Part shown: one piece after another, positions 1 through 64,000 of the stretch | Layout of the letters: every line of letters starts with the position of its first letter | Position numbering within the stretch: the first letter of the stretch is position 1 | Assembly: GCA_964629685.1 (NCBI GenBank) | Contig: CAZVTT010000001.1 | Coordinates: 769,319 to 833,318 of the forward strand | Reading direction: 5' to 3' | Length of the DNA: 64,000 bases | Source of the DNA: an uncultured Gammaproteobacteria bacterium | GTDB lineage: Bacteria > Patescibacteriota > Microgenomatia > UBA10105 > UBA927 | Translations under genes and position numbers: made by a program | The notes under the pieces: generated by a model | Told to the model about the DNA's origin: nothing | Database searches by the model: none | Seen by the model: the letters and a program-made list of their open reading frames with translations, nothing else

Positions 1-258
1 AATCCGGCAGGCTTAGACGCAATACCTGGCACGGATGATGAAGCTGTTATTCTTCCGTATGAAGGGCAACTACTTCATGTCAGAACGAAAACTCAGAACA
101 GTAGATTTTTAGTAATATCGGAAATGCATAACCCTATCTGGTCTGTTACCATAGACGGGAACCCTGCCACCATTTACCGGACAAATTATGCATTTATGGG
201 AATAGTAGTACCGGCTGGAGTGCATGATGTACGTATTCGTCCGAAGCCAGGAATATGA
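1..258 (+). CDS. C-terminal ~85 aa of a YfhO-like polytopic membrane protein; 5' end lies outside the window
   Basis: Frame 1 is open from nt 1 to TGA at 256-258, and the stop overlaps the next ATG (ATGA). The tail ...IWSVTIDGNPATIYRTNYAFMGIVVPAGVHDVRIRPKPGI parallels the C-terminus of the 789-aa protein at 7944-10313 (...IHKTNYTFRGLYVPEGKHQIQFEY). This is the YfhO-type C-terminal pattern Y(R/K)xNYxF(R/M)G(I/V)xVPxGxHxxxF. Confidence 0.5.
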   Translation, partial: NPAGLDAIPGTDDEAVILPYEGQLLHVRTKTQNSRFLVISEMHNPIWSVTIDGNPATIYRTNYAFMGIVVPAGVHDVRIRPKPGI

Positions 259-1166
259 ATAAAAAACAAACGGTTTCCATAATAATTCCCAACCACAACG
301 GCATTTCGTTGTTACGGCAATTCTTACCGAAAGTCATAGACGTAGCGGACGGTGCAGAGATCATTGTTGTAGATGATAATTCCACGGATGATTCCGTTTC
401 CTGGATGAAGCAAATTGGTACCCGCATAACCGTTATAGAAAAGAAAGAACATACAGGTTTTGCTTCTACGGTAAACACAGGTGTAACAGCTGCCAAGGGG
501 GATATAGTGTATTTGTTAAATACGGATGTCGTACCGGAAAAAGGTTTTTTGTCCCCATTGCTGACCGTACTGGAGGATGAGCAGGTATTCGCGGTCGGCA
601 GTCTGGAAAAAAGCCATGAAAAGGAAGGTATCGTTACTCGTGGCAGGGGTAAGGCTAAATGGACAAAAGGGTTTTTTATTCACCGGAAAGGTGAATCGGA
701 TTTGCGGGATACTGCCTGGGTATCAGGAGGAAGCGCAGCATTCAGAAAGTCGTTATGGGTAAAATTCGGCGGAATGGACGAATTATACAATCCGTTTTAC
801 TGGGAAGATATCGATTTGTCATACAGGGCGTTAAAGAACGGATACAAAATCAGGTTTGAGCCAACCAGTATAGTACATCATTACCATGATAAGGGAAGTA
901 TAAAACGGGAGTTTTCTCCTGAATATGTAAAACTGGTGGCATACCGGAATCAGTTTATTTTTATCTGGAAGAATTTATCTGACGCAGGTATTTTCCGGGA
1001 TCATTTCCTTTGGCTTCCTGTCCGCTTGTTTCAGGCATTATTTCGGTTCGATTGGCGGTTCACTGCCGGCTTATTTTGGGCGGTACTTCTGCTTCCCGCA
1101 ATTATTCACTCGCGGCACTTACAGCAGCAATTCTGGCGTATTCCCGATCGGGAAATTCCCTTATAA
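255..1166 (+). CDS. Glycosyltransferase family 2 (GT-A fold)
   Basis: The N-terminus VSIIIPNHNG...AEIIVVDDNSTDDS and the later KGDIVYLLNTDVV match the GT2 signature (NDP-sugar binding region plus DxD-like motif). AGGAA lies a few nt upstream of the ATG. Confidence 0.8.
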   Translation: MNKKQTVSIIIPNHNGISLLRQFLPKVIDVADGAEIIVVDDNSTDDSVSWMKQIGTRITVIEKKEHTGFASTVNTGVTAAKGDIVYLLNTDVVPEKGFLSPLLTVLEDEQVFAVGSLEKSHEKEGIVTRGRGKAKWTKGFFIHRKGESDLRDTAWVSGGSAAFRKSLWVKFGGMDELYNPFYWEDIDLSYRALKNGYKIRFEPTSIVHHYHDKGSIKREFSPEYVKLVAYRNQFIFIWKNLSDAGIFRDHFLWLPVRLFQALFRFDWRFTAGLFWAVLLLPAIIHSRHLQQQFWRIPDREIPL

Positions 1167-1931
1167 CGTATCGAGAAAGTCTACCAGCAAAGTGTTAAAG
1201 GTAGCAGGTTGCTCCATATTCACCAAATGTCCCGCATCCGTAATCTCTTCCGTACGTGAGAGTTCAATACGTCTCTCCAGAATTTTCGCAACATCCTGGA
1301 AATACGTTAGATCATTTGTTCCTTTAATGATTAGCGTCGGTACGGCAATTTCCGTAATCCGATCAATGGCTTTAGGAAATAATTTTTTCCGGAAATCTCC
1401 GTCTATCCAGTGCGAGCCGGAATAATCGTGTACCATTTGTTGGAGTTGCTCATAGGCTTCCTGGTGTTTTCTGGTTTCGCTAAATACCTCATGAGTCAGC
1501 CAGTAATGTTTGGCGTTCGGAATTCCTTCTTCTCTGGCATGTACATTCCAGCTGACGGTGCTGGCATATCCGCCTAACGATGAATTTACCAGTGTCAGCG
1601 ATCTTATGAATTCAGGATGGGTGAGGGTCGTATCTATGGCTATTTCGCCACCCAGCGATAATCCTACAAGGTGTGTGCGCGTGATTCCCAAATGATCCAA
1701 TAACCGCGCTAAGTCATCGTGATGCGCATACGGTGATCCGGGAATGGAGGATTTACCGAATCCCCGTAAATCGTACGTGAGTACCTGAAATTGTTGGGCA
1801 AAGTAGGTTATTTGCGGTTGCCATAATCTATGATCCATGCCGAACCCGTGCACAAAAGTCAACGTTTCTCCTTTTCCTTCAAGCTGATAGTGTAAAACTC
1901 CGCGGGAAACTTCGCATGTGCCGTTAGACAT
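1161..1931 (-). CDS. Alpha/beta-hydrolase fold protein (esterase/lipase type)
   Basis: HGFGMDHRLW forms the oxyanion-hole region and GLSLGG is the GxSxG nucleophile elbow. The 256-aa length is typical of the ABH fold. Confidence 0.75.
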   Translation of the reverse strand: MSNGTCEVSRGVLHYQLEGKGETLTFVHGFGMDHRLWQPQITYFAQQFQVLTYDLRGFGKSSIPGSPYAHHDDLARLLDHLGITRTHLVGLSLGGEIAIDTTLTHPEFIRSLTLVNSSLGGYASTVSWNVHAREEGIPNAKHYWLTHEVFSETRKHQEAYEQLQQMVHDYSGSHWIDGDFRKKLFPKAIDRITEIAVPTLIIKGTNDLTYFQDVAKILERRIELSRTEEITDAGHLVNMEQPATFNTLLVDFLDTL

Positions 1932-2010
1932 AGCCGTAGTGTACAGTTGTCTCGGTCATTTGCCAACGTGTACGAAATGGGACTAGTCCGGGCGGCTTTA
2001 TCTGGGTACA

Positions 2011-2907
2011 ATGTATTGTTGTAAATACGGAATCATTATTATGAAATGTTATCTTTGTTCTTCTCCAATGCAACCGTTTCTAAATAAAAACGGTTTCCGG
2101 ATATATCGTTGTCGGGAGTGCACCTTGGCACAAACCGATTTGCGTCAGAATTATGACGAGTTTGTTGAAGAACATTATGCGAAAGGGTATTTTACCGGTG
2201 ACGCAACTAAAGTTGCATATGTGGATTATAAAGATGATAAGGCTATGATTGTAAGAAATATGCGGAAATTTCTTCAGCGTATTGAGCAGGTTAAGCCGAA
2301 CGGAAAGTTGTTGGATGTGGGATGTGCACTAGGGTTTTTTGTAGAGTTAGCGCTTTCTAAAAATTTTGATGCGTATGGATTTGACCCTTCAGATTATGCC
2401 GTTACCGAAGCCCGGGCGTTAGTTGGGGATGACCGTATTCAGAAATATACGATCCACACTGCCAAGTATGCTTCCGGGCAATTTGACGTCATCACTTTAT
2501 TTGACGTGTTTGAACATTTGGCTGATCCGGCAAGGGATCTACGGCAGTTGTACAAATTATTAAAACCGGACGGCATTTTGATTCTGGCAACGGGGGATAC
2601 GAATAGCTGGCTTGCGAAAATATTAAAAAAACGCTGGACATTTTATATTCCGCCGCAGCATTTGTTTTTTTTCAACCAGCAAACGCTTTCGTCGCTACTT
2701 GAACGGGAGAAATTCATACCCACACAATGGTTCCGTATAGGAAAATGGTTGAGTTTACGGTATGTGCTGCATTTAGCAGGAACAACAGGACAAAGCGGGT
2801 TGGGTAAATATTTGTATCAAAAGGTTAAATCGAATTGGTTGGGGAAAATTCCGCTCTGGTTGCCTGTGCAGGATAATATGGTAGTAGTTGCGCAAAAAAG
2901 GAAATAG
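2011..2907 (+). CDS. Class I SAM-dependent methyltransferase with N-terminal CxxC...CxxC zinc ribbon; start is more likely ATG 2041 (MKCYLCSS...)
   Basis: Zinc ribbon CYLCS...YRCREC. Motif I LLDVGCALGFF and post-I FDVITLFDVFEHL resemble Methyltransf_11/23. Confidence 0.75.
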   Translation: MYCCKYGIIIMKCYLCSSPMQPFLNKNGFRIYRCRECTLAQTDLRQNYDEFVEEHYAKGYFTGDATKVAYVDYKDDKAMIVRNMRKFLQRIEQVKPNGKLLDVGCALGFFVELALSKNFDAYGFDPSDYAVTEARALVGDDRIQKYTIHTAKYASGQFDVITLFDVFEHLADPARDLRQLYKLLKPDGILILATGDTNSWLAKILKKRWTFYIPPQHLFFFNQQTLSSLLEREKFIPTQWFRIGKWLSLRYVLHLAGTTGQSGLGKYLYQKVKSNWLGKIPLWLPVQDNMVVVAQKRK

Positions 2908-2943
2908 TCGTTAATTTGAAGCAATATCCTGTATTGTCTGTGT

Positions 2944-4644
2944 CTACTTCGTGCGGTGCAGGATTTGAAACACGGCGCTGTTATCACTTCGTTGTATGAT
3001 TTTATCATAGGTAATGAGCGGGCTGTCCACGCGTGTGCATGTTCCGGCGTTTACATACAGAATATTCGTTTCGCCCACTAGTTGTGTTTTTACTTTTCCT
3101 GTTGGTTCGGAAACGGTATCCATACGTACCGGACAATCATCCGTGGTAAAGGTGTAAGGTCCGAAGGATACCCGATCAAAATCGTTGGTAGCTAGTTGGG
3201 CTGTCTCACGTTGGAATAAAGCAGGATCATATTTCAGATAAAATAACATGAATATTGTGGGTGCGGATTCGCGGTTAGTGATTACCGCCCTATTATATTT
3301 TAGGATTTCCGGATTGATGGATTTGACTAACTCTGCGTATCCTTCCATCCTATACCATGGTTTATGCACCACCTGGTGGATGTAATACTGATGCAGGTAT
3401 TGAGTAAAACCAAATAAACATATAAGTAGCGTACCGGTAAGCAGAATACGTCTTTTTCCGGGCGATATCCGTTTTATGGTTTCCCATAGAGTGCTAATCC
3501 CGAGTGCAGTGCCGATTACGATGGGAATGATCATCACCACTGTCCGTTGCAGGTTCGGAATATCATCAAATGTCAGCGCGCTTCCGATAGGGGCCAGTAG
3601 TAACCAGCCGAATATTACATTTGTATCGGGCGATTTATTTTTGAGTAGGGTGATGAGTCCCAGGAGGATAAGCGGTAGTTCAAAAATATAGAGCAGGCCG
3701 GCACCGGGCACCCTGTATCGGTCGGGAAAACCAGCATCCGTAAAAAGGAATTTATAGGTAAAGTGATCAAAATAATTTTGGATTACCGCTTGCCCATAGC
3801 CTATTAGTTTGTTATGAAAAAGCCGGGAAACAATCGGTTGTATTTTCATTACACCGTCTTCGCGGATGGCTTCGTCGAGCATCAGCTGTGTGCCCTGTGA
3901 CGCGAACACACTTACCGTTTGGATGCGTAGTCCCAAGTTGGGCATTTTAAAAATAATGACGACCGGAATTACGATACACAACGTGTAAAGCAACCAGGTT
4001 TTGCTATGTATTCGTTTTTTTTCAGGAAAGTTCCAGAGCAATACCGGAAGAAAAAGAGGCAAAAATATGCGGGGTGCTTGGTACATAGTCAGAGTTATGC
4101 CAAAACTGGCAAATGCCAATAGTACTAGTGAAATTCGTTTTGAACTAAGACCGCGTCGGTACAACCAGACTCCCAGCAGAATAAAAAATAATACCGGTAT
4201 ATGTTCGGTTGCCGTACGCGAAAGGTTTATGTGCCATGGAGAAACCGCCAACAGAAATGCACCCAGTATTCCTACCGCCTTCCGGTGCTGCAGGGTAGAA
4301 AATTGGAATACGATTAATGCGACAAGCAAAATGCTTAAGGACCCGAATAATGCTGAGGCAAATCGAACGGAATACGCGGATAATCCGAACACCGCGATGA
4401 AAGGAATAGAAAGATATGAGTAGCCACCGGGACTATACAGGAAAGACCGGAAATGCAAAGGAAGGCGCGCCCCGGTCATATCGTTTCCGGTTTTGAGCAG
4501 TGAATAGGCATTGTAGCCCAAAAACGCTTCATCTCTATGCAGACCCGCGGGGATATGACCCAGCTCATGAAAACGGATAACGCCACCCAGGAGTATGGCA
4601 ACAGCAAGTAAAATAATGCCGATATTAATTCGTTTCATGAACAC
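2944..4644 (-). CDS. GT39/PMT_2-like (ArnT/PMT family) GT-C membrane glycosyltransferase, paralog 1
   Basis: N-terminal TM helix, then the loop motif LHRDEAFLGYNAYSLLKTGNDMTGARLPLHF shared with the four other paralogs. Multiple TM helices follow, then a C-terminal soluble domain. Confidence 0.7.
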   Translation of the reverse strand: MFMKRINIGIILLAVAILLGGVIRFHELGHIPAGLHRDEAFLGYNAYSLLKTGNDMTGARLPLHFRSFLYSPGGYSYLSIPFIAVFGLSAYSVRFASALFGSLSILLVALIVFQFSTLQHRKAVGILGAFLLAVSPWHINLSRTATEHIPVLFFILLGVWLYRRGLSSKRISLVLLAFASFGITLTMYQAPRIFLPLFLPVLLWNFPEKKRIHSKTWLLYTLCIVIPVVIIFKMPNLGLRIQTVSVFASQGTQLMLDEAIREDGVMKIQPIVSRLFHNKLIGYGQAVIQNYFDHFTYKFLFTDAGFPDRYRVPGAGLLYIFELPLILLGLITLLKNKSPDTNVIFGWLLLAPIGSALTFDDIPNLQRTVVMIIPIVIGTALGISTLWETIKRISPGKRRILLTGTLLICLFGFTQYLHQYYIHQVVHKPWYRMEGYAELVKSINPEILKYNRAVITNRESAPTIFMLFYLKYDPALFQRETAQLATNDFDRVSFGPYTFTTDDCPVRMDTVSEPTGKVKTQLVGETNILYVNAGTCTRVDSPLITYDKIIQRSDNSAVFQILHRTK

Positions 4645-6265
4645 GTAATGTTTTAATAATTCCGATTCCCAATATCATACACCATGCTCCGATAGAAAAA
4701 ACAGAAATGAGGTTGGTAGCCGTCCGGAATTTAGTTTCCCCAAATTTTATGCTAACGGAATATTCACCCGATGATAAGGGAAATGTAATTAACCCTCTGG
4801 CTGCAGGATCCTGAAATTCAATAGGTACCGGAATACCGTTTGCCGTAACAGTCCAACCGGGATAATAGAGTGTTGATTCGACGAGTTTTGACGGTAAAGT
4901 GGTATGTATGGAATACCGGTGTTCTATCGTCGAACGATAAAGTTCTCGTATTTCCGAATTTCCTTCAACTACCTGCAGCGCATGTTCGGGGGGTGCTGCG
5001 GGGTTTCCTGCACTCCATACCGTAGAAGACTGTCCGTGAAAATCAGTTGGCCCGTTATATGATTTGTAATACTCATCCGAATGCGTAATGACTTCGGGTA
5101 TTGCGGTAGCCATCGGTAAGGAAAATAAACATACGAGTGGTAATAGACACAGTATTACGGTTCGGCGTCCGAACTTTGGCAGGGAGAGCGTAATTGCGCA
5201 GGCAGCCGCGAATGAGGCAAGTGCCATCATCCTCCAAGGAAACTGTAGTTTTTGTAACATAGGTAATGCTCTCCATATGGATGAGGAGCTTGAAATCATC
5301 ATAAACAACGCGATTGTGGTTATTCCCAGGAAAAAAAGTATTCGTTTCGAATGAGCGGTGCGGTGATTAAAATAAAAGACGGAGAGTATCAGCAATAATA
5401 CTGGTAGTATTCCTAATTGCGGCGACAGGCCTTGCGGATCTGCGACAGCGGCGCCATTTCCCCATGTTGACCAGATGAGCTGTATTGGCGTAACAAAATT
5501 TTGTTTATACATGTCACCGATAAATAGAGCAGCATGAGTATATTTCTGTTCCGTGAGGGCCGGGAGCCAAAACCAAGAAGCAAGTGCTAATCCAAATAAT
5601 ACCGCAGTAAAATTTCCGAATCCTTTTTTTCCTGTCCCGGCAGATACAGCCGTATAAAGGATTATGACCGGCAAAAAAATAAGACTTATTCCGTTATGCG
5701 CCAGAATCAGTAGTGCTGTTGTTCCCGACAGGGCTGAGAATGAGAAGGCGGATATTCGCTTCGAGTTTCGGTCTGCACTCAGGAAAATTAATGGTATTAC
5801 GGCCAGTGCCACCAATTCTCCGATATCACCGCGGATATACAGGTTCAGGAAATGGTAGGGTAGTAATCCATAAATTAATGCCCCTAAAAATGCGTACTCG
5901 TCAGCGACATGCTGCTTCATCCACCAGAAAAAATGTAATCCTGCCAATATAAAACTTACCGAGATAAGTATCTTAAATCTGTTTTCATACGATAATCCCA
6001 GTGGGGAAATTGCGGCTGATAAATATCCCGGTAGAGGATAGAAAAAATTAAACACCGGAGAGCCAAACCTGTAATTTAAATCTCCTGCCCATCGGGGAGG
6101 AATGTGGCGGTCGGCAAATGCTTTATCATAGGCAGCAAAGCGGGCAATATTTACTTCACCGTCATGTGATTTCGGTATACCCGGATTAAGCATCGGCACG
6201 GTAAACGCTCCGAGTATTATGAGCAGGATTATGCACCAGTGACGGGTTTGAGGTGGTCGACCCAT
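4625..6265 (-). CDS. YfhO/PTPS-related-type polytopic membrane protein (putative GT-C glycosyltransferase), paralog A
   Basis: Shared N-terminal motif SHDGEVNIARFAAY...IPPRWAGDLNYRFGSPVFNFFYPLPGY. About 12 TM segments. C-terminal domain YYPGWTVTANGIPVPIEFQD..GEYSVSIKFGET. Paralogous to 10303-11961 and 19763-21394. Confidence 0.6.
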   Translation of the reverse strand: MGRPPQTRHWCIILLIILGAFTVPMLNPGIPKSHDGEVNIARFAAYDKAFADRHIPPRWAGDLNYRFGSPVFNFFYPLPGYLSAAISPLGLSYENRFKILISVSFILAGLHFFWWMKQHVADEYAFLGALIYGLLPYHFLNLYIRGDIGELVALAVIPLIFLSADRNSKRISAFSFSALSGTTALLILAHNGISLIFLPVIILYTAVSAGTGKKGFGNFTAVLFGLALASWFWLPALTEQKYTHAALFIGDMYKQNFVTPIQLIWSTWGNGAAVADPQGLSPQLGILPVLLLILSVFYFNHRTAHSKRILFFLGITTIALFMMISSSSSIWRALPMLQKLQFPWRMMALASFAAACAITLSLPKFGRRTVILCLLPLVCLFSLPMATAIPEVITHSDEYYKSYNGPTDFHGQSSTVWSAGNPAAPPEHALQVVEGNSEIRELYRSTIEHRYSIHTTLPSKLVESTLYYPGWTVTANGIPVPIEFQDPAARGLITFPLSSGEYSVSIKFGETKFRTATNLISVFSIGAWCMILGIGIIKTLRVHETN

Positions 6266-6268
6266 ACC

Positions 6269-7975
6269 TTACGGGCGGGAATTTACGAGCACAAATGCTA
6301 TATCCTCAACCGGATATTGAACTATGGTTTGCTTTACGGCGAATACAACCGGCTTTCTGGGGTAGTATACGGTTTTAAGCGGTGTAACATCCTTAGGTTT
6401 ATTATCCGGTGTAGTAACCAGTAACGTCCGTGGTTGTTTCATGTCGTGGTCCCAGTCAATTGCTCTGAATTCAAATTGATTAAATTTTAAAACCGGAATA
6501 AATCCTTCCTCATCCGCGTTTCCTCTCAAAACCGTGTCCTGAAATGATGCCGGTGGAACATGCAGGTAAAACAGTACTGAAGTATAGGGAATTCCTGCCG
6601 CCGGGTCTATGATAACCTTGTCGTACTCAATGCTACTGGTAAGAAGAAAGGCTGCTAAAGCAGGGTCTTCGGCTCGCCAAGCAGGTGCATACACTACCGG
6701 AAATCTGATGGTGTAAGACATGAAATAGTGAATACCGCTAAGCGTGAATAGTATTAATGTTATAAGTGATAAACCGACTTTAATCATTTTCGGACTCCTA
6801 CGGACATACGAAAGGAGTGTCTCATAGCCGGTTGCAAGCACGACCGTAAGCGGAAATAGCAAGAAATAACTTCTGGTCGCGTGCGGTGCTTCGCGGGTTA
6901 AGCTGGCGACACCAACGGTAATAACCGCCCAACCGGAAAGATAGATCATCCAGGATTCTCTCTTTCTCGTCCAAACCCATAGCCCTATCAACATGATTGC
7001 TATTTCGAATAAATAGAATTGTCCGGTAGTAGAAATTCCATGGTTGCCATGTGTTGATCCGGTTATAAAAAAGAAAGGCACAGACAAATAATTCGCGACA
7101 TTTTTAGAAAATTGCATACCATTCAACAGATATGAATTAAAAAAGAGTTGCGGAATTGGTTTAGGAAGCGTGTTAGCAAAACTTCTCAATTCTATTAACG
7201 GTGCTTGCACGACCGCACTTGAGGTTAGCAGCGTTCCTTGTGCGGAAGTTACTCCCCCCAATGACCGGAACGACAATACGAATGGCAGCAAGAGGATTAA
7301 CGTCGGTAATATTGCGATGAGTAATTCACCTTTTCCCGGTGTTTTTTGATTTCGTTTTAGGAATATAAAAGAAAAAACTGCCAGCAACGGAGCCAACATT
7401 CTGGTCAGATTATACGTATATAGTCCCAATACAAAACACAGCAGACTAATACATAACCACCCGCGCTTGTGCTCAAAGGCTTTCATCATTGCCCATGAAC
7501 CTGTCATCAATAAAAATAATCCGATACTGACCTCGAAGGTAGCTCTACTATAATGTATATGCCAGGGATTTACTGTCAGTATTGCAGCCGCAATCAGACC
7601 TGTGTTTTTTTTCTTTGTGAGTTTAGTGACCAATACATACATGAGTATGACGGTAAGCACCCCAAATAATGCGGAAGGGAAGCGTACTGCAAATGGGGTT
7701 AGACCGAATAGCTTTATTGAAATCGCTGCGGTATATATGTATACCGGTAATTTCTGGTCACCGAATGATGTAAAGTAGAGCGGAAAAGAAACGCCGTGCT
7801 CGTCTTTTCCGGTTTCCAGAATGGAATATGCGTTATATCCGATGGCAGTTTCGTCCTGATAGAGTCCGTTAGGAATTGTTCCCAGAGCGTAAAATCGAAT
7901 ACAGGCAGCTATAAAAACCACCAATCCCAATACCCAGAAGTGTTTATTCATGATGCCGTCGTTTCCCGATTGCAT
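6269..7975 (-). CDS. GT39/PMT_2-like GT-C membrane glycosyltransferase, paralog 2
   Basis: Loop motif LYQDETAIGYNAYSILETGKDEHGVSFPLYF after the first TM helix; polytopic. Confidence 0.7.
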   Translation of the reverse strand: MQSGNDGIMNKHFWVLGLVVFIAACIRFYALGTIPNGLYQDETAIGYNAYSILETGKDEHGVSFPLYFTSFGDQKLPVYIYTAAISIKLFGLTPFAVRFPSALFGVLTVILMYVLVTKLTKKKNTGLIAAAILTVNPWHIHYSRATFEVSIGLFLLMTGSWAMMKAFEHKRGWLCISLLCFVLGLYTYNLTRMLAPLLAVFSFIFLKRNQKTPGKGELLIAILPTLILLLPFVLSFRSLGGVTSAQGTLLTSSAVVQAPLIELRSFANTLPKPIPQLFFNSYLLNGMQFSKNVANYLSVPFFFITGSTHGNHGISTTGQFYLFEIAIMLIGLWVWTRKRESWMIYLSGWAVITVGVASLTREAPHATRSYFLLFPLTVVLATGYETLLSYVRRSPKMIKVGLSLITLILFTLSGIHYFMSYTIRFPVVYAPAWRAEDPALAAFLLTSSIEYDKVIIDPAAGIPYTSVLFYLHVPPASFQDTVLRGNADEEGFIPVLKFNQFEFRAIDWDHDMKQPRTLLVTTPDNKPKDVTPLKTVYYPRKPVVFAVKQTIVQYPVEDIAFVLVNSRP

Positions 7976-10313
7976 ATATATAATAACCGTATGCTAGTAA
8001 CCCTAATACACTGATCATAGACAGTTTGAGTCCCATATAAAAGGACACCGGTCTATATTCAAATTGTATCTGGTGTTTTCCTTCCGGAACATATAATCCT
8101 CTGAATGTGTAATTGGTTTTATGTATCGGTACACTCTCCGAATCTATTGTGGCAATCCATCCCGGGTCATACGAATCTGAAAATACCATAAATTTATTGC
8201 CGGTGCTTTGAGTTTGAATCGTGACTTTATTCGGTGAATACATGCTAATCGATGCCGAATCCGCTGCGTCATAAGGTGATAATTCCGTAACTTCCGGATG
8301 CTCTACCAACGCAGTTGTTAAAGGGTTAAACTCATCACTGAAAAATATTTTTTCGAATTCTTCCTTATTCGTGTACGGTTGAATTGTAGAAACAAATTGA
8401 ACCCGAGGAACACTCTTCCGAAACTGATATATACGCCAACCATCCTGGTCATAAACTTGCGAAAATTGAGATGGCGGGTAGCTGGTTTGATCCGTTCCGT
8501 TTTCTATCCGGTCCAGAATATATCCGGTACCGGTTATGGCGAGAATTTTAAGCCGGGCGGCATTTTCTGCAATGTCGGTATTTCCGAATCCCGGAGCTAT
8601 TCGGGCATCGGAACGGGTAGCAGTGTCAAAATTCCGCAAAAGAATTCCGTTGCGGGAAGCACCTAACAATTCACCGTATGATCGCGGATAAAGGGGATCG
8701 TACCCTTCTGCAGAATAGAGTCGGAATGCAGTTGCAAAGTTGGCTTCTATCCCTGCAGAGCCATAACCCCAAAATCGTTCGTACCCCGCCTTATCTTTCA
8801 GCCAGTTTATGACGGCAGTAGGCGGATAAATATATGATGCGGGAACAAAAGGGTTAAATTTTTGTCCGAAATACCATAAGTCGGTTGCTTGAATACATAT
8901 AAGAACCGTCGCAATTATCCATGTTTTTTTTATAAATCGGGGTAGAATAAATACCGAAAGCATGAGTAGAGTAAATACACCCGCAGAAAAAATCCACATG
9001 CTTTTTACGATAGCAATATATTTAGTTATGCCCAAGGCAAAAATTAATCCTAAAATAATTATAAATATCACGGATGAATACAGGGGTTTTTCCTTAGGTT
9101 TCCGTATCCATGTATCAAATCCGTGAGCTCCTAAGACCGCCAGTGCGAAGCTTAGCAAAAAAATCATATTTGCCGGGGAACTGGTAGATATTAACGGTAT
9201 GGGGATACGGTAGAGCCATTCGCTAAAGGGTGTGCGGATTACAAGTAATAATAAAATTATGGCCATGCCGCCGAAAAATTTGGTGTTTCCCGATTGCTTA
9301 TTATTTCTTAACGCCAGATGTACAAAAAATAAACAAATCAGACCCACATACATGGCTTTACCGGGATAAGATCCCGGATCGGTGTAATTTCTGGTGGCCG
9401 GATTACCGAATATATCCGGAGAAAAAAGCATAAAAATTTGCTTTGGCTGGATTAAAAGGTTTTCTATCAGGAAGTTGTACGGTTGATTGACCCGAGCAGA
9501 TTCGCCCAGTAACGTAACTGTCGGGATTAACTGAAAAGAAATCAAACCCAACCCGATTGTCGTTAAGAGTATCTGCCTGATCAATACGGTTTTGGAATTT
9601 CTGAGTGTAACTGCCATATATCCCAGAATTGCAGTCAAAGATACGACAAAAATTTGTAAATGTCCTGCAAGTCCGGACATAGTTAACGCGGTAATATAAA
9701 CGATAGACCAGCGGACACTCGATTTTTCCTTTAGTCGGATTATTGCCGTAAACGCGAGCGGCAGCCACATGAATACATGGCCAATCGTGTTGTATTCTAA
9801 GAAGACGGTCATAAATAACGAAAGACCGAATGCGACAGCACCGAACACGGCACTAACGCGGGTAAGTGCTTGTGATCGAAGAAACATATACGTAAATAGC
9901 ATGGCTAACGCCGGTTGGGCTATAACCAAAATTGTCCAGGCAATAACCGTGGGGAATAAAATATACAGCAGGTGAAATGGGTAAAATACGGCAGATTGTG
10001 AATTTGCATGGAGCGGACTTCCCGAGAAATTATAAGGATTCCACAGCGGTATATTCCCCGACTTCCAGATGTCTGCAGCAAGTGCATGCCATGGGTATAT
10101 CTGTCGTACGGTATCGAAATATTGGGCTTTATTCGGAATTGAACCTGCTGTATAGCCATTATAAGAATATGACTGCCATGGTTTATATTCTGAAAGTAAG
10201 ATATCTCCCGGGAAGGGAATTAATCCCAGGAAAATACTTTTATAAAAGTAGGCAGCGCAAACAACTATAAACGTGCATATCGGAAGCCAGCGGATAAGTA
10301 CTTTAAGCTGCAT
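7944..10313 (-). CDS. YfhO-family polytopic membrane protein (putative GT-C glycosyltransferase)
   Basis: The N-terminal region FPGDILLSEYKPW...IWKSGNIPLWNPYNFSGSPLHANSQSAVFYPF resembles the YfhO signature. Many TM helices. C-terminal TNYTFRGLYVPEGKHQIQFEY is followed by a terminal TM helix. Confidence 0.65.
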   Translation of the reverse strand: MQLKVLIRWLPICTFIVVCAAYFYKSIFLGLIPFPGDILLSEYKPWQSYSYNGYTAGSIPNKAQYFDTVRQIYPWHALAADIWKSGNIPLWNPYNFSGSPLHANSQSAVFYPFHLLYILFPTVIAWTILVIAQPALAMLFTYMFLRSQALTRVSAVFGAVAFGLSLFMTVFLEYNTIGHVFMWLPLAFTAIIRLKEKSSVRWSIVYITALTMSGLAGHLQIFVVSLTAILGYMAVTLRNSKTVLIRQILLTTIGLGLISFQLIPTVTLLGESARVNQPYNFLIENLLIQPKQIFMLFSPDIFGNPATRNYTDPGSYPGKAMYVGLICLFFVHLALRNNKQSGNTKFFGGMAIILLLLVIRTPFSEWLYRIPIPLISTSSPANMIFLLSFALAVLGAHGFDTWIRKPKEKPLYSSVIFIIILGLIFALGITKYIAIVKSMWIFSAGVFTLLMLSVFILPRFIKKTWIIATVLICIQATDLWYFGQKFNPFVPASYIYPPTAVINWLKDKAGYERFWGYGSAGIEANFATAFRLYSAEGYDPLYPRSYGELLGASRNGILLRNFDTATRSDARIAPGFGNTDIAENAARLKILAITGTGYILDRIENGTDQTSYPPSQFSQVYDQDGWRIYQFRKSVPRVQFVSTIQPYTNKEEFEKIFFSDEFNPLTTALVEHPEVTELSPYDAADSASISMYSPNKVTIQTQSTGNKFMVFSDSYDPGWIATIDSESVPIHKTNYTFRGLYVPEGKHQIQFEYRPVSFYMGLKLSMISVLGLLAYGYYIYAIGKRRHHE

Positions 10314-11961
10314 GGTGAAGGGAATGTGAACGTTTTTTCATAAATATATAGATGAATGGTAATATGACGATGCTCGATATTGATATGACATCACTTACTG
10401 CCCGTATTTTACTTTCACCAAATGTTATCTCCACATGATGTGTTCCTGCGGGAACTGCGAAGGTAATTTCTCCGCGCCAATTCTGATCCTGGAACTCAAT
10501 AGGCGTTACTTGTCCGTCAATTTTAACCCGCCAACCGGGAAAGTATTGAGTGTGACTTACCAACCTGGCATCGCCATCGGCAGTCACCGTGAATTGCTGG
10601 AGTTGTGTCTTTTGGGAAAAATAGGAAATTCCGGCTTTTCCGGCAATGACTTCAATTCGTTCCGGGGGGTATCCTTTGGCCGGGCCGGCAGACCAAATGA
10701 CGTCAGTTTCGCCGAAGTACGTAGTATTTAACGGATAGTTCCAGAAATCCGACTCGTTAACCCTGTCATATCCCTGTGTCGGTTGCCAGTAAAAAACTGT
10801 TGCCAGAACCGTAATTCCTAAAATGCCGAATAGTACTTTCTGTTTATGCATGCGGGGAAAATGAAACAGTAACGGACTCAAAAACGCGGTGGTGAATGTA
10901 AGTACAGCCAAAAGTCTCCAGGGAAATTGAAACTGCCTGAGCCAGCTAATATTTTGCCAGACCGGAATGGTAATGGGATGCATAAACAGCAATGCGGTCA
11001 ATGTAGGTATCAGGGAAAAAAGCAGAATTTTTTTTGTGAACCGATCCAGCTTTTTGAATTTGGTTAATAGAAACAAACCTATCATCAGTATAAACGTGTG
11101 AAATAAGCCGATGTGTACTGAGATCTCCGAAACCCGTAAGGATTTGTCATCAAATAAATTGGGAATAAAGAAATTTATAAAGCGTGGGAAATTTACTTTA
11201 AATAAATCTTTCATAAATAAATCGCCGTAGGTGTATTTGTGTTCTGCAAGTGCCGGTATCCAATACCAGGCGGCCATACATAGTCCGAGACTTAACGATA
11301 ACGCACCGGCAGCGGTATGCTTTTTTGAAGGGCTGAAAAGGAGCAGCCACCAAATGCAAAGTGCGAAAAAAACCAGAGCCAGGGAATTGTGGGAAATAAT
11401 CATAAATGCGGTGGCTAAAGCGGTTATGAGTACGGCGCTAAATTCAATTTTTTTCGTGAGTTTCGTGAGTCCGTACAAAATTAACGGAAAAAACGTATAC
11501 GCATATATCCCGCCGATGCTTCCCCGTACCAGAATTTCTATGAGTCTGTACGGGGCAAATTGGTAAAAAACGGTAAGTATAAGCGCTTTCCGGTTGTCCT
11601 CGTAAAAAGCCTTCCCGAACAGAAACATAAAAATTCCCGCTCCGAGGAAACTCAATGCCAACAGTATTTTAAAAGCGGTTACGAGAGGCACCCCGACAGC
11701 TATGAGCGGTGCCGCGATTAAAAATGCGGTATGGTATATGAATACAAAAAGCGGCATTCCGTATCCATAATTTAGCTCTCCCGCCCATCTGACTGGAATA
11801 TGCAAGTCAGCCAGCGCTTTATAATAAGCCGCCATTCTCGGAATCTGAACGCCGCCGTCACTGGTATGCGGGAGCAGGGGATTTAAAAAAATGCCTATAA
11901 ACGGTAAAAGAGAGAGAATAATAATGAGTAAATAGTAACGGCTATTGTGGAGACGATTCAT
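10303..11961 (-). CDS. YfhO/PTPS-related-type polytopic membrane protein, paralog B
   Basis: HTSDGGVQIPRMAAY...IPVRWAGELNYGYGMPLFVFIY and C-terminal YFPGWRVKIDGQVTPIEFQDQNWRGEITFAVPAGTHHVEITFGES. Confidence 0.6.
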   Translation of the reverse strand: MNRLHNSRYYLLIIILSLLPFIGIFLNPLLPHTSDGGVQIPRMAAYYKALADLHIPVRWAGELNYGYGMPLFVFIYHTAFLIAAPLIAVGVPLVTAFKILLALSFLGAGIFMFLFGKAFYEDNRKALILTVFYQFAPYRLIEILVRGSIGGIYAYTFFPLILYGLTKLTKKIEFSAVLITALATAFMIISHNSLALVFFALCIWWLLLFSPSKKHTAAGALSLSLGLCMAAWYWIPALAEHKYTYGDLFMKDLFKVNFPRFINFFIPNLFDDKSLRVSEISVHIGLFHTFILMIGLFLLTKFKKLDRFTKKILLFSLIPTLTALLFMHPITIPVWQNISWLRQFQFPWRLLAVLTFTTAFLSPLLFHFPRMHKQKVLFGILGITVLATVFYWQPTQGYDRVNESDFWNYPLNTTYFGETDVIWSAGPAKGYPPERIEVIAGKAGISYFSQKTQLQQFTVTADGDARLVSHTQYFPGWRVKIDGQVTPIEFQDQNWRGEITFAVPAGTHHVEITFGESKIRAVSDVISISSIVILPFIYIFMKKRSHSLHHAA

Positions 11962-12024
11962 GTGGTATAAATTTGGATTTTGCTTCCGTGTGCGTATAGC
12001 CGTATTATAACAGAGGTGTTACAC

Positions 12025-13554
12025 ATGACAGGCACGCAAATTATCAACGGGATAAAGAGAAACTGGATACTGCTTACAATCCTATCCATAGCTACATTTT
12101 TGCGTTTATGGCATATCGGTCGGGCTATGGAGTTCCTCGGTGATCAGGGAAGTGCCGCGGTCGTTATCCTGGACGCCTGGCAACAGAAAATACTTCCTTT
12201 GGTGGGACCAACTGTAAGTTTGGGTATCCGGCCTGGACCGCTTTACTACTATCTTATTGCACCGTGGTTAATCCTTTCAGGATTTAATCCCATTTTCGTA
12301 TCCGTGTTCTTCGCTGCCGTAGGCGTATTAACCGTTTGGTTACTGTATCTAGTCTGCAAAAGATTATGCGGCAGGGATGTGGGTCTTATTGTTGCCGGAC
12401 TCTATGCGATCTCCCCTGCGATTGTGACCGCCAGCCGGATGATGTGGAATCCAACCGCCATACCGTTTTTTGTTGCGTTAATGATCTATACGGTGCTGAA
12501 ACAGCGGGATACCCAGCAATACCGGTACGCTGTGCTAACCGGATTAATGGCCGGCTGTTTGGTCCAATTACATTACACGACCTTGATTGTAAGCGGGTGC
12601 CTTGTCATAGCACAGGTATTTCTCTGGAAGAGCATTCATAAACGTATTCGGATAAAACATATTGTATATGGCATCGGATTATGGGGGTTTGGTTTTTTGC
12701 TATCGCTTTTTCCGTTTCTTTACTCCGAGTGGATAAATAATTTCCCCAATATTCGGGAATTGTTATTAATGGGGCTGGGTGAGGGTAGTCCGGTATCCGA
12801 CTCGTTGCGTTCTGAGCCTGCGGTAGCATACGGATTTTCCCTGGAACTGTTCCGTAACGTTATTCCTTTCCTGCGGAATGTACCGGTATGGCTGTTGCAG
12901 GTCGTATTTTTAGCCATTGCCGTGATGCGTGGTAGTCGCTGGGGTAAGATTTTTGCGTGTGTCTATATCGTGGGGATATTGGCTATGTCCAGATATAGTG
13001 GACCCATGTTCAGTCACTATTTTTATTTTTTGTTACCAATTCCGTTTATAATCGCTGGCTTTGTTTTTTCTGAGGTCGGTTCCCGTTTCGGAAAAACTAC
13101 GCTCTGGTCTGTAGGAGTATTGCTGCTTGTTTGGTTGGGTATAGGAAATTTGCGTCCACACCAGTATCCTGACGATATTGTCCGTACATCCGAAAGTACA
13201 CAGCGGATGATATCAGCGGCTGCAAATAGACCCTTTTCTTTTACCCTAACGAAAAGTCGTTCTTTTTCCGATTTTCATTATCGGTTTTATTTCCGATTGT
13301 TTAAGGTAAGTCCGGTTCATATTACGGATAAAAGTTATCCGATATTGTTTCTCGTGTGCGAGCAATTACCGTGTCCGACTCATGAGGAACTTGAAAGACC
13401 CCGAATACTTAATACTATGTGCTCTGATCATCATTGCAGCGGGAGATATCCGGAGATATTTTTTGATGATTGGGAATATACCAGTACGCTAAACGGTCCC
13501 ATGTACACTATTTATCAATATCAACGCGTAAAGCCCGTGTCATCGGGCGGGTAA
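12025..13554 (+). CDS. Polytopic membrane protein, ArnT/PMT-like GT-C fold candidate; the ORF track starts at 11980, but ATG 12025 (MTGTQ...) has AGGTG 7 nt upstream
   Basis: About 11 TM helices with LRLWHIGRAMEFLGDQGSAAV in the first loop, comparable to the GT39/GT83 first-loop acidic motif. Soluble C-terminal ~120 aa. Confidence 0.45.
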   Translation: MTGTQIINGIKRNWILLTILSIATFLRLWHIGRAMEFLGDQGSAAVVILDAWQQKILPLVGPTVSLGIRPGPLYYYLIAPWLILSGFNPIFVSVFFAAVGVLTVWLLYLVCKRLCGRDVGLIVAGLYAISPAIVTASRMMWNPTAIPFFVALMIYTVLKQRDTQQYRYAVLTGLMAGCLVQLHYTTLIVSGCLVIAQVFLWKSIHKRIRIKHIVYGIGLWGFGFLLSLFPFLYSEWINNFPNIRELLLMGLGEGSPVSDSLRSEPAVAYGFSLELFRNVIPFLRNVPVWLLQVVFLAIAVMRGSRWGKIFACVYIVGILAMSRYSGPMFSHYFYFLLPIPFIIAGFVFSEVGSRFGKTTLWSVGVLLLVWLGIGNLRPHQYPDDIVRTSESTQRMISAAANRPFSFTLTKSRSFSDFHYRFYFRLFKVSPVHITDKSYPILFLVCEQLPCPTHEELERPRILNTMCSDHHCSGRYPEIFFDDWEYTSTLNGPMYTIYQYQRVKPVSSGG

Positions 13555-13575
13555 GTTTAGTACAATATAACTGCT

Positions 13576-14847
13576 ATGGAGCATCTTTTTGCGCTCAATG
13601 CTATCCTTTTATTTGCTTTGGGATTTCCCCTGGTTATGAAATACAGGATTCTTCCCGTTGAGGGAACTCCATACTGGCTATTTGGTGTTTTGTTTGTACT
13701 GTGGGTGGGTAATTGTGCGTTGGCGTTTTTCCGAAAACAAATTGAAAAAAAATTACCCGTTCAAAGTATCAGGAATGTTATTTTGGTCGTTAGTTTGACT
13801 TTAGTTATCGGTGGAATCACGTGGACATCAATAGCGGATAGGCACAGAGTTGCTCCCGTTTGGGGTGTACACGATATTATTTTGCAGCAGGAAGCTGCCA
13901 TGCGCTATCTGGTTACGGGGAAGAATCCGTATAAAGAAACCTATTTCGGTACGCCGGTCGAAAGTTTTAAATATGACGAGATGGGTGAAGCTGCCGTAAA
14001 TCCTGCACTATATCATTTTGTCATGCCGCCGTGGTATTTACTTTTCCCCTTTAGTGTTTACGTTCCTGCTAACCGGTTATTCGGCTACTTCGACGGAAGA
14101 ATGGTATCTTTGCTGTGTCTCTTGGGTACACTCTATATCTTGTGGCGTTGGTTCCATACCCGTGAATTGGGTGTACTTGCAATTATCTTGACCGCGTTAT
14201 CTCCCGGCATAGTGGAGTATTTTATTGAAGGCCGCAGTGATGCGTTTGCATTGTTCTGGATGCTGTTGGCATTTTTTCTGTTGGATAGCAAACGGTATAT
14301 TTCATCGGCAATCGTGTTCGGACTGGCATTTTTAAGTAAGCAAACCATCTGGTTTGCGACCCCCATTTTTTTTGTTTTACTGTGGTTAAAAAGTAATTCC
14401 CGTAAAACGGTTATTCGCTCCGTTATTGCTACCGGAATAGTTGTGTTAGCATTAGTGACGCCGTTTTTGCTTTGGGATGCGGAGGCTTTTTTCGCGAGTA
14501 CGGTATTTTATTTAAGCGGCAGTGCGAATTTAGCAACCAGTTATCCCGTATCAGGTTACGGGTTCGGAATGCTTTTGCACTCGTTGGGTTTTATCCGTTC
14601 AATACATGATTATTATCCATTTACTATCTGGCAGATACTCTGCGGGCTCCCCGTTCTCGGATTTGGCATATGGCGGCTCAAAAAACAACCCAAAGTATCA
14701 ACCGCGCTATTTGTATACGGATTATTTCTCTGTATCGTTTGGTATTTCAGCCGGTATTTTAACAACAGCCACGTCGGAGTTGTTGCACAACTCTTAGGCT
14801 TGGCACTGCTAAAACAGGCAGATGAGTATCGGGAGAATGCGACATGA
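13576..14847 (+). CDS. Integral membrane protein, possibly DUF2029/GT87-like mannosyltransferase family
   Basis: 423 aa and hydrophobic throughout (about 10 TM). No soluble domain. Lies upstream of the GT39 triplet. The family call is tentative. Confidence 0.4.
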   Translation: MEHLFALNAILLFALGFPLVMKYRILPVEGTPYWLFGVLFVLWVGNCALAFFRKQIEKKLPVQSIRNVILVVSLTLVIGGITWTSIADRHRVAPVWGVHDIILQQEAAMRYLVTGKNPYKETYFGTPVESFKYDEMGEAAVNPALYHFVMPPWYLLFPFSVYVPANRLFGYFDGRMVSLLCLLGTLYILWRWFHTRELGVLAIILTALSPGIVEYFIEGRSDAFALFWMLLAFFLLDSKRYISSAIVFGLAFLSKQTIWFATPIFFVLLWLKSNSRKTVIRSVIATGIVVLALVTPFLLWDAEAFFASTVFYLSGSANLATSYPVSGYGFGMLLHSLGFIRSIHDYYPFTIWQILCGLPVLGFGIWRLKKQPKVSTALFVYGLFLCIVWYFSRYFNNSHVGVVAQLLGLALLKQADEYRENAT

Positions 14848-16457
14848 AACGACGATTCCTGCTGATTTGGTTCGTGTTAGTGCTCGTTGCCGCAATATTG
14901 CGGATCTATGGGATCTCGCAGAATCCTCCGGGATTATCCTGGGATGAAGTCTCAATCGGGTACAACGCATATAGTATTCTTAAGACAGGCGCTGATGAGC
15001 ACGGGAAAATATTACCACTGGACACCTTTGTAGCGTACGGAGATTATAAACCGCCGCTATCTATCTATATTACCGTTCCGTTCGTATCTGTATTTGGATT
15101 AAACGCATTGGCTGTCCGTTTACCGTCGGCGCTGTTCGGTATTGCATTAGTCGTGCTTATATTTCCGTTAGTAAAACAACTGTACTCAGATAAAACGCAG
15201 GCAGAGTATTTAGGTCTGATCGCGACCGGTGTGATGGCTTTTTCGCCATGGCATATTAATTTATCCAGGGCGGGCTTTGAGGCTAACATTGCCACAACAC
15301 TGGTGGCCTTTGGTGTTTATGCTATCCTGCGTGCCCGCTCAGCCATTTTCTGGCGATACTGGTGTTGGATACCGTTTGTATTGGCCATGTATACCTTTAA
15401 CAGCGCCCGTTATTTGGTTCCGCTTTTGGGTGTTGTATTGCTCTATCCGCTTCGGCTGGAGATAGTAAAATCCAAAAAAAATTGGTTAGTGGGAATGGTT
15501 TTGGCATTTGTTTTTTTAGTTCCGCTTATACCTCACCTGTTATCGCCTCAGGCACGATTGAGGTTTACGGAGGTGAATATTTTTTCGGATAGTTCCGTCG
15601 TTATCACGGCAAATGAACGGATTGCTGCAGACGGGAATTCAATATTCAGTTCTATCCTGAATAACAGAAGGATCGGATATGCCAGAAGTTATCTAACACA
15701 TTTTTTTGATCACTTTGAACCTTGGTTTTTATTTATCCGCGGTGATGGTAATCCAAAATTTTCCATTCAGGATGTGGGTCAGCTCTATATGGTGGAAGCC
15801 CCCTTTCTGATAGTCGGTTTGTTCTGGTGGATACTTCACGCCAGAAAGAGCGGAATATTGTTGCTGACATGGCTACTGCTGGCCATTATTCCTGCTGCAA
15901 CAGCTCGTGAAACTCCCCATGCTTTACGGATAGAAAATTCTTTACCCGTCTGGCAGTTATTTATTGCAGGAGGAGTTCTTTCGGTATGGGTGTCCGTACG
16001 TCAGCGTATCCGCCGTAACATCGTAATCCTACTTTGCCTGGGACTTTGGTTCGGGAATATTATTTTTTACATACATAACTATTACCAACACTACCCGCGG
16101 CAATATTCAGGGGAGTGGCAATACGGGTATAAGGAAGCACTCCAAAATGCTTTTCCGCTGGTATCGTCATATAAACACGTAGTGATTTCCGAGCGGATAG
16201 GCAGGGCATATATGTACGTATTGTTTTATTCTCAATTTGATCCGCGGAAGTTTATTGCTGATAAAGAATCATTTTTTGATGCGGCGGGTTTTTATAACGT
16301 GGTTAGGTTTGATAAATACCGTTTTGTAAAAGAAGCTCCGGCATTTGAACCGGATACGCTTTACATACTGCCTCCTGATCAGGTTCCGTCGGGAGCACAC
16401 GTGTTAACTACCGTTAGGCTATTAAACGGCAACCCTGTTTTAGTCCTGTTTGATTAA
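14844..16457 (+). CDS. GT39/PMT_2-like GT-C membrane glycosyltransferase, paralog 3
   Basis: LSWDEVSIGYNAYSILKTGADEHGKILPL motif; polytopic; ATGA overlap with the upstream gene. Confidence 0.7.
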   Translation: MKRRFLLIWFVLVLVAAILRIYGISQNPPGLSWDEVSIGYNAYSILKTGADEHGKILPLDTFVAYGDYKPPLSIYITVPFVSVFGLNALAVRLPSALFGIALVVLIFPLVKQLYSDKTQAEYLGLIATGVMAFSPWHINLSRAGFEANIATTLVAFGVYAILRARSAIFWRYWCWIPFVLAMYTFNSARYLVPLLGVVLLYPLRLEIVKSKKNWLVGMVLAFVFLVPLIPHLLSPQARLRFTEVNIFSDSSVVITANERIAADGNSIFSSILNNRRIGYARSYLTHFFDHFEPWFLFIRGDGNPKFSIQDVGQLYMVEAPFLIVGLFWWILHARKSGILLLTWLLLAIIPAATARETPHALRIENSLPVWQLFIAGGVLSVWVSVRQRIRRNIVILLCLGLWFGNIIFYIHNYYQHYPRQYSGEWQYGYKEALQNAFPLVSSYKHVVISERIGRAYMYVLFYSQFDPRKFIADKESFFDAAGFYNVVRFDKYRFVKEAPAFEPDTLYILPPDQVPSGAHVLTTVRLLNGNPVLVLFD

Positions 16458-18102
16458 TATGAAAACATTTTTAACTAAAAATCGGTTAATTCTGGGAATT
16501 TTATGTATAGGTTTTATGCTAAGGATTTGGCAACTGGGATCAGTTCCGCCCAGCCCGGATTGGGATGAAGCTGCCTTAGGATATAACGCGTATTCAATAC
16601 TAAAAACCGGAAGAGATGAATACGGTATCTGGTTTCCGCGTACGTTGCGTTCGTTTGATGATTATAAACCACCGCTCTATATGTACCTGACGATACCGTC
16701 GGTAGCTATTTTCGGTCTGGATACTTGGACTGTACGGTTGCCGTCCGTGGTGATGGGAATGTTCGCAATTTGGGGAGTCTTTCTCATGACCGGAGAGTTG
16801 CTGCGGAGGACAAACGAAAAGAAAGAGTTTCGGGCCATGCCCTATCTGAGTGCATTGCTATTGGCAATCTCTCCTTGGCATATTCAATTTTCGCGAATAG
16901 CATTTGAAGCAAATACCGGCGTTACGTTAAATATTTTGGGAGTATATACGTTGTTGCGGGGATTTAGGTCGCCTCGTTGGTTATTGGGGAGTGCTGCTTT
17001 ATTTGCCTTAAGTCTCTACGCGTATCATAGCCAACGGATATTTGCACCGCTTCTGGTATTGTTACTCGGCGGCATTTTTTGGCATGAACTTCGTCGGGTT
17101 AACCTTAAGTTCATACTAGGTGCGTTTGTTGTTGGTATATTGGTCATAGCGCCCTTGATACCGGTTATTTTTGATACGACGGCCTTAACACGTTTACGCG
17201 GAACCAGTTCACTTTCCGATCAGACCAGATTATTGGCAAATAGTGTAGAAAAATTGGACGCAGATCAGAAAGCCGGTAATAGAATCGGATTGTTGCTCGA
17301 TAACAGACGTCTGGTATGGGCGCGAACATTGGCGGAAGGATATGTATCCCATTTTTCACTGCGTTGGTTATTTCTGACCGGAGATAATGCCAGGCATCAT
17401 GCTCCCGATAATGGTTTACTGTATCTTTGGGAATTGCCATTTCTATTCTTGGGAATGTTGTGGGTCTTTCATAAAGGGAAAATATTACGCTCTTTGCTTT
17501 TCGGTTGGTTGCTGCTTGCGCCGGTTGCCGCTTCACCGACAACGGAGTTACCTCATGCTATTAGGACATTGGTTTTTTTACCTGTATGGCAGATATTTAC
17601 GGCATTCGGAATCGTGTATGCCTGGCGTCGGATTCAAACATATCGTTCCCCAATAACTCGCGTTATGACGCTTGGCGTTGTAATCGCGATAGTATTTAAT
17701 CTTGTCTTTTATCTTTATATGTATTTCCGGCAGTTAAACAGGGAATATTCTCCTTATTGGCAGTATGGGTATAGGCAGGCTGTACTTTATACACAGCAGC
17801 ACTACGATGCGTATCAGAAAATAATCGTGTCTACGAAATTGGAACAACCTCACATGTTTTTCCTTTTTTACCTGAAATATGATCCCGTTTTATATCTGTC
17901 TAATGGGGGGACTAAGTCCGGGGGATTTGCAGAGGTCAGGAATGCATTCGGTAAGTACGAATTCAGACCGATTCATTGGGAGCAGGAGAAACGTGACGGG
18001 ACCGAATTATATATCGGTACACCGAATGAAATTAGCGGAAGCCGGCTGGAGACGATTTATTATCTGGACGGAAAAGAAGCGATAATTATTGCCGACCGTT
18101 AA
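16450..18102 (+). CDS. GT39/PMT_2-like GT-C membrane glycosyltransferase, paralog 4 (alternative start ATG 16459)
   Basis: PDWDEAALGYNAYSILKTGRDEYGIWFP motif. C-terminal soluble domain YLKYDPVLY...GGFAEVRNAFGKYEFRPIHW is shared with paralog 5. Confidence 0.7.
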   Translation: MINMKTFLTKNRLILGILCIGFMLRIWQLGSVPPSPDWDEAALGYNAYSILKTGRDEYGIWFPRTLRSFDDYKPPLYMYLTIPSVAIFGLDTWTVRLPSVVMGMFAIWGVFLMTGELLRRTNEKKEFRAMPYLSALLLAISPWHIQFSRIAFEANTGVTLNILGVYTLLRGFRSPRWLLGSAALFALSLYAYHSQRIFAPLLVLLLGGIFWHELRRVNLKFILGAFVVGILVIAPLIPVIFDTTALTRLRGTSSLSDQTRLLANSVEKLDADQKAGNRIGLLLDNRRLVWARTLAEGYVSHFSLRWLFLTGDNARHHAPDNGLLYLWELPFLFLGMLWVFHKGKILRSLLFGWLLLAPVAASPTTELPHAIRTLVFLPVWQIFTAFGIVYAWRRIQTYRSPITRVMTLGVVIAIVFNLVFYLYMYFRQLNREYSPYWQYGYRQAVLYTQQHYDAYQKIIVSTKLEQPHMFFLFYLKYDPVLYLSNGGTKSGGFAEVRNAFGKYEFRPIHWEQEKRDGTELYIGTPNEISGSRLETIYYLDGKEAIIIADR

Positions 18103-18107
18103 CCCTT

Positions 18108-19766
18108 ATGCAAAAACAGTTTTTCGCAGCGATACGGAAGCACGGTATTTGGATTGTACTTTTCTGTGCATTATTGCTGAGGCTGTATGCTATAGAACAC
18201 GTTCCTCCCAGTCCTTCTTTAGATGAGGTTTCGTTAGGGTATAATGCCTATTCCATTTTAAGGACCGGAATGGATGAGTTTGGTACCCGGTATCCCATCA
18301 TATTGCGGGCATATGACGATTTTCGTCCGGCCCTGTATGTCTACGCAGTAGCGCCGATGGTCGCTGTTTTCGGATTAACACCGTTAGCTGTACGGTTGCC
18401 CTCAGTTCTCTTGTCGTTAGCAAGTATTTGGGGATCATATATGATTGTTAAAACGTGGTTCTTGCTTTACTGGCAGCAGGTAAAGACAAAACGATTTGCA
18501 GAAGAAGCAGCATTGGGAACCGCCTTATTGCTGGCAATATCCCCGTGGCATATATATCTCTCCCGGTTGGGTCATGAAGTAAATTTAGGATTAGCATCCG
18601 TAATTATATCGATTCTGGTATTTTTCCGCGCCCTTAGTACGAAACGTTTTGGGTGGTTAATCCTTTCTGCTTGTACTTTCGGTTTAGCGTTCTATAGCTA
18701 TCAGAGTGAAAAAGTAGTTGTACCGTTGGTTCTTTTAGCATTGGGTATGTTGTTTCTTCGCGAATTGTGGAAGACTAAACGCACCGAATTAATCATTTCA
18801 TTGTTGGTAGGGTTTATTTTAGTAACGCCAATGACCGTACAATCCTTGAGCAAACAGGGAATGCTGCGATATACCGCCACATCCGCATTTACCGAGGGAA
18901 ATCCGATTTATGCACGGGATCGTCAGAATTTCGTGGCAGCAAAAACAAAGGGGAATATAGTGGGACAGTTACTTGCTTACCCGAAATTTTCATCACTAAA
19001 AATATTTTTGGGAAATTATTTTTCACATTTTAATATCGGCTGGTTATTTTTCGGTGGCCAACATGAAAGCCATAAGGTTCCGAACCTCGGATTACTGTAC
19101 GTATGGGAGTTTCCGTTTATCGTAATCGGTATATGGCTGTTCCTAAAATCACCCTTTCCGGGCAAATTAAAGTGGTTTGTAACAGTATGGTTTTTGTCTG
19201 CGGCAGTACCGGCAGCCATTACCACTCAGGCTCCTCACGCAATGCGTTCCTTGACGTTTCTGCCGTTATGGCAATTTTTTTCTGCTTACGCAGCGGCTTA
19301 TCTCATTGCGCGTATTCAATGGCCGGTGATTATCGGTTTAACGGTAGCGGTTATGGCAAGCATAATATCGTTTAATACAAATTATTTTCGCGTATTTCCC
19401 GTGACGCAGTCAGACTCGTTTCAATTCCCCTTGTCGCAAGCCCTGCCCGTTGTATTTGAACTGGAAGACGGGTATAAGCACATAGTGGTATCGAATGAAG
19501 ACGCGCTGTACCAGTCCTATATGTTTTATCTGTTTAACCGAAAGTATGATCCAAAAATGTATCTGAAAATGGGAGGTACCGTCAGTGGCGGATTTGCCGA
19601 AAAACATAGTATCGGAAAATACGAATTTAGGCCGTTACATCCGGGTGAAAAAATGGAGCCGGATGTCCTGTACGTTGGGAATCCGCAGGATTTTAACGGC
19701 GGAACAACCGTAAGGGAATTTACAAACTTAGCAGGACAAACGCGAGTGGTTGTGAAAACATTATGA
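18108..19766 (+). CDS. GT39/PMT_2-like GT-C membrane glycosyltransferase, paralog 5
   Basis: PSLDEVSLGYNAYSILRTGMDEFGTRYP motif. C-terminal YLKMGGTVSGGFAEKHSIGKYEFRPLHP matches paralog 4. Confidence 0.7.
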   Translation: MQKQFFAAIRKHGIWIVLFCALLLRLYAIEHVPPSPSLDEVSLGYNAYSILRTGMDEFGTRYPIILRAYDDFRPALYVYAVAPMVAVFGLTPLAVRLPSVLLSLASIWGSYMIVKTWFLLYWQQVKTKRFAEEAALGTALLLAISPWHIYLSRLGHEVNLGLASVIISILVFFRALSTKRFGWLILSACTFGLAFYSYQSEKVVVPLVLLALGMLFLRELWKTKRTELIISLLVGFILVTPMTVQSLSKQGMLRYTATSAFTEGNPIYARDRQNFVAAKTKGNIVGQLLAYPKFSSLKIFLGNYFSHFNIGWLFFGGQHESHKVPNLGLLYVWEFPFIVIGIWLFLKSPFPGKLKWFVTVWFLSAAVPAAITTQAPHAMRSLTFLPLWQFFSAYAAAYLIARIQWPVIIGLTVAVMASIISFNTNYFRVFPVTQSDSFQFPLSQALPVVFELEDGYKHIVVSNEDALYQSYMFYLFNRKYDPKMYLKMGGTVSGGFAEKHSIGKYEFRPLHPGEKMEPDVLYVGNPQDFNGGTTVREFTNLAGQTRVVVKTL

Positions 19767-21394
19767 ACTCACGAAAAATAGGGTTATTCATACTTTTACT
19801 CCTTTCTTTTTTACCCGTAATTTCACTATTACAGCCGGGCTTACCGGTAACGCACGATGCACAGGATCATGTGGTCAGAATTGCAAATTTTTTCCGGTCT
19901 TTTATGGAGGGAAATCTTATACCGCGTTGGGGAGGAGACTTAAATTGGGGATTTGGTCACCCGGTACTCATGTTTCTTTATCCACTCCCTTCGTATGTGG
20001 CGGTTTTTTTCCGGTTGGTAGGACTCAGTTTTGTTGATAGTACCAAAATGGTATTCGGGCTTGCATACGTTGCGAGTATTCTGACGTTCTATGTATGGGC
20101 GAGGCGACAATGGGGGAATGCAGCAGGATTCGCAGGAGCGATTGCTTACGGATTTGCACCGTACAGATTCGTGGATTTGTATGTCCGTGGAGCAATTGGC
20201 GAACATGTGGCTTTTATTTTCCCGCCCTTAATTTTGTTTGGCTTGTGGCTATCCGCACATAAGAAACAGTCTCAGTTTATTCAACTGTTATGTATCTCAG
20301 GGGGAGTTGCAGGTTTAGTGCTATCACACAATGCAGTAAGTCTGATGGTGCTTCCTGTGGTACTTCTCTATTCGTTATATTTGGCGAAGTATCATTCGGA
20401 CAGACCAAAGAGTTTTCTGTTGTGGATATTTGCCGCGCTGTCTGCGGGTATGGCCCTCTCCGCATTTTTCTGGATTCCTGCTTTGCTCGAAGGAAAGTAT
20501 ACCTTGCGGTATATCGTAACCGCAGGAGAAGTTCTCCAGCGATTCGTTCCGTTATCTCAGTTATTCTATTCTCCGTGGAATTATGGTGGCGGAAATGATT
20601 TTTCGAAACAAGTGGGAGTACTGCAATGGTTAAGTATTGTAGGATTGGTAGGAATCGTATGGCGTAACGGCATACGTCGTGAACAAAGCCGGTTGTCGTT
20701 CGGTATTGTTATCGTGTGCCTTTTTTCTATATGGATGACGACAGGCTGGTCCGGTTTCCTCTGGAAACATGTTCCGTTGTTGCAAACGTTTCAGTTCTCC
20801 TGGCGTTTTCTTACTCTGACCGTGTTTGCTACCGCAGCAGCGGTGGCGCAGTGCATATCATTTTTATCGGCACGCGTTAGACGATGGATTGTCCTTCTCT
20901 TTACGTGCATCACACTTATTCTTACGGTAGGCATGTGGCACCCAAAAACGTACAAGGTATATGATCCGCATTTTTTTACGAATATATATCAGGGGACTAC
21001 GGATACCGGTGAAAGTAGTCCTATCTGGTCCGTTCGTTTTATGGAACGAATACCTCCTGCTCCGCTGGAATTAATAGCCGGTGAAGCATCGTTCGTCGCT
21101 TTAGAAAGGTCTTCCACATTTCATGAATACAGAGTAATTGCACGTACAAAGTCACGTTTGGTAGAAAATACGTTATACTTTCCGGGTTGGGTTTTACTGG
21201 TAGACGGGGTAAAAGTCGAACCACAATTCCAGGACCCTGACTACCGCGGACTTATGACATTTTGGTTAGAGACGGGTGAGCATACCGTCCAATTTATGTT
21301 TACGGATACGAAAGTGCGTAAGATAGCAAACACCATAAGTATGATATCCGCGGTAGCAATTCTGGTTTTGTTCGGAAAGCGGTTAGTTTTATGA
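19763..21394 (+). CDS. YfhO/PTPS-related-type polytopic membrane protein, paralog C
   Basis: VTHDAQDHVVRIANFF...IPRWGGDLNWGFGHPVLMFLYPLPSY and C-terminal LYFPGWVLLVDGVKVEPQFQDPDYRGLMTF...GEHTVQFMFTDT. Overlaps the upstream GT39 by 4 nt. Confidence 0.6.
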   Translation: MNSRKIGLFILLLLSFLPVISLLQPGLPVTHDAQDHVVRIANFFRSFMEGNLIPRWGGDLNWGFGHPVLMFLYPLPSYVAVFFRLVGLSFVDSTKMVFGLAYVASILTFYVWARRQWGNAAGFAGAIAYGFAPYRFVDLYVRGAIGEHVAFIFPPLILFGLWLSAHKKQSQFIQLLCISGGVAGLVLSHNAVSLMVLPVVLLYSLYLAKYHSDRPKSFLLWIFAALSAGMALSAFFWIPALLEGKYTLRYIVTAGEVLQRFVPLSQLFYSPWNYGGGNDFSKQVGVLQWLSIVGLVGIVWRNGIRREQSRLSFGIVIVCLFSIWMTTGWSGFLWKHVPLLQTFQFSWRFLTLTVFATAAAVAQCISFLSARVRRWIVLLFTCITLILTVGMWHPKTYKVYDPHFFTNIYQGTTDTGESSPIWSVRFMERIPPAPLELIAGEASFVALERSSTFHEYRVIARTKSRLVENTLYFPGWVLLVDGVKVEPQFQDPDYRGLMTFWLETGEHTVQFMFTDTKVRKIANTISMISAVAILVLFGKRLVL

Positions 21395-22158
21395 AAAGAC
21401 TTACGGTTGCGTTGGCAATATATAACGAAGCTGCACAAATACAGGCGTGCTTGGAAGCCGTTAAGGGATGGGCGGATGAAATTGTTATCGTTGATGGCGG
21501 ATCGTCAGACGAAACAATAGAGCTCCTTAAGCCGTTCGGCGTGCGTCTGATAGTTACCGATAATCCGGCAATATTTCATATAAACAAGCAGAAAGCATTG
21601 GATGCATCAACGGGGCAGTGGATACTTCAGTTGGATGCAGATGAAATAGTAACGCCCCAGCTAAAGCGTGAAATAGATGGAATTCTGGATAATCCAAATA
21701 CGAAGCATGCCGGATATTATGTACCGCGGAGAAACTATTTTAGCGGGCATTGGCTACGGAAGGGCGGGCTGTATCCTGATTACGTTATCCGGTTGCTACG
21801 CCGTGGAAAGGGACATTTTCCCTGTAAATCGGTGCATGAACAGATAGATATCGAGGGTACGGTCGGATATCTTACCGAACCATTGCTTCATCACACATAT
21901 CATTCCGTTGCGGAATACTGGCGTAAAGCCGATACGTATACATCATTAACTGCAAAAGAGTATGGGGTAAAAAAACTGCCAAAATCCGCGGGAACGATAC
22001 TTAAATATGGGATAATTCATCCTTGTACTACTTTTATTGCACGATATATCAGACACAAAGGAATTTTAGACGGATACTATGGTTTTTTATTTTCATTGTT
22101 TTCATCACTACATGAGCCGATTGCATTATATAAATATTTTTCAGGTCATACCGTATGA
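21391..22158 (+). CDS. Glycosyltransferase family 2
   Basis: LTVALAIYNEAAQI...EIVIVDGGSSDETIE...ILQLDADEIV (DAD motif). Confidence 0.75.
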   Translation: MKRLTVALAIYNEAAQIQACLEAVKGWADEIVIVDGGSSDETIELLKPFGVRLIVTDNPAIFHINKQKALDASTGQWILQLDADEIVTPQLKREIDGILDNPNTKHAGYYVPRRNYFSGHWLRKGGLYPDYVIRLLRRGKGHFPCKSVHEQIDIEGTVGYLTEPLLHHTYHSVAEYWRKADTYTSLTAKEYGVKKLPKSAGTILKYGIIHPCTTFIARYIRHKGILDGYYGFLFSLFSSLHEPIALYKYFSGHTV

Positions 22159-23222
22159 ACATAGCTATTGATATTACACCGCTCGAAAATGATCACAAAG
22201 ACAGAGGTGTAGGATCCTATACACGCCTGATAAAGGAAGCTCTGCAATCTGCGGACACGAACCACAAATTTCTTTGGTTCAGAAGAGGGCAATCAGTTCC
22301 GTCAGCGGCAGATATTGTGCATTATCCGTATTTTGATCCGTTTTTTTTAACTTTACCCTGGCGAAAACGCATACCCACAGTGGTAACCGTACACGATCTT
22401 ATCCCGATTGCGTATGCAGAACATTTTCCTCCGGGATTTAGAGGAAAATGTAAATGGCAGTTGCAGAAAATGGCCTTAAACGGTGTGGATATGGTTATTA
22501 CCGATTCGGAGGCTTCGCGAAAAGATATTTCCAGATATACGGCAATACCGCGCGAGCAGATTTCCGTAGTCTATTTGGCGCCATCGGCTGTTTTCAGACC
22601 CATAAAAAATGAAGCGGTATTGCGGGATATACAAAAGCGGTTACATTTGCCCGAACGGTTTATCTTATATGTAGGAGATATAAATTGGAATAAGAATATA
22701 CCTGGGGTATTACAATCATTCGCAGAATATAAAAATATGGAACAAGATGATACGCATAAGCCAAAAATTCCGGTACGCTTGGTTTTGGCGGGTAAAGCAT
22801 TCAATAATGAGCAGTTAGCCGAAGTGCAACATATTCATAAATGTATCCGAAAATTCGGAATTGAAGAAGATGTACTTTTTACCGGAAAAGTAAGCGAAAT
22901 GGATCTGGTAGGTTTGTATTCTTTAGCAACCTGCTATATCCAATTGTCTTTTGCTGAAGGATTTGGCTTGCCGGTATTAGAAGCTTTTGCCTGCGGGTGC
23001 CCGGTGGTGGTTTCCCGTACTTCAAGTTTACCGGAAATAGCCGGGCCGGCGTTGCAGGTTGATCCGTACTCGCCCCATGATGCAGCTTTAGCTCTTCGTC
23101 GGATTATACGTGATGAGGGAGTACGTGTTGGTAAGAGCGGTAGAGAATGGGCAGCAACATTTACCTGGGAGAGGGTAGCTAAAGAAACGCTTCACGTATA
23201 CGAGCAAGTAGGGCATAATTAG
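22155..23222 (+). CDS. Glycosyltransferase family 4 (GT-B fold)
   Basis: C-terminal EGFGLPVLEAFACGCPVVVSRTSSLPEI, the GT4 E-x7-E region. N-terminal MNIAIDITPLENDHKDRGVGSY is like 60418 and 60975. Confidence 0.75.
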   Translation: MNIAIDITPLENDHKDRGVGSYTRLIKEALQSADTNHKFLWFRRGQSVPSAADIVHYPYFDPFFLTLPWRKRIPTVVTVHDLIPIAYAEHFPPGFRGKCKWQLQKMALNGVDMVITDSEASRKDISRYTAIPREQISVVYLAPSAVFRPIKNEAVLRDIQKRLHLPERFILYVGDINWNKNIPGVLQSFAEYKNMEQDDTHKPKIPVRLVLAGKAFNNEQLAEVQHIHKCIRKFGIEEDVLFTGKVSEMDLVGLYSLATCYIQLSFAEGFGLPVLEAFACGCPVVVSRTSSLPEIAGPALQVDPYSPHDAALALRRIIRDEGVRVGKSGREWAATFTWERVAKETLHVYEQVGHN

Positions 23223-23226
23223 GCAT

Positions 23227-23913
23227 ATGAAAACAGTTAGCATTATTGTTCCGGTGTATAACGAAGAAAAGACCATAGACGAGGTTTTATCGGCAGTTAT
23301 ATCCCAGGAGATACCCGGTTGGAAAAAAGAAATAATCGTCGTCGATGACGGGTCGAAAGATGCTACCAGAGAGAAGTTAAAAGCCTGGCAAAAGAAATGT
23401 GCCATTATTCTGAAGCCTAAAAACGAAGGAAAAGGTTCAGCCGTCGTTGAAGGTTTTTCCAAAGCGACAAGTGAAATAGTAATTATTCAGGATGCAGATC
23501 AGGAGTATAGCCCGACGGATTATCCGGTACTATTAAAACCGTTTGAAAATCAGAAAGTAAGTGTTGTATACGGTTCGCGGTTTCTCGGCCCGCATCTTTC
23601 AACTATGTTTGTATACGCGCAGGGAAATAAATTTGTAACATTAATGACGAATATTCTTTTCAATACGAACTTAACAGATATGGAAACAGGATTTAAAGTT
23701 TTCAGAAGAGGTGTACTCGACGGTGTGATTATCAGGGCAAAACGATTTGACTTTGAACCTGAGTTTACGGTTAAGGTATTGAAGCGTGGATATCAGATTT
23801 ATGAAGTTCCGATATCGTATTACGGACGAACTTTTATGGAAGGGAAAAAATTAACATGGAAAGATGGAGTAGCCGCCCTTTGGACATTGGTTAAATACCG
23901 TTTCACTGATTGA
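23227..23913 (+). CDS. GT2 polyprenyl-phosphate sugar synthase (Dpm1/GtrB/ArnC-like)
   Basis: Short (228 aa) soluble GT2: VSIIVPVYNEEKTIDEVL...IIVVDDGSKDAT...IIQDADQEYSP. Confidence 0.7.
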   Translation: MKTVSIIVPVYNEEKTIDEVLSAVISQEIPGWKKEIIVVDDGSKDATREKLKAWQKKCAIILKPKNEGKGSAVVEGFSKATSEIVIIQDADQEYSPTDYPVLLKPFENQKVSVVYGSRFLGPHLSTMFVYAQGNKFVTLMTNILFNTNLTDMETGFKVFRRGVLDGVIIRAKRFDFEPEFTVKVLKRGYQIYEVPISYYGRTFMEGKKLTWKDGVAALWTLVKYRFTD

Positions 23914-25166
23914 TGAAGAAAATTCAATTATTTTTTTTCTCATTGTTCACCAACCCCATTGCCCGTAATAGTTTCATTATGATGGCAGGGAATATGATCG
24001 CAAATATATCTGCGTATTTGTATCATGTTGTGGTGGGACGTATACTTGGTCCCGATAAATACGGCGAATTAAGCGCGTTACTCTCGTTATTTTATATTCT
24101 GAATGTACCTGCGGCCGTACTGCAGACGGTTTTTACGAAATATTTCGCCGTATACAAAGCCCGAAAAGAGTTTGGAAAAGCTAAACATTTACTCTTCACA
24201 TCCATCAGGATTACCGCAGTAATAGGTGCTGTCGGAGTAGGCGTAGCCGTTCTCGTCTCTCCGTCCGTAGCATCCTTCCTGCATATAGAGGAACAATATG
24301 CATTTATTCTGCTTTATATTAATTTAGTCACCTCCATTTTCGGAACACTTATAGGTGGGGCGCTGCAGGGATTGCAGTTATTTACGGGTTCTGTTATCGC
24401 GGTAAACGTAAATATGGCCATGAGGTTAGGATTAGGATATTGGTGGTCCAGCGCAGGTGTTATGTGGGCGCTGGCAGGAAGCGTCGTTGCAACGGTTGCC
24501 GGTTGCCTGATAGCTTTGTACCCGTTACGCTTTTTGTTAAAACAACAGCGTCAGAAGGTTACATTATCCGGGCGGGAAATTGCCGGTTATGCAGTACCGA
24601 CGTTTTTGGCTACATTAGGAATTACGACAATATTCAGTGTCGATGTAGTACTTGTGAAGCATTTCTTTCCGCCTTCAGTTGCCGGAATTTATTCTTCACT
24701 TTCCGTTCTGGGGAAAATAGTTTTTTTTGCTACATCTTCAATTGGCCAGGTACTATTTCCGGTAGTTGCAGAACGGAAGGAATTAAATCAATCCCATGAC
24801 AAGGTTGTATATGTGGCACTGTTATGTATTGCCGGAGTTTCCTTTGCCATTTGTGCTGTTTACGCCCTGTTTCCTTCATTAGTGGTTCATGTACTATTTG
24901 GAAAAGCCTTTGAAGGTGCGACGGAATACCTAGGGTGGTTTGGAGTATTTATATCGTTTTTTACTATCGCAAACACAATTACGACCATTTGTTTGGCGGC
25001 AGGAAAGTTGAAGGTTTGGATTTTCCCTTTAGCGGCATTAAGTCTGGAAGTTTTGGGAATTACCCTATTCCATGACACGATCTTATCCGTAATTTGGGTA
25101 AACACGGGGATTACCCTACTGCTTTGTTGTACTCTTTTGCTATACTACCGCTATGCCAAAGCGTAA
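23910..25166 (+). CDS. Polysaccharide biosynthesis protein / MOP-superfamily (Wzx-like) flippase
   Basis: 418 aa with about 12 TM and no soluble domain. The N-terminal ARNSFIMMAGNMIANISAYLYHVVVGRILGP resembles PF01943/PF13440 proteins. Confidence 0.6.
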   Translation: MMKKIQLFFFSLFTNPIARNSFIMMAGNMIANISAYLYHVVVGRILGPDKYGELSALLSLFYILNVPAAVLQTVFTKYFAVYKARKEFGKAKHLLFTSIRITAVIGAVGVGVAVLVSPSVASFLHIEEQYAFILLYINLVTSIFGTLIGGALQGLQLFTGSVIAVNVNMAMRLGLGYWWSSAGVMWALAGSVVATVAGCLIALYPLRFLLKQQRQKVTLSGREIAGYAVPTFLATLGITTIFSVDVVLVKHFFPPSVAGIYSSLSVLGKIVFFATSSIGQVLFPVVAERKELNQSHDKVVYVALLCIAGVSFAICAVYALFPSLVVHVLFGKAFEGATEYLGWFGVFISFFTIANTITTICLAAGKLKVWIFPLAALSLEVLGITLFHDTILSVIWVNTGITLLLCCTLLLYYRYAKA

Positions 25167-25962
25167 TCCACCGTTACTTTCGCTCATTATTCCTGTATAC
25201 AAACAAGAAAAAACAATAGCAAAAAACCTTCGTTCCATACTGGGAGAGCTAGAGCTACTTTCCGCTGCGTATAAATGCGAAGTGGTCGTTGTGGTCGATG
25301 GTATGTTGGATAAAAGTTATGAAGAAGCCAGAAGGGTTACTTCTCCGCGTCTTCGGGTGTACGGGTATCGTACGAATCGCGGGAAAGGATATGCCGTCAG
25401 GTATGGTATGGCCAAATCCCATGGCACGATTATCGGATTTTTGGATAGCGGAGGAGATATCAGCGAAACGAGTCTCTCCATGATGCTGGAACATTTCCGA
25501 TGGTATAACGCGGATATTATTATTGGAAGCAAACGGCATCCCGTTTCAAAAGTCCGGTATCCGTGGTATCGCACTATTATGTCTTTTTGGTATCAACAGC
25601 TGGTACGGGTATTATTCGGACTTAATATTCGGGATTCTCAGGTTGGTATGAAATTATATCGCCGTACGGTTCTTGAAGACGTATTACCCAGACTAGTCGT
25701 TAAACACTTTGCGTTTGATATAGAAATATTAGCGATTGCAAATTCACTTGGATATACCCGCATATACGAGGCTCCAATTGAACTTGATTTCACCGGAGTA
25801 TCCAGTATTACGTCCATGAATTTTTGGAGAGTGATTTCCCGGACATTAATGGATACATTGGCAGTTTTTTATCGACTACGGATACAACGGTACTACGAAC
25901 CTAAGAATCGAAGTCTATGGCAGTTTGATCCGGAGGTTAATTTTGATGCACCAAATACGTAA
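25153..25962 (+). CDS. Glycosyltransferase family 2 (Dpm1-like)
   Basis: LSLIIPVYKQEKTI...VVVVVDGMLDKSYEEA...GFLDSGGD. Confidence 0.7.
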   Translation: MPKRNPPLLSLIIPVYKQEKTIAKNLRSILGELELLSAAYKCEVVVVVDGMLDKSYEEARRVTSPRLRVYGYRTNRGKGYAVRYGMAKSHGTIIGFLDSGGDISETSLSMMLEHFRWYNADIIIGSKRHPVSKVRYPWYRTIMSFWYQQLVRVLFGLNIRDSQVGMKLYRRTVLEDVLPRLVVKHFAFDIEILAIANSLGYTRIYEAPIELDFTGVSSITSMNFWRVISRTLMDTLAVFYRLRIQRYYEPKNRSLWQFDPEVNFDAPNT

Positions 25963-25967
25963 CTGGT

Positions 25968-26975
25968 ATGAAACATCCGCACGTCTCAATTATTATTCCT
26001 CTCCGGCGAATCAATTCGTATCTGCATGAAAATATTACTGCCTGTTTAGATAGCTCTTACACTGATTTTGAAATAATAGTATTAATCGATGTAGATACAG
26101 ATCAGACGTTTCCGAAAACCAGAATATACGTGACGGATAAACTGGGGCCTGCCCAAAAAAGAGACTTAGGCGTACAAAAAGCCAAAGGAGAAATCCTGTG
26201 CTTTTTAGATGATGATGCCTATCCAAGCAGGCATTGGCTTAAACATGTAATTACCCATTTTCGGGATACAACGGTGGCAGGTGTGGGCGGTCCGGGTGTA
26301 ACGCCGCCTCAGGTAACCTGGCAGGAAGCTGCATCCGGTTGGGCCTCAGCATCTCCGGCAGGATCGGGTGGGTTTATTTATCGTTTTTTGCCCGTGGGAA
26401 CTGTTAAGAACGTAGACGATTATCCTTCAATGAATTTAGCCGTACGGAAAACGGATTTTACTGCGGTGGGTGGATTCGATAGTTCTTACTGGCCCGGTGA
26501 GGATACTAAGCTCTGTCACGATTTGACGCATAAATTAGGTAAAAGAATAGTCTATGATCCGCAGGCGTTGGTTTACCATCACCGCCGGCCACTTTGGCTT
26601 CCGCATCTTAAGCAACAAGGAAATTTCGGTTTACATCGCGGTTATTTTGCCAGAGTGCTACCTAAAACGTCGGCCAGGATTATCTATTTTATTCCGACAT
26701 TATTAGTCCTTACTACTGTCGGAATGATTTTTCTATGGTCCATATACTGGTTTTCAGGACCGATCTCCTCAGTCTTTGAATCGATTCGGCTTATATGTAC
26801 CGTTGCATTTTTTGGGTATATTGGTATAGTAGGATGTAATGCGCTATGGGTACTGAAACAGTCCCGCGCACCTACCCAGGGTCTAATTTCCATCCCGGCA
26901 ATAATTCTTACTCATTTCTGGTATGGGATACGGTTTATCCAAGGATTTCTTTTTACCAAGCGATTAACAATATGA
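25968..26975 (+). CDS. Glycosyltransferase family 2 with C-terminal TM helices
   Basis: VSIIIPLRRINSYL...FEIIVLIDVDTD...ILCFLDDDAYP, followed by about 4 C-terminal TM segments. Confidence 0.7.
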   Translation: MKHPHVSIIIPLRRINSYLHENITACLDSSYTDFEIIVLIDVDTDQTFPKTRIYVTDKLGPAQKRDLGVQKAKGEILCFLDDDAYPSRHWLKHVITHFRDTTVAGVGGPGVTPPQVTWQEAASGWASASPAGSGGFIYRFLPVGTVKNVDDYPSMNLAVRKTDFTAVGGFDSSYWPGEDTKLCHDLTHKLGKRIVYDPQALVYHHRRPLWLPHLKQQGNFGLHRGYFARVLPKTSARIIYFIPTLLVLTTVGMIFLWSIYWFSGPISSVFESIRLICTVAFFGYIGIVGCNALWVLKQSRAPTQGLISIPAIILTHFWYGIRFIQGFLFTKRLTI

Positions 26976-27241
26976 AGGACGATGTAGTTACGACAGAACA
27001 AAGTTCCAGCGGCAAACGGGCCGACGGAATGACCGTAACTGTAGATTTAAACAAGTGTATCGGTGCAGGACCGTGTGCTATTGAAGCCGGGAATGTATTT
27101 GTAATTCGCGACGAAGACGGTAAGGCAATAATCGGAGATCCTGACGGGGATTCGCCGGCAGCCATTCTGTCCGCTGCAAAAAGTTGTCCGGTAAAGGCTA
27201 TACTTATAAAGGATACAAAAGGGAAACAGCAATTTCCCTGA
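26972..27241 (+). CDS. Ferredoxin, single-cluster [3Fe-4S]-type (CxxAxxC...CP)
   Basis: ATG 26972 overlaps the TGA of the upstream GT2 (ATGA). MKDDVV...VDLNKCIGAGPCAIEAGNVF...SAAKSCPVKAI gives three Cys in the pattern C-x2-A-x2-C...CP. The track ORF 26846-27241 has a spurious 5' extension. Confidence 0.7.
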   Translation: MKDDVVTTEQSSSGKRADGMTVTVDLNKCIGAGPCAIEAGNVFVIRDEDGKAIIGDPDGDSPAAILSAAKSCPVKAILIKDTKGKQQFP

Positions 27242-27249
27242 GGCTAACG

Positions 27250-27278
27250 TTGACAATCATTGTAAGATAATAAACAAT
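27250..27278 (+). promoter_or_regulatory. Putative sigma70-like promoter TTGACA-N17-AACAAT in the 43-nt gap upstream of the radical SAM gene; near-leaderless
   Basis: A perfect TTGACA at 27250-27255 and a weak -10 AACAAT at 27273-27278. The ATG is at 27285. Confidence 0.25.
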
Positions 27279-27284
27279 CTAAAT

Positions 27285-28898
27285 ATGGCAAAGCGAAACG
27301 TAACGGTCAAACATAAAGCAGTAAAACGGGTAAGGGCAGATCGGCCACTTCGATTAGTGGTCGGATATCCTCCTATTCCTTCAGCTAAAGGCGTTGCATT
27401 ACTTTCACAAAATAGACAATTTCAATACTTTAATGCTAAAACCTACATTTATCCCATGGTGCCGGCTTACGCGGCTTCCAACGCGCAGGCACACGGATAT
27501 GAAGTGCGCTGGATGGACGGTATTGCTGCTGAACAAACATATGAGCAATGGTTGGCAGAACTGCGTGAGTTTAACCCGGATGTATTGTTGGTCGAAACAA
27601 AATCTCCCATTATTAAGCGCCATTGGGAGCTTATTAAGAGGTTAAAAAAAGAGATGCCCGAGTTGATTCTGGTTTGGGTCGGTGATCAAATTTCTTTTAT
27701 GCCGGCCGAGACACTAGACCATAGTCCGGTTGATCTACTTATAACCGGCGGCGACTATGATTTCGTAATCGTAAATATTTTGGATCATCTCTCCAAAGGA
27801 ACTCCCTTGGAAGGTGGAGTGTGGTGGAGGGTCGGTGATAAGCGTATCAATCAGAAACCGGCACAAGTAGTAACCGGGGTTAAGAAACAAAAATACGCTA
27901 ACTCCGGGCCGGCCAGTTTAGCTCACGATCTGAATTCTTTACCGTTTGTGGATCGGACCTTAACGCATTGGGAATATTATGCGTATTACAACGGCAACTA
28001 CAAGTATACGCCGGCTACATACATGTATTCTGGCAGGGATTGCTGGTGGAACAGGTGTACGTTTTGCGTCTGGGATCACACGATTAATCCTGTAGGATCA
28101 TACCGTAGGTTTACGCCGCAACGTCTTTTTGAAGAGGTAAAGCATGTTGTAGATACATACGGGGTTCGGGAAATATTTGATGACGCCGGAACCTTTATGA
28201 TCGGTAAGCCGCTTATGGATTTTTGTCAGTTGATGATCGATAGTGGGTACAACAAAAAGGTTGTATACGGATGCAATATGCGCCTGAACGCCCTCAAACA
28301 GGAGCATTACGATAAAATGGGTGAAGCGAATTTCCGGTTCATTCTTTACGGAATGGAGTCGGCAAATCAATATACCCTGGATAAACTCGATAAAGGATTA
28401 AAACCGGAGCAAATTATGGAAGGCGTCCGGATGGCAAAAAAGGCAGGTCTGGATCCTCATTTAACCATTATGATGGGATATCCTTGGGAAACATATGAAG
28501 ATGCCAAAAACACTGTTCAATTAGCCAAAGATTGCTTTACGAAGGGATACGTAGATACTTTGCAGGGAACTGTTGTCATACCATATCCCGGGACACCTTT
28601 GTGGAAAGAATGTAGGGAAAAGGGGTGGTTATTAAGTGAGGATTACGATGACTATGACATGCGCCGACCGGTAATGAAGTCTCCGCTTACGGATCAACAA
28701 ATATTGGAACTTACTCAGGAATTGTATAAAGTGTTTCTTACACCGCAGTATATTACCAGGCGTTTGTTAGAAATCAGGACATTGGATGATATAAAATTTT
28801 TGGCAATGGCTGGATGGCGGTTTTTGGGACATTTAGCGGATTTTTCGCCAAAGCAACTTGCCAAACGATTAGAATCTACTGCTCCGGTAACTACCTGA
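27285..28898 (+). CDS. B12-binding-domain radical SAM enzyme (class B radical SAM)
   Basis: N-terminal Rossmann-like B12-binding domain ...ILVWVGDQISFMPAETLDHSPVDLLITGGDYDFVI. Cluster motif SGRDCWWNRCTFCVWD reads as Cx4Cx2C. Downstream VVIPYPGTPLW is typical of B12-rSAM proteins. Confidence 0.8.
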   Translation: MAKRNVTVKHKAVKRVRADRPLRLVVGYPPIPSAKGVALLSQNRQFQYFNAKTYIYPMVPAYAASNAQAHGYEVRWMDGIAAEQTYEQWLAELREFNPDVLLVETKSPIIKRHWELIKRLKKEMPELILVWVGDQISFMPAETLDHSPVDLLITGGDYDFVIVNILDHLSKGTPLEGGVWWRVGDKRINQKPAQVVTGVKKQKYANSGPASLAHDLNSLPFVDRTLTHWEYYAYYNGNYKYTPATYMYSGRDCWWNRCTFCVWDHTINPVGSYRRFTPQRLFEEVKHVVDTYGVREIFDDAGTFMIGKPLMDFCQLMIDSGYNKKVVYGCNMRLNALKQEHYDKMGEANFRFILYGMESANQYTLDKLDKGLKPEQIMEGVRMAKKAGLDPHLTIMMGYPWETYEDAKNTVQLAKDCFTKGYVDTLQGTVVIPYPGTPLWKECREKGWLLSEDYDDYDMRRPVMKSPLTDQQILELTQELYKVFLTPQYITRRLLEIRTLDDIKFLAMAGWRFLGHLADFSPKQLAKRLESTAPVTT

Positions 28899-28913
28899 TT
28901 CTTTAAATGCAGG

Positions 28914-28941
28914 GTGACACTACCGTTTAATCCTATATAAT
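28914..28941 (+). promoter_or_regulatory. Putative sigma70-like promoter GTGACA-N16-TATAAT; predicted TSS at or next to the A of ATG 28948 (leaderless transcript for the GT2 at 28948)
   Basis: GTGACA at 28914-28919 and TATAAT at 28936-28941, which is 7 nt upstream of the ATG. No Shine-Dalgarno is possible. Confidence 0.35.
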
Positions 28942-28947
28942 CTCTTC

Positions 28948-29970
28948 ATGGAGTTACCACAAATCTCGGTTGTTATTCCGACATTAAACGCAGAGAGCGT
29001 ATTGTTAGGTTGCTTAACTACCGTCAGAGCGCAGGATTATCCACAGAATAGAATTGAAATTATCATTGCCGACGGCGGTTCCCGGGATAATACAGTGTCT
29101 ATTGCTAAAAAATTTAAAGCTACAGTCATTTCAAACCCCCAAAAGACATCTGAATCAGGTAAGGCACGTGGAATTAGAAAAGCGAAAGGCGAATTAGTAT
29201 TGCTTATCGATTCGGATAATTTACTAGAAGGAACGGATTGGCTACGGAAAATGATAGTACCGTTCCGGGACAAAAATATTGCAGGCAGCGAGCCGATTCG
29301 ATTCACGCATAGACCCAGTGATTCCTATATAAACAGATATTGTGCCTTGATTGGTGCGAATGATCCTTTTTGTATGTTTTTAGGAAATTACGATAGATAT
29401 AATTATGCGACGGGAAATTGGACTGAAGTACCACTGCATATTGAACCGCAAAAAGGATATTTAAAGATATCCGCTGCTGCTCACCGTTTTATAACTATGG
29501 GTGCGAATGGTTTTTTGGCTAGACGTAAGGTATTACTGCCTTATGTTACCGGAGACTATTACTTTGATATAGACGTGACAAAAGATCTGGCACTGCACAA
29601 AAAAGCTCATTTTGCTAAGGTGGAAGTGGGAATAATTCACTTGTATGCCTCGTCTTATTCCGTATTTGTTAAGAAGCAGACTCGGCGGGTTAAGGATTTT
29701 CTGTTTTTTCAAAGTCAGCGGAATTATGCTGCGTATATGTTTCAGGAAAAAACGGATATTCCGAAATTCAGCTTTTTCAAATTTATTTTTTCCTGTCTGC
29801 TTTTATTCCCCTTGGTTTGGCAGGCAGTAGTCGGTTATTTTCGTAAGCCGGATGTCGCTTGGCTATTTCATATACCTGCCTGTCTCACTACATTATGCAT
29901 ATATGGCATAAACGTGGGGGCGTATTTATTGTTTTCCAAAAGTACATTTATGGAGCGGCATAATTGGTAA
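28948..29970 (+). CDS. Glycosyltransferase family 2 with C-terminal TM helices
   Basis: ISVVIPTLNAESVL...IEIIIADGGSRDNT...LVLLIDSDNLL; C-terminal hydrophobic segments. Confidence 0.7.
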   Translation: MELPQISVVIPTLNAESVLLGCLTTVRAQDYPQNRIEIIIADGGSRDNTVSIAKKFKATVISNPQKTSESGKARGIRKAKGELVLLIDSDNLLEGTDWLRKMIVPFRDKNIAGSEPIRFTHRPSDSYINRYCALIGANDPFCMFLGNYDRYNYATGNWTEVPLHIEPQKGYLKISAAAHRFITMGANGFLARRKVLLPYVTGDYYFDIDVTKDLALHKKAHFAKVEVGIIHLYASSYSVFVKKQTRRVKDFLFFQSQRNYAAYMFQEKTDIPKFSFFKFIFSCLLLFPLVWQAVVGYFRKPDVAWLFHIPACLTTLCIYGINVGAYLLFSKSTFMERHNW

Positions 29971-30479
29971 ATTATATGTTGAAATTGCTTATTCAGATAT
30001 ACAACTGGTACGCATTTACCTGTGCCAAAATACGGGCATCATTTTGGGAATTGTTTGTACAGAAAATGGGAAAAGACGTCTGGATTATGCCTCACTGCAG
30101 TATTACTTCTCCTAAAGGTATTGAAATAGGCAATAATGTGCTGGTGGGTAATTATGTCAGTCTTTGCGGGCAGGGAGGCATTAGTATCGGAAATAATGTC
30201 ATGATCGGTGCCTTCAGTCAAATAATGTCAGTAACTCATTCATATCAAGGTCGACAACCCATATACTTTCAACCAATCAGGAAAGAAAAAATTCTAATCG
30301 GTAGTGATGTATGGATTGGCACTCATGTGACTATCCTTCCCGGTATAAAAATAGGAGACGGATCAGTCGTCGGCGCCAACTCAGTTGTTACACACAACGT
30401 GCCGCCGTTTACCGTTGTGGGCGGGGTTCCGGCAAGGTATATTAAGAAACGATTTACCATTAAGAAAAAAAATGAATAA
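29964..30479 (+). CDS. Hexapeptide-repeat (left-handed beta-helix) acetyltransferase, WbbJ/LacA/NodL-like
   Basis: Repeats IGNNVLVGNYVSLCGQGGISIGNNVMIGAF...IGSDVWIGTHVTILPGIKIGDGSVVGANSVV with ...PPFTVVGGVPARYIKKR. Confidence 0.75.
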   Translation: MVNYMLKLLIQIYNWYAFTCAKIRASFWELFVQKMGKDVWIMPHCSITSPKGIEIGNNVLVGNYVSLCGQGGISIGNNVMIGAFSQIMSVTHSYQGRQPIYFQPIRKEKILIGSDVWIGTHVTILPGIKIGDGSVVGANSVVTHNVPPFTVVGGVPARYIKKRFTIKKKNE

Positions 30480-31419
30480 GCGATATACGGATAAAAATCA
30501 GATTAATCCTTTTCTTTACATTTGTTGTCCCCTCTGTAAGGGAGATCTTCGTTTACGCGGATCGGTACTAACGTGTTCTCAGTGTGCGAAATCATATAGG
30601 AAAAAAGATGGAATTTATCTATTACTTCCCGATCAATCAGCGGAGCTGGAGCTAACGATAGAAAAATGGGACCGGATCTATCAACTTCAGTTAAAAAATA
30701 AGACGTATCTGCGTGAGCAGCAATCATACCTGAATCTCTATGCGGAAGATACAAAAAGGCAATTATGTGAGGTAAAAACTTTTACCCGTAGCGTCTACTT
30801 GGAAATTGGGTGCGGTCCGTTTTTCTTAGGACAAGAGATTGCAGATCAGACGAAAGTCATAATCGGAATAGATATATGTCCAGGCGCGTTACAGATAGCA
30901 AAAACGATGCTGGAAAAAAGGGGAATCCGGAATGCGATTCTTATACAGGGAGATATTTTGGCATTGCCTTTAAAGCGAGATAGTGTTGATCTCATATATG
31001 GCGGAGGCGTAATAGAACATTTTCCTGATACACAACAATGTGTAAATGAATTACATCGTGTACTGCGTCCCAAAGGTGTAAGTTTTAACACCGTACCTTA
31101 TCTGAATTTGGGATCGTTAACCTATAGACAAGTTTGGGGGAATATCCCGAACTTGCCGGTTCTAAGGCAAATTGCCGAATTCGTGCATATTAATTTGTTG
31201 GGTGCAAAGCATATGATTTTTGGGTTTGAAATGTCGTTTACGAAAGGAATGCTTCGTCGAATTCATGAACGTGCCGGGTTTAAGAAAGTCGCTATTTCCC
31301 GGTTTGATGTGGCATTGGTTTTTGAATTTGTACCGGTGATACTCCGAAGGCCATTGCGGTATTTGGCGAAAAATTCTGCTCTGTTTTGGCCGATGGTAAA
31401 AGTAATTGCTACAAAATAA
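30472..31419 (+). CDS. Class I SAM-dependent methyltransferase with N-terminal Trm112-like zinc ribbon
   Basis: The start MNKRYTDK... overlaps the upstream stop (ATGAATAA). Zinc ribbon CPLC...CSQC. Motif I YLEIGCGPFF and later DLIYGGGVIEHFPD. The track's 5' extension from 30385 overlaps the acetyltransferase and is rejected. Confidence 0.75.
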   Translation: MNKRYTDKNQINPFLYICCPLCKGDLRLRGSVLTCSQCAKSYRKKDGIYLLLPDQSAELELTIEKWDRIYQLQLKNKTYLREQQSYLNLYAEDTKRQLCEVKTFTRSVYLEIGCGPFFLGQEIADQTKVIIGIDICPGALQIAKTMLEKRGIRNAILIQGDILALPLKRDSVDLIYGGGVIEHFPDTQQCVNELHRVLRPKGVSFNTVPYLNLGSLTYRQVWGNIPNLPVLRQIAEFVHINLLGAKHMIFGFEMSFTKGMLRRIHERAGFKKVAISRFDVALVFEFVPVILRRPLRYLAKNSALFWPMVKVIATK

Positions 31420-31473
31420 TAACAGTGTGGATTTCATTTGAATGTATACTTGTCCAAACGTACTGGATCGGTT

Positions 31474-32637
31474 ATGAAAAAACAATTACGCGTATTACAG
31501 ATTGGACATGTAAAAGTTCCGGGGGTAGTTCAGGATTTAAAGCAGTATCTCATACAGTCTTATTCGGATGTTTCTACATTTGAGCATCCGTTTTCAACTA
31601 TTATCGAGCTGAATAAGACTACTGCTTCCTTATATGAGAAATATATTCAAGGGCGACTAGTTGAAAGGAAAAATAGCTTTGCACCTGTGGGAAGTGAATT
31701 GTTCTTCTGGCTAAGAGATGTTCTGTGGACCTGGTGGGAAGTGTGGCGATGTGGGAATTCGTATGATGTGGGAATAGGAATGGATTGCCTGAATGCTTCT
31801 ACCGTACTTGTTTTAAAATTTTTGGGGAAAGTAAACTATGTGGTGTACTATACGGTAGATGTAACTGATAAAAGGTTTTCAAATCCGATACTTAGTTGGT
31901 TATATTTACAAATGGACAAAAGGTGCTGCCAGTTTGCCGATGAAGTATGGGATATCAGTCCGGCGGTGCAGCCGCTTCGAGAAAAGTACGGGTACGGATC
32001 ATTTCCGAAAATTACCCGGATTGTTCCCATCGGTGTATATCCTGAGGAATATAAACGGAATTCCCAGCGCAAATTTCAGGATTCTACCATAGTATATTTA
32101 GGTTCTTTATTCTCGATTATGGGAATTCAGCTTGCGATTCGAGCGATGCCGTTAATCTTGAGGCGTATACCCAAAGCCCGTTTACGAATTATCGGTAAAG
32201 GAAACTATGAACAGTCACTACGGGAATTAGTAGGAGAATTAAATTTACAACAGGTTGTCTCGTTCGAATATTATCCTACGAGGAAAGAAAATATCAGAAA
32301 GTTATTCTCTTCGACTATCGGGATTGCTCCGTATACGTATGACCAGGAGTCATATAAGTTTTATTGTGACCCAACCAAAGTCAAGGAATATTTTGCTGCA
32401 GGATTACCAGTAGTGATTACTGACGTTCCGGATGTTAGTAAGGTTATTGCAACAACACCTATGGGTATTCGTGTGCGGTATGATGAACATGAGTTTGCTG
32501 AAGGAGTTATTGCGTTATTACGTGATAAGGGTTTTTATTCGTTATGTCGTAAAAATATTAAAGTATACATCCGTAATTATTCTTGGACTGAAATTTTTAG
32601 GTCGGCATTTGTAGGAATAGAAAACCGTTTCTTATGA
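31474..32637 (+). CDS. Glycosyltransferase family 4-like (GT-B); paralog of 49963-51192
   Basis: C-terminal KVKEYFAAGLPVVITDVPDV. Middle-region motifs VVYYTVDVTDKRF and CCQFADEVWDISPAV match VVYYVSDYSPKRY and CCYHADFIWDLSPAM in the minus-strand GT4. The track ORF starts at 31438; ATG 31474 (MKKQLRVLQIG) is preferred. Confidence 0.6.
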   Translation: MKKQLRVLQIGHVKVPGVVQDLKQYLIQSYSDVSTFEHPFSTIIELNKTTASLYEKYIQGRLVERKNSFAPVGSELFFWLRDVLWTWWEVWRCGNSYDVGIGMDCLNASTVLVLKFLGKVNYVVYYTVDVTDKRFSNPILSWLYLQMDKRCCQFADEVWDISPAVQPLREKYGYGSFPKITRIVPIGVYPEEYKRNSQRKFQDSTIVYLGSLFSIMGIQLAIRAMPLILRRIPKARLRIIGKGNYEQSLRELVGELNLQQVVSFEYYPTRKENIRKLFSSTIGIAPYTYDQESYKFYCDPTKVKEYFAAGLPVVITDVPDVSKVIATTPMGIRVRYDEHEFAEGVIALLRDKGFYSLCRKNIKVYIRNYSWTEIFRSAFVGIENRFL

Positions 32638-35378
32638 AGCGAAATCGTATCATACTCGCTGTGTTGTTAGTCTTAACACTTCTGTCTCTTCGTGGATTTG
32701 TAACCGGAAACATTATTTTTACCACCTGGGATTTTGCTTTTCCTATGTCTTTACCTCAGGTCCAATCACAGTTGGAACGCAGCATGTCCATTATTACTGC
32801 GCAATATAGTATGGGATACGCGGATAATCAGAATCCGATTTCATTTTATTTTTGGTTATATATTTATCCGTTAATTTTTGTAGCAGCCCAACATACAGCC
32901 AAGATACTCATCGGAATAAGCTTGTTCTTATCTGGTTTATTTATGTACCGGTTATTACGGTATTTGGGAGTTGGGTTGATAATCGCGCTGGTGTTTTCTG
33001 CATACTTCATGTTCAACCCCTTTTTTTACAGCCGCATGATTGCCGGCCATTACGGTGTTATGGCGGGAGTTCCGTTTAGTGTGCTTTATGTGCACGCATT
33101 GATTGAATGGCTTAGTCCGGAAAAAAAATCGAGATATTTATTTGTTGTAATTTGTCTTGCCTTTGTTCTGTCATCATTCCATCCGATGATGATGGGAGTG
33201 ATCGGCGTTTTAACGACAGGCATCATAGCACATGCGGTGTATAACAGCAGGGAAAGACATACTGTAGTCGGTAAATCCGTGCTTTTAGGTTTGTGTGTGA
33301 TACTTATAAACGCCCATTGGTTGGTTCCTATGGGGGCAAATTATTTTCGGGACAAACCTTTTTTTCGGGGAGATTTGACTGTTGCTGAAGAGACGGTAAA
33401 CCGGATCAGTAAGGTGGAAGGTTCCGCAAATCCCATATGGTATCCGTTTTTTTTCTATAACAGAACCGGTTTAGATACGGAGTATGTGTATCCTGTACAT
33501 TCTAAGAAATTATGGTTTGGTGCGCAGATATTGCTGGCGGGAATGGCAGTCTTAGGAATAGTACGGAAGAAAAAAAGAGAATATACGATATTATTTACAG
33601 GTTTGTTCCTGACCGGCATGGCTTTAACCTCCGGAATGGGGAATCCTGTGGGTACGTGGCTGTACACATATATACTTTCAAATCTGGGTCCGGTTTTTTT
33701 CGAATTTTCCAATAGTAACCGATTTTTACTGCTACCTATCATAGGGGGTAGCATATTTATGGCCTTGGGTGTCGATGGTTTATTGCGGAAATATCAGTCA
33801 CGGGCTACGCTGATAGCGATAGTTGCTATTTTATGTGTTGGTATACGGGTATTTAGTTATTTCGATAATAGTCTATTCATAAAGCAAAACGATTTGACAA
33901 CGCCGTACTCATATTTTACCGAACCTTTCGGTGCTGATGAAGAATATATATTGGGTTTATTTAACGAAAAATCTGAGTACCGTAAGGCGCTTGCTCCACC
34001 ATTCCAGATATCGCCCGTAGGTATCGGACAAATAAACTACGGCACAATGTCCGGTGTCTCGTTTATTAACGATTTTTTTAACGGATACGCTTCAGAAAAT
34101 CCTTTTCAGCACTTCGTGATTTCCGCATTTGCTTCTCCGCAAGTACCTTCACAGCGATTGGATTTGGCGCTCAGTTTGGCAAACGTTTCTGAACTCTATT
34201 TCCCGACGTACAATAAATATTATTACTTTTTGGACTTTGGACAATATAAAAATGCGAGTAATAAGGAAACTCTTTATGAAAGTAACTCCTCCTTTGAACG
34301 CACTTTATCGATGCAAACCGTTTTGGCGCCGAATCCGTTAAGAAGTAAGCCAAACGTGATCAACGTTTATCAAAACCCAAAGGTACAACCAAGAATTCAG
34401 GGTATTTCTAGTTCATACCTTCTCGGTGGTTCGTATGATTTGTTGTTCCCCGTCATGCAGGATGAACGGTTTAGCTTAGCCAATTCTACCGTTATGTTTG
34501 CCCGTTTAACAGGCAAGCAGGGCTTACTTTCCAGTACTGATGTAGTCCTTCCGGATTCGAATACTGATGAATTGTTATACGTCTTACTTGACCCGCTGGA
34601 TATTCCTCAAATTATGTTGGAACCGCGCCGACAAATTAAGAATTACTACCGTGGAGAGTATGTATTAGCTGCAATACCGGGCAAGCGAAAGGGCATTGTA
34701 CTGGAGGATGGATCTTACGAGATTCAGCTTTCTCAAAATACTGAAGCTGCTGTGGCATTATTGCATATAGCAACGACATCTGCGGTGGTAAAAATTAACG
34801 GAATTACCGTATGTCAGGGAACAAAAGAGTGTAGCCCGTATCATCAGTTACCGTTGGGCAGTACCTCATCAGCGACGTTAACGGTACATGGAGGAAGACT
34901 CTATTTGTCCGATTTATTTATCACCGGTGCAAACCGGTTAAAGGAGAAGAAAACCGAGCTACAGTCATATTTAAACGGAAAACATATACATATAGTGGAG
35001 ACTAATACCCAGACAGTCCGTTGGGCCACCGAACGGGGTGGTAGTCCCATACTGCAACCTGTTAGGTTTACCAGGTTGACGCCGGATACCTACAGCGCAA
35101 ATATTCCTGCCGGTTTATCTATGCTTTATTTTTCACAGCAATTTGATGAAGATTGGGTTATTGAAGGATATCCCACGGTAATGAAATTACCGGCAGGTGC
35201 GGACGGCATGCTATTTATCCTAAACGGAATTGTAGGACAAATAACAATTAAACATCATGTACAATCATACGTATATCTGGGTTATTGCATAACACTTTCT
35301 ACCTGGTTTATAGTGTGTTGTCTGCAGCTTTTTTGGACAAGGAGTCGGCATGAGAAAAACAAAGAAACGATCAGCTAA
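32634..35378 (+). CDS. Giant (914 aa) polytopic membrane protein, unknown family, paralog 1; GT-C-like architecture
   Basis: N-terminal ~400 aa carries many TM helices with TTWDFAFP...[17 protein letters not shown]. This is followed by a long hydrophilic domain and a C-terminal TM anchor ([23 protein letters not shown]). The N-terminal motif is shared with 41894-45403. Confidence 0.5.
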
Positions 35379-36423
35379 AAAAATACTGGTTACCGGTTCA
35401 GCGGGGTTAATCGGTTCGGAAGCCGTTAAATTTTTTTGTGAACGAGACCATGAAGTTATCGGAGTGGATAATAATATGCGTCAATATTTTTTCGGTAGAG
35501 AGGCGAGTACCGAATGGAATAAACAAACCCTAGAGCAACTTTATCCAAAACAATATACGCATATAAATGCCGATATTCGGGATGAACAGGCTATCTCACA
35601 AATTTTTAAGAATAACCAGTTTGATTTGGTTATTCATACTGCAGCACAACCGTCGCATGACTGGGCTGCAAAAGAGCCACTCACTGACTTTTCCGTGAAT
35701 GCCTATGCAACATTAATCGTGCTGGAACAGTACCGCAAATTTTCTCCGGAAGCTGTTTTTATTTTTACTTCGACAAATAAAGTATATGGGGACAGACCGA
35801 ACGAACTGCCATTGGTTGAACTTGCTCACCGTTATGAATTGCCAGAAGATCATACATTTTATCGTGGTATAGATGAATCGATGAGTATAGATGCCAGTAA
35901 ACACAGCGTTTTCGGTGCTTCTAAAGTAGCCGCGGATATAATGGTCCAGGAATACGGACGATACTTCGGTTTGGCGACAGGTGTATTTCGGGGTGGTTGT
36001 CTGACCGGACCTTCCCATTCGGGTACGAAGTTACATGGTTTTCTTGCGTATTTGGTGCGGTGTATTAAGCGTGGGGATGAATACACGATTATCGGATATA
36101 AAGGAAAACAGGTGCGTGATAATATTCATGCATTTGATTTGGTAAATGCGTTTTATCACTTTTATAAAAATCCCCACAACGGAGAAGTTTACAATATGGG
36201 TGGCTCGCGTCATTCAAATGTATCTATGCTTGAAGCCATCACGAAGATTGAACACATAACCGGGAAAAAGGCAAAAATAAAGTATATAGATCAAAATAGA
36301 ATCGGTGATCATATTTGGTATATTTCGGATGTTACTAAATATCAAAAACATTACCCTGACTGGAAATATAAATACACTATAGATACATTGCTTGAGGAAC
36401 TGGCGACAATGGGGCACGAATAA
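35350..36423 (+). CDS. NAD-dependent sugar epimerase (SDR), CDP-paratose 2-epimerase (Tyv)-like
   Basis: [14 protein letters not shown] is the GxxGxxG motif. ...[35 protein letters not shown] and [15 protein letters not shown] resemble the CDP-tyvelose-2-epimerase family. Confidence 0.7.
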
Positions 36424-36429
36424 CGCACT

Positions 36430-37494
36430 ATGAATATAAAGCACATACTAATTACCGGGGGAGCAGGATTTATCGGTTCCAATCTTGCAGTTGCACTACG
36501 GAATTTTGATTCAGGTATTTCTGTTACGGTGATTGATAATTTAATGCGAACGGGATCGGAGTTAAATATTCCCAGGCTACGGAATGCCGGTGTAACATTT
36601 GTCCATGGTGACGTGCGTAACCCTGAGGATTTAGAAATTTCCGAAATTGACCTTATTATTGAGTGTTCTGCTGAACCTTCGGTTACCGCCGGGCTGGATG
36701 GCAGTCCGGAATATGTGATTAATACCAACTTAGTCGGCGCGTTAAACTGTTTTGAGTTAGCGCGCAGACATCGGGCGGCAGTTATTTTCCTATCGACAAG
36801 CAGAGTTTATCCCATCGCGCTATTAAATAATCTTGTTGTTTCCGAAGGACCGACCCGATTTGAACTTGCCGATAGGCAGGAGTTAGCAGGAGTATCAGGA
36901 AACGGTTTAACAGAAGATTTTCCCATGCACGGGGTTCGTTCTATTTATGGAGCGACAAAATATGCCGCTGAATTATTACTGCAGGAGTATTTATCTGCAT
37001 ACAATCTGAAGGGAATAGTAAACAGATTCGGTGTTATCAGCGGGCCGTATCAAATGGGAAAAGTCGATCAGGGCGTAGGAGCATTATGGATGGCTGCCCA
37101 TGTATTCGGAAAGCAGTTAACATACTTTGGTTTTGGGGGTAATGGTAAACAAGTGCGCGATATACTTCACATAAACGATCTCATTACTTTAATTATTACG
37201 GAAATAGAGCATCTGGATGAAATTTCCGGTAATGTTTTTGTCGCGGGTGGCGGAAAAGAAAATGCGGTTTCGTTATGTGAATTAACCGGTCTATGTCAGC
37301 AGATTTCCGGAAAGAAAATCAAAGTAGTCTCTAAAAACGAAGTAAGAAAAGCCGATATAAAAGTATATATCTCGGATAATACCAAAATAACTAAAACACT
37401 TGGATGGAAACCACACCATACAGTGAAGTCAATACTCACGGATATTCATTCGTGGATGATGCAAGAATATAAGATCCTGCAGCCATACTTCTGA
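36430..37494 (+). CDS. NAD-dependent sugar epimerase/dehydratase (SDR), second copy of the same subfamily
   Basis: ILITGGAGFIGSNLA; YGATKYAAELL (YxxxK); GKQVRDILHINDL. Confidence 0.7.
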   Translation: MNIKHILITGGAGFIGSNLAVALRNFDSGISVTVIDNLMRTGSELNIPRLRNAGVTFVHGDVRNPEDLEISEIDLIIECSAEPSVTAGLDGSPEYVINTNLVGALNCFELARRHRAAVIFLSTSRVYPIALLNNLVVSEGPTRFELADRQELAGVSGNGLTEDFPMHGVRSIYGATKYAAELLLQEYLSAYNLKGIVNRFGVISGPYQMGKVDQGVGALWMAAHVFGKQLTYFGFGGNGKQVRDILHINDLITLIITEIEHLDEISGNVFVAGGGKENAVSLCELTGLCQQISGKKIKVVSKNEVRKADIKVYISDNTKITKTLGWKPHHTVKSILTDIHSWMMQEYKILQPYF

Positions 37495-37524
37495 AATGGT
37501 ATTCGTCGGGAAAGTATATTATCT

Positions 37525-38712
37525 ATGAATATATTGGTTGTTGGATTCGGTCATACTTCTAAAACCGCTACTCCCACCCGCGCCAGAAGCGGTGGTGAGA
37601 CGAAACTGTTAAACATGCTACCTGTTTGGCAACGGCTTTCACAAAATCACTTGACGTTCTTAACATCAAACGCATATGCGTGCATCCTGAGGAACGAAAT
37701 TCCCGGAATTTGTACGTTGGAGTTACATAAAATATTTGATCAGAGTAAATTGGGATTTGCCTGGCTATCACTAAAAAGAATTACAGCGGTTTGGTCTGTT
37801 CGGTTATCCGAAAAGCCGGATATTATATATTGTTCTTCAGATCTTTTTTTTGACGTAATACCAAGTGTCCTAGTTAAACGATGCAATCCTAAAGCGAAAT
37901 TGATTTCCTGTGTTTTTCTAGTATCCGCTACTCCATGGCGTGCATTCCAAACTGCAGGATCGTTGCTTTCAGCTGTTAAAGCTTGGGCATTTTATTTATT
38001 ACAAATAATAAGTTTTCTATTTCTTCGTCTCTCTGCCGACGGTATTCTTGTCCTGAATGAACTCGATAAACAGTCGTTAATTCAGCGTGGCTTTCCTGCT
38101 GAAAAAATTTTTATTACCAGTGGCGGTGTGGATATCCGGGAAATAAAATTACAATCTGCAACTCCAAAGCGGTATGATGCGGTGTTCCTCGGTAGGTTCC
38201 ACCCACAAAAAGGGATTGCCGATCTTCCGGAAATTTGGAGAGCGGTCTGTCATAAACTTCCGGGAAAAAAGCTATTAGTCTGTGGTGGTGGAGATGAGCG
38301 AATGCAGAAAATACTGGGACAACAAATCCAGGATTATGGCTTGAACGCCGTTATTACGGTAAAATCTCAGCTTTCCAGAAAGGAAGTAGTGGATTGTTTG
38401 CATTCGGCAAGAGTGTTCGTATTTCCGAGTCATCATGAAAGTTGGGGATTTGTTGTTGCAGAAGCTATGGCTTGTGGGTTGCCTGTCGTCGCGTATATGT
38501 TGCCGTATATGAAGTCGGTATTTACTTCCGGTATCCGATCCGTGCCGTGTTACGATAGAGAAAAATTTGCAGAGGCAATTTGTTCTTTATTATCCGACTC
38601 AACGGAGTATAAACGCATGAGTGCTGCAGCGATTAATCAGGCAAAACGATATGATTGGAATCATGTGGCGCAACGGGAATATGGATTATTCGGGGATATA
38701 CTGAAAACATGA
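37525..38712 (+). CDS. Glycosyltransferase family 4
   Basis: C-terminal FVFPSHHESWGFVVAEAMACGLPVVAY. Confidence 0.75.
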   Translation: MNILVVGFGHTSKTATPTRARSGGETKLLNMLPVWQRLSQNHLTFLTSNAYACILRNEIPGICTLELHKIFDQSKLGFAWLSLKRITAVWSVRLSEKPDIIYCSSDLFFDVIPSVLVKRCNPKAKLISCVFLVSATPWRAFQTAGSLLSAVKAWAFYLLQIISFLFLRLSADGILVLNELDKQSLIQRGFPAEKIFITSGGVDIREIKLQSATPKRYDAVFLGRFHPQKGIADLPEIWRAVCHKLPGKKLLVCGGGDERMQKILGQQIQDYGLNAVITVKSQLSRKEVVDCLHSARVFVFPSHHESWGFVVAEAMACGLPVVAYMLPYMKSVFTSGIRSVPCYDREKFAEAICSLLSDSTEYKRMSAAAINQAKRYDWNHVAQREYGLFGDILKT

Positions 38713-39869
38713 GAATACTTTATATAACCTCCGGTTCGGAGAATGTAGGAACATACTTTCGGGCATTGTTTTGGGCAAAGTATATAGCATCAACCGGAAA
38801 TCAGGTTACGCTTATATCCGGACATGAAGGTCCTTCTTTTAAGCTAAGCGTGTCGAAAATTCGGGATGGTATACATATTGTTACGTTTATTAAAACCGGG
38901 CTGAAATGGGATTATTTTGGTTATCTATTGCGAAGTGTGCTTATCTTTTTATATGTACTTACGCATGACTTTGAAGTGATCCATGTATTTGTCGGCTGGC
39001 AGCCGCCATCGTTTGCGGCTATTTGTGCTACATATTTGAAGCGTTTATTCGGATACAAAATAAAATTACTCTGTGACTGGGATGATCTCTGGGGAGGACC
39101 ATCCGGGATTGTTCATGAACACGGTACGTTGATCTCAGCATTGGCGACGAAGTTGGAATATTTGATACCAAAACTTGCGGATAGGATAACGGTGTGCAGT
39201 AATTTCTTGTTTTGTTATGCTGTGAACTCGGGAATACCCGAAGGTAAAATTAGTATCGTATACAACGGTTCAAACGTCGATGCCATCAAACCATTATCAA
39301 AGTTAAATTCACGGAAAAAATTGGGAATTTCCGGAAACGGAAAACTGATAGTGTATATTGGACAATACCAGTCACCTATTGTAGGTATCATGCTGCGTTA
39401 TATGAAGTCATTTTTACATGCGCACAAAGACGTACGTTTCTATATACTCGGTAGTTTATCAACAGTTTATCAGCGGGAGCTACGTGATTTACCAGCAGTT
39501 TCATATCTCGGTAAAGTACCACATATTGAATTATCTTTGTACTTTTCCGCTGCGGATATCCTGTTATTGCCGATGGCGGATTCCGATGCTGAACGCGCCA
39601 GATTCCCCATTCGCTTCGGGGATTATTTAGCATCCGGTACCCCCATGTTGGTATCGCCTCAGGGAGAGGTGGCAAAATTAATTAGTGAAAATAAGCTGGC
39701 ATATACGGTTGATTTTACCGATGAATATAGTTTTAAGAACGTATTAGCGAAAGTGCTGTCGGATCCAAAAAGGGGACAAGTGGGTGCACGTGCCAGAGAT
39801 TTTGCGGAACGCAAGCTCTCTTGGAAACATATCGCACAGCAGTTAATAATCCTGTATGAAACAAATTAA
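38709..39869 (+). CDS. Glycosyltransferase family 4-like (divergent)
   Basis: ATG 38709 (MRILYITSGSENVG) overlaps the upstream TGA. GT-B two-domain length. C-terminal LLLPMADSDAERARFPIRFGDYLASGTPMLVS. Confidence 0.65.
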   Translation: MRILYITSGSENVGTYFRALFWAKYIASTGNQVTLISGHEGPSFKLSVSKIRDGIHIVTFIKTGLKWDYFGYLLRSVLIFLYVLTHDFEVIHVFVGWQPPSFAAICATYLKRLFGYKIKLLCDWDDLWGGPSGIVHEHGTLISALATKLEYLIPKLADRITVCSNFLFCYAVNSGIPEGKISIVYNGSNVDAIKPLSKLNSRKKLGISGNGKLIVYIGQYQSPIVGIMLRYMKSFLHAHKDVRFYILGSLSTVYQRELRDLPAVSYLGKVPHIELSLYFSAADILLLPMADSDAERARFPIRFGDYLASGTPMLVSPQGEVAKLISENKLAYTVDFTDEYSFKNVLAKVLSDPKRGQVGARARDFAERKLSWKHIAQQLIILYETN

Positions 39870-41025
39870 ACCGGTCGTAATGATCGTAACTCCTTTTTTT
39901 AGTCCCAATGTGGGAGGAGTGGAAACACACCTTGATGATTTAGTTGATGTATTAAACGTCAAACACATTCATTCCGTCGTTTCCACCTATTCTCCGTTAA
40001 CAACGGTTATAGCATTCAAACAGAAGGAACAGCGTGAGCTGTGTACCATTTATCGTCTACAGTGGATAGGTAGAAATATATTTCATGCGATAGAACATAA
40101 TCCGTTATTTGCAATGCTATATTTATTCCCGGGTCTGTTTATTCAAACAGTCCTTTTATTAATGAAACATCCGGAAGTTACGGTACTGCATGCACAGGGT
40201 TTCGTGGCAGCTCTTGTCGTTAAGTGCTGCAGTGTCTTTTTCCGTAAGCGGACGGTTATGAGTACACATGCTCTGTACACGCTACCCCAAAAGAAGCTTT
40301 TGGCGGGAGTATTTACATGGATTCTCTCGGGTTTTGATGTAGTACTAACATTATCCAAGGCATCTACAGATGAGTTGGTCCATGGAGGTATCCCTGCGAA
40401 TAAGATTAAACGGTATACCTATTGGGTAAATCAGAACATATTTAAACCCGGAGATAGTTTGGTGTCAAAACGGAATTTGGGTATATCGCACTCGAAACTG
40501 ATTCTATTCATGGGTCGACTTTTACGGAAGAAAGGTACGGAAATAGCGCTTGAGTTGGCAACCGGTATGCAAAAACACAATTATGCGGTGGGTATAATCG
40601 GAACCGGACCCGAGGAATTGAGAATCCGTACAAGCACCCGGGAAATACCCAATCTTTTGTTTTGGGGGAGAGTAAATAATACGCAGATTGTAAAATATTT
40701 ACAGGCTGCAGATGTACTCATAGTTCCTTCCCTTTATGAAGAGGGTATGGCTCGTGTGGTTATGGAGGCACTTTCCTGCGGCATACCCGTAGCTGCTAGC
40801 AATAGAGGGTCTTTACCGGAGATGTTGACGGAGCCTAAAATTTGTCGACTGGTAGAGCCCACGGTTGCGGAGTTTACTAAAGCAGTCAAATCGCTCACTG
40901 CATTGCCGGCAGTCCAGCAGCGCATTTTGAGTCGGCGTTTTGCAGAACAGCGGTTTTCCGATAAGAATGCGGAAGTGATTTTATCAGCATACGAACATAC
41001 AAGTGTTGTAGTTAAGCATCCATGA
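39856..41025 (+). CDS. Glycosyltransferase family 4
   Basis: VMIVTPFFSPNVGGVETHLDDL and EEGMARVVMEALSCGIPVAASNRGSLPEM. Confidence 0.75.
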   Translation: MKQIKPVVMIVTPFFSPNVGGVETHLDDLVDVLNVKHIHSVVSTYSPLTTVIAFKQKEQRELCTIYRLQWIGRNIFHAIEHNPLFAMLYLFPGLFIQTVLLLMKHPEVTVLHAQGFVAALVVKCCSVFFRKRTVMSTHALYTLPQKKLLAGVFTWILSGFDVVLTLSKASTDELVHGGIPANKIKRYTYWVNQNIFKPGDSLVSKRNLGISHSKLILFMGRLLRKKGTEIALELATGMQKHNYAVGIIGTGPEELRIRTSTREIPNLLFWGRVNNTQIVKYLQAADVLIVPSLYEEGMARVVMEALSCGIPVAASNRGSLPEMLTEPKICRLVEPTVAEFTKAVKSLTALPAVQQRILSRRFAEQRFSDKNAEVILSAYEHTSVVVKHP

Positions 41026-41897
41026 AAAACATAGTACAGAAATCTATATTTAATACGAAGTATGAAGAACACAAGGGAGATATAAGCGAACTTCTGGTTG
41101 ATCTGCATCTCAGGCGAAAATCAGGATTAAGCTGGTATCCACGTGCTTTATATGAGCAAACATTTACGGAAAATGAATCTTCCTTAGCGGTAACTCCCAG
41201 AAGTTCCGTTCTCGATGTCGGCTGCGGCGTGGGAGCATCGGCTATTAGTTTTGTACTATCAGGTGCTGAAGTTGTGGGAATAGATTTTTCCGCAGCAGGA
41301 ATTAAACGTGCCAGAAATATATTTAACGCGGCAGGTGAAAAAAAGATCAGTTTTAAACAGGCTGATTTTTTTGCTCTGCATAAAAACAGGAAAAGATATG
41401 ATGTCATTAGTCTGCAAACGTTTATGGAACATATGGAAGATATGGGTCAAGCCGGTCGCGTGTTGAGAACTGCTAAAATTTTACTAAAGCCCGGTGGTAA
41501 AATTTTTATTTATACGGTGAATAAGCATTTTATATACAGGTCTCTGGCGAAAATATTTAAACCGGACTATTTACGGAAACAACTGGAAGCCATGGGACAT
41601 CACGACCAGCTATTTTATGATGAAAAAGATTTCAGAACATTGTTTGCTCAGGTGGGTTTAAAAACGGTCAAAGTTTCGTTCGTATTCGGACCGGTATCAT
41701 TTCTGTATGATTTATATCTTTATCCGAAAATTCTCTCGTGGTATCTCAGTAGCAGGGAATCGAATACTATTCCCACATGGGCGGGAGTATATGACCATGT
41801 AATACTTCCCGTGCTTAGAATATTTTCGGTACTGGATATGCCGTTCATCCGAGCCGGCAACAGTAGCGGAATTATCGCTATTGCGGTAAAATTATGA
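41022..41897 (+). CDS. Class I SAM-dependent methyltransferase
   Basis: VLDVGCGVGASAISFVLSGAEVVGIDFS (motif I and II) and LKPGGKIFI. Confidence 0.75.
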   Translation: MKNIVQKSIFNTKYEEHKGDISELLVDLHLRRKSGLSWYPRALYEQTFTENESSLAVTPRSSVLDVGCGVGASAISFVLSGAEVVGIDFSAAGIKRARNIFNAAGEKKISFKQADFFALHKNRKRYDVISLQTFMEHMEDMGQAGRVLRTAKILLKPGGKIFIYTVNKHFIYRSLAKIFKPDYLRKQLEAMGHHDQLFYDEKDFRTLFAQVGLKTVKVSFVFGPVSFLYDLYLYPKILSWYLSSRESNTIPTWAGVYDHVILPVLRIFSVLDMPFIRAGNSSGIIAIAVKL

Positions 41898-44800
41898 GGC
41901 TGTCCACCCGCTTCATGAAACGAACAACATTCTTGGCTTTACTTCTATTTATTCTCGTTTCCGCCTGTTTCTTCCGAACCGTTTTGTTTACTCGCGGTAT
42001 GATTGCCAGGACTTGGGACTGGGGTATTCCGGCTACCGGTACGCAGTACGAAAAGGTACTTTCTTCACAGTTTTTTGTTTGGGACGATCGAATATACGGG
42101 GGTTTAAAATCCACATTTAAAAATGAGCTGCCGTTCTGGTTGCTTTTTTCCCCGCTGTCACCATTTGGAGGAGAAGTAGTCTCTAAAGTTATCCCCTTAC
42201 TACTCATCATACTAGCAGGATTTTCCATGTTCCTACTCGGTACAAAAACATTTCGTTCAAATTGGTTTACCGCGTTTATCGCCGGAATGTTCTATGCATA
42301 TTCACCTTTTGCGTATAGCCGGATTATTGCCGGGCATGTAACCATGCTGTTGGGCTATGCGCTTCTGCCTTTACTGTTAGGATTCAGCATTACTTTTTTT
42401 TCCTACCCAAAACGTTCCACGATACATATGTTGGGGATTTTTTCCGCACTTTTAATTATAGCTACGCTTGTTTCGGTTCACTTAAATATGGCAATTCTCG
42501 GAATCGGAATAGTATTTCTGGGCTGCATTTATACGATTACGGAATACCGAAGTCGTATACTGTCTCTTCTAACAAAGCTCGTTTTTTTCGGAATCGGATT
42601 TGTGTTGTTAAATGCGTTCTGGATTGTACCCGTTGTGACTTCGTATATATATGAGCGGGGTATTTATTTACGACCGAATGAAACGGTAACCGAAGAAGCA
42701 GCCAGGCGCGTAAGTTATATTTCTTCTCAGAGTCAATCGCTATTGGGTGTTATTTCCTATGACCTACCGTTTGGTTTAAGCACCGAGTTCGTGTACCCCA
42801 ATTCCGGTGTCGGGAAAGTTTTCCTCTCACTGGCGGCTATTCTGCTTTTTGGGTGCCTGCTTATTTCTTCCGGCATCATGAAGCGGGCCAAAATGCTCAT
42901 ATTTTATGCATTTTTTCTCATAAGTCTACTACTTACTACCGGCAACACTCTTATCCCCGGGGAGGTGCTGTACGGAGTGCTGCTACGGTTTGTACCGTTT
43001 ATTTTTGCCGGGTTTTCAAATCCCCTCCGATTTTTACCGTACGTATTCCTTTCTGCCGGCGTTATTCTAATCTTCTGCATTAAACATCTGGAAGTACGCT
43101 TTGTGCGGTATCTTTTCGTAGTTAGATTTTTACTCGTATTTTGGTTGATATTGCTTATTCAACCGTGGTTAGGTTCTGCCTTTATACGTCCGATTGTTCC
43201 CGGTGATTCGCAACCTCTTTCATTAATTATTGCGCCGGTTCATGGTGATAGCGAAAAAATAGAGCGGTTGTTGTCGGAACAGGAGAGTACGAATCGATTC
43301 GTGGTATTTCCTCCCTCGTTTCTGTCCTGGCCGGGACAAACTGATCAAATTTTTCCTTGGGCTGCAGGTTATTATCCGAAGCCCGTTATGTTTCAGTACC
43401 TGCAGGAGCCTTTGGCAACTGCGTTGTATCAACAGTTATACACAAGAGCGACGAGTGTATACCTGGCGCGCTTGCTTGGGTTAGGGAATGTGGAAACCAT
43501 AGTATACCCCTATTATGATTCCTTCGAATCGTATTATACATTTCGACCGGGAATTAAAAACTATAAACCTTTATTCGATGCCAATTTGTCAGTTCAACGC
43601 AATATAACGGAATTCCCTACTACGGCCACTCATACCCGAGTTTGGAAAAATGAAGATGTCTTGCCCAAGATATATGCTTCCGAATTTACTACGGTAATTA
43701 ATACGAATGAAGCACTTGTAGATGCGGTTTCACTGCCGGGTTATATTCAACGGTCATTAATACGAACTGAATCTGGTGAGGAAACAATACTCCCGTATAA
43801 CCGTTTGATTTTGAAACCTCAGATGGTAACACCACCCAAAGAAAATGCGGAGTTGGATGCCTTGGTTTCACCGCCGGTCAGATTTCTGCCAACGTCGCCG
43901 TTTTATTGGATAGTAAAACGCAGCGAATCGCGAATTTATTCTGTTTCGTCGGATCCCCAAGTCCGTGAAGCACTAACGTTGGCGGGTAAACGTCTGGCAG
44001 AAATACGCATGATGTTGGCCAGACAGCCATATCCTTATCTGGAAGTAAAAGAAAACATTCTTGAATATGAACGGATTGTACGGCTGGTAGCTGTATATAT
44101 TGACGCAAACGGCATTTTATCTGAGCAGACAGCGTTTGATATACGGTACGTTTTCGATCATCACTATCGGGATATTCAACAAATTTCCGCAGCCAAAGAG
44201 TTTGATGGGTTTGCGTCTGAGCTCAATAGTACGCTATCGTTGCTTTTTGACTTACTTCAACAGGTAGAAAAAAACATTGTATCGCGTTCGGATCCGAATG
44301 TCCTATATTTTTCCCTGGATAACTCCAACGCCGGTGAATATGAAATGTGGCTTCCGGACGAACATTCTCTACCCGAGTCCGTGACGATTAATGATGATTT
44401 CCTTGATATAACGAAAATACAGCATAAGGAAGAATGGGTGTCGTTAGGAAAAATAAACATGCCAAAGGGAAAAATAAGAATGGAAATGAAGTATAAACCC
44501 CAACAGAACCTGTGGGCTGGTTTTACTAACCAATTCATTACAGACCAGACCATTGGGGGAGATTTGGTGGAAGTGTTAAAAGGGCAACCGAGGTATATGT
44601 CTTACCTGAAAGAAATTTCCGGGATTATACCAAATCGTTTATACCGATTGTCGTTTTCATATAAGGTTTCGGATAGTCCTGCCAGATTAACGATTGGACC
44701 GATACTGGGACAAAACAGTACTCATGTGGAAAATACATCTTACTATGAAAAGATACTCGTTCCTGAAAATAACTGGCGGGAATCTCATCTGAATTTTTAT

Positions 44801-45403
44801 TCTGCCGTTTCCACGACAGCGGCAGTGGTGAAGCTTGATACGAATCCGACAGAATATAATATTGAACACTATAAATTAAAGGACATGAATTTTTCGGAAG
44901 TACCGGAAGCCCGCCCTGTCTTCGTAAGAACAGAAAATATACCGGCAATTACGATTCCTACCATCCATTTCCAAAAGGTAAATCCGGCACGTTATCGGGT
45001 ATTAGTATCAGGTGCCGTGGAACCGTTTACGTTGGTTTTTGGAGAATCTTTCCATTCCGGTTGGCAGATTTCCAGACGTAAGACTACTGAAATGTCATCA
45101 GGTTCAAAAGGTTTAACGTATTTTAACGGTCAAGTTACGGAGGAAGTCCCGAACTATTCGTTTATGGATTTGAATTTTTTATCAGGAGAAAGATATGAAA
45201 AATTACCGTATCCATTAAAACATTTTATGGTAAATGGCTATGCGAACGCATGGCTTTTGGACCAAAGCGGATCGTATGAATTGGAGTTGGAATTTGTACC
45301 GCAGCGATATATGTATGCCGGGTTATTTATAGCGGGATTAAGTTGGGCTATTTGTCTCACCCTCGGACTTATTTGGTTAATAAAAAGGCAGCAACATGAA
45401 TAA
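41894..45403 (+). CDS. Giant (1169 aa) polytopic membrane protein, unknown family, paralog 2
   Basis: The N-terminal TM bundle carries RTWDWGIP...YSRIIAGHVTMLLGYALLPL, parallel to 32634-35378. The hydrophilic domain is about 650 aa. A C-terminal TM anchor (LFIAGLSWAICLTLGLIWLI) is preceded by HFMVNGYANAWLLD. Confidence 0.5.
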   Translation: MRLSTRFMKRTTFLALLLFILVSACFFRTVLFTRGMIARTWDWGIPATGTQYEKVLSSQFFVWDDRIYGGLKSTFKNELPFWLLFSPLSPFGGEVVSKVIPLLLIILAGFSMFLLGTKTFRSNWFTAFIAGMFYAYSPFAYSRIIAGHVTMLLGYALLPLLLGFSITFFSYPKRSTIHMLGIFSALLIIATLVSVHLNMAILGIGIVFLGCIYTITEYRSRILSLLTKLVFFGIGFVLLNAFWIVPVVTSYIYERGIYLRPNETVTEEAARRVSYISSQSQSLLGVISYDLPFGLSTEFVYPNSGVGKVFLSLAAILLFGCLLISSGIMKRAKMLIFYAFFLISLLLTTGNTLIPGEVLYGVLLRFVPFIFAGFSNPLRFLPYVFLSAGVILIFCIKHLEVRFVRYLFVVRFLLVFWLILLIQPWLGSAFIRPIVPGDSQPLSLIIAPVHGDSEKIERLLSEQESTNRFVVFPPSFLSWPGQTDQIFPWAAGYYPKPVMFQYLQEPLATALYQQLYTRATSVYLARLLGLGNVETIVYPYYDSFESYYTFRPGIKNYKPLFDANLSVQRNITEFPTTATHTRVWKNEDVLPKIYASEFTTVINTNEALVDAVSLPGYIQRSLIRTESGEETILPYNRLILKPQMVTPPKENAELDALVSPPVRFLPTSPFYWIVKRSESRIYSVSSDPQVREALTLAGKRLAEIRMMLARQPYPYLEVKENILEYERIVRLVAVYIDANGILSEQTAFDIRYVFDHHYRDIQQISAAKEFDGFASELNSTLSLLFDLLQQVEKNIVSRSDPNVLYFSLDNSNAGEYEMWLPDEHSLPESVTINDDFLDITKIQHKEEWVSLGKINMPKGKIRMEMKYKPQQNLWAGFTNQFITDQTIGGDLVEVLKGQPRYMSYLKEISGIIPNRLYRLSFSYKVSDSPARLTIGPILGQNSTHVENTSYYEKILVPENNWRESHLNFYSAVSTTAAVVKLDTNPTEYNIEHYKLKDMNFSEVPEARPVFVRTENIPAITIPTIHFQKVNPARYRVLVSGAVEPFTLVFGESFHSGWQISRRKTTEMSSGSKGLTYFNGQVTEEVPNYSFMDLNFLSGERYEKLPYPLKHFMVNGYANAWLLDQSGSYELELEFVPQRYMYAGLFIAGLSWAICLTLGLIWLIKRQQHE

Positions 45404-45734
45404 GTATTTACCAAATATGCAGATAAATTGGATCGGGGATTTGCCCAAAATACTGGTGTACGTAGTTTTAGTTTTCTGCGTAGTGATGGTAAAACAATTG
45501 CCGTACTTCAACGTGTATTTACCACTATCTTATTGTCTGATTCTTTTATGGGTAGCCGGTATTTGGATGTTTAGACCAAAACAATGGGTAACGCTGACCA
45601 TAAGCTTGTTATTCTTTATTGTAGGCGCTGTAGTACATGTTACCGGTGATACCTCCGTAGCGGGTGAGTTTGTAACGGCTGGCTATTATATTTGCTTTAT
45701 CCTATTTTTCCGGAATTTGCGGGTTACGTTATGA
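45396..45734 (+). CDS. Small (112 aa) 3-4 TM membrane protein, function unknown (GtrA-like flippase candidate)
   Basis: Almost entirely hydrophobic. Translationally coupled at both ends (8-nt and ATGA overlaps) between two giant membrane proteins. Confidence 0.35.
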   Translation: MNKYLPNMQINWIGDLPKILVYVVLVFCVVMVKQLPYFNVYLPLSYCLILLWVAGIWMFRPKQWVTLTISLLFFIVGAVVHVTGDTSVAGEFVTAGYYICFILFFRNLRVTL

Positions 45735-47782
45735 AACGTATATTTGGGTCTGGTATCGTGAATCTACTTGTCAGTCTACTGCTTGTTTGTTTCGTTTATC
45801 GCGGATGGTTTACCGGTTCACTGGTTTTCGGTGGTGATCATTTTTTCCCTCCATATAGCTCAATGGTATCGGGGTTAGCTGACAGGCCATACGCGTGGGA
45901 TCCTTTTAAGGGAAATGGTTTAGGCGGGGTGAATCTTGGCACATTATGGATAGATACTTATGCGCAGGTGGTACCGAATTTGCTTCAGAGGGTCGGTATT
46001 CCTCCTGCTATGACGCAAAAAGTAGTATTTACGTGGTTGTTTTTAGTTCTGGGATTTGTAAGTATTTCGTTCTTTTCCCGAGTACTATTTGGCCTTTCCG
46101 GATTAACTGGTTGGTATAGCGGAGTATTGTATCTTACCAATACTTATATTCTCATGGTTATGAGCGGTGGGCAATTCGGAATCGGTATGGCGTATGCCAT
46201 TGCGCCCCTCGTGTTAGGTCTGACAGTTCTGTGTCTGCGGGGTACACCTGCGGTTTCTCCTCCGAAATTATCATATTTGTTGGGATTTGTGATTTCGATT
46301 CAGATTTTTTTCGACTTGCGGTTAACGTATATTACTCTGTGGATGGTTTTGGGAGCTTGTATCGCGTATATAATTCTTTCGCGCCCGGAGACCCGTATGC
46401 AGCAGCTTCTAAAAGTGGCAGTACGAATAGGTGTCCTCCCGGCAGTAGTAGCAGTCTTGCCTCACATGTTTTGGTTACTCCCGTTACTCGTTTATCGGGT
46501 AAATCCGGTGGAACAACTGGGTGCCGCATATACGAGTATCTCCGCCGTCAGATTCTTTAGTTTTGCCGATTATTCGCATGCCTTTACCTGGTTACATCCG
46601 AATTGGCCGGAGAACATATTCGGAAAAACATATTTCCTGCAGCCGGAATTCTTGATAGTTCCTATAGTGGTTTTTTCCGCGCTGTGGGTTATACCTAAAG
46701 TTGCAAATTTAGAACATTGGGTTACATTCCGAATTAGGTTACTGATGCTGTTGGCACTTATCGGAATATTTTTATCGAAAGGAACGCAAGAGCCGTTGGG
46801 ATTTATATATCTTTGGTTATATACATATATTCCGGGTTTCTTTCTGTTCCGTGATCCGACCAAATTCTATCTCGTAACTGCAATTGCTTATTCAGTTTTA
46901 ATCCCAATTTCGCTTGCACTGATATACAGATGGGTTTCTATGAACCCATTTATGAAGACATATGTAAAGTCGCGCTGGGTTGTGCAGGGGGCTTTGCTTG
47001 TCGTAGCTATCGGTTGGCTTGTACTTATAAGACAAAGTATTACAGGAGAAATCCGGGGCACGTTTTATCCCAAACGTATTGCACCTGAATACGGCGTATT
47101 TGCAGAGCATATGCATGCTGACACAGCATTTTATCGAACGCTTTGGTTACCCAGACATCATTTTGCCTCATACTTTGATGTAAGTCATCCGGTGGTGGAT
47201 GCGGACCTCCTCATTCCCGGAGCTGGAATATATGACACAATAGAGTATCTGCAACTAGCTTCTGCATATACAAAATTATCTGACATTGGAGTACGGTATA
47301 TTGTAGTTCCGTATGATACGGAACAGAACATTTTCACCATAGACCGGAAATACGATCACGCTCAATATACGGCGGCAGTAGAAACGCTGAGTACGATTCC
47401 CTGGCTTACAAAAGTTAACGGTTACGGATCTTTGGGAGTTTTTGAGCTCAAACGATATCTGCCCAAGTTTTCCTTAACACGTGCTCCGGAATTAAGGGAC
47501 GTTGCGTATACTATGCATGAACCTACGAGGTTTACTGTTGAGTTGCCCGCTGGAAGTAGTCTCTTACGGTTTAATGAGAGGTATGCACCCGGCTGGGTAT
47601 TACGGACGGGTTCACGGAAAGTAACGGCAGTTGCGGACGGAGACGGAATGATGGAGTTTCCTGTAGCTGGTTTACGTGATTCGGTAGAAATTTATTTTGA
47701 ACCACAGCAACTGCTCGAGCGATCCGGATTAATTGCAATAGTAATGCTGATTATTTTATCCGTTGGAGTACTATTTTTTTAG
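45731..47782 (+). CDS. Large (~683 aa) polytopic membrane protein, unknown family, paralog 3 (more divergent)
   Basis: ATG 45731 (MKRIFGSG) overlaps the upstream TGA. About 13 TM helices in the N-terminal ~430 aa, then a hydrophilic domain and a C-terminal TM helix (LIAIVMLIILSVGVLFF). The first loop GGDHFFPPYSSM..AWDPF resembles the other two. Confidence 0.45.
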   Translation: MKRIFGSGIVNLLVSLLLVCFVYRGWFTGSLVFGGDHFFPPYSSMVSGLADRPYAWDPFKGNGLGGVNLGTLWIDTYAQVVPNLLQRVGIPPAMTQKVVFTWLFLVLGFVSISFFSRVLFGLSGLTGWYSGVLYLTNTYILMVMSGGQFGIGMAYAIAPLVLGLTVLCLRGTPAVSPPKLSYLLGFVISIQIFFDLRLTYITLWMVLGACIAYIILSRPETRMQQLLKVAVRIGVLPAVVAVLPHMFWLLPLLVYRVNPVEQLGAAYTSISAVRFFSFADYSHAFTWLHPNWPENIFGKTYFLQPEFLIVPIVVFSALWVIPKVANLEHWVTFRIRLLMLLALIGIFLSKGTQEPLGFIYLWLYTYIPGFFLFRDPTKFYLVTAIAYSVLIPISLALIYRWVSMNPFMKTYVKSRWVVQGALLVVAIGWLVLIRQSITGEIRGTFYPKRIAPEYGVFAEHMHADTAFYRTLWLPRHHFASYFDVSHPVVDADLLIPGAGIYDTIEYLQLASAYTKLSDIGVRYIVVPYDTEQNIFTIDRKYDHAQYTAAVETLSTIPWLTKVNGYGSLGVFELKRYLPKFSLTRAPELRDVAYTMHEPTRFTVELPAGSSLLRFNERYAPGWVLRTGSRKVTAVADGDGMMEFPVAGLRDSVEIYFEPQQLLERSGLIAIVMLIILSVGVLFF

Positions 47783-47800
47783 TATGTTACAATAAAATCC

Positions 47801-48751
47801 ATGTCAAAAACTAAAATAAGTATTGTCGCCGGAGGAGCAGGATTTATTGGATCACATCTCTGTGATGCGCTGTTAGCTGCCGGTCATGAGGTATACGCGG
47901 TAGATAATCTGGCAACCGGAAACAGACAAAATAACGCTGCAGCTGTAAAAAATTCCGCATTTCATTTTTTAGAGCATGATGTTACGCAGCCTGTGCCATT
48001 AACAGTTAGACCGGATTATATTTTTCATCTGGCTTCTCCCGCCTCCGTGCCCGATTACCAGCGGCTTATGGAGGAGACAGCGCTCGTAAATGCGTTGGGA
48101 ACAAGGCTGTTACTCCAATTTGCACATGCGAGCGGAGCACGCTTTCTCTTTGCCTCTACCTCGGAAGTGTACGGTGATCCGAAGGAGCATCCGCAGCGGG
48201 AAACGTACTGGGGAAACGTAAATCCCAACGGTGAAAGGGCTTGTTATGATGAGTCAAAGCGGTACGGTGAAATGATGACGGAGTTATATGTGCGTAAACA
48301 TAATGTAGATGCCAGAATTGTACGGATTTTTAATACCTACGGGCCACGAATGCGCAAAACTGACGGAAGAGTAGTGTCCAACTTTATTAACCAAGCTTTA
48401 CGAAATGAACCATTTACGATCTACGGAGACGGGACGCAAACGCGTTCGTTCTGTTTTGTTTCCGATTTAGTTAACGGATTACTCAAATTGATGTTTACCG
48501 AAAACATTCAGGGTGAAGTCGTAAATTTGGGAAACCCGGAAGAGTTTCAGATGTTGGACTTTGCTAAAAAAATTGCCGGAATAACCGGACAAACACCAAA
48601 ATTTGTGTTTAAACCACTACCCGTAGATGATCCGACGCAGCGAAAGCCGGATATTCAGAAAGCAAAATCTCTTTTGGAATGGGTGCCAACAGTGTCAATT
48701 GATGCGGGGTTACGCCAGACAGTTGAATATTATAAATCGGCTACATACTAA
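47801..48751 (+). CDS. uxs: UDP-glucuronate decarboxylase (UDP-xylose synthase)
   Basis: ISIVAGGAGFIGSHLCDALL...HEVYAVDNLATG, ASTSEVYGDP..HPQRETYWGNVNPNGERACYDESKRYGE and RIFNTYGPRM make a characteristic UXS/ArnA-C-terminal signature. Confidence 0.85.
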   Translation: MSKTKISIVAGGAGFIGSHLCDALLAAGHEVYAVDNLATGNRQNNAAAVKNSAFHFLEHDVTQPVPLTVRPDYIFHLASPASVPDYQRLMEETALVNALGTRLLLQFAHASGARFLFASTSEVYGDPKEHPQRETYWGNVNPNGERACYDESKRYGEMMTELYVRKHNVDARIVRIFNTYGPRMRKTDGRVVSNFINQALRNEPFTIYGDGTQTRSFCFVSDLVNGLLKLMFTENIQGEVVNLGNPEEFQMLDFAKKIAGITGQTPKFVFKPLPVDDPTQRKPDIQKAKSLLEWVPTVSIDAGLRQTVEYYKSATY

Positions 48752-48757
48752 GGTTTT

Positions 48758-49003
48758 ATGAAACCACAGGATTTACTATTCATCGTATCCCTTTTTTTAA
48801 TTCTTAGGTTCAGCAAGGAACAGTTTATTCCTGCCATTGCACTTATATGTATCGTTATGGCAATACCGCTGTATGCCACATGGACTTTTTTTACGGCGGA
48901 ACGACTGATATGGTATGCTGCGTTTCTTATAACGTGTTACCTAATACGTGAAGTTTGGATACAAGGTACTGTAGTTAAACATTCTTGGAGGAAAAGCGCA
49001 TGA
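48758..49003 (+). CDS. Small (81 aa) 2-3 TM membrane protein, unknown
   Basis: A hydrophobic ORF that exactly fills the gap between uxs and galE. Its stop overlaps the galE ATG (ATGA). Confidence 0.3.
   Translation: MKPQDLLFIVSLFLILRFSKEQFIPAIALICIVMAIPLYATWTFFTAERLIWYAAFLITCYLIREVWIQGTVVKHSWRKSA
48987..48992 (+). promoter_or_regulatory. Shine-Dalgarno GGAGGA, 7 nt upstream of the galE ATG (one of few clear RBSs in the window)
   Basis: GGAGGAaaagcgcATG. Confidence 0.4.
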
Positions 49004-49989
49004 ATATACTGGTAACTGGCGGGGCTGGGTATATCGGTTCTATTACAAACAGGGTACTTACTGATGCCGGTCATAAAACCATCGTTTTTGACAATTTGTC
49101 TTCCGGTTATGCGGAAACCGTTCCGGCGAATCTAATAGTGGGAGATCTCCGGAACAAGCAGGATATACATAAAGTATTCTCGGATAATCATATAGACATT
49201 GTCGTACACTTTGCCGCTAAGGCGTTGGCGGGGGAGTCGATGAAGAATCCGTATGAATATTACGAAAATAACGTTCTGGGAGGATTAAATTTAGTCGAAG
49301 TCATGCGGGAGCATAATTGTAAGCAGATAATTTTTTCATCAACCTGTGCAGTATACGGATACCCGGATACTCTTCCGGTAACGGAAGAAGAGAAAATTAA
49401 TCCGGAAAGTGTTTACGGTTCATCCAAGCGGATGTTTGAAGAAGTGCTGGAGTGGTATGAAACGGTATACGGAATCAGACATGTAATTCTCCGGTATTTT
49501 AATGCCGCAGGGGCAGCTCTGGATGGTTCGTTAGGCGAACGTCACGTACCCGAAACGCACATTATTCCGATTGCTTTAGATGTAGCTTCAGGAAAAAAAC
49601 CGGCATTTTCCGTGTTCGGAAACGATTACGATACCGCGGACGGAACTTGTGTGCGGGACTATATTCACGTATTGGATTTGGCAATCGCCCATAAACAGGC
49701 TGCCGAGTATTTGGATAATAAAGAACACGGATCCGTGGTAGTGAACTTAGGTGCCGGTAAAGGATATAGTAATCTTGAAATATTGGACACAATTGAGCAG
49801 GTTACAGGCAAAAAAGTGAATAGAAAAATTGAACCGAGGCGCCCTGGTGATCCCGCATGTATATATGCTCGCACGGATAAAGCTAAAAGAGTATTGGGGT
49901 GGACACCTCAGTATTCAGATATAAAGACTATTATCGAATCCGCCTGGAAGTGGCACATTACTTTAGAGCAAGCCGGACCAACCGTTTAA
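49000..49989 (+). CDS. galE: UDP-glucose 4-epimerase
   Basis: MNILVTGGAGYIGS...FDNLSSG, YGSSKRMFE (YxxxK), RYFNAAGA and the overall 330-aa length make a classic GalE. The track ORF begins at 48985; ATG 49000 is preferred. Confidence 0.8.
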   Translation: MNILVTGGAGYIGSITNRVLTDAGHKTIVFDNLSSGYAETVPANLIVGDLRNKQDIHKVFSDNHIDIVVHFAAKALAGESMKNPYEYYENNVLGGLNLVEVMREHNCKQIIFSSTCAVYGYPDTLPVTEEEKINPESVYGSSKRMFEEVLEWYETVYGIRHVILRYFNAAGAALDGSLGERHVPETHIIPIALDVASGKKPAFSVFGNDYDTADGTCVRDYIHVLDLAIAHKQAAEYLDNKEHGSVVVNLGAGKGYSNLEILDTIEQVTGKKVNRKIEPRRPGDPACIYARTDKAKRVLGWTPQYSDIKTIIESAWKWHITLEQAGPTV

Positions 49990-51192
49990 CTTCATTTTTG
50001 TCAGAGTTTTCGAATATACACGATTCCACGTCGTATTTTTGGCGAAGAGGAAGGCTGATTTTTTCATACGATTATAAAGCCTGGGATGAGCACATAACTG
50101 CAGTATTCCGTCAGCAAAAGCTTCAGCGGTATCCTTTCGGATAATGCCGGCGTTTTTACTTACAAGTTCTTTACCCAAAGGTGGTACATCGGTAGTTATT
50201 ACGGGCAGGCCGCAACCGAGATAAAGTCTGATTTTTGAAGCATCTGCGTATCTCCGTAATGTTCCAGGAACATCCCTGTATGGAGCCAATCCTATCATGA
50301 AGTGTTTAATTTCTTCTGCTAACTTTGTCGTATCGGTGTATAGGCCGTGGAATAGTACATGACGTTGAACATTAAGTCTCCTGGCGTATCGCTGTAGCTC
50401 CTGCTCTCTTTTCCTTGGGCCGCCATAGAAATGGAGTTTAACATTCGGATATCTTTTCTTAACATACTGTAGAGCATGAATAGCAAGCTCAGGGCCGTTT
50501 TCATATCCAAGAGATCCGGCAAAAACCAACGTCAGCGGTTTAATATTCTTTGCGGATATAAAATGGATTTGCGAAGGAAATAGTCCGTTATGGACTACGA
50601 TTACCGGTTTGCAGCGTTCTCGGGAGAGACCAGCGGCTATTCTCGCCGGTAGCATTGCCGGCGAAAGGTCCCAAATGAAATCAGCGTGATAGCAGCAGAA
50701 TCTATCCAGGTATGTGTACACTCCATTCATAAAAACATTGTCATACCGTTTTGGAGAATAGTCTGATACGTAATAGACTACGGTTTCTATGATTCCAAAG
50801 TATTTCAGAATAATTCCGGCGAGGGTATATACACATTCCAGTCCTATAAATAATTCATATTTTTTCCGGGAACGCATCACATATTCAAATACCGAAAAGA
50901 AATCCCGAAATTTAAATATTGGTTGCGTCTGTGTGACACTATTATTTTTTGATTGTAACCATAGCTGTAACACCCGGCTTACGATAGAGGTCTGACGGCG
51001 TGTCCGTTGTACACCGGAGTATCTGTCAAAATATGTGAGGACTGTACTGCTTCCCGGATGCGTTCCGTCTAGTAAATCAATCTGGGAAGCCCGCTGACCA
51101 AAGAATGATATAAGCGGTTCTATCATTCCGTTAAGCGGAGTACGTTCACCGTTCTGCCAAAATGAGAATGTTGCAATAAGTACTCTTTTCAT
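49963..51192 (-). CDS. Glycosyltransferase family 4-like; paralog of 31474-32637
   Basis: C-terminal LYLGCGLPVITTDVPPLGKEL and shared internal motifs (see 31474). Confidence 0.65.
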   Translation of the reverse strand: MKRVLIATFSFWQNGERTPLNGMIEPLISFFGQRASQIDLLDGTHPGSSTVLTYFDRYSGVQRTRRQTSIVSRVLQLWLQSKNNSVTQTQPIFKFRDFFSVFEYVMRSRKKYELFIGLECVYTLAGIILKYFGIIETVVYYVSDYSPKRYDNVFMNGVYTYLDRFCCYHADFIWDLSPAMLPARIAAGLSRERCKPVIVVHNGLFPSQIHFISAKNIKPLTLVFAGSLGYENGPELAIHALQYVKKRYPNVKLHFYGGPRKREQELQRYARRLNVQRHVLFHGLYTDTTKLAEEIKHFMIGLAPYRDVPGTLRRYADASKIRLYLGCGLPVITTDVPPLGKELVSKNAGIIRKDTAEAFADGILQLCAHPRLYNRMKKSAFLFAKNTTWNRVYSKTLTKMKLNGWSGLL

Positions 51193-51221
51193 GCTCGAAG
51201 AACACAGTGGGCAAGGATGTG

Positions 51222-52358
51222 TTATCTGGGTTTGCTTCTGCTTATTTTTGTGGTGTTAAAAAAGGATTCGATTTTATCTGCTACCTGTTGCTGCTCTGAC
51301 TGGGTAATATGCGGGAAAAAGGGTAATGATACTATTTGTTTGGCCGCTTTTTCGGAAACAGGTAAGTCACCCCGTCTATATCCTAATTCCCTGTATGCCG
51401 GTTGAAGATGTATCGGCAGAGGATAATGAACAGCTGTATGTATACCTTGTGTCTCAAGATATGCTTGCAAAGCGTCACGTCTTGGTGTCTGTATTACATA
51501 TAAATAGTAAACGTGTTCCGCATCCGGGTGTGTGGCCGGAAGCGTAATGGGAAAGTGCCTCATGTTTTTGTTATACCATTCCGCCTTTGTTTTCCGTAGC
51601 GTATTCCACGCAGCCAGTTTTCTAAGTTTTACGGACAATATCGTTGCCTGCAGTGCATCAAGTCGGCTGTTGTATCCTTTTACGGGATGTTGATACCAAC
51701 CGGCTCTCCCCACGTTTCTCAGTATCGTAATTTGTTTAGCCAGATTTGCCTGCTTAACCGTTATTGCCCCGCCATCTCCGTACGCGCCCAGGTTTTTAGT
51801 CGGATAAAATGAATATACTACAGCGTCTGCGTAGTGCATGAGTGGTTTACCTCTAAATGTTGCTCCGTGAGATTGGCAGGCGTCCAATACAATTTTAAGT
51901 TTGTATCGTTTAGCCAGAGCAGCTATTTTATCAAGTTGTGGCGGTTGCCCATATAAACATACCGGGAGTATCGCCCGGGTTTTTTTGTTTATTTTCGCCT
52001 CAATAAGATCCTGATTCATATTCAGCGTATCCGGGTGTACATCAACAAAAACGGGAGTTGCTCCGGCATAACTAATCCCCAAGGCCGTTGCAATGAATGA
52101 ATGAGAGACGGTAATTACTTCATCTCCTGGACCGATACCAAGCGCTTTTAGTGCCATCAATAAGCCATCAGTTCCGTTGGCTATGCCAATTGCGTGAGAA
52201 CTGTGCGTTGCCTGTGCAAACTGTTTTTCAAATAGTTCAACCTGGGAACCGAGAATATAGCTTCCTTTACGCATGAGCGTAAGTACGTTCTTTTCTATCT
52301 CATTCTGCAGTTCAGCATGCTGCCTGGCAAGATCGACAAACGGTACATTTCGTTTCAT
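51222..52358 (-). CDS. DegT/DnrJ/EryC1/StrS-family PLP-dependent sugar aminotransferase (WbpE/ArnB/PglE-like)
   Basis: VPFVDLARQHAELQNEIEKNV...GSYILGSQVELFEKQFA...AIGIANGTDGLLMALKALGIGPGDEVITVSHSFIAT. Confidence 0.85.
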   Translation of the reverse strand: MKRNVPFVDLARQHAELQNEIEKNVLTLMRKGSYILGSQVELFEKQFAQATHSSHAIGIANGTDGLLMALKALGIGPGDEVITVSHSFIATALGISYAGATPVFVDVHPDTLNMNQDLIEAKINKKTRAILPVCLYGQPPQLDKIAALAKRYKLKIVLDACQSHGATFRGKPLMHYADAVVYSFYPTKNLGAYGDGGAITVKQANLAKQITILRNVGRAGWYQHPVKGYNSRLDALQATILSVKLRKLAAWNTLRKTKAEWYNKNMRHFPITLPATHPDAEHVYYLYVIQTPRRDALQAYLETQGIHTAVHYPLPIHLQPAYRELGYRRGDLPVSEKAAKQIVSLPFFPHITQSEQQQVADKIESFFNTTKISRSKPR

Positions 52359-52810
52359 AATATTTTTGCCGGATTTCCTGCAACGGTAGTGTTCGGCGCA
52401 ACATCCGAGACTACCACGCTACCAGCTCCTACCGTGGCATTTTCACCTATCGTTAGGCCGCACATAATGGTTGCGTTGGCTCCGATGGCCGCACCTTTTT
52501 TTACGGTGGTTTTTTCTACCGTCCAGTTGCTTTTCTGTTTAAGTTCTCCGTTATCCGTGGTAGCTCTGGGATTTCGGTCATTAATAAAACAGACATGTGG
52601 TCCGATAAAAACGTTATCCTCGATAGTGACACCTTCCGGTATAAATGCGAAGGCCTGAATTTTAACGTTATTTCCTATTTTCACATCCGGTTTAATTTCA
52701 ACAAAACTTCCTATCCGGCAATTGGAGCCGATAGTGCATCCATAAATATTTACCTGTTCCGGATGAAAAATAACCGTATCTTTCCCGATAATGGTATGCG
52801 GTCCTATCAT
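52355..52810 (-). CDS. Hexapeptide-repeat sugar N-acetyltransferase (WbpD/PglD-like short LbH)
   Basis: 151 aa that is almost entirely hexapeptide repeats (IGSNCRIGSFVEIKPDVKIGNNVKIQAFAFIPEGVTIEDNVFIGPHV...). ATGA overlap with the aminotransferase. Confidence 0.7.
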   Translation of the reverse strand: MIGPHTIIGKDTVIFHPEQVNIYGCTIGSNCRIGSFVEIKPDVKIGNNVKIQAFAFIPEGVTIEDNVFIGPHVCFINDRNPRATTDNGELKQKSNWTVEKTTVKKGAAIGANATIMCGLTIGENATVGAGSVVVSDVAPNTTVAGNPAKIL

Positions 52811-52811
52811 T

Positions 52812-53822
52812 TTATTTAATGGAAATAAATTTCCCGTTACGTTTTAATGATTTTTCGGCTGCATCAAGTATCTCAATCACCCGTAATCCGGCATGACCGT
52901 CGGATCTGGGTTTGCGCTTCTTCCGGATAGAATCAACAAAATGTTTGCTCATGAAGTGCAGCGCTTCTATATCATCTAGCCTTGGAGAATACATATCTCC
53001 CACTCGATACTGAAACCGGCTGATGTTAATATCCTGCGCATTTTGTTCAAATGTAATGGCGCGGTCATACACTTTTATTTTTTCTATCGGTTCCATATCA
53101 TTGTACACTATCATTTTTTTCAAACCGGAAATCAAGGTCATCCGCAGCTTTACCGGTGCTAACCAATTTACGTGTATATGACTAATAAGATTATCGTCAA
53201 ACTTAACAGTGACATAAACGATATTTTCCAGGCCTTTTTTGATATGGGAGGAACCGACGGCAGATACGGCTATCGGTTTTTTGCCGATTATATAGTCCAT
53301 GATCGAAATGTCATGCGTTGCCAGATCCCACAACACGTTGGTCCGTTGCTGAAATAGTCCAAGATTTACACGGACAGAATCAAAATAACATAATTTTCCG
53401 AGTGTGTTTTTATCTACTATTTGTTTAATTTTTTGGACAGCAGCGGAGTATACAAACGTGTGATCAACCATCAGGGTAACATGGTTTTTTTCCGCCAAAT
53501 GTACCAATGATTTGGCTTCCTTAAGGGATGCCGCCATTGGTTTTTCCAGGAGGACATGTTTTCCCGCTTGAATTGCTTTTTTTCCGATCGGGAAATGCGT
53601 ATGCACTGGGGTTGCGATAACTACGGCCTGAATTTGTTTGTTTTTGATAATACTGTCGATTGACGTTACGGTCTCTATGGTGGGAAATGCATCTTTAACT
53701 GTTTTTAGTTTCTTTGCATCAATATCACAGACATGACTCACCAGCACACCGGGAAGTGAATAAAAATTTCTTACGAGGTTAGGCCCCCAATAACCACATC
53801 CTATGACGGCAATTTGTAACAT
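52812..53822 (-). CDS. Gfo/Idh/MocA-family NAD(P)-dependent oxidoreductase (WbpB-like nucleotide-sugar dehydrogenase)
   Basis: MLQIAVIGCGYWGPNLVRNF forms the N-terminal Rossmann domain. EKPMAASLKEAKSLV is the typical EKP motif. Confidence 0.8.
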   Translation of the reverse strand: MLQIAVIGCGYWGPNLVRNFYSLPGVLVSHVCDIDAKKLKTVKDAFPTIETVTSIDSIIKNKQIQAVVIATPVHTHFPIGKKAIQAGKHVLLEKPMAASLKEAKSLVHLAEKNHVTLMVDHTFVYSAAVQKIKQIVDKNTLGKLCYFDSVRVNLGLFQQRTNVLWDLATHDISIMDYIIGKKPIAVSAVGSSHIKKGLENIVYVTVKFDDNLISHIHVNWLAPVKLRMTLISGLKKMIVYNDMEPIEKIKVYDRAITFEQNAQDINISRFQYRVGDMYSPRLDDIEALHFMSKHFVDSIRKKRKPRSDGHAGLRVIEILDAAEKSLKRNGKFISIK

Positions 53823-53896
53823 ATTAGGTTTATCCCTTGACGTTATATCAGAAAACTACTACTCCGTTAAGTAGTGGGCAGCACATGGGGCAGGTA

Positions 53897-53923
53897 TTGA
53901 CGGTTGGGTACATTTCGTATATA
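53897..53923 (+). promoter_or_regulatory. Putative sigma70-like promoter (TTGACG-N15-TATATA) for the plus-strand block that starts with the GT2 at 53949
   Basis: TTGACG at 53897-53902 and TATATA at 53918-53923. The spacing is short. Confidence 0.2.
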
Positions 53924-53948
53924 CCTCGTCTATTGGTCAAAAAGCAAT

Positions 53949-54623
53949 ATGGAATTATCAGTAATCTTCCCTGTTCATAATGAAGCCGGTACAATTGAAA
54001 AAACAATAAGTAGGGCCGTAACCGTACTCAAGGAAGCAGGAATTTCCTGTGACATCATTTGTGTAGAAAACGGTTCGACGGATACGTCTGCACAAGTGTT
54101 GCAACAGATAGTGCGAAAATACCGAAATGTCCGTATGATCACTTCGGCAAAAGGGTGGGGGAATGCAGTAAAGCGGGGACTTTCGGAGGCAAAAGGAAAA
54201 TATTTATGTTACATGGTTTCGGATTATCAGGTAGATCCCCAACACATCGTTACGGTTTATAGGGAACTGATGAAAAATCCGGGTACACTTGTTAAAGTAA
54301 CCCGGATTACGCGTGAGAATAGACAGCGTCTGATTAATTCGCGGACATACAACATCTTCGCAAAATTATTATTCGGATTTTCTACAATAGATATAAACGC
54401 AACGCCAAAAGTGTTTGATCGTAAGCTCATTTCCGGATATACCTTTATATCCCCCAACATCGCATTCGATTTGGAGTTACTGAAGAAAGTTACCCACGAC
54501 GGTGTTAATGTTATAGATATACCAGTAAAAAGTCTGCGTCGGGATGCCGGGACATCTACTACAAATTGGAAATCAGTTTTGGAAATGGTGCGCTATATGC
54601 TTAGATTTCGAATATCGGTCTGA
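53949..54623 (+). CDS. Glycosyltransferase family 2 (Dpm1/GtrB-like polyprenyl-phosphate sugar synthase candidate)
   Basis: MELSVIFPVHNEAGTIEKTI...ICVENGSTDTS...YMVSDYQVDP. The track ORF uses TTG at 53904; ATG 53949 is preferred. Confidence 0.7.
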   Translation: MELSVIFPVHNEAGTIEKTISRAVTVLKEAGISCDIICVENGSTDTSAQVLQQIVRKYRNVRMITSAKGWGNAVKRGLSEAKGKYLCYMVSDYQVDPQHIVTVYRELMKNPGTLVKVTRITRENRQRLINSRTYNIFAKLLFGFSTIDINATPKVFDRKLISGYTFISPNIAFDLELLKKVTHDGVNVIDIPVKSLRRDAGTSTTNWKSVLEMVRYMLRFRISV

Positions 54624-54671
54624 AAGTGCGACTTGCTATTCTCCTGAAGATGATTTTATAATTCCCGTTAT

Positions 54672-55610
54672 ATGTCAAAATCAACATCACCGTCCAAGTT
54701 TCAACTGATCATGATATCCGCTATGTATGAAAATGGTGGAAACACCATTCATCGCCATCTTGATGGTCATCCTCAACTTTTTGCGTATCCTTTTGAATCT
54801 CAACCGGGAACATTCATGGTTGCGGATTGGATGACAAGTATGTTTCCGCAAAAATACCGCTGGCCTGAATTTGGTTTGGAAGGAAACGTAGAACGCGATT
54901 ACGAAGCGATTATTGATGAAGAATTTAAAGTACGGGTAAATACTCCGCACGTTTCCAAATTTCGGGATCTATCAGACATGGGGTGTACCAATAAAGACCG
55001 CAAGGATCTTTTTATAAAATTTATGAAAAACAAGCCGCGTACCCGCGGTAACTTAATGGAAGCGTTTTACCGATCAACTTTTGACGCGTGGACCACGTAT
55101 AACCGAACGGGAAAAGAAGTAGCGTATGTCGGATACAGTCCAATTATCGGTGTCGATACGGATAAAATAGTAGCGGATTATCCCAACGCGATTGTCTTAC
55201 ACATAGTCAGAAATCCGTATGCAGCATTTGCGGAAACGAAACGTCGTCCAGTTCCGTATGGTTTGGAGAAATATATCCGGATATGGAACTATATGCAGTT
55301 AACCGCCTTAAATTTTGCAAATGTATATCCGAAGAATTTGGTAATGGTTCGTTATGAAGATATGGTGGAAAATAAAGAAAAATTCTTCAAAGATTTGAGC
55401 AAAAAATTGGGCATCTCCTATAGTGATACCATGTTATACCCGTCCTGGAATGGGAGGAGATTAGATCACCAGTATCCGTGGGGTACCATAGAAATTCCGA
55501 CCAAAGAAGCGAATAAAGAAACGACGTACGAATTAACTAAGGATGAATTTTCCAGGGTAAAAGCACTGACAATGGTGCTCAATAAAGTCCTGGGATATGA
55601 TCATCTTTAA
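54672..55610 (+). CDS. Sulfotransferase-family protein (Sulfotransfer_3-like) with a degenerate 5'-PSB motif
   Basis: ISAMYENGGNTIHRHLDGHPQL sits where the PKSGTT-type P-loop lies. LHIVRNPYAAFAE is 3'-PB-like. VRYEDMVENKEKFFKDLSKKLGI matches the sulfotransferase C-terminal motif rYEDLvxxPexxlxxlxxfLG. Confidence 0.45.
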   Translation: MSKSTSPSKFQLIMISAMYENGGNTIHRHLDGHPQLFAYPFESQPGTFMVADWMTSMFPQKYRWPEFGLEGNVERDYEAIIDEEFKVRVNTPHVSKFRDLSDMGCTNKDRKDLFIKFMKNKPRTRGNLMEAFYRSTFDAWTTYNRTGKEVAYVGYSPIIGVDTDKIVADYPNAIVLHIVRNPYAAFAETKRRPVPYGLEKYIRIWNYMQLTALNFANVYPKNLVMVRYEDMVENKEKFFKDLSKKLGISYSDTMLYPSWNGRRLDHQYPWGTIEIPTKEANKETTYELTKDEFSRVKALTMVLNKVLGYDHL

Positions 55611-56709
55611 ACACAATCAACTTCCGGACGAGCGTGTGATTCACGCATATGATGGTGTGCGTAAGTCAATCTTTCTGACGAAAGCAGATTATGCTATTGA
55701 ACGCGATTCTCCGAAGTTCCCCGACATCAGCAAGCAGTTGGAACAAATTCTGATTAAATATACTGGTGCAAATGTACACGTAACCTCTGTAACCGTAGAG
55801 CCTCTGGGTACGTTTCATACGATTTATCGAGTTACTACACCGAATGAACGCTACGTCGTAAAGCTCAATGCGTTTCCCGATCAGTACCGGGAGCTGTCTT
55901 TCTTGTTGGAACATTGGGTAAATATTCAGTTGGAGCAAGCAGGAATAGTATATTGTCCTACCATTGCAACAGATGTTTCCAGATCGTTTATTAATACGGA
56001 TATTCTCGTTCAGCGTCTGATTCCGGGAGATACATTGTATAGTCTTGCGGCCGGAAAAGAATTACCACCGATCCTGTTGGCTGATGTCGGGTCACATATC
56101 GCCAAGGTACACAGGTTAAAATGTAAAGGCTTCGGTCAAATTTCTTTGCAGAGCCTTCTTGCAGAAGGTGTTGCACGGGGTCAGATGAATTCCTGGTTTG
56201 AGTACTTAGATACACGGTTTAGTGATCATATACAATTCTGTATTCATCAACAGATATTGAATGCAGATAGTTTATCAATCCTGCAATCTCTCAGCCAAAC
56301 CGTAAAACGGAAAATATCCGTCAGGCAAGGGTGTTTACTTCACGGAGATGTTGCAAACCACAATATTATTGCGGATGGTAATCATGTTTCGGCGGTTTTG
56401 GATTGGGAAGATGCAGTTATTGGCGATAGTCTATACGATGTCGCATACTGGGGAACTGCTTCGTTCGGTCACGATGGCTGGATTAAAGAATTCCACACTG
56501 GATACAATGCAATTACTCCCTTTTCAGCAACGGATAATCTGGCGTATTGGTTTTATTTTTTTCGGATATCACTCGCCAAAGCCGTCATCAGACATAAAGA
56601 ACAAAAAGATAGATCACTAACAATTGCCAGGTTAAAGCATAGTCTTTCCGTTCTCGATGGACTTCTTTATAATAGCCGAGTATTATCAGCATGTCTGAGT
56701 ACCGTATGA
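55597..56709 (+). CDS. APH/choline-kinase-family small-molecule kinase (phosphotransferase enzyme family)
   Basis: HGDVANHNIIADGNHVSAVLDWEDAVIGDSLYDVA contains Brenner's motif HGDxxxxN plus the DWE motif. An N-terminal nucleotide-binding lobe is present. Confidence 0.7.
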   Translation: MIIFKHNQLPDERVIHAYDGVRKSIFLTKADYAIERDSPKFPDISKQLEQILIKYTGANVHVTSVTVEPLGTFHTIYRVTTPNERYVVKLNAFPDQYRELSFLLEHWVNIQLEQAGIVYCPTIATDVSRSFINTDILVQRLIPGDTLYSLAAGKELPPILLADVGSHIAKVHRLKCKGFGQISLQSLLAEGVARGQMNSWFEYLDTRFSDHIQFCIHQQILNADSLSILQSLSQTVKRKISVRQGCLLHGDVANHNIIADGNHVSAVLDWEDAVIGDSLYDVAYWGTASFGHDGWIKEFHTGYNAITPFSATDNLAYWFYFFRISLAKAVIRHKEQKDRSLTIARLKHSLSVLDGLLYNSRVLSACLSTV

Positions 56710-57677
56710 AACATAAAACTATTCTGATTACCGGTGGGTTGGGATTTATCGGAACTAACGTTATCCGTAGACTGCTTGCTAATACTCCCGATGATATCCT
56801 GATTTTTGATAAAATTACCTATGCCGGACGTGTTGATAATCTTCCTCAAGATAAAAAAACCCGGTCCAGAATACATTTCTATAAAGGGGATATAACCAAA
56901 AAAAGAAGTGTGTTTGCTGCCGTAAAGGAAGCGGATATCGTTGTTCATTTGGCCGCTGATACGCATACGTTCAGATCCTTAACGTATGCAGTCCCCACGG
57001 TTCTTACGAACGTATTGGGAACCGCGTTGTTACTCGAAGCGTCCAGAAAACATCCGGTGGAACGATTTATTCAAATATCCAGTTCCGAAGTATACGGTAA
57101 CTCTCTTCCTGATGTAGAGATGGATGAAAATCATCCGCTTAACCCGGTAAGTCCGTATGCCGCATCTAAGCTGGCAGCCGACCGACTGGCATATTCATTT
57201 TATCAGTCGCAGGGTGTGCCGACTACGGTATTACGTTTTTTTAATGCGTACGGTCCGTATCAGTTCCCGGAAAAAATGGTTCCGTTATTTATTACCCGTT
57301 TATTAAAAAAGCAACCGATTTCCCTAAATCACGGAGGTCGTCAGGTAAGGGACTGGGTTTTTGTGGAAGATCATGCAAAAGCCATTGAAACAATTATTAC
57401 GTCTCCTGCAGATTTAGTTGTAGGTGAAGTTTTTAACATAGGTACCGGTACTGCCACATCCATTCGCGAAGTTGCAGAATTAATTTGCCGTCAGTTAAAC
57501 TTAGGCAATGAATATATACGGATTGCCGAATCATCAAAAGTGGAAACAATGGGCAACGTGGGAATTTCGCGTAAGGTAAAACAGAAACTGGGTTGGGGTC
57601 CGCAAACGTCCCTTACGGAAGGGTTAAACCGAACTATTGATTGGTATAAAGAAAATCAGTCTTGGTGGGACAGGTAG
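56706..57677 (+). CDS. NDP-hexose 4,6-dehydratase (RmlB-like SDR)
   Basis: ATG 56706 overlaps the upstream TGA. ILITGGLGFIGTNVIRRLL; IFDKITYAGRVDNL is the RmlB-type DKLTYAGN motif; YAASKLAADRLA is YxxxK. Confidence 0.7.
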   Translation: MKHKTILITGGLGFIGTNVIRRLLANTPDDILIFDKITYAGRVDNLPQDKKTRSRIHFYKGDITKKRSVFAAVKEADIVVHLAADTHTFRSLTYAVPTVLTNVLGTALLLEASRKHPVERFIQISSSEVYGNSLPDVEMDENHPLNPVSPYAASKLAADRLAYSFYQSQGVPTTVLRFFNAYGPYQFPEKMVPLFITRLLKKQPISLNHGGRQVRDWVFVEDHAKAIETIITSPADLVVGEVFNIGTGTATSIREVAELICRQLNLGNEYIRIAESSKVETMGNVGISRKVKQKLGWGPQTSLTEGLNRTIDWYKENQSWWDR

Positions 57678-57678
57678 T

Positions 57679-58608
57679 ATGAGTCGTAAGCGTGTCGTGA
57701 TTACCGGTGGAGCTGGTTTTGTAGGTGCAAACCTTGCACGGAAGCTTCTGAAGAAATACGATGTTCATCTTATTACCCGCGAAAAAAGTAACTTGTGGCG
57801 ACTTACGGATATTTTAAACAATGTTACCATCCATCCCATCGGACTACATAATATTGACGCATTAGAACAGTTTTTTTTACGGATAAAGCCGGAGTATATT
57901 CTGCATACTGCTACATATGGCGCATATCCGTCGCAACAGAATACGGATGAATTATTTGAAGTAAATATTAAAGGAGTGTTAAACCTACTCACCGCATTGT
58001 CCGATATATCCTATTCCCGGTGTATTATTTTCGGTAGTTCATCCGAATACGGTAAGAAAGAAAAGCCGATGCGTGAAACGGATATTCTTGATCCTAATAA
58101 TATGTACGCCGTAACAAAAGCAACACAAACGCATCTGGCCCGGTACTATGCGCAGGTACATCAAAAGCCCATTACTATATTCAGATTATTTAATGTGTAT
58201 GGACCATACGAAGAAAAGGGGAGGTTAGTACGGAATGTCATAGAAGCGTCCCTAACCGGGGACACAGTCGCGCTAGCGACAGGAAAAGAGGCGCGTGATT
58301 TTATTTATGTTGACGATATTGCTAATGCTTGTGAAATGGCATTTACCTCTACACTATCTCCCGGGGAAATATTTAATATCGGTACGGGAGTACAAACGTC
58401 TATATATCAATTGGCAAAATTGGTGGTTAAATTGACCAGGAGTAAAAGCGTTATTGAACGGGGAGTATATCCGGGCAGACCGTGGGATTCATTTCATTGG
58501 AAAGCAGTTACAAAGAAAACGGATACTATCTTGCATTGGCAGAGTTCTACTGCTCTTGCAGCCGGCTTAACAAAAACTATTACCTGGTATAAAAAAAATC
58601 ATGAATAA
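57679..58608 (+). CDS. NAD-dependent epimerase/dehydratase or reductase (SDR)
   Basis: MSRKRVVITGGAGFVGANLARKLL; YAVTKATQTHLARYY (YxxxK). The track ORF begins at 57637; ATG 57679 is preferred because it directly follows the upstream stop. Confidence 0.7.
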   Translation: MSRKRVVITGGAGFVGANLARKLLKKYDVHLITREKSNLWRLTDILNNVTIHPIGLHNIDALEQFFLRIKPEYILHTATYGAYPSQQNTDELFEVNIKGVLNLLTALSDISYSRCIIFGSSSEYGKKEKPMRETDILDPNNMYAVTKATQTHLARYYAQVHQKPITIFRLFNVYGPYEEKGRLVRNVIEASLTGDTVALATGKEARDFIYVDDIANACEMAFTSTLSPGEIFNIGTGVQTSIYQLAKLVVKLTRSKSVIERGVYPGRPWDSFHWKAVTKKTDTILHWQSSTALAAGLTKTITWYKKNHE

Positions 58609-59428
58609 ACTCACTAAAACCGAACGGAATAAACTTCAGGAAGCATCATATTCAGTAAAAGAAGGAATTTTAGATATTTCATATCGTGCCAAAACCGGTC
58701 ATATAGGATCTGCTCTTTCTATAGCTGACTTGGTTGCTGTACTTTATGAGTCGTCGTTGCATATATCTCGCGCAATACTGAATTCTAATAAACGGGATAG
58801 ATTTATTTTAAGTAAAGGTCATGCAGCCGCAGCACTTTATGCTGCACTCTATTACAAGAAAATATTATCCAAAAAGGAATTCATGTCTTTCGGACATGAG
58901 GAGGGTGGTCTATGTGAGCATCCGGAAATTCATGATTCCGGCGTGGAGATGTCGGCCGGTTCGTTAGGACATGGCCTGAGTTTTGCCACGGGAATTGCTC
59001 TGGGGATGAAACGGCAGCGGATAAAGAATACTGTGTATGTATTAATTAGTGACGGCGAATGTGGAGAAGGTTCTATCTGGGAGGCAGCGCAACTTGCAGC
59101 AACGTTAAAACTGGATAATTTAGTCGTAATAGTGGATTTTAATAATTGGCAATGTTTCGGCCGTTCTACGGAAATATTGGCTCTCGAGCCGTTTCAACAG
59201 AAATGGGAAGCTTTCGGTTTTGCCGCCAGAACGATAAATGGACACGATATTGACGAAATAGTCGGCGCGTATAGATCAGTTCCATTCCGGAAAAACAAAC
59301 CGAGCGTTGTGATTGCCAAAACTATAATTGGTAAGGGAATAAGTTTATTTGAGGATCAGATAAGTGCGCACTACAAAGTGTTTACCGAAGAAGAGTATAT
59401 GCAGGCAAAACTGGAGATACAATTATGA
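58601..59428 (+). CDS. Transketolase, N-terminal (ThDP/PP-binding) subunit of a split transketolase
   Basis: KTGHIGSALSIADLVAVLY...ILSKGHAAAALYAALY and GSLGHGLSFATGIALG...LISDGECGEGSIWEA carry the ThDP-binding GDG-type motif. Confidence 0.85.
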   Translation: MNKLTKTERNKLQEASYSVKEGILDISYRAKTGHIGSALSIADLVAVLYESSLHISRAILNSNKRDRFILSKGHAAAALYAALYYKKILSKKEFMSFGHEEGGLCEHPEIHDSGVEMSAGSLGHGLSFATGIALGMKRQRIKNTVYVLISDGECGEGSIWEAAQLAATLKLDNLVVIVDFNNWQCFGRSTEILALEPFQQKWEAFGFAARTINGHDIDEIVGAYRSVPFRKNKPSVVIAKTIIGKGISLFEDQISAHYKVFTEEEYMQAKLEIQL

Positions 59429-60345
59429 GAAGTGCATTTATAAGAGGTCTTCTGGAAGCGGCAAAAACGGACAAATCAATATTCTTGTTAACTGGAGATT
59501 TAGGGTACAGATTTCTTGAACCATTCAGGGACGCGTACCCTGACCGTTTTCTAAACGTCGGCGTGGCTGAAGCAAACTTAGTAACGGCGGCTGCCGGTCT
59601 GGCTACTGCCGGATATACTCCGGTAATATATTCTATCGCCACCTTTATGACTATGCGGCCTTATGAACAAATACGTGATGATATCGTGTTACAACATTTA
59701 AACGTTAAGCTGGTCGGTATCGGGGGAGGTTTGGCATACGCCATGGCAGGTCCAACACACCATTCTCTGGAAGATATTTCCCTGATGAGAACACTTGCGT
59801 CGATGGCCATTATTGTTCCTACTGAACCCACTGAGGCGTATAAAGCCACAAAAGAGATGGTGTTGCAAAAGGGTCCGGTGTATCTCAGATTGGAAAGAAA
59901 TCCGGAGCAGGTCGTTACTGCAACTTCACGGTTTACTCTCGGTAAAGCGAACCAAATTAACAGCGGTAAGTCCGTATGTCTTATGTTTACCGGTACTAAA
60001 CGGTTACTGTCTGAACGTATCGCCGCTATTTTATATGAAAAAAAGGGAATAGAACCGACAATAGTCGCGTTCCCTACAGTCCGACCGCTTGATAAAAAAC
60101 TGGTACTCGGGATGGCGAAATCTCATCAACTGCTGGTTACGATTGAAGAACATCTCCCGTCGGGTGGGTTTGGTTCTGAAGTTCTGGAAACTATTTCGGA
60201 TTCGATACCTCCCGGAAAATTACGGGTTATCCGTATGGGTATTCCAGGTCATTCTCATCGGTCGGCTGGGTACCATACGTTATGTTCTCAGGCAGGATTT
60301 ACGCCTGAAGCTATTGCTAAACGGATCTGTTTATACCTCCCGTAG
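59425..60345 (+). CDS. Transketolase, C-terminal (Pyr and C-terminal domain) subunit of a split transketolase
   Basis: FLLTGDLGYRF...FLNVGVAEANLVTAAAGLATAGYTPVIYSIATFMTMRPYEQIR; ATGA overlap with the N-terminal subunit gene. Confidence 0.85.
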   Translation: MRSAFIRGLLEAAKTDKSIFLLTGDLGYRFLEPFRDAYPDRFLNVGVAEANLVTAAAGLATAGYTPVIYSIATFMTMRPYEQIRDDIVLQHLNVKLVGIGGGLAYAMAGPTHHSLEDISLMRTLASMAIIVPTEPTEAYKATKEMVLQKGPVYLRLERNPEQVVTATSRFTLGKANQINSGKSVCLMFTGTKRLLSERIAAILYEKKGIEPTIVAFPTVRPLDKKLVLGMAKSHQLLVTIEEHLPSGGFGSEVLETISDSIPPGKLRVIRMGIPGHSHRSAGYHTLCSQAGFTPEAIAKRICLYLP

Positions 60346-60417
60346 TAGTCAGTTTTTCGCTTTGGGTTCTCACAGAGCATTTTCTGCGGTAGAATGTCAC
60401 TAGTCCCACGCGTATAT

Positions 60418-60978
60418 ATGAAAATTGCCATAGATATTAGTCAGGTCTGTTATGAAGGTACAGGAGTTGCTCGGTATATATCGCAATTGGTACCGGCTTT
60501 ACTGCATGTACACTCTGCTCATACATTCGTGCTTTTTGGCTCATCGTTTCGGCAACGTGAGCGCCTTAAGCGTTTTGTAGAACCATTGTGTGCAGATAAT
60601 CCCCGCGTCAGTTCGGTAATATTGCCTTTCCCACCGGCATTCTGGGACGTTTTATGGAATAGATTGCATCTGGTTCCGATTGAGTGGATTATAGGGAACA
60701 TAGATGTATTTTGGAGTAGTGACTGGACGCAGCCTCCGGTTTCAACCGCGGTTGCGGTAACGACTATTCATGATATTTCCATACTCCGGAATCCCGAAAC
60801 GTTCTCGGAGCACATCAGAGAAGTACATACCCGTAAATTAGCAAGGTCTGTGGCAAAATGTAAGGCTTTTTTTTGTGACTCGGAGGCGACGAAAAAAGAC
60901 GTACATCAGACTCTCCGTATACCACTTGAACAGTTATATGTGATATACCCAGGATTGCACCAGGGGGCAAACCTATGA
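60418..60978 (+). CDS. GT4 N-terminal-domain-only protein (truncated paralog; possible pseudogene or split GT-B half)
   Basis: MKIAIDISQVCYEGTGVARYISQL... aligns with the N-termini of 22155 and 60975 but stops after ...YVIYPGLHQGANL, the domain boundary. No C-terminal EGFGLP domain. The stop overlaps the next ATG. Confidence 0.5.
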   Translation: MKIAIDISQVCYEGTGVARYISQLVPALLHVHSAHTFVLFGSSFRQRERLKRFVEPLCADNPRVSSVILPFPPAFWDVLWNRLHLVPIEWIIGNIDVFWSSDWTQPPVSTAVAVTTIHDISILRNPETFSEHIREVHTRKLARSVAKCKAFFCDSEATKKDVHQTLRIPLEQLYVIYPGLHQGANL

Positions 60979-62117
60979 TATTGGCAATCGACGGATATGA
61001 AGCAAATAGTGGTCATAGGGTAGGCGTCGGTGAATACGCCTATCAATTGCTATGTCAGATGCATAGTCTTATCGGGCAAATGCCACCGGGTAAAAGACAT
61101 ACCGTCCGGGTGTACTTACCTCAAAAACCCAGATCGGATATGCCTAAGAAAACCGGTTGGTGGCAATACCGTGTGAGAAAACCTGGTCGGTTATGGACGC
61201 TTTTTGCATTGCCGATCTCATTATGGCTTGATCATCCCAGAGCCGATGTGATTTTTTCGCCTACACACTACGTACCCAGATTCACCGCTATCCCCCGGGC
61301 AATGGCGATTATGGATTTGTCGTATTTGGAATACCCATCACTCTTCAGGGCCAAAGACTTACATAAATTAGTTCATTGGACTGCCTATTCAGTAAAAAAT
61401 GCGAAAAAGATTTTTACCATTAGCGAGTTTAGTAAGAATGCTATAATGAAGACGTACGGGCTATCAGGACGGGAAGTTATAGTAACATATCCCGGGTTAA
61501 TTATGACGAAAAAGAATAAAAAAGCTGATACCGGAGTTGAACTGCAGCAGAAATATAACTTAGGTTCACGATATATTCTTTCCGTTGGGACGCTCCAGCC
61601 CAGGAAGAATTATGTCCGACTCATTGAAGCATTTTCGTTGTTACAACAGAAATCAGATACTGCAGATTTGCAATTGGTAATTGCAGGGAAGAAGGGTTGG
61701 TTGTTTGAAGAAATTCTCGCTGCTCCCCGGAAATACGGTGTAGAATCAAAAGTTATTTTTTTGGATTATGTCCCTGATAAAGATTTGCCCTCATTGTATG
61801 AACATGCTATCTGTTTCGCGTTACCGAGTCTGTATGAAGGGTTCGGATTACCGGTTCTCGAAGCTATGGCTAACGGGTGCCAAGTGGTCGTAAGTAATGT
61901 ATCCAGCCTTCCGGAAATCGCAGGAGATGCAGGCATTTACTGTGAGCCTGAGGATGTCGCGAGTATCACTACAGGATTAAGCAAGGCGGTAAAAGACTTC
62001 GGTTCGGCGAAAGCAAAGGAGCGAATTAGTTGGGGAAAAGATAGGGTAAAATTATTTAATTGGAATGATGCTGCGGAGAAAACACTCGCAGTGCTCGAAC
62101 AAATAGTAAAAAAGTAA
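60975..62117 (+). CDS. Glycosyltransferase family 4 (full length)
   Basis: N-domain MILAIDGYEANSGHRVGVGEYAYQLL...VTYPGL. C-domain YILSVGTLQPRKNY...EGFGLPVLEAMANGCQVVVSNVSSLPEIAG. Confidence 0.75.
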   Translation: MILAIDGYEANSGHRVGVGEYAYQLLCQMHSLIGQMPPGKRHTVRVYLPQKPRSDMPKKTGWWQYRVRKPGRLWTLFALPISLWLDHPRADVIFSPTHYVPRFTAIPRAMAIMDLSYLEYPSLFRAKDLHKLVHWTAYSVKNAKKIFTISEFSKNAIMKTYGLSGREVIVTYPGLIMTKKNKKADTGVELQQKYNLGSRYILSVGTLQPRKNYVRLIEAFSLLQQKSDTADLQLVIAGKKGWLFEEILAAPRKYGVESKVIFLDYVPDKDLPSLYEHAICFALPSLYEGFGLPVLEAMANGCQVVVSNVSSLPEIAGDAGIYCEPEDVASITTGLSKAVKDFGSAKAKERISWGKDRVKLFNWNDAAEKTLAVLEQIVKK

Positions 62118-62119
62118 CT

Positions 62120-62719
62120 ATGAGATTTTTTATTGATTTTTGGGTTTATCTGTGCACGCTTGCCGGAAATATCCCCAGTCATACGGTTCGTTTATTTTTG
62201 TATAGACATTTTTTTAGGATTAAGATTGGCAAAGACACTTCAATTCATTGGTTAGCCCGATTTAATTTACCCTCAGGAATTGAAATAGGTAAGAATACTA
62301 TTATAGGGAATGATGCATTTTTAGATGGAAGATTTTTTCGTACGTGGAACCATACCGGTTCTAAATTGGCGGTTTACGTTTCTGATTTTATTAACCCAAA
62401 ATATAGGCCATTGCGAATAGGGAATAACGTTTCTATTGCCGGCGAGGTCCGTATTTTTACCATGGAGCATGATATCGATAGTCCGGATTTTACGGAAAAA
62501 GCCGGAGAAGTGGTAATAGACGATTATGTCGTAATCGGGACTAGGGTTACAATCCTACCCGGGGTGCGTATAGGTAAAGGTGCCGTAATAGCTTCTGGTG
62601 CGGTTGTAACAAAAGACGTGGAACCCTTTACGGTAGTCGGTGGCGTACCGGCAAAATTTATTAGAAATCGGGAGAAAGACGTACGGTATACGCTTAAATT
62701 TGCCCGACTATTTCAGTAG
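62120..62719 (+). CDS. Hexapeptide-repeat acetyltransferase (maltose/galactoside O-acetyltransferase-like)
   Basis: IGKNTIIGNDAFLDG...IGNNVSIAGEVRIFTMEHD...VVIGTRVTILPGVRIGKGAVIASGAVVTKDVEPFTVVGGVPAKFIRNR. Confidence 0.7.
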   Translation: MRFFIDFWVYLCTLAGNIPSHTVRLFLYRHFFRIKIGKDTSIHWLARFNLPSGIEIGKNTIIGNDAFLDGRFFRTWNHTGSKLAVYVSDFINPKYRPLRIGNNVSIAGEVRIFTMEHDIDSPDFTEKAGEVVIDDYVVIGTRVTILPGVRIGKGAVIASGAVVTKDVEPFTVVGGVPAKFIRNREKDVRYTLKFARLFQ

Positions 62720-62728
62720 TGCTACGGA

Positions 62729-63598
62729 ATGCAACTTTCGATTATCATACCAAGCTATAACACTCTTAGCCTCCTAAAACGGTGTATAGCCTCCGTTTCT
62801 AAAAGTTTACAAGATCAGGGGATTTCGTATGAAGTCCTGGTGGTCGATAATAATTCTTCTGATGGTTCTGCCGCTTGGCTTAAGAACAGCGGTTATCCTG
62901 AAGTTACAGCTATACTAAATGCTGAGAACGTCGGGTATGGAAAAGCCAATAATCAGGCTTTTCGTCACGCTAAAGGTGAATATATTCTGCTTCTCAATTC
63001 CGATATCTTAGTGCTGGATAATGCAATCCCGCGTTTAGTGGCATTTGCCCGTTCACATCCCCATGCATTTATTGGGGGTAAATTATTAAATGAAGACAAG
63101 TCTCCGCAGGCATCGTGCGGGCCGATGTATACGCTTCCGGTGGTGTTTTTGATGCTGTTCTTTAAAGGTGATAGACTGGGAATCACCCGGAGTTCACCCA
63201 CGACTATACAGTCAGCCGATTGGGTTTCCGGAGCCTGTATTATAGGCAAACGGGATAATTTCCAGCAGGTTGGTCTTTTTGATGAAGGTATATTCATGTA
63301 CATGGAAGAGATAGACTTTCTTTACCGGGCAAAGCAGAAAGGATATACTATACTGTTCTATCCGGAAGCTGTGTTTATTCATACCGGTGCTGCCAGTAGC
63401 GGAAATGCGAGGGCTCCGGTTGCCAATATTTATAAAGGCTTAGTCTATTTTTACGGAAAACACTATCCTGCATATGCAGGTTTTCTATTACACGTAATGT
63501 TACGAGTAAAAGCCCGGATAGCGATTGCGGTTTCGTATTTTACCGGAGATGAGCATCTTCGGTCTATTTATGAAAAAGGTTTATCACTGGTTGCGTGA
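62729..63598 (+). CDS. Glycosyltransferase family 2 (rhamnosyltransferase-like)
   Basis: LSIIIPSYNTLSLLKRCIASV...VLVVDNNSSDGSAAWL...ILLLNSDILV. Confidence 0.75.
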   Translation: MQLSIIIPSYNTLSLLKRCIASVSKSLQDQGISYEVLVVDNNSSDGSAAWLKNSGYPEVTAILNAENVGYGKANNQAFRHAKGEYILLLNSDILVLDNAIPRLVAFARSHPHAFIGGKLLNEDKSPQASCGPMYTLPVVFLMLFFKGDRLGITRSSPTTIQSADWVSGACIIGKRDNFQQVGLFDEGIFMYMEEIDFLYRAKQKGYTILFYPEAVFIHTGAASSGNARAPVANIYKGLVYFYGKHYPAYAGFLLHVMLRVKARIAIAVSYFTGDEHLRSIYEKGLSLVA

Positions 63599-64000
63599 GC
63601 ATATATTATTGTGTACTGCTTTGGGGCTTTTAGCCTTTATTCCCTTATATCCGAAATTTCCGCTGTTGGATATTGTGAGTACCTGGGTATATATCCGCCT
63701 GGAAGATTTTCTCGTGGCTTTAGCGGTGGTTTTCCTGGGGAGCTCAGTAGTAATAAGTAAGGGCAAGTCTTTACGTACACCACTTACAATTCCGATAGTT
63801 TCGTATTGGCTGGTAGGGCTTATCTCTTTAATATTTGCCGTTGTGTTTCTCGGTAAATCCATTCCCAACTTTTTCCCCCACCTGGCATTGCTCCACTATT
63901 TGCGCCGTATAGAGTACATGGTCGTATTTTTTGTGGCATTCTTAGCTATAGTCCACAAACCGGCGCGACTAAAATATGTCATTTGGGTTTTAGTCGTGAC
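63549..64000 (+). CDS. 5' portion of a polytopic membrane protein running off the window (O-antigen ligase/Wzy-like candidate); alternative start ATG 63570
   Basis: An open frame from ATG 63549 (or 63570) to the window end. ...LYPKFPLLDIVSTWVYIRLEDFLVALAVVFL is followed by further TM segments. It overlaps the GT2 3' end in another frame. Confidence 0.4.
   Translation, partial: MSIFGLFMKKVYHWLREHILLCTALGLLAFIPLYPKFPLLDIVSTWVYIRLEDFLVALAVVFLGSSVVISKGKSLRTPLTIPIVSYWLVGLISLIFAVVFLGKSIPNFFPHLALLHYLRRIEYMVVFFVAFLAIVHKPARLKYVIWVLVV

Follow-up and report, generated by a model that had tools for sequence, protein, structure and literature searches.

The window (the whole 64-kb stretch of DNA analysed here) carries a run of 11 polytopic genes, all intact and consecutive, that fill positions 2944-21394 and are preceded by the tail of a twelfth (ORF listing and Pfam; Table 1). 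We give somewhat better than even chances to the reading that their products assemble a glycan step by step outside the membrane from polyprenyl-phosphate sugars, following the logic of mycobacterial LAM/arabinogalactan. The run and the cut gene comprise five PMT_2/PMT-like, three PTPS_related-like, one full and one cut YfhO, one further PMT_2-like and one GT87-like gene. Pfam scans, as proposed in the initial annotation, returned matches to PMT_2, PMT, YfhO, PTPS_related and GT87; all five families are in the GT-C clan (CL0111; membership is stated for PTPS_related, PMT, PMT_2 and GT87 in PMC7801869). About a dozen GT-C paralogs from at least three families in 21 kb had been claimed, and 11 intact genes and one partial gene were indeed found by ORF listing, Pfam and BLASTP. 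That tally is right for positions 1-21394, but for the full window it is too low by three GT-C-like proteins encoded downstream of the run (X914, X1169 and X696). An additional YfhO gene was seen immediately outside the upstream edge of the window, and the GT-C count for the whole island is at least 15-16.

Table 1. Genes for GT-C-like proteins, GT2 proteins and a flippase candidate in the window (E-values follow the model or partner matched).
Gene	Positions	Strand	Assignment	Evidence or remark
Cut YfhO gene	1-255	+	YfhO-like 3' end, cut by window edge	34% identity to C-terminus of Y, E 1e-12 (BLASTP)
303-aa GT2	255-1166	+	GT2, conserved partner of cluster	Glycos_transf_2 3.5e-24
A1	2944-4644	-	A family (PMT_2/PMT-like)	PMT_2 1.7e-10, PMT 6.5e-9; invariant D38-E39
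B1	4625-6265	-	B family (PTPS_related-like)	PTPS_related (PF10131) 7.5e-15; C-terminal beta-sandwich and terminal TM helix
A2	6269-7975	-	A family, divergent paralog	PMT_2 9.7e-14, PMT 6.8e-11
Y	7944-10313	-	YfhO family, 789 aa	PF09586 4.2e-23
B2	10303-11961	-	B family; first gene of minus-strand arm	BLASTP to B1 4e-86
C	11980-13554	+	PMT_2-like; first gene of plus-strand arm	PMT_2 2.9e-12
D	13576-14847	+	GT87 (PimE-like), 423 aa	GT87 1.1e-10, PMT_2 5.6e-8
A3	14844-16457	+	A family	PMT_2 1e-10, PMT 1.3e-6
A4	16450-18102	+	A family	PMT_2 2.7e-10
A5	18108-19766	+	A family	PMT_2 2.4e-10
B3	19763-21394	+	B family	BLASTP to B1 3e-91
255-aa GT2	21391-22158	+	GT2, closes GT-C run	Glycos_transf_2 7.9e-18
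228-aa GT2	23227-23913	+	DPMS/ArnC-like GT2, candidate polyprenyl-phosphate sugar synthase	PDB and NCBIfam matches
Wzx-like	23910-25166	+	Flippase candidate (Polysacc_synt, MOP superfamily)	PF01943 2.4e-14; 9 hydrophobic segments
X914	32634-35378	+	AftD-like, large extracytoplasmic domain and C-terminal TM helix	Fold match
X1169	41894-45403	+	Paralog of X914	BLASTP to X914 7e-25 over 590 aa
X696	45692-47782	+	YfhO/PTPS_related superfamily	hhalign to B profile
239-aa GT2	53904-54623	+	Second GtrB/DPMS-like GT2, candidate donor synthase	PDB matches

Coding sequence takes up 97.6% of the window, with a largest gap of 309 bp, and in both arms of the run the start and stop codons of neighbouring genes overlap; this arrangement is a predicted operon structure. 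On its predicted gene content the entire 64 kb is a glycan island, which holds two putative polyprenyl-phosphate sugar synthases of DPMS/GtrB-like type and a Wzx-like flippase candidate. A crude hydropathy scan gave 5-18 hydrophobic segments per protein, partly overlapping, across the 11 proteins. Together with the AF2 model of B1, which has approximately 12 TM helices, this agrees with the polytopic build of the GT-C superfamily (8-13 TM helices), and both the acidic first-loop motif of that superfamily (DxD, DE and similar) and likeness to solved GT-C enzyme structures were found.

A1-A5 (537-568 aa) all exceed the PMT_2 gathering score (E 1e-10 to 1e-13), and A1 (36.1 bits), A2 (42.6) and A3 (28.6) also pass that of PMT (PF02366, 22.7 bits), while A4 and A5 match PMT_2 without PMT in Pfam. 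Directly past TM1, the motif D-E-x-x-[LI]-G-Y-N-A-Y-S-[IL]-L-x-T-G-x-D-x-x-G is invariant in the five proteins. The exact string given initially, DExxxGYNAYSIL(K/R/E)TGxDExG, holds in four of them and fails in A1, which has SLL and DMTG. A DE motif in loop 1 is a hallmark of PMT and GT-C enzymes, and its mutation reduces or abolishes activity (PMC8698208). Identity among the A paralogs is 27-36%, and paralog BLASTP E-values in the A and B families, at 1e-35 to 1e-109, are far beyond chance. The A-family profile also matches the core region of ArnT (5ezm, E 7.5e-7). The annotation 'GT39/PMT_2-like' stands in its PMT_2 part, but the GT39 label is not established because ArnT-like and PMT-like models are matched about equally. 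The A proteins resemble PMT (GT39), including actinobacterial Pmt, in the loop-1 DE past TM1, the polytopic GT-C core, the Pfam PMT matches of A1-A3 and the presence of several paralogs (compare fungal Pmt1-7); they differ in their length, in a distinct C-terminal domain with an LFYLKYDP motif, and in that no MIR domain was found in A1-A5 by Pfam. Bacterial Pmt is likewise not known to carry MIR, so that this absence excludes the eukaryotic PMT type only. Assignment of the A family to ArnT/GT83 was rejected, the NCBIfam equivalog PRK13279 scoring 14.9 bits against a cut-off of 567 bits.

In the B family, B1 scores 54.8 bits against PTPS_related (gathering score 26.4), a family listed in CL0111 with function unknown (PMC7801869), and its match is confined to positions 1-324 of the 621-position model. 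B2 and B3 gave no Pfam match at E<=0.01; judged by alignment, they are clear paralogs of B1, with identities of 28-34% within the family. The subfamily is thus partly below Pfam detection and, unlike the PTPS_related model, has a compact C-terminal beta-sandwich followed by the terminal TM helix. Two motifs noted initially, RW.G.LN...G.P and the C-terminal Y.PGW...G...FQD, are invariant in B1-B3; 'HDxxxHxxR' is exact only in B3, D and R being its sole invariant residues. B2 has no 'FYPLP' and retains the invariant D, RW.G.LN and Y.PGW..FQD. The acidic residue after TM1, D35, is invariant across 50 B-family sequences. The subfamily is very large in metagenomes, with 6,449 clusters (50% identity) at E<=1e-30.

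The remaining members of the run fall into other GT-C families. Y scores 82.1 bits against PF09586 (gathering score 28.5) and has the large domain before the last TM helix that marks YfhO proteins (soluble stretch at approximately 460-755, then a C-terminal TM helix, by hydropathy); it also matches the B-family profile (hhalign 85% probability, E 6.5e-6). Its assignment as a PgfM1/PgfM2 equivalog was weak (30 bits against cut-offs of 1400-1500) and was rejected. D scores 42.1 bits against GT87 (gathering score 25), the family of PimE-like polyprenol-P-mannose mannosyltransferases, and its loop motif HDI.LQQE is conserved in related loci. C probably starts at ATG 12025, its first ATG, as annotated initially, and has a D-Q pair after TM1 that is conserved with 425-aa PMT_2 proteins of related loci. 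First-loop D residues are conserved in C, D and Y; the first candidate Asp is not universally conserved in YfhO paralogs.

Downstream of the run, X914 and X1169 gave no Pfam match, GT-C_AftD (PF11847) included. The AF2 model of X914, of medium confidence (pLDDT 74), has AftD (6w98/6wby) as its best fold match (E 5e-12, TMq 0.47-0.59), with STT3, DPY19 and PglB next; X914 thus looks like AftD in predicted fold while lacking the PF11847 sequence match. T-W-D after TM1 is invariant in seven X914-type sequences, and the TWD and NPF.YSRIIAGH motifs are common to X914 and X1169. Homologs of X914 number only five among 5.8 billion proteins. Those of X696 number more than 866, the few named ones being Levybacteria, Gottesmanbacteria or 'Patescibacteria group'. 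The X696 family has no Pfam model of its own (2 of 41 members match YfhO and 1 of 41 GT-C_AftD), and by profile comparison over the full length (hhalign 98.3%, E 1.8e-14) it is homologous to the B family; D49, after TM1, is invariant in 41 sequences.

The conserved motifs lie directly past TM1, and the A-family YKPP segment aligns with the EKPP segment that closes periplasmic loop 1 of ArnT, as expected if the loop motifs are not cytoplasmic. For B1, AF2 helices and the positive-inside rule put both loop 1 and the C-terminal beta-sandwich on the outer side. From the homology to ArnT loop 1 and the charge bias, we infer that loop 1 is extracytoplasmic. Structure comparison of the B1 model returned GT-C structures only. 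The loop-1 acidic residues, invariant in the A, B, X914 and X696 families, argue for retained catalysis. Family matches, loop motifs and topology together support the extracytoplasmic glycosylation that had initially been proposed.

Three-component systems bring together the genes for a GT2 polyprenyl-phosphate sugar synthase, a flippase and a GT-C transferase (PMC5836110; PMC11127046). The island resembles such systems (GtrA/GtrB/Gtr*, CsbB/GtcA/YfhO, ArnC/ArnEF/ArnT, ORF15/14/12-GT136) in having a YfhO member and two GT2 proteins of GtrB/DPMS type. The best PDB matches of the 228-aa GT2 are dolichol-P-mannose synthase (5mlz, 6.9e-20) and ArnC (1.6e-14), and its best NCBIfam matches are AglJ, dolichyl-P hexose transferase, PpgS, ArnC and PgfS; the 239-aa GT2 matches GtrB (5ekp, 3.4e-12) and DPMS (5mlz, 1.1e-10). 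The presence of such GT2 genes beside the GT-C genes, and their conservation along with them, lends indirect support to a polyprenyl-phosphate-linked sugar as the donor. The differences are that both lack the C-terminal TM helices typical of GtrB and CsbB, that approximately 2-4 candidate synthases stand here against at least 15 GT-C proteins, compared with a ratio of 1:1, and that the only flippase candidate is of Wzx/MOP type: no GtrA- or SMR-type flippase was found in the 64 kb by Pfam scans, and the gaps leave no room for one. An initiating phosphoglycosyltransferase was likewise not found in the 64 kb (Pfam scans; gaps of <=309 bp). Decaprenyl-phosphate arabinose serves several mycobacterial GT-C Araf transferases (PMC11127046). 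By analogy, a single conserved donor synthase may serve many GT-C enzymes here, because the 228-aa GT2 is orthologous to the sole GT2 of approximately 237 aa that is kept in every related locus.

In the pathway that we infer, with respect to catalysis, donor identity, order of action and acceptor alike, the epimerases, aminotransferase, acetyltransferases and methyltransferases that the island also encodes would produce and modify nucleotide sugars in the cytoplasm. Single sugars would be loaded onto polyprenyl phosphate by the 228-aa and the GtrB-like 239-aa GT2, and the lipid-linked sugar would be flipped, possibly by the Wzx/MOP-type protein. The GT-C enzymes (11 in the run, at least 16 in the island) would then pass the sugar to the acceptor as it grows, each in a linkage or at a position of its own, and would use for this the Asp conserved in their first extracytoplasmic loop (DE in PMT-like members). 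Priming or decoration of the acceptor may fall to the PMT-like A enzymes, and the YfhO, PTPS_related and AftD-like enzymes with extracytoplasmic beta-sandwich modules would probably hold and extend glycan chains.

This scheme resembles mycobacterial and corynebacterial assembly of arabinogalactan and LM/LAM (EmbA/B/C, AftA-D, MptA/B/C, PimE and Pmt, with DPA or PPM donors), in which many GT-C enzymes and one or a few polyprenyl-phosphate donors build a branched glycan outside the membrane. The initial analogy to that system has gained from the AftD-like fold of X914 and its paralog X1169, the GT87/PimE-like D, the PMT-like enzymes, an MptA_B-family gene in the related locus L005 and the DPMS-like synthases. 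The differences are a host that is a CPR bacterium (contig of approximately 0.95 Mb) and not an actinobacterium, genes in one island (11 contiguous) where the mycobacterial ones are spread over the genome, negligible identity to the mycobacterial enzymes (8-16% in structural alignments), and no DPPR synthase or DprE-type genes seen here. It is doubtful that the product is specifically a lipoglycan or wall polysaccharide of LAM/arabinogalactan-like logic, lineage-defining and central to episymbiotic surface biology, for which more than 15 dedicated GT-C enzymes draw on one or two polyprenyl-phosphate sugars. If such a conserved polymer is made, both the X696 family and the X914/X1169 family would count as new families of GT-C glycosyltransferases.

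The usual acceptors of PMT-like enzymes are proteins. The YfhO-family enzymes PgfM1 and PgtC2 also glycosylate proteins, so that a glycan chain is here a putative acceptor. It is possible, if rather less probable than stepwise glycan assembly, that the main role is protein O-glycosylation, with the five PMT-like paralogs and the YfhO-type enzymes acting on Ser/Thr-rich regions of surface proteins (S-layer, pilins, adhesins); the paralogs might form hetero-oligomers like fungal Pmt1-Pmt2, and their number would reflect acceptor specificity and not linkage steps. The PMT scores of A1-A3 and the loop-1 DE of all five A proteins (PMC8698208) fit this, as does the O-glycosylation by PgfM1 and PgtC2 of Ser/Thr-rich regions in membrane and wall proteins of streptococci from a lipid donor made by GtrB/PgfS (bioRxiv 10.1101/2024.05.05.592596). 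The streptococcal Pgf/GtrB-PgtC2 systems share with the island YfhO-type GT-C enzymes whose final TM helix is preceded by a large loop or domain, with a GT2 synthase and epimerase alongside; they differ in the low equivalog score of Y, the lack of adhesin genes in the locus and the many more GT-C genes here. However, neither the window nor the three related loci encode a candidate acceptor protein, the A proteins have no MIR domains in Pfam, the AftD-like and GT87-like members and the MptA_B gene are of types that act on glycans or glycolipids, and the beta-sandwich modules resemble accessory domains of carbohydrate enzymes.

Comparison with three related loci (L003, L005 and L006), which share gene order with the window, bears on the age of the paralogs. 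Homologs bear Levybacteria and Gottesmanbacteria names. Orthologs in conserved order, at 40-47% identity, were found for A1 (43-47%, directly past the B1 ortholog in all three loci), A3 (40-43%), A4 (45%, all three), A5 (44%, in L006), B1 and B3 (45%, right after the A5 ortholog in L006, as in the window), and D has orthologs at 39-41% ahead of the B1 ortholog in L003 and L006. The GT2 genes are kept as well: orthologs of the 303-aa GT2 (43-48%) come after YfhO in all three loci, those of the 255-aa GT2 (45-55%) hold the same position in L005 and L006, and those of the 228-aa GT2 (44-49%) occur in all three. Because orthologs at 40-47% in kept order compare with in-genome paralogs at 27-36%, the GT-C paralogs are of ancient origin and probably non-redundant. 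Among the compared loci, A2 has no clear ortholog (best external matches just 30-32%), and no clear 1:1 orthologs were seen for B2, Y, C and X914/X1169. The set is thus lineage-variable in part, X914 with its five homologs included, as would suit an arrangement of Gtr-like decoration modules: every GT-C enzyme would attach an optional branch to a common backbone polymer, with no obligatory ordered pathway, and the resulting antigenic or receptor variation would act against phages, predators or host recognition. Decoration of a finished polymer in differing linkages is well known from three-component Gtr-type systems (PMC11127046). We regard such modules as quite unlikely here: the core (D, B1, A1, A3, A4, A5, B3 and the GT2 genes) is ancient and keeps its synteny in divergent relatives, unlike seroconversion cassettes, and neither phage or mobile-element genes nor phase-variation repeats turned up in the Pfam survey of the window, whose GC content is even along its length.

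Very improbable is that some or many paralogs are not glycosyltransferases and serve as GT-C-fold scaffolds, lipid or glycolipid handlers (MmpA-like delivery, PIG-U-like) or ArnT-like proteins that modify membrane lipids obtained by scavenging: X914, X1169 and X696 weakly match the model for MmpA, which delivers trehalose lipids (E 1e-4 to 8e-7, well short of the cut-off), the non-catalytic PIG-U and GAB1 have the fold too, and ArnT, to which the A-family profile aligns, has a lipid acceptor, but the invariant loop-1 acidic residues, the low ArnT equivalog score and the co-conservation of donor synthases with the cluster all speak for glycosyltransferases.

The YfhO-like gene that is cut by the window edge is complete in contig L007, which is 100% identical to window positions 1-6189, and encodes 778 aa there; a further Wzx/MOP-type Polysacc_synt protein is encoded upstream in L007.

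GT-C enzymes have 8-13 transmembrane (TM) helices and carry an acidic motif in an extracytoplasmic loop. The ORF listing showed that 2944-21394 is filled by eleven large genes in a row, belonging to the PMT_2/PMT-like (A1-A5), PTPS_related-like (B1-B3), YfhO-family (Y), second PMT_2-like (C) and GT87-like (D) GT-C types. They are arranged in two divergent arms that meet at 11961/11980, with a 63-bp intergenic gap if C begins at its first ATG, 12025. Most adjoining genes overlap by 4-32 nt, the coding fraction of the window is 97.6%, and the two arms look like two operons. Beyond B3, the plus arm continues with GT2, GT4, GT2, a Wzx-like flippase, GT2 and GT2 (Pfam). Consensus scans of 1-20000 gave no excess of promoter matches (35, against 46 expected from shuffled sequence) or of terminator matches (21, against 20 from shuffled sequence). 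The promoter scan was as a whole not above chance; between the divergent arms it gave only one strong sigma-70-like match, which lies 5' of B2 and consists of CTGTCA and TATAAT separated by 16 nt, with an upstream TG (extended -10; 10/12 match). Further towards the window start, the GT-C/GT2 run is split by an alpha/beta hydrolase gene and a SAM methyltransferase gene, both of which are missing at the equivalent position in L003, L005 and L006, three related loci that carry B1 homologs.

Coordinates of the features discussed; the minus arm of the GT-C run (B2 to A1) is listed in reading order
Feature	Position	Strand	Length	Description
YfhO-like, partial	1-255		85 residues	C-terminal end
Hydrolase	1161-1931	-		alpha/beta hydrolase
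Methyltransferase	2011-2907	+		SAM methyltransferase with Cys-rich N-terminal segment
B2	10303-11961	-		PTPS_related-like GT-C
Y	7944-10313	-		YfhO-family GT-C
A2	6269-7975	-		PMT_2/PMT-like GT-C
B1	4625-6265	-		PTPS_related-like GT-C
A1	2944-4644	-		PMT_2/PMT-like GT-C
Promoter-like site	12031-12004	-		sigma-70-like
C	11980-13554	+		PMT_2-like GT-C
D	13576-14847	+		GT87-like GT-C
A3	14844-16457	+		PMT_2/PMT-like GT-C
A4	16450-18102	+		PMT_2/PMT-like GT-C
A5	18108-19766	+		PMT_2/PMT-like GT-C
B3	19763-21394	+		PTPS_related-like GT-C
First small GT2	23227-23913			polyprenyl-phosphate sugar synthase type
Ferredoxin-like ORF	26846-27241			ferredoxin-like in C-terminal ~65 residues
Radical-SAM enzyme	27285-28898			B12-binding
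X914	32634-35378		914 aa	GT-C-like, no Pfam match
X1169	41894-45403		1169 aa	GT-C-like, no Pfam match
X696	45692-47782		696 aa	GT-C-like, polytopic, no Pfam match
Second small GT2	53904-54623			polyprenyl-phosphate sugar synthase type
Sulfotransferase, phosphotransferase and transketolase genes	54672-56709 and 58601-60345			
GT4 fragment	60394-60978		194 aa	N-terminal fragment
Polytopic protein	63599-64000	+		N-terminus, cut by window end

Pfam searches bore out the GT-C family assignments of the initial annotation, in that PMT_2, PMT, GT87, YfhO and PTPS_related were all matched. A1-A5 lay above the PMT_2 gathering score (E 1e-10 to 1e-13) and A1-A3 also matched PMT; C matched PMT_2 (3e-12), D matched GT87 (1e-10) and Y matched YfhO (4e-23). 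The A paralogs are 27-36% identical to each other and have in common the invariant motif D-E-x-x-[LI]-G-Y-N-A-Y-S-[IL]-L-x-T-G-x-D-x-x-G, located about 13 residues past TM1. The DE motif in loop 1 is a hallmark of PMTs, and its mutation lowers or abolishes activity (PMC8698208). When the A-family profile was compared with ArnT (5ezm; E 7.5e-7), the YKPP segment of the A family lined up with EKPP of ArnT. Alignment with relatives showed that first-loop Asp residues are conserved in C, D and Y; one candidate Asp is variable among YfhO paralogs.

In the B family, B1 matched PTPS_related (7.5e-15), and B2 and B3 had no Pfam match yet are paralogs of B1 (BLASTP 4e-86 and 3e-91), with pairwise identities of 28-34% among the three. 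Of the motifs that had been claimed for these loci, the DE loop of the A family and the B-family motifs RW.G.LN...G.P and C-terminal Y.PGW...G...FQD were recovered as common to the paralogs, while 'HDxxxHxxR' and 'FYPLP' proved not to be invariant. Because PTPS_related, a member of the GT-C clan, has no assigned function (PMC7801869), a structure of B1 was modelled from a 50-sequence alignment (pLDDT 92.4, pTM 0.92). A sequence-only PDB search with the B and X696 family profiles returned nothing useful, so that fold comparison was required. In a Foldseek search of the PDB, the top 27 matches of the B1 model were all GT-C enzymes (probability 0.85-1.0), among them STT3, PglB, AglB, AftD, ArnT, AftA, Pmt4, Emb and ALG12. 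A 6-pyruvoyl-tetrahydropterin synthase activity for the B family was rejected, since the name is historical and the fold is that of GT-C. This large family is common in metagenomes: among 1.84 billion representatives, its profile matched 6,449 50%-identity clusters at E<=1e-30 and, at the looser cut-off of E<=1e-3, 21,002. Some metagenomic representatives (P0253, P0259, P0269, P0277 and P0384) measure 1,100-3,300 aa and contain 2-6 matched stretches, and represent either tandem GT-C genes that have fused or gene calls that run across gene boundaries.

The set of GT-C proteins is larger than the dozen or so in 1-21394 proposed by the initial annotation, with X914, X1169 and X696 also GT-C-like by hydropathy together with fold (X914), paralogy to X914 (X1169) or family profile (X696). 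The hydropathy scan placed about 11 TM helices at the N-terminus of each, then a large soluble domain and, at the C-terminus, a further TM helix. X914 and X1169 are paralogous (7e-25) and belong to a rare family, with only five other homologs in 5.8 billion sequences, in which T-W-D past TM1 is invariant. Single-sequence hhalign against the B profile gave probabilities of only 17% for X914 and 37% for X696; these weak results were settled by an AF2 model for X914 and by a family profile for X696. The X914 model, of medium confidence (pLDDT 74), had mycobacterial AftD as its best fold match (E 5e-12, TMq 0.47-0.59, at least 900 columns), followed by STT3, DPY19 and PglB. More than 866 homologs make up the X696 family; almost all are labelled 'hypothetical', and the few that are named come from Levybacteria, Gottesmanbacteria and 'Patescibacteria group'; D49 is invariant. 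Within Pfam, only 2 of 41 members reached YfhO and 1 of 41 reached GT-C_AftD. The family profile aligned end to end with that of the B family (hhalign 98.3%, E 1.8e-14), by which the two families are homologous along their full length.

The window thus holds 14 complete GT-C-type genes plus a partial one, the YfhO-like protein at its start, whose full gene (778 aa) is found in L007. This overlapping contig (run SRR14271333) is 100% identical to window positions 1-6189, and in its positions 1-9746, directly upstream of the window, glycan genes go on for at least 10 kb: GT4, a 741-aa YfhO, three GT2, a second Polysacc_synt flippase and a 199-aa protein without Pfam match. Genes of the organism are carried by runs SRR14271339, SRR14271365 and SRR14271372 as well. 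On the downstream side, extension of the window yielded a contig of only 1.2 kb. The island therefore measures at least 74 kb (the 64-kb window plus ~10 kb upstream), about 8% of the 954-kb contig, with at least 16 GT-C genes in total. In the Pfam/NCBIfam survey, all remaining genes of the 64-kb window were glycan-related, including eight of type GT2 and eight complete ones of type GT4. Two of the GT2 proteins, both small, belong to the polyprenyl-phosphate sugar synthase type. The first has dolichol-P-mannose synthase (5mlz, 6.9e-20) and ArnC (1.6e-14) as its best PDB matches and AglJ, dolichyl-P hexose transferase, PpgS, ArnC and PgfS as its best NCBIfam matches; the second matched GtrB (5ekp, 3.4e-12) and DPMS (1.1e-10). 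Neither an initiating phosphoglycosyltransferase nor a GtrA- or SMR-type flippase was found in the 64-kb window, and there is no space left in it for one.

Named B1 homologs come from Candidatus Levybacteria, Gottesmanbacteria and 'Patescibacteria group', which places the source among CPR bacteria of the Microgenomates type. Loci carrying B1 homologs were compared in L003 (ENA), L005 (GCA_964452165.1) and L006 (Logan). All three have the same architecture, in which YfhO, a GT2 (~307 aa) and a GT2 (~237 aa) are followed by a further YfhO and a D-like gene (L003), YfhO only (L005) or a D-like gene only (L006), then by PTPS_related and three to six PMT_2 genes, one of ~425 aa; the L003 run also holds a 663-aa gene without Pfam match. 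Where the related locus extends far enough, the run is closed by PTPS_related and GT2. BLAST against the three loci identified one-to-one orthologs of A1, A3, A4, A5, B1, B3 and D (40-47% identity) in conserved order, and likewise of the 303-aa GT2, the DPMS-like GT2 and the 255-aa GT2. Since the orthologs are 40-47% identical and the in-genome paralogs 27-36%, the duplications are older than the split of the lineages and the paralogs were each kept separately. Judged by sequence comparison, the core of the cluster is ancient, and it is syntenic across the three loci compared. A2, B2, Y, C and the X914 family had no clear orthologs there and look like a variable periphery. Recent tandem amplification was rejected because identity among the paralogs reaches only 27-36% and closer orthologs exist in other loci, and a mobile or phage island because the Pfam survey showed no such genes and GC is even. 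In L005, an MptA_B-family (PF26314) gene and small DUF5652/DUF5667 genes lie beside the GT-C run (20288-21406 and 2347-2583); the former reinforces the mycobacterial-mannan-like flavour of the cluster.

In three-component glycosylation systems, the donor is made by a GtrB/DPMS-like GT2, exported by a flippase and transferred by a GT-C enzyme, and in mycobacteria one donor is common to several GT-C arabinofuranosyltransferases (PMC11127046). Because the locus fits this shared-donor, three-component logic, we lean towards a complex glycan assembled stepwise outside the membrane, a reading in which both the catalysis and its details (donor sugar, step order and acceptor) are inferred. A single co-conserved donor synthase accompanies many, probably non-redundant, GT-C enzymes, several of them bearing extracytoplasmic beta-sandwich or AftD-like domains. 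The main rival, which we consider less likely, is protein O-glycosylation by acceptor-specific paralogs; the PMT-like DE motif speaks for it, as do PgfM1 and PgtC2, protein glycosyltransferases of the YfhO family (bioRxiv 10.1101/2024.05.05.592596). The two are compatible, in that PMT-like enzymes could prime proteins and others extend the glycan. Stepwise assembly would follow the same system logic as mycobacterial arabinogalactan and LAM assembly and as three-component glycosylation, although the locus differs from the latter by its high ratio of GT-C enzymes to donor synthases and by having no GtrA-type flippase. It differs from known systems generally in its CPR lineage, in its 11 contiguous GT-C genes and at least 16 in ~74 kb, and in two GT-C-like families without a Pfam model. 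The parts of the island belong to known GT-C families or are distantly related to them; what is new is the multiplicity, compaction and lineage, not the principle of the enzymology.

Most CPR/Patescibacteria are uncultured; their genomes, of ~1 Mb, encode little biosynthesis and they are presumed to be host-attached, so that the genes they retain are informative. The absolute number of GT-C genes here is similar to that of Mycobacterium tuberculosis, an organism with a roughly fourfold larger genome. A search of the literature on GT-C-type glycosyltransferases in CPR, Patescibacteria, Microgenomates and Gottesmanbacteria found no account of the cluster, which may have been described elsewhere, and returned no more than incidental mentions of multiple 'dolichol-phosphate mannosyltransferase' genes in Peregrinibacteria and of GT87 in a Saccharibacterium. 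On present sequence evidence, the cluster is well supported, conserved and biologically suggestive, and it belongs to a lineage that has been little studied. Its conserved core leads to the testable prediction that these cells carry an elaborate extracytoplasmic glycan, gives functional context to large 'hypothetical' or misnamed families ('PTPS-related' and the X696 family) and supplies candidates for new GT-C families.

The tailoring genes of the window comprise seven for NDP-sugar epimerases/dehydratases and three each for hexapeptide acyltransferases and SAM methyltransferases. A DegT aminotransferase, a GFO oxidoreductase, a B12-binding radical-SAM enzyme, a sulfotransferase, an APH-type kinase and a split transketolase are encoded once each. 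The ferredoxin-like ORF (CIGAGPC...CP) lies directly 5' of the radical-SAM gene, with which it could form a pair for sugar C-methylation or similar tailoring. The sulfotransferase, the APH/fructosamine-kinase-like phosphotransferase and the transketolase, whose N and C halves are separate genes, point to sugars bearing sulfate or phosphate and to an unusual route to keto-sugars or branched sugars. The hydrophobic polytopic protein at the window end might be O-antigen-ligase-like, Wzy-like or a further GT-C.

Follow-up and report, generated by a model that had tools for sequence, protein, structure and literature searches.

Several multi-component glycosylation systems have been described in Gram-positive bacteria, namely CsbB/GtcA/YfhO, GtlA/GtlB, Csd and GacI-L (PMC8035078). 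The known framework consists of a GT-A lipid-sugar synthase, a flippase and a GT-C transferase of PMT_2 or YfhO type; separate GT-A/GT-C pairs serve different polymers in Firmicutes, and the same review speculates that acceptor binding by small GT-Cs may require a partner (PMC8035078). The Pgf operon of S. mutans encodes PgfS, PgfM1, PgfE and PgfM2, i.e. two GT-Cs together with a GT-A and an epimerase. PgfM1 is needed for glycosylation, whereas loss of PgfM2 merely shifts glycoprotein mobility (bioRxiv 10.1101/2024.05.05.592596). In mycobacterial embCAB/aft, which serve arabinan and mannan assembly, GT-C paralogs are found side by side and use lipid-phosphate sugars to make a single polymer outside the cytoplasm. 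EmbA-EmbB (7bvc) and also Pmt1-Pmt2 (6p25) act as heterodimers of same-family paralogs.

The locus analysed here belongs to a Microgenomates/Levybacteria-like CPR bacterium with a genome of ~0.95 Mb. A sugar-biosynthesis island occupies the whole window (the entire stretch of DNA that was analysed, 64 kb), and inside it lies one uninterrupted array of 11 consecutive GT-C genes (G1-G11, positions 2944-21394, 18.5 kb). The locus shares several features with CsbB/GtcA/YfhO-type systems: PMT_2- and YfhO-type GT-Cs, small GT2s resembling lipid-phosphate-sugar synthases, a candidate Wzx-type flippase, and a catalytic acidic motif whose position in an extracytoplasmic loop is presumed here. However, those systems contain one GT-A and one GT-C, in contrast to eleven chained GT-Cs of four families. 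Coupled junctions between GT-C genes and the presence of PTPS_related, a family without a characterised member, are likewise peculiar to the array. Unlike in the Gram-positive systems (PMC8035078), no teichoic-acid machinery was identified in the window; no GtrA-type gene was identified in the locus.

The relation between essential PgfM1 and modifying PgfM2 is similar to the one proposed below for G1 (core) and G2 (add-on). Both Pgf GT-Cs are nevertheless of YfhO type, while G2 and G1 come from different families. The C-terminus of G4 matches the PgfM1/PgfM2 models weakly (30 bits against equivalog cut-offs of 1400-1500), and, unlike in S. mutans, genes for adhesin substrates are absent from the window. 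Side-by-side GT-C paralogs are shared with embCAB/aft; no sequence similarity of array proteins to Emb or Aft is detectable. The pairing of same-family paralogs fits G8/G9, but not the PMT_2/PTPS pairs.

Composition of the GT-C array

The ORFs of all 11 GT-C genes are present in the sequence. They are given here together with two donor-supply candidates of the island; A denotes the PMT_2-type group and B the PTPS_related group.

G1, 2944-4644, minus strand: PMT_2/PMT-type GT-C (A); Pfam PMT_2 41.8 bits, PMT 36.1 bits
G2, 4625-6265, minus strand: PTPS_related (PF10131) GT-C (B); Pfam 54.8 bits, cut-off 26.4
G3, 6269-7975, minus strand: PMT_2/PMT-type GT-C (A); Pfam PMT_2 and PMT
G4, 7944-10313, minus strand: YfhO-family GT-C, 789 aa; Pfam YfhO (PF09586) 82.1 bits, cut-off 28.5
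G5, 10303-11961, minus strand: second PTPS-related paralog (B), by homology to G2
G6, 11980-13554, plus strand: distant PMT_2-type GT-C; Pfam PMT_2 47.5 bits
G7, 13576-14847, plus strand: GT87-type GT-C; Pfam GT87 42.1 bits
G8, 14844-16457, plus strand: PMT_2/PMT-type GT-C (A); Pfam PMT_2 and PMT
G9, 16450-18102, plus strand: PMT_2-type GT-C (A); Pfam PMT_2 without PMT
G10, 18108-19766, plus strand: PMT_2-type GT-C (A); Pfam PMT_2 41.3 bits, no PMT
G11, 19763-21394, plus strand: third PTPS-related paralog (B), by homology to G2
Small GT2, 23227-23913, plus strand: candidate polyprenyl-phosphate-sugar synthase; Pfam Glycos_transf_2 124.5 bits
Wzx-like candidate flippase, 23910-25166, plus strand: Polysacc_synt PF01943, 53.9 bits

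The array is thus composed of five close PMT_2 paralogs, one distant PMT_2, one GT87, three PTPS-related genes and one YfhO gene, the four families being PMT_2-type (A), PTPS_related (B), YfhO and GT87. They are arranged as two compact operons that diverge from each other, with G5-G4-G3-G2-G1 on the minus strand and G6-G11 on the plus strand. G5 is the first gene and G1 the last of the former; the latter starts with G6 and has G11 as its last GT-C. Every junction is tight, the extremes being an overlap of 32 nt and a gap of 21 nt, and mixed pairs are not special in this respect.

Beyond these, the island encodes seven further GT2s and eight ORFs of GT4 type, along with sugar epimerases/dehydratases, acyltransferases and an aminotransferase. 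Among NCBIfam models, the small GT2 best matches AglJ (115 bits), dolichyl-phosphate hexose transferase and PpgS, without reaching the equivalog cut-off of any of them. The flippase candidate shares one locus with the GT-C transferases, and in distant loci (L028-L033) a Polysacc_synt_3 gene follows B-type genes.

The family labels assigned by the first-pass annotation, GT39-like for G1, G3 and G10 and PTPS-related for G2 and G11, agree with our searches. Pfam cut-offs are exceeded by G1, G3 and G8 for both PMT_2 and PMT, and by G6, G9 and G10 for PMT_2 alone. Since PMT_2 also takes in enzymes decorating wall polymers (Table 2 of PMC8035078), "GT39", which in its strict sense stands for a polyprenyl-phosphate-mannose donor and a protein Ser/Thr acceptor, is to be read here as a family-level label only. 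The likeness of G6 to A paralogs is confined to its N-terminal region. PF10131 is carried by nearly all of 120 G2 homologs among the matches listed. G5 and G11 gave no Pfam match at E<=0.01 in the profile search, yet both resemble G2 over their full length (32% identity, E 3e-86, and 34% identity, E 2e-91, respectively). The C-terminal part of G4 resembles G5, G11 and G2 (E 4e-6 to 0.015), and a C-terminal beta-sandwich with the last helix is all that the three share with G4. Judged by sequence, G2, G5 and G11 are classified as YfhO-related, not as YfhO members.

PTPS_related, a family without known function, is placed by Pfam in its GT-C clan (CL0111; PMC7801869). Its member G2 is predicted to have the GT-C fold. 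The AF2 model (pLDDT 95, pTM 0.93) retrieved STT3, PglB, AftD, AftA, Emb, ArnT and Pmt4 as best Foldseek matches, with probability 1.00 for STT3, PglB, AftD, AftA, ArnT and Pmt4; these structural matches are at fold level only, with TM-score 0.4-0.5 in the Emb/Aft comparison. No pairwise similarity was detected between G2 (PF10131) and G1 (PF13231; E>3). An acidic motif following the first transmembrane helix is retained in every A and B paralog. Across 87 homologs of the B family, D35 never varies and H34 hardly ever does. Residues D38-E39 (G1 numbering) are invariant in 15 G1 orthologs as well as in G1, G3, G8, G9 and G10; their placing in the first extracytoplasmic loop is a presumed one, because the structure model of G1 is poor (pLDDT 54).

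Junctions between the two gene types

A PMT-like gene adjoins a PTPS-related gene at three places, as reported by the first-pass annotation, and the coordinates and spacings are confirmed by direct reading. The G3 stop and the ATG of G2 are separated by 3 nt (ggt). The G2 stop codon (TAA, 4627-4625) lies within G1, the overlap being 20 nt if G1 starts with GTG 4644 and 14 nt with ATG 4638, which is the likely start. G10 and G11 overlap by 4 nt in a shared ATGA. This recurrence does not exceed chance: when labels of the 11 genes were shuffled, 3.4 same-strand PMT-like/PTPS junctions were expected against 3 observed (P(>=3)=0.79). Moreover, the three occurrences draw on only two PTPS-type genes, because G2 enters two of them. 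G5, the third PTPS paralog, is flanked by the YfhO gene G4 and, divergently, by G6. Gene order, believed to be preserved across copies, is in fact mixed, with PMT-like followed by PTPS in G3-G2 and G10-G11 and the reverse in G2-G1. As part of the whole explanation preferred below, the "recurrent pair" of this window is probably a by-product of packing seven PMT-like and four YfhO/PTPS-like genes together. Two gene types adjoining within a long homogeneous array are no evidence of partnership. When all loci were pooled, 43 A-B junctions were counted against 31 expected by label shuffle (P=0.002), the loci not being independent.

Adjacency was further examined in 117 related CPR loci. Two of the junctions recur in relatives. 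The G1 ortholog follows 14 of 17 G2 orthologs in genome loci, and the same holds for 38/40 metagenome loci with a G2 ortholog, mostly with an exact 4-nt ATGA overlap. All four G10 orthologs are followed by G11, which itself is preceded by G10 in 4/7 loci and by a G6-like gene in 2/7. Of the 17 loci that carry a genuine G3 ortholog, on the other hand, only one shows the G3-G2 junction, which is lineage-specific; the usual upstream neighbour of G2 is the GT87 gene (G7 ortholog in 23/49 loci). Of the three junctions, G2-G1 alone has been retained, with translational coupling, in a large number of Microgenomates genomes.

A special partnership of the two GT-C types does not follow from these counts. 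The same-family junction G8-G9 is steadier, being present in 11/11 and 13/13 loci (24/24). G5-G4 is kept in 4/4 loci and G4-G3 in 4/6. The conserved sub-blocks G2-G1, G5-G4-G3 and G8-G9(-G10-G11) are reshuffled between genomes, and G2-G1 as well as G8-G9 survive at 40-50% protein identity amid rearranged gene order.

Viewed from G1, the linkage is optional. G2 lies upstream of 39 of 73 G1 orthologs; the remaining 34 lack a neighbouring G2, and the locus is devoid of any PTPS-type gene in 27 of the 73, where the G1- and G2-anchored samples differ in anchor gene and each spans only +/-6-10 kb, so that G2 could sit elsewhere. At least 13 changes of the G2-G1 linkage are counted along the G1 tree. 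Nor did the expected co-evolution of the paired families emerge: the distance-matrix (mirror-tree) correlation of G2 and G1 is at background level (r=0.50 vs 0.42-0.63 for non-adjacent combinations), well below that of G8-G9 (0.85).

Proposed sequential action on one acceptor and its alternatives

Since G2-G1 is the only widely conserved pairing and is itself optional, the data point to an ordinary multi-step cell-surface sugar pathway, not to a two-enzyme partnership. The first-pass annotation had proposed consecutive steps on the same acceptor as an alternative to a heterodimer, and this is the reading we favour: with moderate confidence, we regard the 11 GT-Cs as autonomous enzymes that modify one extracytoplasmic acceptor one after another, with G2 as a facultative add-on. 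Each GT-C would move one sugar to the common acceptor from a polyprenyl-phosphate-sugar donor, which the island's small GT2s would synthesise before it is flipped. Candidates for the acceptor are a glycopolymer, either of the wall or membrane-anchored, and surface proteins rich in Ser/Thr; the many GT-Cs would supply successive or alternative linkages. Lipid-phosphate-sugar-synthase-like GT2 genes number only one or two, few for 11 GT-Cs. G2 is almost never found without G1, whereas G1 often occurs without G2, a pattern expected if G2 needs the product of G1. That G1 acts before G2 is suggested solely by this asymmetry of presence and absence. The conserved 4-nt overlap of G2 and G1 is also compatible with a stoichiometric complex.

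It is rather unlikely that the neighbours are linked by shared regulation alone, with GT-Cs decorating unrelated acceptors (proteins, lipids, wall polymers) and junctions reflecting a low operon breakpoint rate. Such an arrangement has a precedent in the separate GT-A/GT-C pairs of Firmicutes, and it would agree with the chance-level junction count in the window, the free reshuffling of sub-blocks and the background co-evolution of G2 and G1. However, the asymmetric dependence of G2 on G1 is unexpected for unrelated functions. G2-G1 and G8-G9 persist at their level of divergence despite rearranged surroundings. Moreover, the GT-Cs share one island with common sugar-nucleotide and lipid-sugar genes.

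G2 and G1, perhaps also G10 and G11, might instead form a mixed-family GT-C heteromer, produced 1:1 via translational coupling, whose sites or ectodomains cooperate on one acceptor; we consider this improbable. The frequency of the coupled junction and its maintenance amid rearranged surroundings speak for it, as does the speculation that small GT-Cs need an acceptor-binding partner. GT-C heterodimers are also known, and both Pmt1-Pmt2 and EmbA-EmbB are in the structure-match list of G2. Each of these nevertheless pairs paralogs of one family, and the co-occurrence expected of a heterodimer of their type is not seen for G2 and G1 at locus scale. The 34 G1 orthologs without adjacent G2, the repeated changes of linkage and the background correlation speak against an obligate heterodimer in particular. 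A catalytic motif and a C-terminal ectodomain are retained in each of the two proteins, G2 and G1, and no fusion protein was seen in the loci; a B protein of 1020 aa in locus L034 is without a PMT_2 domain.

Phylogenetic trees also bear on the proposal that the gene pair was the unit of duplication. In neighbour-joining trees, whose deep nodes are weak, the sister of G10 is G9, the gene next to it in tandem (70-90% bootstrap; 36% identity), while G1 or G3 is joined to G10 in 0% of replicates. The B tree has the topology ((G2,G5),G11) at 89-99%, and G5, the sister of G2, has no adjacent co-oriented PMT_2 gene. Paralogs are 27-37% identical and thus more diverged than orthologs in other genomes (40-58%), and no DNA-level repeat between gene copies was found. 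Orthologs of each paralog occur in dozens of related genomes, and the duplications are therefore old. The sisters G2 and G5 have G1 and G3, respectively, as nearest co-oriented A genes; G3 lies one gene away from G5, past the YfhO gene G4. As a sister relation of G1 and G3 still receives 18% bootstrap, a single old pair duplication may have occurred. That a PMT_2/PTPS pair was duplicated to build the locus is very unlikely: each family has several copies, which alternate with those of the other in the window, and A-B junctions are in excess over the pooled loci, but G8 and G9 have no B partner and five close A lineages stand against three B lineages.

Glycan synthesis in Levybacteria-like genomes

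CPR bacteria have tiny genomes. In this one, a 64-kb window full of glycan genes makes up ~7% of the ~0.95 Mb contig. The array is common to Levybacteria-like genomes; surface glycans are therefore probably central to envelope building or host contact of these episymbionts. As a doubtful extension, Levybacteria-type CPR might construct a major envelope glycopolymer almost wholly outside the membrane, in the style of mycobacterial arabinan and mannan synthesis, by a dozen or more GT-Cs of four families, with two-gene modules acting as complexes (G8/G9 EmbA-EmbB-like, G2/G1 mixed-family). If this were true, a PTPS_related enzyme (PF10131) would receive its first assigned role, in the G2/G1 complex. 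The best candidate for a GT-C complex is G8/G9, not the mixed pairs. For PF10131, our analysis offers a testable hypothesis, namely that its members may perform a facultative step dependent on a specific PMT_2 enzyme.

Composition and junctions of the array

The ORF list of the window contains eleven large membrane-protein genes in a row.

Genes of the GT-C array (family assignment by Pfam, or by full-length homology to G2 for G5 and G11)
2944-4644, minus strand: G1, PMT_2-type, A family
4625-6265, minus strand: G2, PTPS_related, B family
6269-7975, minus strand: G3, PMT_2-type, A family
7944-10313, minus strand: G4, YfhO
10303-11961, minus strand: G5, B family (32% identity, E 3e-86)
11980-13554, plus strand: G6, more distant PMT_2
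13576-14847, plus strand: G7, GT87
14844-16457, plus strand: G8, PMT_2-type, A family
16450-18102, plus strand: G9, PMT_2-type, A family
18108-19766, plus strand: G10, PMT_2-type, A family
19763-21394, plus strand: G11, B family (34% identity, E 2e-91)

Pfam PMT_2 matches occur in G1, G3, G6, G8, G9 and G10, some with an additional PMT match; G5 and G11 have no match in Pfam despite their full-length homology to G2. Pairwise identity is 27-37% within the A family and 28-34% within the B family. PF10131, a family of Pfam clan GT-C, is without known function (PMC7801869). Since the C-terminal module of the B family is common to the YfhO protein G4 (E 4e-6), "YfhO/PTPS-related-like" is a fair label.

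The AlphaFold model of G2, built from an 87-homolog alignment (pLDDT 95, pTM 0.93), consists of an N-terminal transmembrane helix bundle, a C-terminal beta-sandwich (residues 430-508) and a last transmembrane helix (512-545). Its top Foldseek matches in the PDB are all GT-C proteins: STT3, PglB, AftD, AftA, Emb, ArnT and Pmt4. When the PDB was searched by sequence, neither the profiles of B and G1 nor G4 had a meaningful match, and the AF2 model of G1, made from the five window paralogs alone (pLDDT 54), was too poor for a fold search. In GT-C enzymes the catalytic acid is located just after the first helix. At this place the homolog alignment of B proteins displays invariant D35 and nearly invariant H34, and an Asp-Glu motif is kept in all A paralogs. 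As acidic motifs are thus retained in both families, the A and B members of every pair look like complete, active enzymes. A fusion of the Rosetta-stone kind was considered for a 1020-aa B-type protein of Woesebacteria genome Ch104a (L034:9881-12943) and ruled out, as PTPS_related is its sole domain; its C-terminal half of ~480 aa is without Pfam match.

The first-pass annotation described three couplings of an A with a B gene, and its junction spacings proved right when the sequence was read: G2 and G1 overlap by 14 nt if G1 starts at the likely ATG (20 nt at GTG), G3 and G2 are 3 nt apart, and G10 and G11 share ATGA. The remaining junctions of the array are equally tight, the extremes being a 32-nt overlap and a 21-nt gap. 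Divergent G5 and G6 are separated by only 18 nt (11962-11979) between longest-ORF starts, or ~63 nt with the shorter G6 call on a Logan contig, so promoters of both operons would lie largely within coding sequence. Promoter and terminator counts from a scan were at or below shuffle expectation, hence the scan does not inform operon limits.

Recurrence and conservation of gene pairs

The adjacency of these genes was described accurately, but as a "recurrent coupled pair" it is at chance level inside such an array. Shuffling labels of seven PMT-like, three PTPS-like and one YfhO gene in one row gives a mean of 3.4 same-strand A-B junctions vs 3 observed (P=0.79). For mixed junctions in general (7 PMT-like vs 4 YfhO/PTPS-like genes), 5.1 are predicted analytically and 5 are present. 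The three occurrences comprise two B genes only, G2 being used in two of them; the remaining B paralog, G5, has YfhO (G4) on one side and divergent G6 on the other. The order is inconsistent as well, A preceding B in G3->G2 and G10->G11, and B preceding A in G2->G1 (arrows denote transcription order).

Related loci were collected in a B-anchored scan with one genome per species (37 loci, L003-L039), and their ORFs were assigned with BLAST against G1-G11 and with family HMMs. G2 homologs were found in Levybacteria, Gottesmanbacteria, Woesebacteria and "Patescibacteria group", and each window paralog has orthologs of 40-58% identity in other genomes. Many MAG records with the CPR-type locus bear the title "uncultured Gammaproteobacteria bacterium" (L007-L010, L015-L017, L021, L022, L024, L028-L033, L037), which appears to be a mislabel of the source records.

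Junctions kept in B-anchored loci
G2->G1: 14/17, mostly with 4-nt overlap
G3->G2: 1/17 (true G3 ortholog)
G4->G3: 4/6
G5->G4: 4/4
G8->G9: 11/11
G9->G10: 4/12
G10->G11: 4/4 (4/7 counted from the G11 side)

In both data sets together, G2 is most often preceded by a GT87 gene orthologous to G7 (23/49 loci), and by an A-type gene in 11/49. YfhO-type genes of related loci mostly reside in separate modules, "YfhO + GT2 + GT2" or with GT4. The same families also form a different conserved module in more distant CPR lineages (L023, L024, L027-L033, L036), namely two B genes in tandem (B->B), mostly with GT2 and then a Wzx-like flippase behind them and in several loci with a distant A-type gene ahead.

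Searching metagenomes with a profile of G1 orthologs yielded 80 loci (L040-L119). The gene directly upstream is visible for 73 G1 orthologs; in 39 it is a G2 ortholog, 27 times with the exact 4-nt overlap, and 27 others of the 73 lie in a fetched locus devoid of B-type genes. Presence or absence of adjacent G2 requires at least 13 changes on the NJ tree of 81 G1 orthologs. Since G2 is seldom seen without G1 and G1 often stands alone, G2->G1 is a real, conserved but optional and asymmetric module. ORFs of ~200 aa beside G1 without G2 were considered as degraded B genes; this was ruled out, as they encode SAM methyltransferases or a HAD-like protein. The ~200-aa SAM-dependent methyltransferase family adjoins G1 orthologs, upstream or downstream, in many genomes (L056:3612-4211, L074:5366-5986 and 10 similar ORFs). 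G1 of the window faces a convergent methyltransferase gene (2011-2907, 298 aa).

A more striking constant than G2->G1 is the same-family pair G8->G9 (14844-18102), adjacent in all scorable loci (11/11 and 13/13; L004-L026, L050-L112).

Glycan island and possible mode of action

The whole window (1-64000) is a glycan-biosynthesis island occupying ~7% of the ~954-kb contig (953,690 bp). It contains eight GT2 and eight GT4-type ORFs, a Wzx-like flippase, seven sugar epimerase/dehydratase genes, a DegT aminotransferase, two hexapeptide acyltransferases, methyltransferases and the following genes.

27285-28898: radical-SAM/B12 enzyme
54672-55610: sulfotransferase
55597-56709: APH-like kinase
58601-60345: split transketolase

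The strongest matches of one GT2 (23227-23913, 228 aa) are to lipid-phosphate-sugar synthases of the AglJ, dolichyl-phosphate-hexose and PpgS types, none of them reaching the equivalog cut-off. Three large proteins without Pfam match (32634-35378, 914 aa; 41894-45403, 1169 aa; 45692-47782, 696 aa) have a YfhO/PTPS-like layout: ~11-12 hydrophobic segments at the N-terminus, then a large central domain and one closing transmembrane helix. Compared by profile with the B family, the 1169-aa protein reaches 80% probability (E 1e-5), the 696-aa protein 30% and the 914-aa protein 3%. Judging by layout and profile scores, the window may hold up to 14 GT-C-like genes.

In multi-component transmembrane glycosylation, a GT-A supplies the lipid-phosphate sugar, which a flippase translocates for transfer outside the membrane by a GT-C of PMT_2 or YfhO type (PMC8035078). 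The same logic fits the array, the scheme being expanded here to eleven GT-Cs: lipid-phosphate sugar from a GT-A would be flipped and then transferred outside the membrane by array GT-Cs. In behaviour, two GT-Cs sharing an operon have their nearest precedent in the S. mutans Pgf system: glycosylation there requires PgfM1, and the only effect of losing PgfM2 is a shift in glycoprotein mobility (bioRxiv 10.1101/2024.05.05.592596). We somewhat favour sequential, autonomous enzymes acting on a common acceptor, in which G2 would be a dependent add-on to G1. That the GT-Cs serve unrelated acceptors is unlikely.

A heteromer of mixed families, as proposed for the pairs, seems quite improbable. The G2-G1 adjacency is conserved; co-evolution of the two does not rise above background: the distance-matrix correlation (r=0.50, 43 loci) is inside the range of non-adjacent combinations (0.42-0.63). 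The highest values of all combinations belong to G8-G9 (r=0.85-0.89), and the ranking is unchanged in a common set of seven genomes. Constant adjacency together with top correlation makes G8/G9 a better candidate than the mixed pairs for a heterodimer similar to EmbA-EmbB or Pmt1-Pmt2.

Duplication history and distribution

It is very improbable that the locus was built by pair-wise duplication, the gene pair having been suggested as the duplicating unit. G10 groups with G9 (70-90% NJ bootstrap) and never with G1 or G3 (0%), so the partner of G11 probably arose together with its tandem neighbour G9. The B tree is ((G2,G5),G11) (89-99%); G5, the sister of G2, has no co-oriented A neighbour, and neither G8 nor G9 is paired with a B gene. 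Deep A-family nodes, placing G1 and G3 relative to G8-G10, reach only 18-42%. As G1 and G3 group as sisters in 18% of bootstraps, at most one very old pair duplication may have occurred, (G2,G1) vs (G5,..,G3).

Orthologs (40-58% identity) are closer than paralogs are to each other, which indicates that the duplications are older than these lineages. Recent duplication of array genes was rejected, since nucleotide repeats between array paralogs are missing apart from one match of G3 to G9. This inverted match (7780-7885 vs 16534-16639; 106 nt, 72%) covers the N-terminal region encoding the Asp-Glu/GYNAYS motif.

In the literature library searched, no paper connects CPR, Patescibacteria or Levybacteria with GT-C or mannosyltransferase arrays. 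The array genes themselves are members of known families; the unusual feature is how large and how conserved this mixed array of GT-Cs is in a CPR genome of less than a megabase.

What the first reader, a model, noticed from the sequence alone, without database searches (positions are those of the whole stretch)
26972..28898. Ferredoxin and B12-binding radical SAM module inside a glycan locus (candidate radical sugar C-methylation)
A small [3Fe-4S]-type ferredoxin (CxxAxxC...CP) is translationally coupled (ATGA) to the upstream GT2. It is immediately followed by a 537-aa class B (cobalamin-dependent) radical SAM protein with an N-terminal B12-binding Rossmann domain. This arrangement reads like a dedicated electron donor for the radical SAM enzyme. 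Class B radical SAM enzymes typically methylate unactivated carbon or phosphorus centres. Known examples are Fom3, GenK and TsrM, and they include sugar C-methylation in aminoglycoside pathways. Here the module sits among GT2, GT4 and GT-C genes and next to SAM methyltransferases and acetyltransferases. It may therefore tailor a sugar, or a polyprenyl-linked glycan, by radical C-methylation or another B12-dependent rearrangement. From the track translation, the cluster-binding motif reads DCWWNRCTFC, which is Cx4Cx2C rather than the canonical Cx3Cx2C. That is an unusual spacing and should be verified.
Basis: partly seen in the sequence, partly recalled or inferred. Interest (0 to 1): 0.75.

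Follow-up and report, generated by a model that had tools for sequence, protein, structure and literature searches.

The report
Conserved Patescibacteria ferredoxin–radical SAM glycan module
A small three-cysteine ferredoxin and a 537-residue radical SAM enzyme sit inside a glycosyltransferase and flippase gene cassette that recurs across hundreds of ultra-small (CPR/Patescibacteria) bacterial genomes, so this is very probably an uncharacterised enzyme that chemically edits a membrane-bound sugar, by a reaction still to be determined.

Summary
Ferredoxin (26972-27241, CxxAxxC...CP, three Cys) overlaps the upstream GT2 stop by ATGA. A 537-aa Rossmann + radical SAM protein follows (27285-28898), with cluster motif C253-WWNR-C258-TF-C261.

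The Cx4Cx2C spacing is not a sequencing error. It is invariant in 62 aligned homologues (61-88% identity). It has precedents in OxsB and GenD1.

The genes belong to a cassette: MOP flippase, GT2a, GT2b, ferredoxin, rSAM, often GT2c. It keeps the same order in Collier-, Roizman-, Gottesmanbacteria, WWE3 and other Patescibacteria, even where the flanking genes are unrelated to glycans. GT2b lies upstream of the rSAM in 62 of 65 evaluable loci; the ferredoxin in 44 of 65. More distant relatives also lie in glycan loci.

Cobalamin binding is unproven: Pfam B12-binding scores 29.5, below its cutoff of 32.1, and the binding motifs are only partly kept.

The glycan-tailoring and electron-donor readings are well supported. 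C-methylation is only the leading guess (about 0.35). No paper describing this family was found.

The parts
23910..25166 (+). MOP/Wzx-type flippase (418 aa, about 10 hydrophobic segments); first gene of the conserved cassette
   Evidence: Pfam Polysacc_synt 53.9 bits. Hydropathy. A homologue lies upstream of the rSAM in 50 of 65 evaluable loci.
25153..25962 (+). GT2a: 269-aa GT2 with no TM segment, weakly similar to polyprenyl-phosphate sugar synthases (DPMS/PpgS type)
   Evidence: Pfam Glycos_transf_2 76 bits. Best PDB sequence hit is P. furiosus dolichol-P-mannose synthase 5mlz, E 3.6e-6. Best NCBIfam hit is PpgS at 35.5 bits, far below its cutoff. Present in 50 of 65 loci.
25968..26975 (+). 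GT2b: 335-aa membrane GT2 (GT-A domain plus three long C-terminal helices) with a minimal cellulose-synthase-like fold; the tightest partner of the rSAM
   Evidence: Pfam GT2 families. AF2 model pLDDT 95. Foldseek top hits are PcManGT 6yv7, BcsA and hyaluronan synthase. Invariant DDD81-83, GEDT177-180, HHRR204-207. Lies upstream of the rSAM in 62 of 65 loci.
26972..27241 (+). 89-aa single-cluster ferredoxin with three Cys (C29xxA32xxC35...C72P), [3Fe-4S]-type motif; ATGA overlap with GT2b
   Evidence: Motif with Ala at the second position in 50 of 51 orthologues. Present in 44 of 65 loci.
27250..27278 (+). Sigma-70-like promoter consensus (TTGACA-17-AACAAT) in the ferredoxin-rSAM gap, ending 6 nt before the rSAM ATG
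   Evidence: the total number of sites in the region is not above shuffles. A similar TTGAC-N17-19-xAxWxT motif lies just upstream of the rSAM gene in 25 of 83 related loci, against 1.6 expected from random windows.
27285..28898 (+). 537-aa Rossmann-like domain plus radical SAM enzyme of an uncharacterised Patescibacteria-wide family
27351..27902 (+). N-terminal Rossmann (B12-binding-like) domain, residues about 23-206, including the invariant 30-residue beta1-alpha1 loop (LSQNRQFQ...)
28041..28067 (+). Cluster-binding motif C253-W-W-N-R-C258-T-F-C261 (Cx4Cx2C)
   Evidence: It aligns to the canonical RGCPxxCxFC of more distant relatives and of HpnJ with a one-residue insertion.
28948..29970 (+). 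GT2c: 340-aa membrane GT2, a frequent downstream member of the cassette
   Evidence: Pfam Glycos_transf_2 82.7 bits. C-terminal hydrophobic segments. A homologue of at least 150 bits lies within 5 kb downstream in 20 of 54 loci.
29964..32637 (+). Accessory tailoring genes: hexapeptide acetyltransferase (29964-30479), class I SAM methyltransferase (30385-31419), GT4 (31438-32637)
   Evidence: GT2c, GT4 and the methyltransferase recur downstream of the rSAM in the closest relatives, L009 and L012.

Best explanation
The two genes are the redox core of a self-contained glycan-tailoring cassette that is widespread in Patescibacteria (CPR bacteria). The cassette is: MOP flippase, GT2a (polyprenyl-phosphate sugar synthase-like), GT2b (membrane-embedded, minimal cellulose-synthase-like GT2), ferredoxin, radical SAM enzyme, and often a further membrane GT2.

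Proposed mechanism:
1. The GT2 enzymes build a sugar or short glycan on a membrane-anchored, probably polyprenyl-linked, acceptor at the cytoplasmic face.
2. The ferredoxin delivers an electron to the rSAM [4Fe-4S] cluster held by C253, C258 and C261.
3. SAM is cleaved to a 5'-deoxyadenosyl radical, which abstracts a hydrogen from an unactivated sugar carbon.
4. The modified lipid-linked sugar is flipped by the MOP protein and used outside the membrane, for example by the many GT-C enzymes in this window.

What is shown: gene content, motifs, fold, and conserved synteny.
What is inferred: the substrate, the electron path and the flipping step.

The chemical outcome is not determined. My ranking:
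- cobalamin-mediated C-methylation, about 0.35
- HpnJ/Cds-like ring contraction or other C-C rearrangement, about 0.2
- cobalamin-independent chemistry such as AprD4-like dehydration, about 0.15
- something else, for the remainder
For: Radical SAM identity:
- Pfam Radical_SAM scores 66.6 bits.
- The three motif Cys and the GGE-like FDDAGT, GMES and GYPWET elements are invariant.

Cassette:
- Same gene order and strand in Roizmanbacteria and Parcubacteria, where the flanks are pyruvate kinase or amino-acid genes, and across 83 non-duplicate loci.
- In 65 evaluable loci: GT2b 62, GT2a 50, MOP 50, ferredoxin 44, full order 35.
- The rSAM is the most conserved member: median 64% identity to the window protein, against 25-47% for the partners.

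Membrane-bound acceptor:
- GT2b resembles PcManGT, BcsA and hyaluronan synthase and has three C-terminal TM helices.
- GT2a weakly resembles DPMS.

Glycan association holds in distant relatives.

Redox partner:
- The ferredoxin motif is conserved in 50 of 51 copies.
- An FNR-like gene is coupled to a distant relative.

Methylation as the first choice:
- Most characterised enzymes of this architecture are methylases, including sugar C-methylases GenK, GenD1 and MoeK5 (reviews read).
- GenD1 shares the Cx4Cx2C motif.
- The best PDB sequence hit is the cobalamin methylase MgmA, E 5.8e-10.
Against: - No curated family threshold is reached: HpnJ 152/578, BchE 105/481, HpnR 71/650, AprD4 33/500.
- Cobalamin binding is unproven. 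Pfam B12-binding is below its cutoff. The motifs are only partly kept: T105 at the S/T position, GG becomes G133-D134, and GEGE becomes G155-G-D-Y158.
- The top structural match, AprD4, does not bind cobalamin.
- No cobalamin gene or riboswitch lies in the 64 kb window.
- About one third of loci have no adjacent ferredoxin.
- From general knowledge, [3Fe-4S] ferredoxins usually have potentials higher than is ideal for reducing a radical SAM cluster or cob(II)alamin.
- The substrate is inferred only from gene neighbourhood.
Confidence: 0.55

Rival explanations
1. HpnJ/Cds-like ring contraction. The rSAM abstracts H from C5 of a hexose that GT2b has O-linked to a membrane lipid, and converts the pyranoside into an acid-stable five-membered cyclitol (carbasugar) ether head group. 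Bacteriohopanetetrol cyclitol ether and archaeal calditol are proposed to form this way.
For: - HpnJ is the best curated family for the window protein (152 bits) and for all ten tested relatives, always followed by BchE.
- A genuine HpnJ aligns over 355 residues at 26% identity, E 3e-31, including the ...CTFC(L/V)W... and CN motifs.
- In hopanoid producers hpnJ lies next to a membrane GT2, hpnI. This parallels the GT2b-rSAM pair found in 62 of 65 loci.
- No extra reductase or second substrate enzyme would be needed.
- Background.
Against: - The score is about a quarter of the HpnJ cutoff, and identity is only 26%.
- HpnJ has the canonical Cx3Cx2C motif.
- GT2b shows no specific similarity to HpnI.
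- No HpnK-like deacetylase is conserved in the cassette.
- HpnJ's own reaction has genetic support only.
- In the review's sequence network HpnJ co-localises with the methylases Fom3 and MoeK5.
- By inference, a cyclitol ether could no longer act as a glycosyl donor. That fits poorly with the flippase and the many GT-C genes.
Confidence: 0.2
2. Cobalamin-independent radical chemistry on a sugar. This would be AprD4-like 1,2-diol dehydration (deoxygenation), or an oxidation or epimerisation. The N-terminal Rossmann domain would then serve substrate binding rather than cobalamin binding.
For: - Pfam B12-binding is below its cutoff, and the cobalamin motifs are degenerate.
- AprD4 and ArsL are documented non-cobalamin members of the same sequence network.
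- From general knowledge, CPR bacteria lack cobalamin synthesis.
Against: - The AprD4 family HMM scores only 32.9 bits against a cutoff of 500, far below HpnJ and BchE.
- No AprD3-like reductase is conserved in the cassette.
- The N-terminal loops at the cofactor edge of the Rossmann sheet are invariant, which also fits a bound cofactor.
Confidence: 0.15
3. The enzyme does not act on a sugar. It would modify the lipid carrier or another membrane lipid, as HpnP/HpnR, ladderane or GDGT-type rSAM enzymes do, or it would serve a housekeeping role, with the glycan neighbourhood being incidental.
For: - The rSAM is much more conserved than its neighbours: 64% against 25-47% median identity to the window proteins.
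- It often carries its own promoter-like element.
- Several curated lipid-modifying families appear among its weak hits: HpnR 71 bits, ladderane-type 52 bits.
- Automatic annotations call it BchE or YgiQ.
Against: - Linkage to GT2b is near-universal (62 of 65 loci), and the order is kept across classes.
- Distant relatives lie beside nucleotide-sugar, Wzy, WecA-type and Bac_transf genes.
- No tetrapyrrole or isoprenoid-tailoring genes were seen in the window or in the fetched loci.
Confidence: 0.08

Closest known systems
[quoted passage not shown]
   Same: Same two-domain architecture. It is the best curated HMM hit (152 bits). Identity is 26% over 355 residues, with shared CTFCxW and CN motifs. 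It is encoded next to a membrane GT2 and acts on a lipid-anchored sugar.
   Different: - The score is far below the 577.6-bit cutoff.
- HpnJ has the canonical Cx3Cx2C motif.
- There are no hopanoid genes here.
- The partner GT2 is unrelated to HpnI.
- Here a dedicated ferredoxin and a MOP flippase are present.
- The long invariant beta1-alpha1 loop (residues 27-57) was not aligned to HpnJ by BLASTP, whose main alignment starts at residue 99.
AprD4 (PDB 6fd2), radical SAM 1,2-diol dehydratase of apramycin biosynthesis
   Different: 15% identity. The family HMM scores 32.9 bits against a cutoff of 500. AprD4 does not bind cobalamin and works with a partner reductase that has no counterpart in the cassette.
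Cobalamin-dependent radical SAM methylases with solved structures (MgmA 9ccb, TsrM 6wte, CysS 9n1b, TokK 7kdx)
   Different: 14-20% identity. The motifs read GD and GGDY instead of GG and GEGE. There is no C-terminal extra domain. The substrates of these enzymes are peptides, proteins or small molecules, not glycans.
OxsB and GenD1 (cobalamin radical SAM enzymes with a Cx4Cx2C motif)
   Same: Same non-canonical Cys spacing. OxsB is a sugar-ring contractase and GenD1 an aminoglycoside sugar C-methylase.
Three-Cys single-cluster ferredoxins (Fer4_13/Fer4_15; Thermotoga Fd 1rof, CYP51-fused ferredoxin 6mcw)
   Same: About 60-residue core, CxxXxxC...CP motif, above both Pfam cutoffs.
   Different: Ala replaces the second Cys, as in [3Fe-4S] forms. 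There is an about 20-residue N-terminal extension. It is paired with a radical SAM enzyme rather than a P450.

Membership tests
Radical SAM superfamily (PF04055) | Profile match above the curated threshold | tested here: met
   66.6 bits against a cutoff of 29.5, residues 251-413.
Radical SAM superfamily (PF04055) | Three-Cys motif CX3CX2C that binds the SAM-cleaving [4Fe-4S] cluster | tested here: inconclusive
   Three invariant Cys are present, but the spacing is Cx4Cx2C. It aligns to the canonical motif of relatives with a one-residue insertion. Documented variants exist. Cluster binding itself was not tested.
Radical SAM superfamily (PF04055) | Partial TIM-barrel fold with SAM-binding elements | tested here: met
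Class B (cobalamin-dependent) radical SAM enzymes | N-terminal cobalamin-binding Rossmann domain (PF02310) above threshold | tested here: not met
   29.5 bits against a cutoff of 32.1. About half of the listed homologues carry a precomputed PF02310 hit. The fold is present.
Class B (cobalamin-dependent) radical SAM enzymes | Base-off cobalamin motifs: GxS/TxX after beta3, GG on beta4, GE at the start of alpha5 | tested here: inconclusive
   Found: V103-E-T105-K-S107, G133-D134 and G155-G156-D157-Y158. Aligned to MgmA, VGGP corresponds to VGDH and GEGE to GGDY.
Class B (cobalamin-dependent) radical SAM enzymes | Cobalamin actually bound and required | not testable with these tools
   Needs purified protein. 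AprD4 and ArsL show that this architecture can lack cobalamin.
HpnJ (TIGR03471) | Equivalog HMM score of at least 577.6 bits | tested here: not met
   152.4 bits.
HpnJ (TIGR03471) | Hopanoid gene context (hpnI, hpnK, shc) | tested here: not met
   None found in the window or in the related loci. GT2b against HpnI gives no significant match.
BchE (TIGR02026) | Equivalog HMM score of at least 481 bits and a bacteriochlorophyll context | tested here: not met
   105.1 bits. No tetrapyrrole genes were seen.
AprD4 family diol dehydratase (NF033070) | Equivalog HMM score of at least 500 bits | tested here: not met
   32.9 bits, despite being the top structural match.
Sugar C-methylating cobalamin rSAM enzymes (GenK, GenD1, MoeK5) | Sequence relationship to characterised members, and methyl transfer with SAH formation | not tested
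   No sequences or models of these enzymes were available in the tools. Only the shared Cx4Cx2C of GenD1 is known, from the literature.
Single-cluster [3Fe-4S]-type ferredoxin (Fer4_13/Fer4_15) | Profile above threshold and a CxxXxxC...CP motif with a non-Cys second position | tested here: met
   40 and 38 bits, above cutoffs of 24.5 and 22.4. C29xxA32xxC35...C72P. Ala at this position in 50 of 51 orthologues. The cluster type itself was not tested.

The most novel reading that the evidence does not exclude
The cassette makes a lineage-typical envelope glycoconjugate of CPR/Patescibacteria. Its key sugar would be remodelled by a new radical SAM reaction, either a carbocyclic (cyclitol-type) or a C-branched sugar formed on a lipid carrier. 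The enzyme belongs to a previously unrecognised clade with an expandable cluster loop (Cx4 to Cx16), and it may depend on cobalamin scavenged from hosts. If so, an oxygen-sensitive, vitamin-dependent radical enzyme would be one of the most conserved accessory functions of these minimal, host-dependent cells, and a handle on their surface chemistry.
Probability: 0.2. Interest if true: 0.8.

Novelty: new variant of a known kind. Interest (0 to 1): 0.55.

Why it matters
CPR/Patescibacteria have tiny genomes and are thought to live attached to other cells, yet almost nothing is known about their surface chemistry.

This study finds one radical SAM enzyme that stays 56-79% identical to the window protein across classes of the radiation. 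It is linked to membrane glycosyltransferases, a flippase and its own ferredoxin, and it occurs in at least 507 species-level genomes. That points to a conserved, chemically unusual sugar modification of the envelope.

For radical SAM enzymology, it defines a large uncharacterised family next to HpnJ, whose own reaction has never been reconstituted. The candidate substrate-forming enzymes and the reductant are encoded side by side, which makes heterologous reconstitution practical.

If cobalamin is required, that would add a vitamin dependency to CPR-host relationships.

Tried and rejected
1. Sequencing error as the cause of the Cx4 spacing. Rejected: the cysteines and their spacing are invariant in 62 homologues, and the codons contain no homopolymer run.
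2. Membership in HpnJ, BchE, HpnR, PhpK, AprD4 or the other 18 NCBIfam families hit. Rejected: all score far below their cutoffs.
4. The N-terminal domain alone against PDB sequences. Only chance-level hits, so uninformative for cobalamin binding.
5. GT2b or GT2c as an HpnI orthologue. No significant similarity.
6. Cobalamin riboswitch or any Rfam family in the window. None found.
7. The AlphaFold-database fold library was unavailable.
8. Literature on this CPR family, searched by several term combinations. Nothing found. The original calditol synthase paper was not held.
9. Names and taxonomy of intermediate relatives. Cluster members carry no informative names.


Full report
OBSERVATION

The ORF map shows an 89-aa ORF from the ATG at 26972 to the stop at 27241. 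A 537-aa ORF follows at 27285-28898, on the same strand as all neighbouring genes.

The sequence 'acaatATGAagg' confirms that the ferredoxin ATG overlaps the TGA of the upstream 335-aa GT2 by the ATGA arrangement. An independent public gene call on a contig carrying the identical GT2 gives the same 89-aa product. Close orthologues conserve residues upstream of the internal Met ('DG[YH]x[IV]TVDL'), which also favours the longer start.

The small protein has exactly three cysteines (C29-IG-A32-GP-C35 ... C72-P). It exceeds the Pfam cutoffs for Fer4_13 and Fer4_15. It aligns to Thermotoga ferredoxin with Ala32 opposite the second cluster Cys.

The large protein matches Radical_SAM (66.6 bits). 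It matches B12-binding at 29.5 bits, which is just below that model's cutoff of 32.1.

The codons at 28038-28067 read D-C-W-W-N-R-C-T-F-C, which gives Cx4Cx2C.

IS THE MOTIF REAL?

A search of 5.8 billion proteins returned more than 4,300 relatives. The best 120 are 63-88% identical, and where named they come from WWE3, Roizmanbacteria, Parcubacteria and 'Patescibacteria group' bacteria.

In alignments of 13 and of 62 members, the three cysteines and their Cx4Cx2C spacing (C253, W254, W255, R257, C258, T259, F260, C261) are invariant; only N256 varies in the larger alignment. The spacing is therefore a family character.

In a search of 1.84 billion cluster representatives:
- The nearest outgroups (33-58% identity) carry RDCW[WY]G[KR]CTFC or even longer loops: Cx7 'CWWRKDGGC', Cx10 and Cx16.
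- Relatives at about 28-30% identity have the canonical RGCPxxCxFC.
- A genuine HpnJ has CRSKCTFC, which is canonical.

The first-to-second Cys loop is thus a plastic element in this clade. The literature records the same Cx4Cx2C in OxsB (crystal structure) and GenD1, and in RadicalSAM.org Megacluster-4-11. The spacing is rare but not unprecedented.

WHAT FAMILY IS IT?

Against NCBIfam the best hit is HpnJ (152 bits, cutoff 578). Next come BchE (105 bits, cutoff 481) and HpnR (71 bits), followed by a tail of B12-rSAM families, with AprD4 at 33 bits. None is reached. Ten increasingly distant relatives give the same HpnJ-then-BchE ranking, and all are below cutoff.

A bona fide hpnJ, lying next to hpnI on a Paraburkholderia plasmid, is 26% identical over 355 residues.

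The AF2 model (pLDDT 83, pTM 0.86; the Cys loop is low-confidence) was compared with solved structures.
- Next come TsrM (24.3), MgmA (23.6), CysS (21.9), TokK (18.2) and OxsB (17.5).
- By sequence, the best PDB hit is the cobalamin methylase MgmA.

DOES IT BIND COBALAMIN?

This cannot be settled here.

Against:
- The Pfam hit is sub-threshold.
- AprD4 and ArsL share the architecture without binding cobalamin.

Partly for: the motifs listed for structurally defined enzymes are partly retained.
- T105 occupies the S/T position after beta3.
- G133-D134 stands where MgmA has GG.
- G155-G-D-Y158 stands where MgmA has GEGE.

The loops on the cofactor edge of the Rossmann sheet, including a 30-residue beta1-alpha1 loop (LSQNRQFQ...), are among the most conserved parts of the protein. 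This shows the domain binds something important, but not what.

No cobalamin-related gene or riboswitch lies in the window.

CONTEXT

Three look-ups of distant orthologues showed the same neighbours. In Roizmanbacteria and Parcubacteria the cassette is surrounded by pyruvate kinase, amino-acid or nucleoside genes, so it is self-contained.

I kept the best 80 loci, and the closest are Collierbacteria.

tblastn of the window's proteins against all loci, with counting, gives the following for 65 loci with at least 4.5 kb upstream:
- GT2b in 62
- GT2a in 50
- MOP flippase in 50
- ferredoxin in 44
- the full order MOP, GT2a, GT2b, Fd, rSAM in 35

A GT2c homologue lies within 5 kb downstream in 20 of 54 loci.

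The rSAM is far more conserved than its partners: median identity to the window protein is 64%, against 25-47%.

The ferredoxin keeps Ala at the second Cys position in 50 of 51 copies.

THE PARTNERS

GT2a has no TM segment, and its best PDB sequence match is archaeal dolichol-phosphate mannose synthase.

GT2b folds with very high confidence (pLDDT 95) into a GT-A domain plus an amphipathic helix and three long C-terminal helices. It is most similar to PcManGT, BcsA and hyaluronan synthase. This is the membrane-embedded, minimal cellulose-synthase-like type, which acts on membrane-bound acceptors.

The rSAM and the ferredoxin have no hydrophobic segments.

The window as a whole is a glycan super-locus:
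- at least eight GT-C-type genes (PMT_2, YfhO, GT87, PTPS_related) between 2944 and 19766
- several GT2 and GT4 genes
- epimerases/dehydratases and an aminotransferase
- acetyl-, methyl- and sulfotransferases

MORE DISTANT RELATIVES

- P0132 (canonical motif) sits with three further B12-rSAM paralogues, GT2, PMT and YfhO genes, and NDP-sugar enzymes.
- P0142 (Cx4) is translationally coupled to an FAD/NAD reductase-like gene. It lies beside SIS, nucleotidyltransferase-phosphatase and epimerase genes, Wzy and a WecA-type transferase.
- P0144 precedes a Bac_transf initiating transferase.
- P0131 lies among GT2s, methyltransferases and more rSAM genes.

Glycan association, and the recruitment of a private redox partner, therefore extend well beyond the CPR family.

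INTERPRETATION

Shown:
- an intact radical SAM core with a family-specific Cx4Cx2C loop
- a Rossmann-like N-domain
- a conserved three-Cys ferredoxin
- tight, order-conserved linkage to a membrane GT2, a second GT2 and a flippase

Inferred:
- The ferredoxin reduces the cluster.
- The 5'-deoxyadenosyl radical attacks a sugar that the GT2s have placed on a membrane-bound, probably polyprenyl-linked, acceptor.
- The product is flipped and used outside the membrane.

The chemistry is open.
- C-methylation is the commonest outcome for this architecture, and lipid-linked or aminoglycoside sugars are known substrates (MoeK5, GenK, GenD1). I rank it first, at about 0.35.
- Ring contraction of the HpnJ/Cds type is the closest analogy by sequence and by the GT2-rSAM pairing, at about 0.2.
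- AprD4-like cobalamin-independent chemistry is the closest by structure, at about 0.15.
- A non-sugar substrate is unlikely, at about 0.08.

NOVELTY

All searchable names for family members are generic or are transferred mislabels: 'radical SAM protein', 'BchE', 'YgiQ'. Five literature searches found nothing on this family or cassette.

It is a distinct, large, uncharacterised family within a known enzyme class, embedded in a previously undescribed conserved cassette. I rate it a new variant of a known kind.

Noticed in passing
P0122-P0126 (relatives of the window protein 27285-28898): Five family members of 665-972 aa carry inteins of about 170-450 residues inserted at cysteines of the cluster motif. 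In P0122, P0124, P0125 and P0126 the intein lies before the third Cys (CTF|C...N|C). In P0123 it lies at the first Cys (RD|C...HN|CWW). After splicing the normal motif would be restored.
   Followed up: partly
P0138, P0143, P0147, P0150, P0156; P0129, P0137, P0152, P0155: Some full-length relatives (29-38% identity) have lost all three motif cysteines and may be pseudo-enzymes. Others have expanded the first loop to Cx7, Cx10 or Cx16.
   Followed up: partly
window 27250-27278 and 28914-28941: The two best sigma-70-like matches on the + strand fall in the two intergenic gaps that flank the rSAM gene. In both, the -10 element ends 6 nt before the ATG (27285 and 28948), which would suit leaderless transcripts. 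A TTGAC-N17-19-xAxWxT motif lies just upstream of the rSAM gene in 25 of 83 related loci, against about 1.6 expected from random windows.
   Followed up: partly
window 2944-21394: A run of eleven large membrane-protein genes of 423-789 aa, on both strands. Eight match GT-C-type families (PMT_2/PMT, YfhO, GT87) and one matches PTPS_related. The other two (10303-11961 and 19763-21394) have no Pfam match. This is an unusual concentration of polyprenyl-phosphate-sugar-dependent transferases for a small genome.
   Followed up: no
window 58601-60345: A split transketolase pair (N-terminal TPP domain, then pyrimidine-binding plus C-terminal domains) lies inside the glycan locus, directly after two NDP-sugar epimerase/dehydratase genes. 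This may indicate two-carbon branching or chain extension of a sugar.
   Followed up: no
window 54672-56709: A sulfotransferase (Sulfotransfer_3) and an APH/fructosamine-kinase-like phosphotransferase lie side by side in the locus, which suggests sulfated or phosphorylated glycans. A sulfotransferase also lies near the rSAM in L001.
   Followed up: no
window 32634-35378, 41894-45403, 45692-47782: Three large ORFs (914, 1169 and 696 aa) within the same-strand gene run have no Pfam match at E <= 0.001.
   Followed up: no
window 30385-31419: The class I methyltransferase has an N-terminal Trm112-like zinc-ribbon segment (NF038101, residues 46-84). Its listed TTG start overlaps the acetyltransferase ORF by 95 nt, so the true start is probably further downstream.
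   Followed up: no
L090 6351-8515 and L091: In a distant Cx4 relative (P0142), a 216-aa FAD_binding_6/NAD_binding_1 reductase-like gene ends exactly where the rSAM gene starts. This looks like an independent recruitment of a private electron donor.
   Followed up: partly
L087 1252-11556: Four paralogous B12-like radical SAM genes lie in one glycan locus with GT2, PMT and YfhO genes and NDP-sugar genes.
   Followed up: no
L006, L007, L009, L010, L012, L013, L020 and others (record titles): Many public contigs that carry this Patescibacteria-type cassette are titled 'uncultured Pseudomonadales' or 'uncultured Gammaproteobacteria' bacterium. Given their gene content and the similarity of this cassette to that in named Patescibacteria records, these labels look wrong.
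   Followed up: no
window 1-64000: GC skew is positive in 31 of 32 2-kb bins and most genes are on the + strand, consistent with a single replichore. The exact GT2b protein occurs on an NCBI contig of 953,690 bp, so the source genome is public and probably near-complete.
   Followed up: partly
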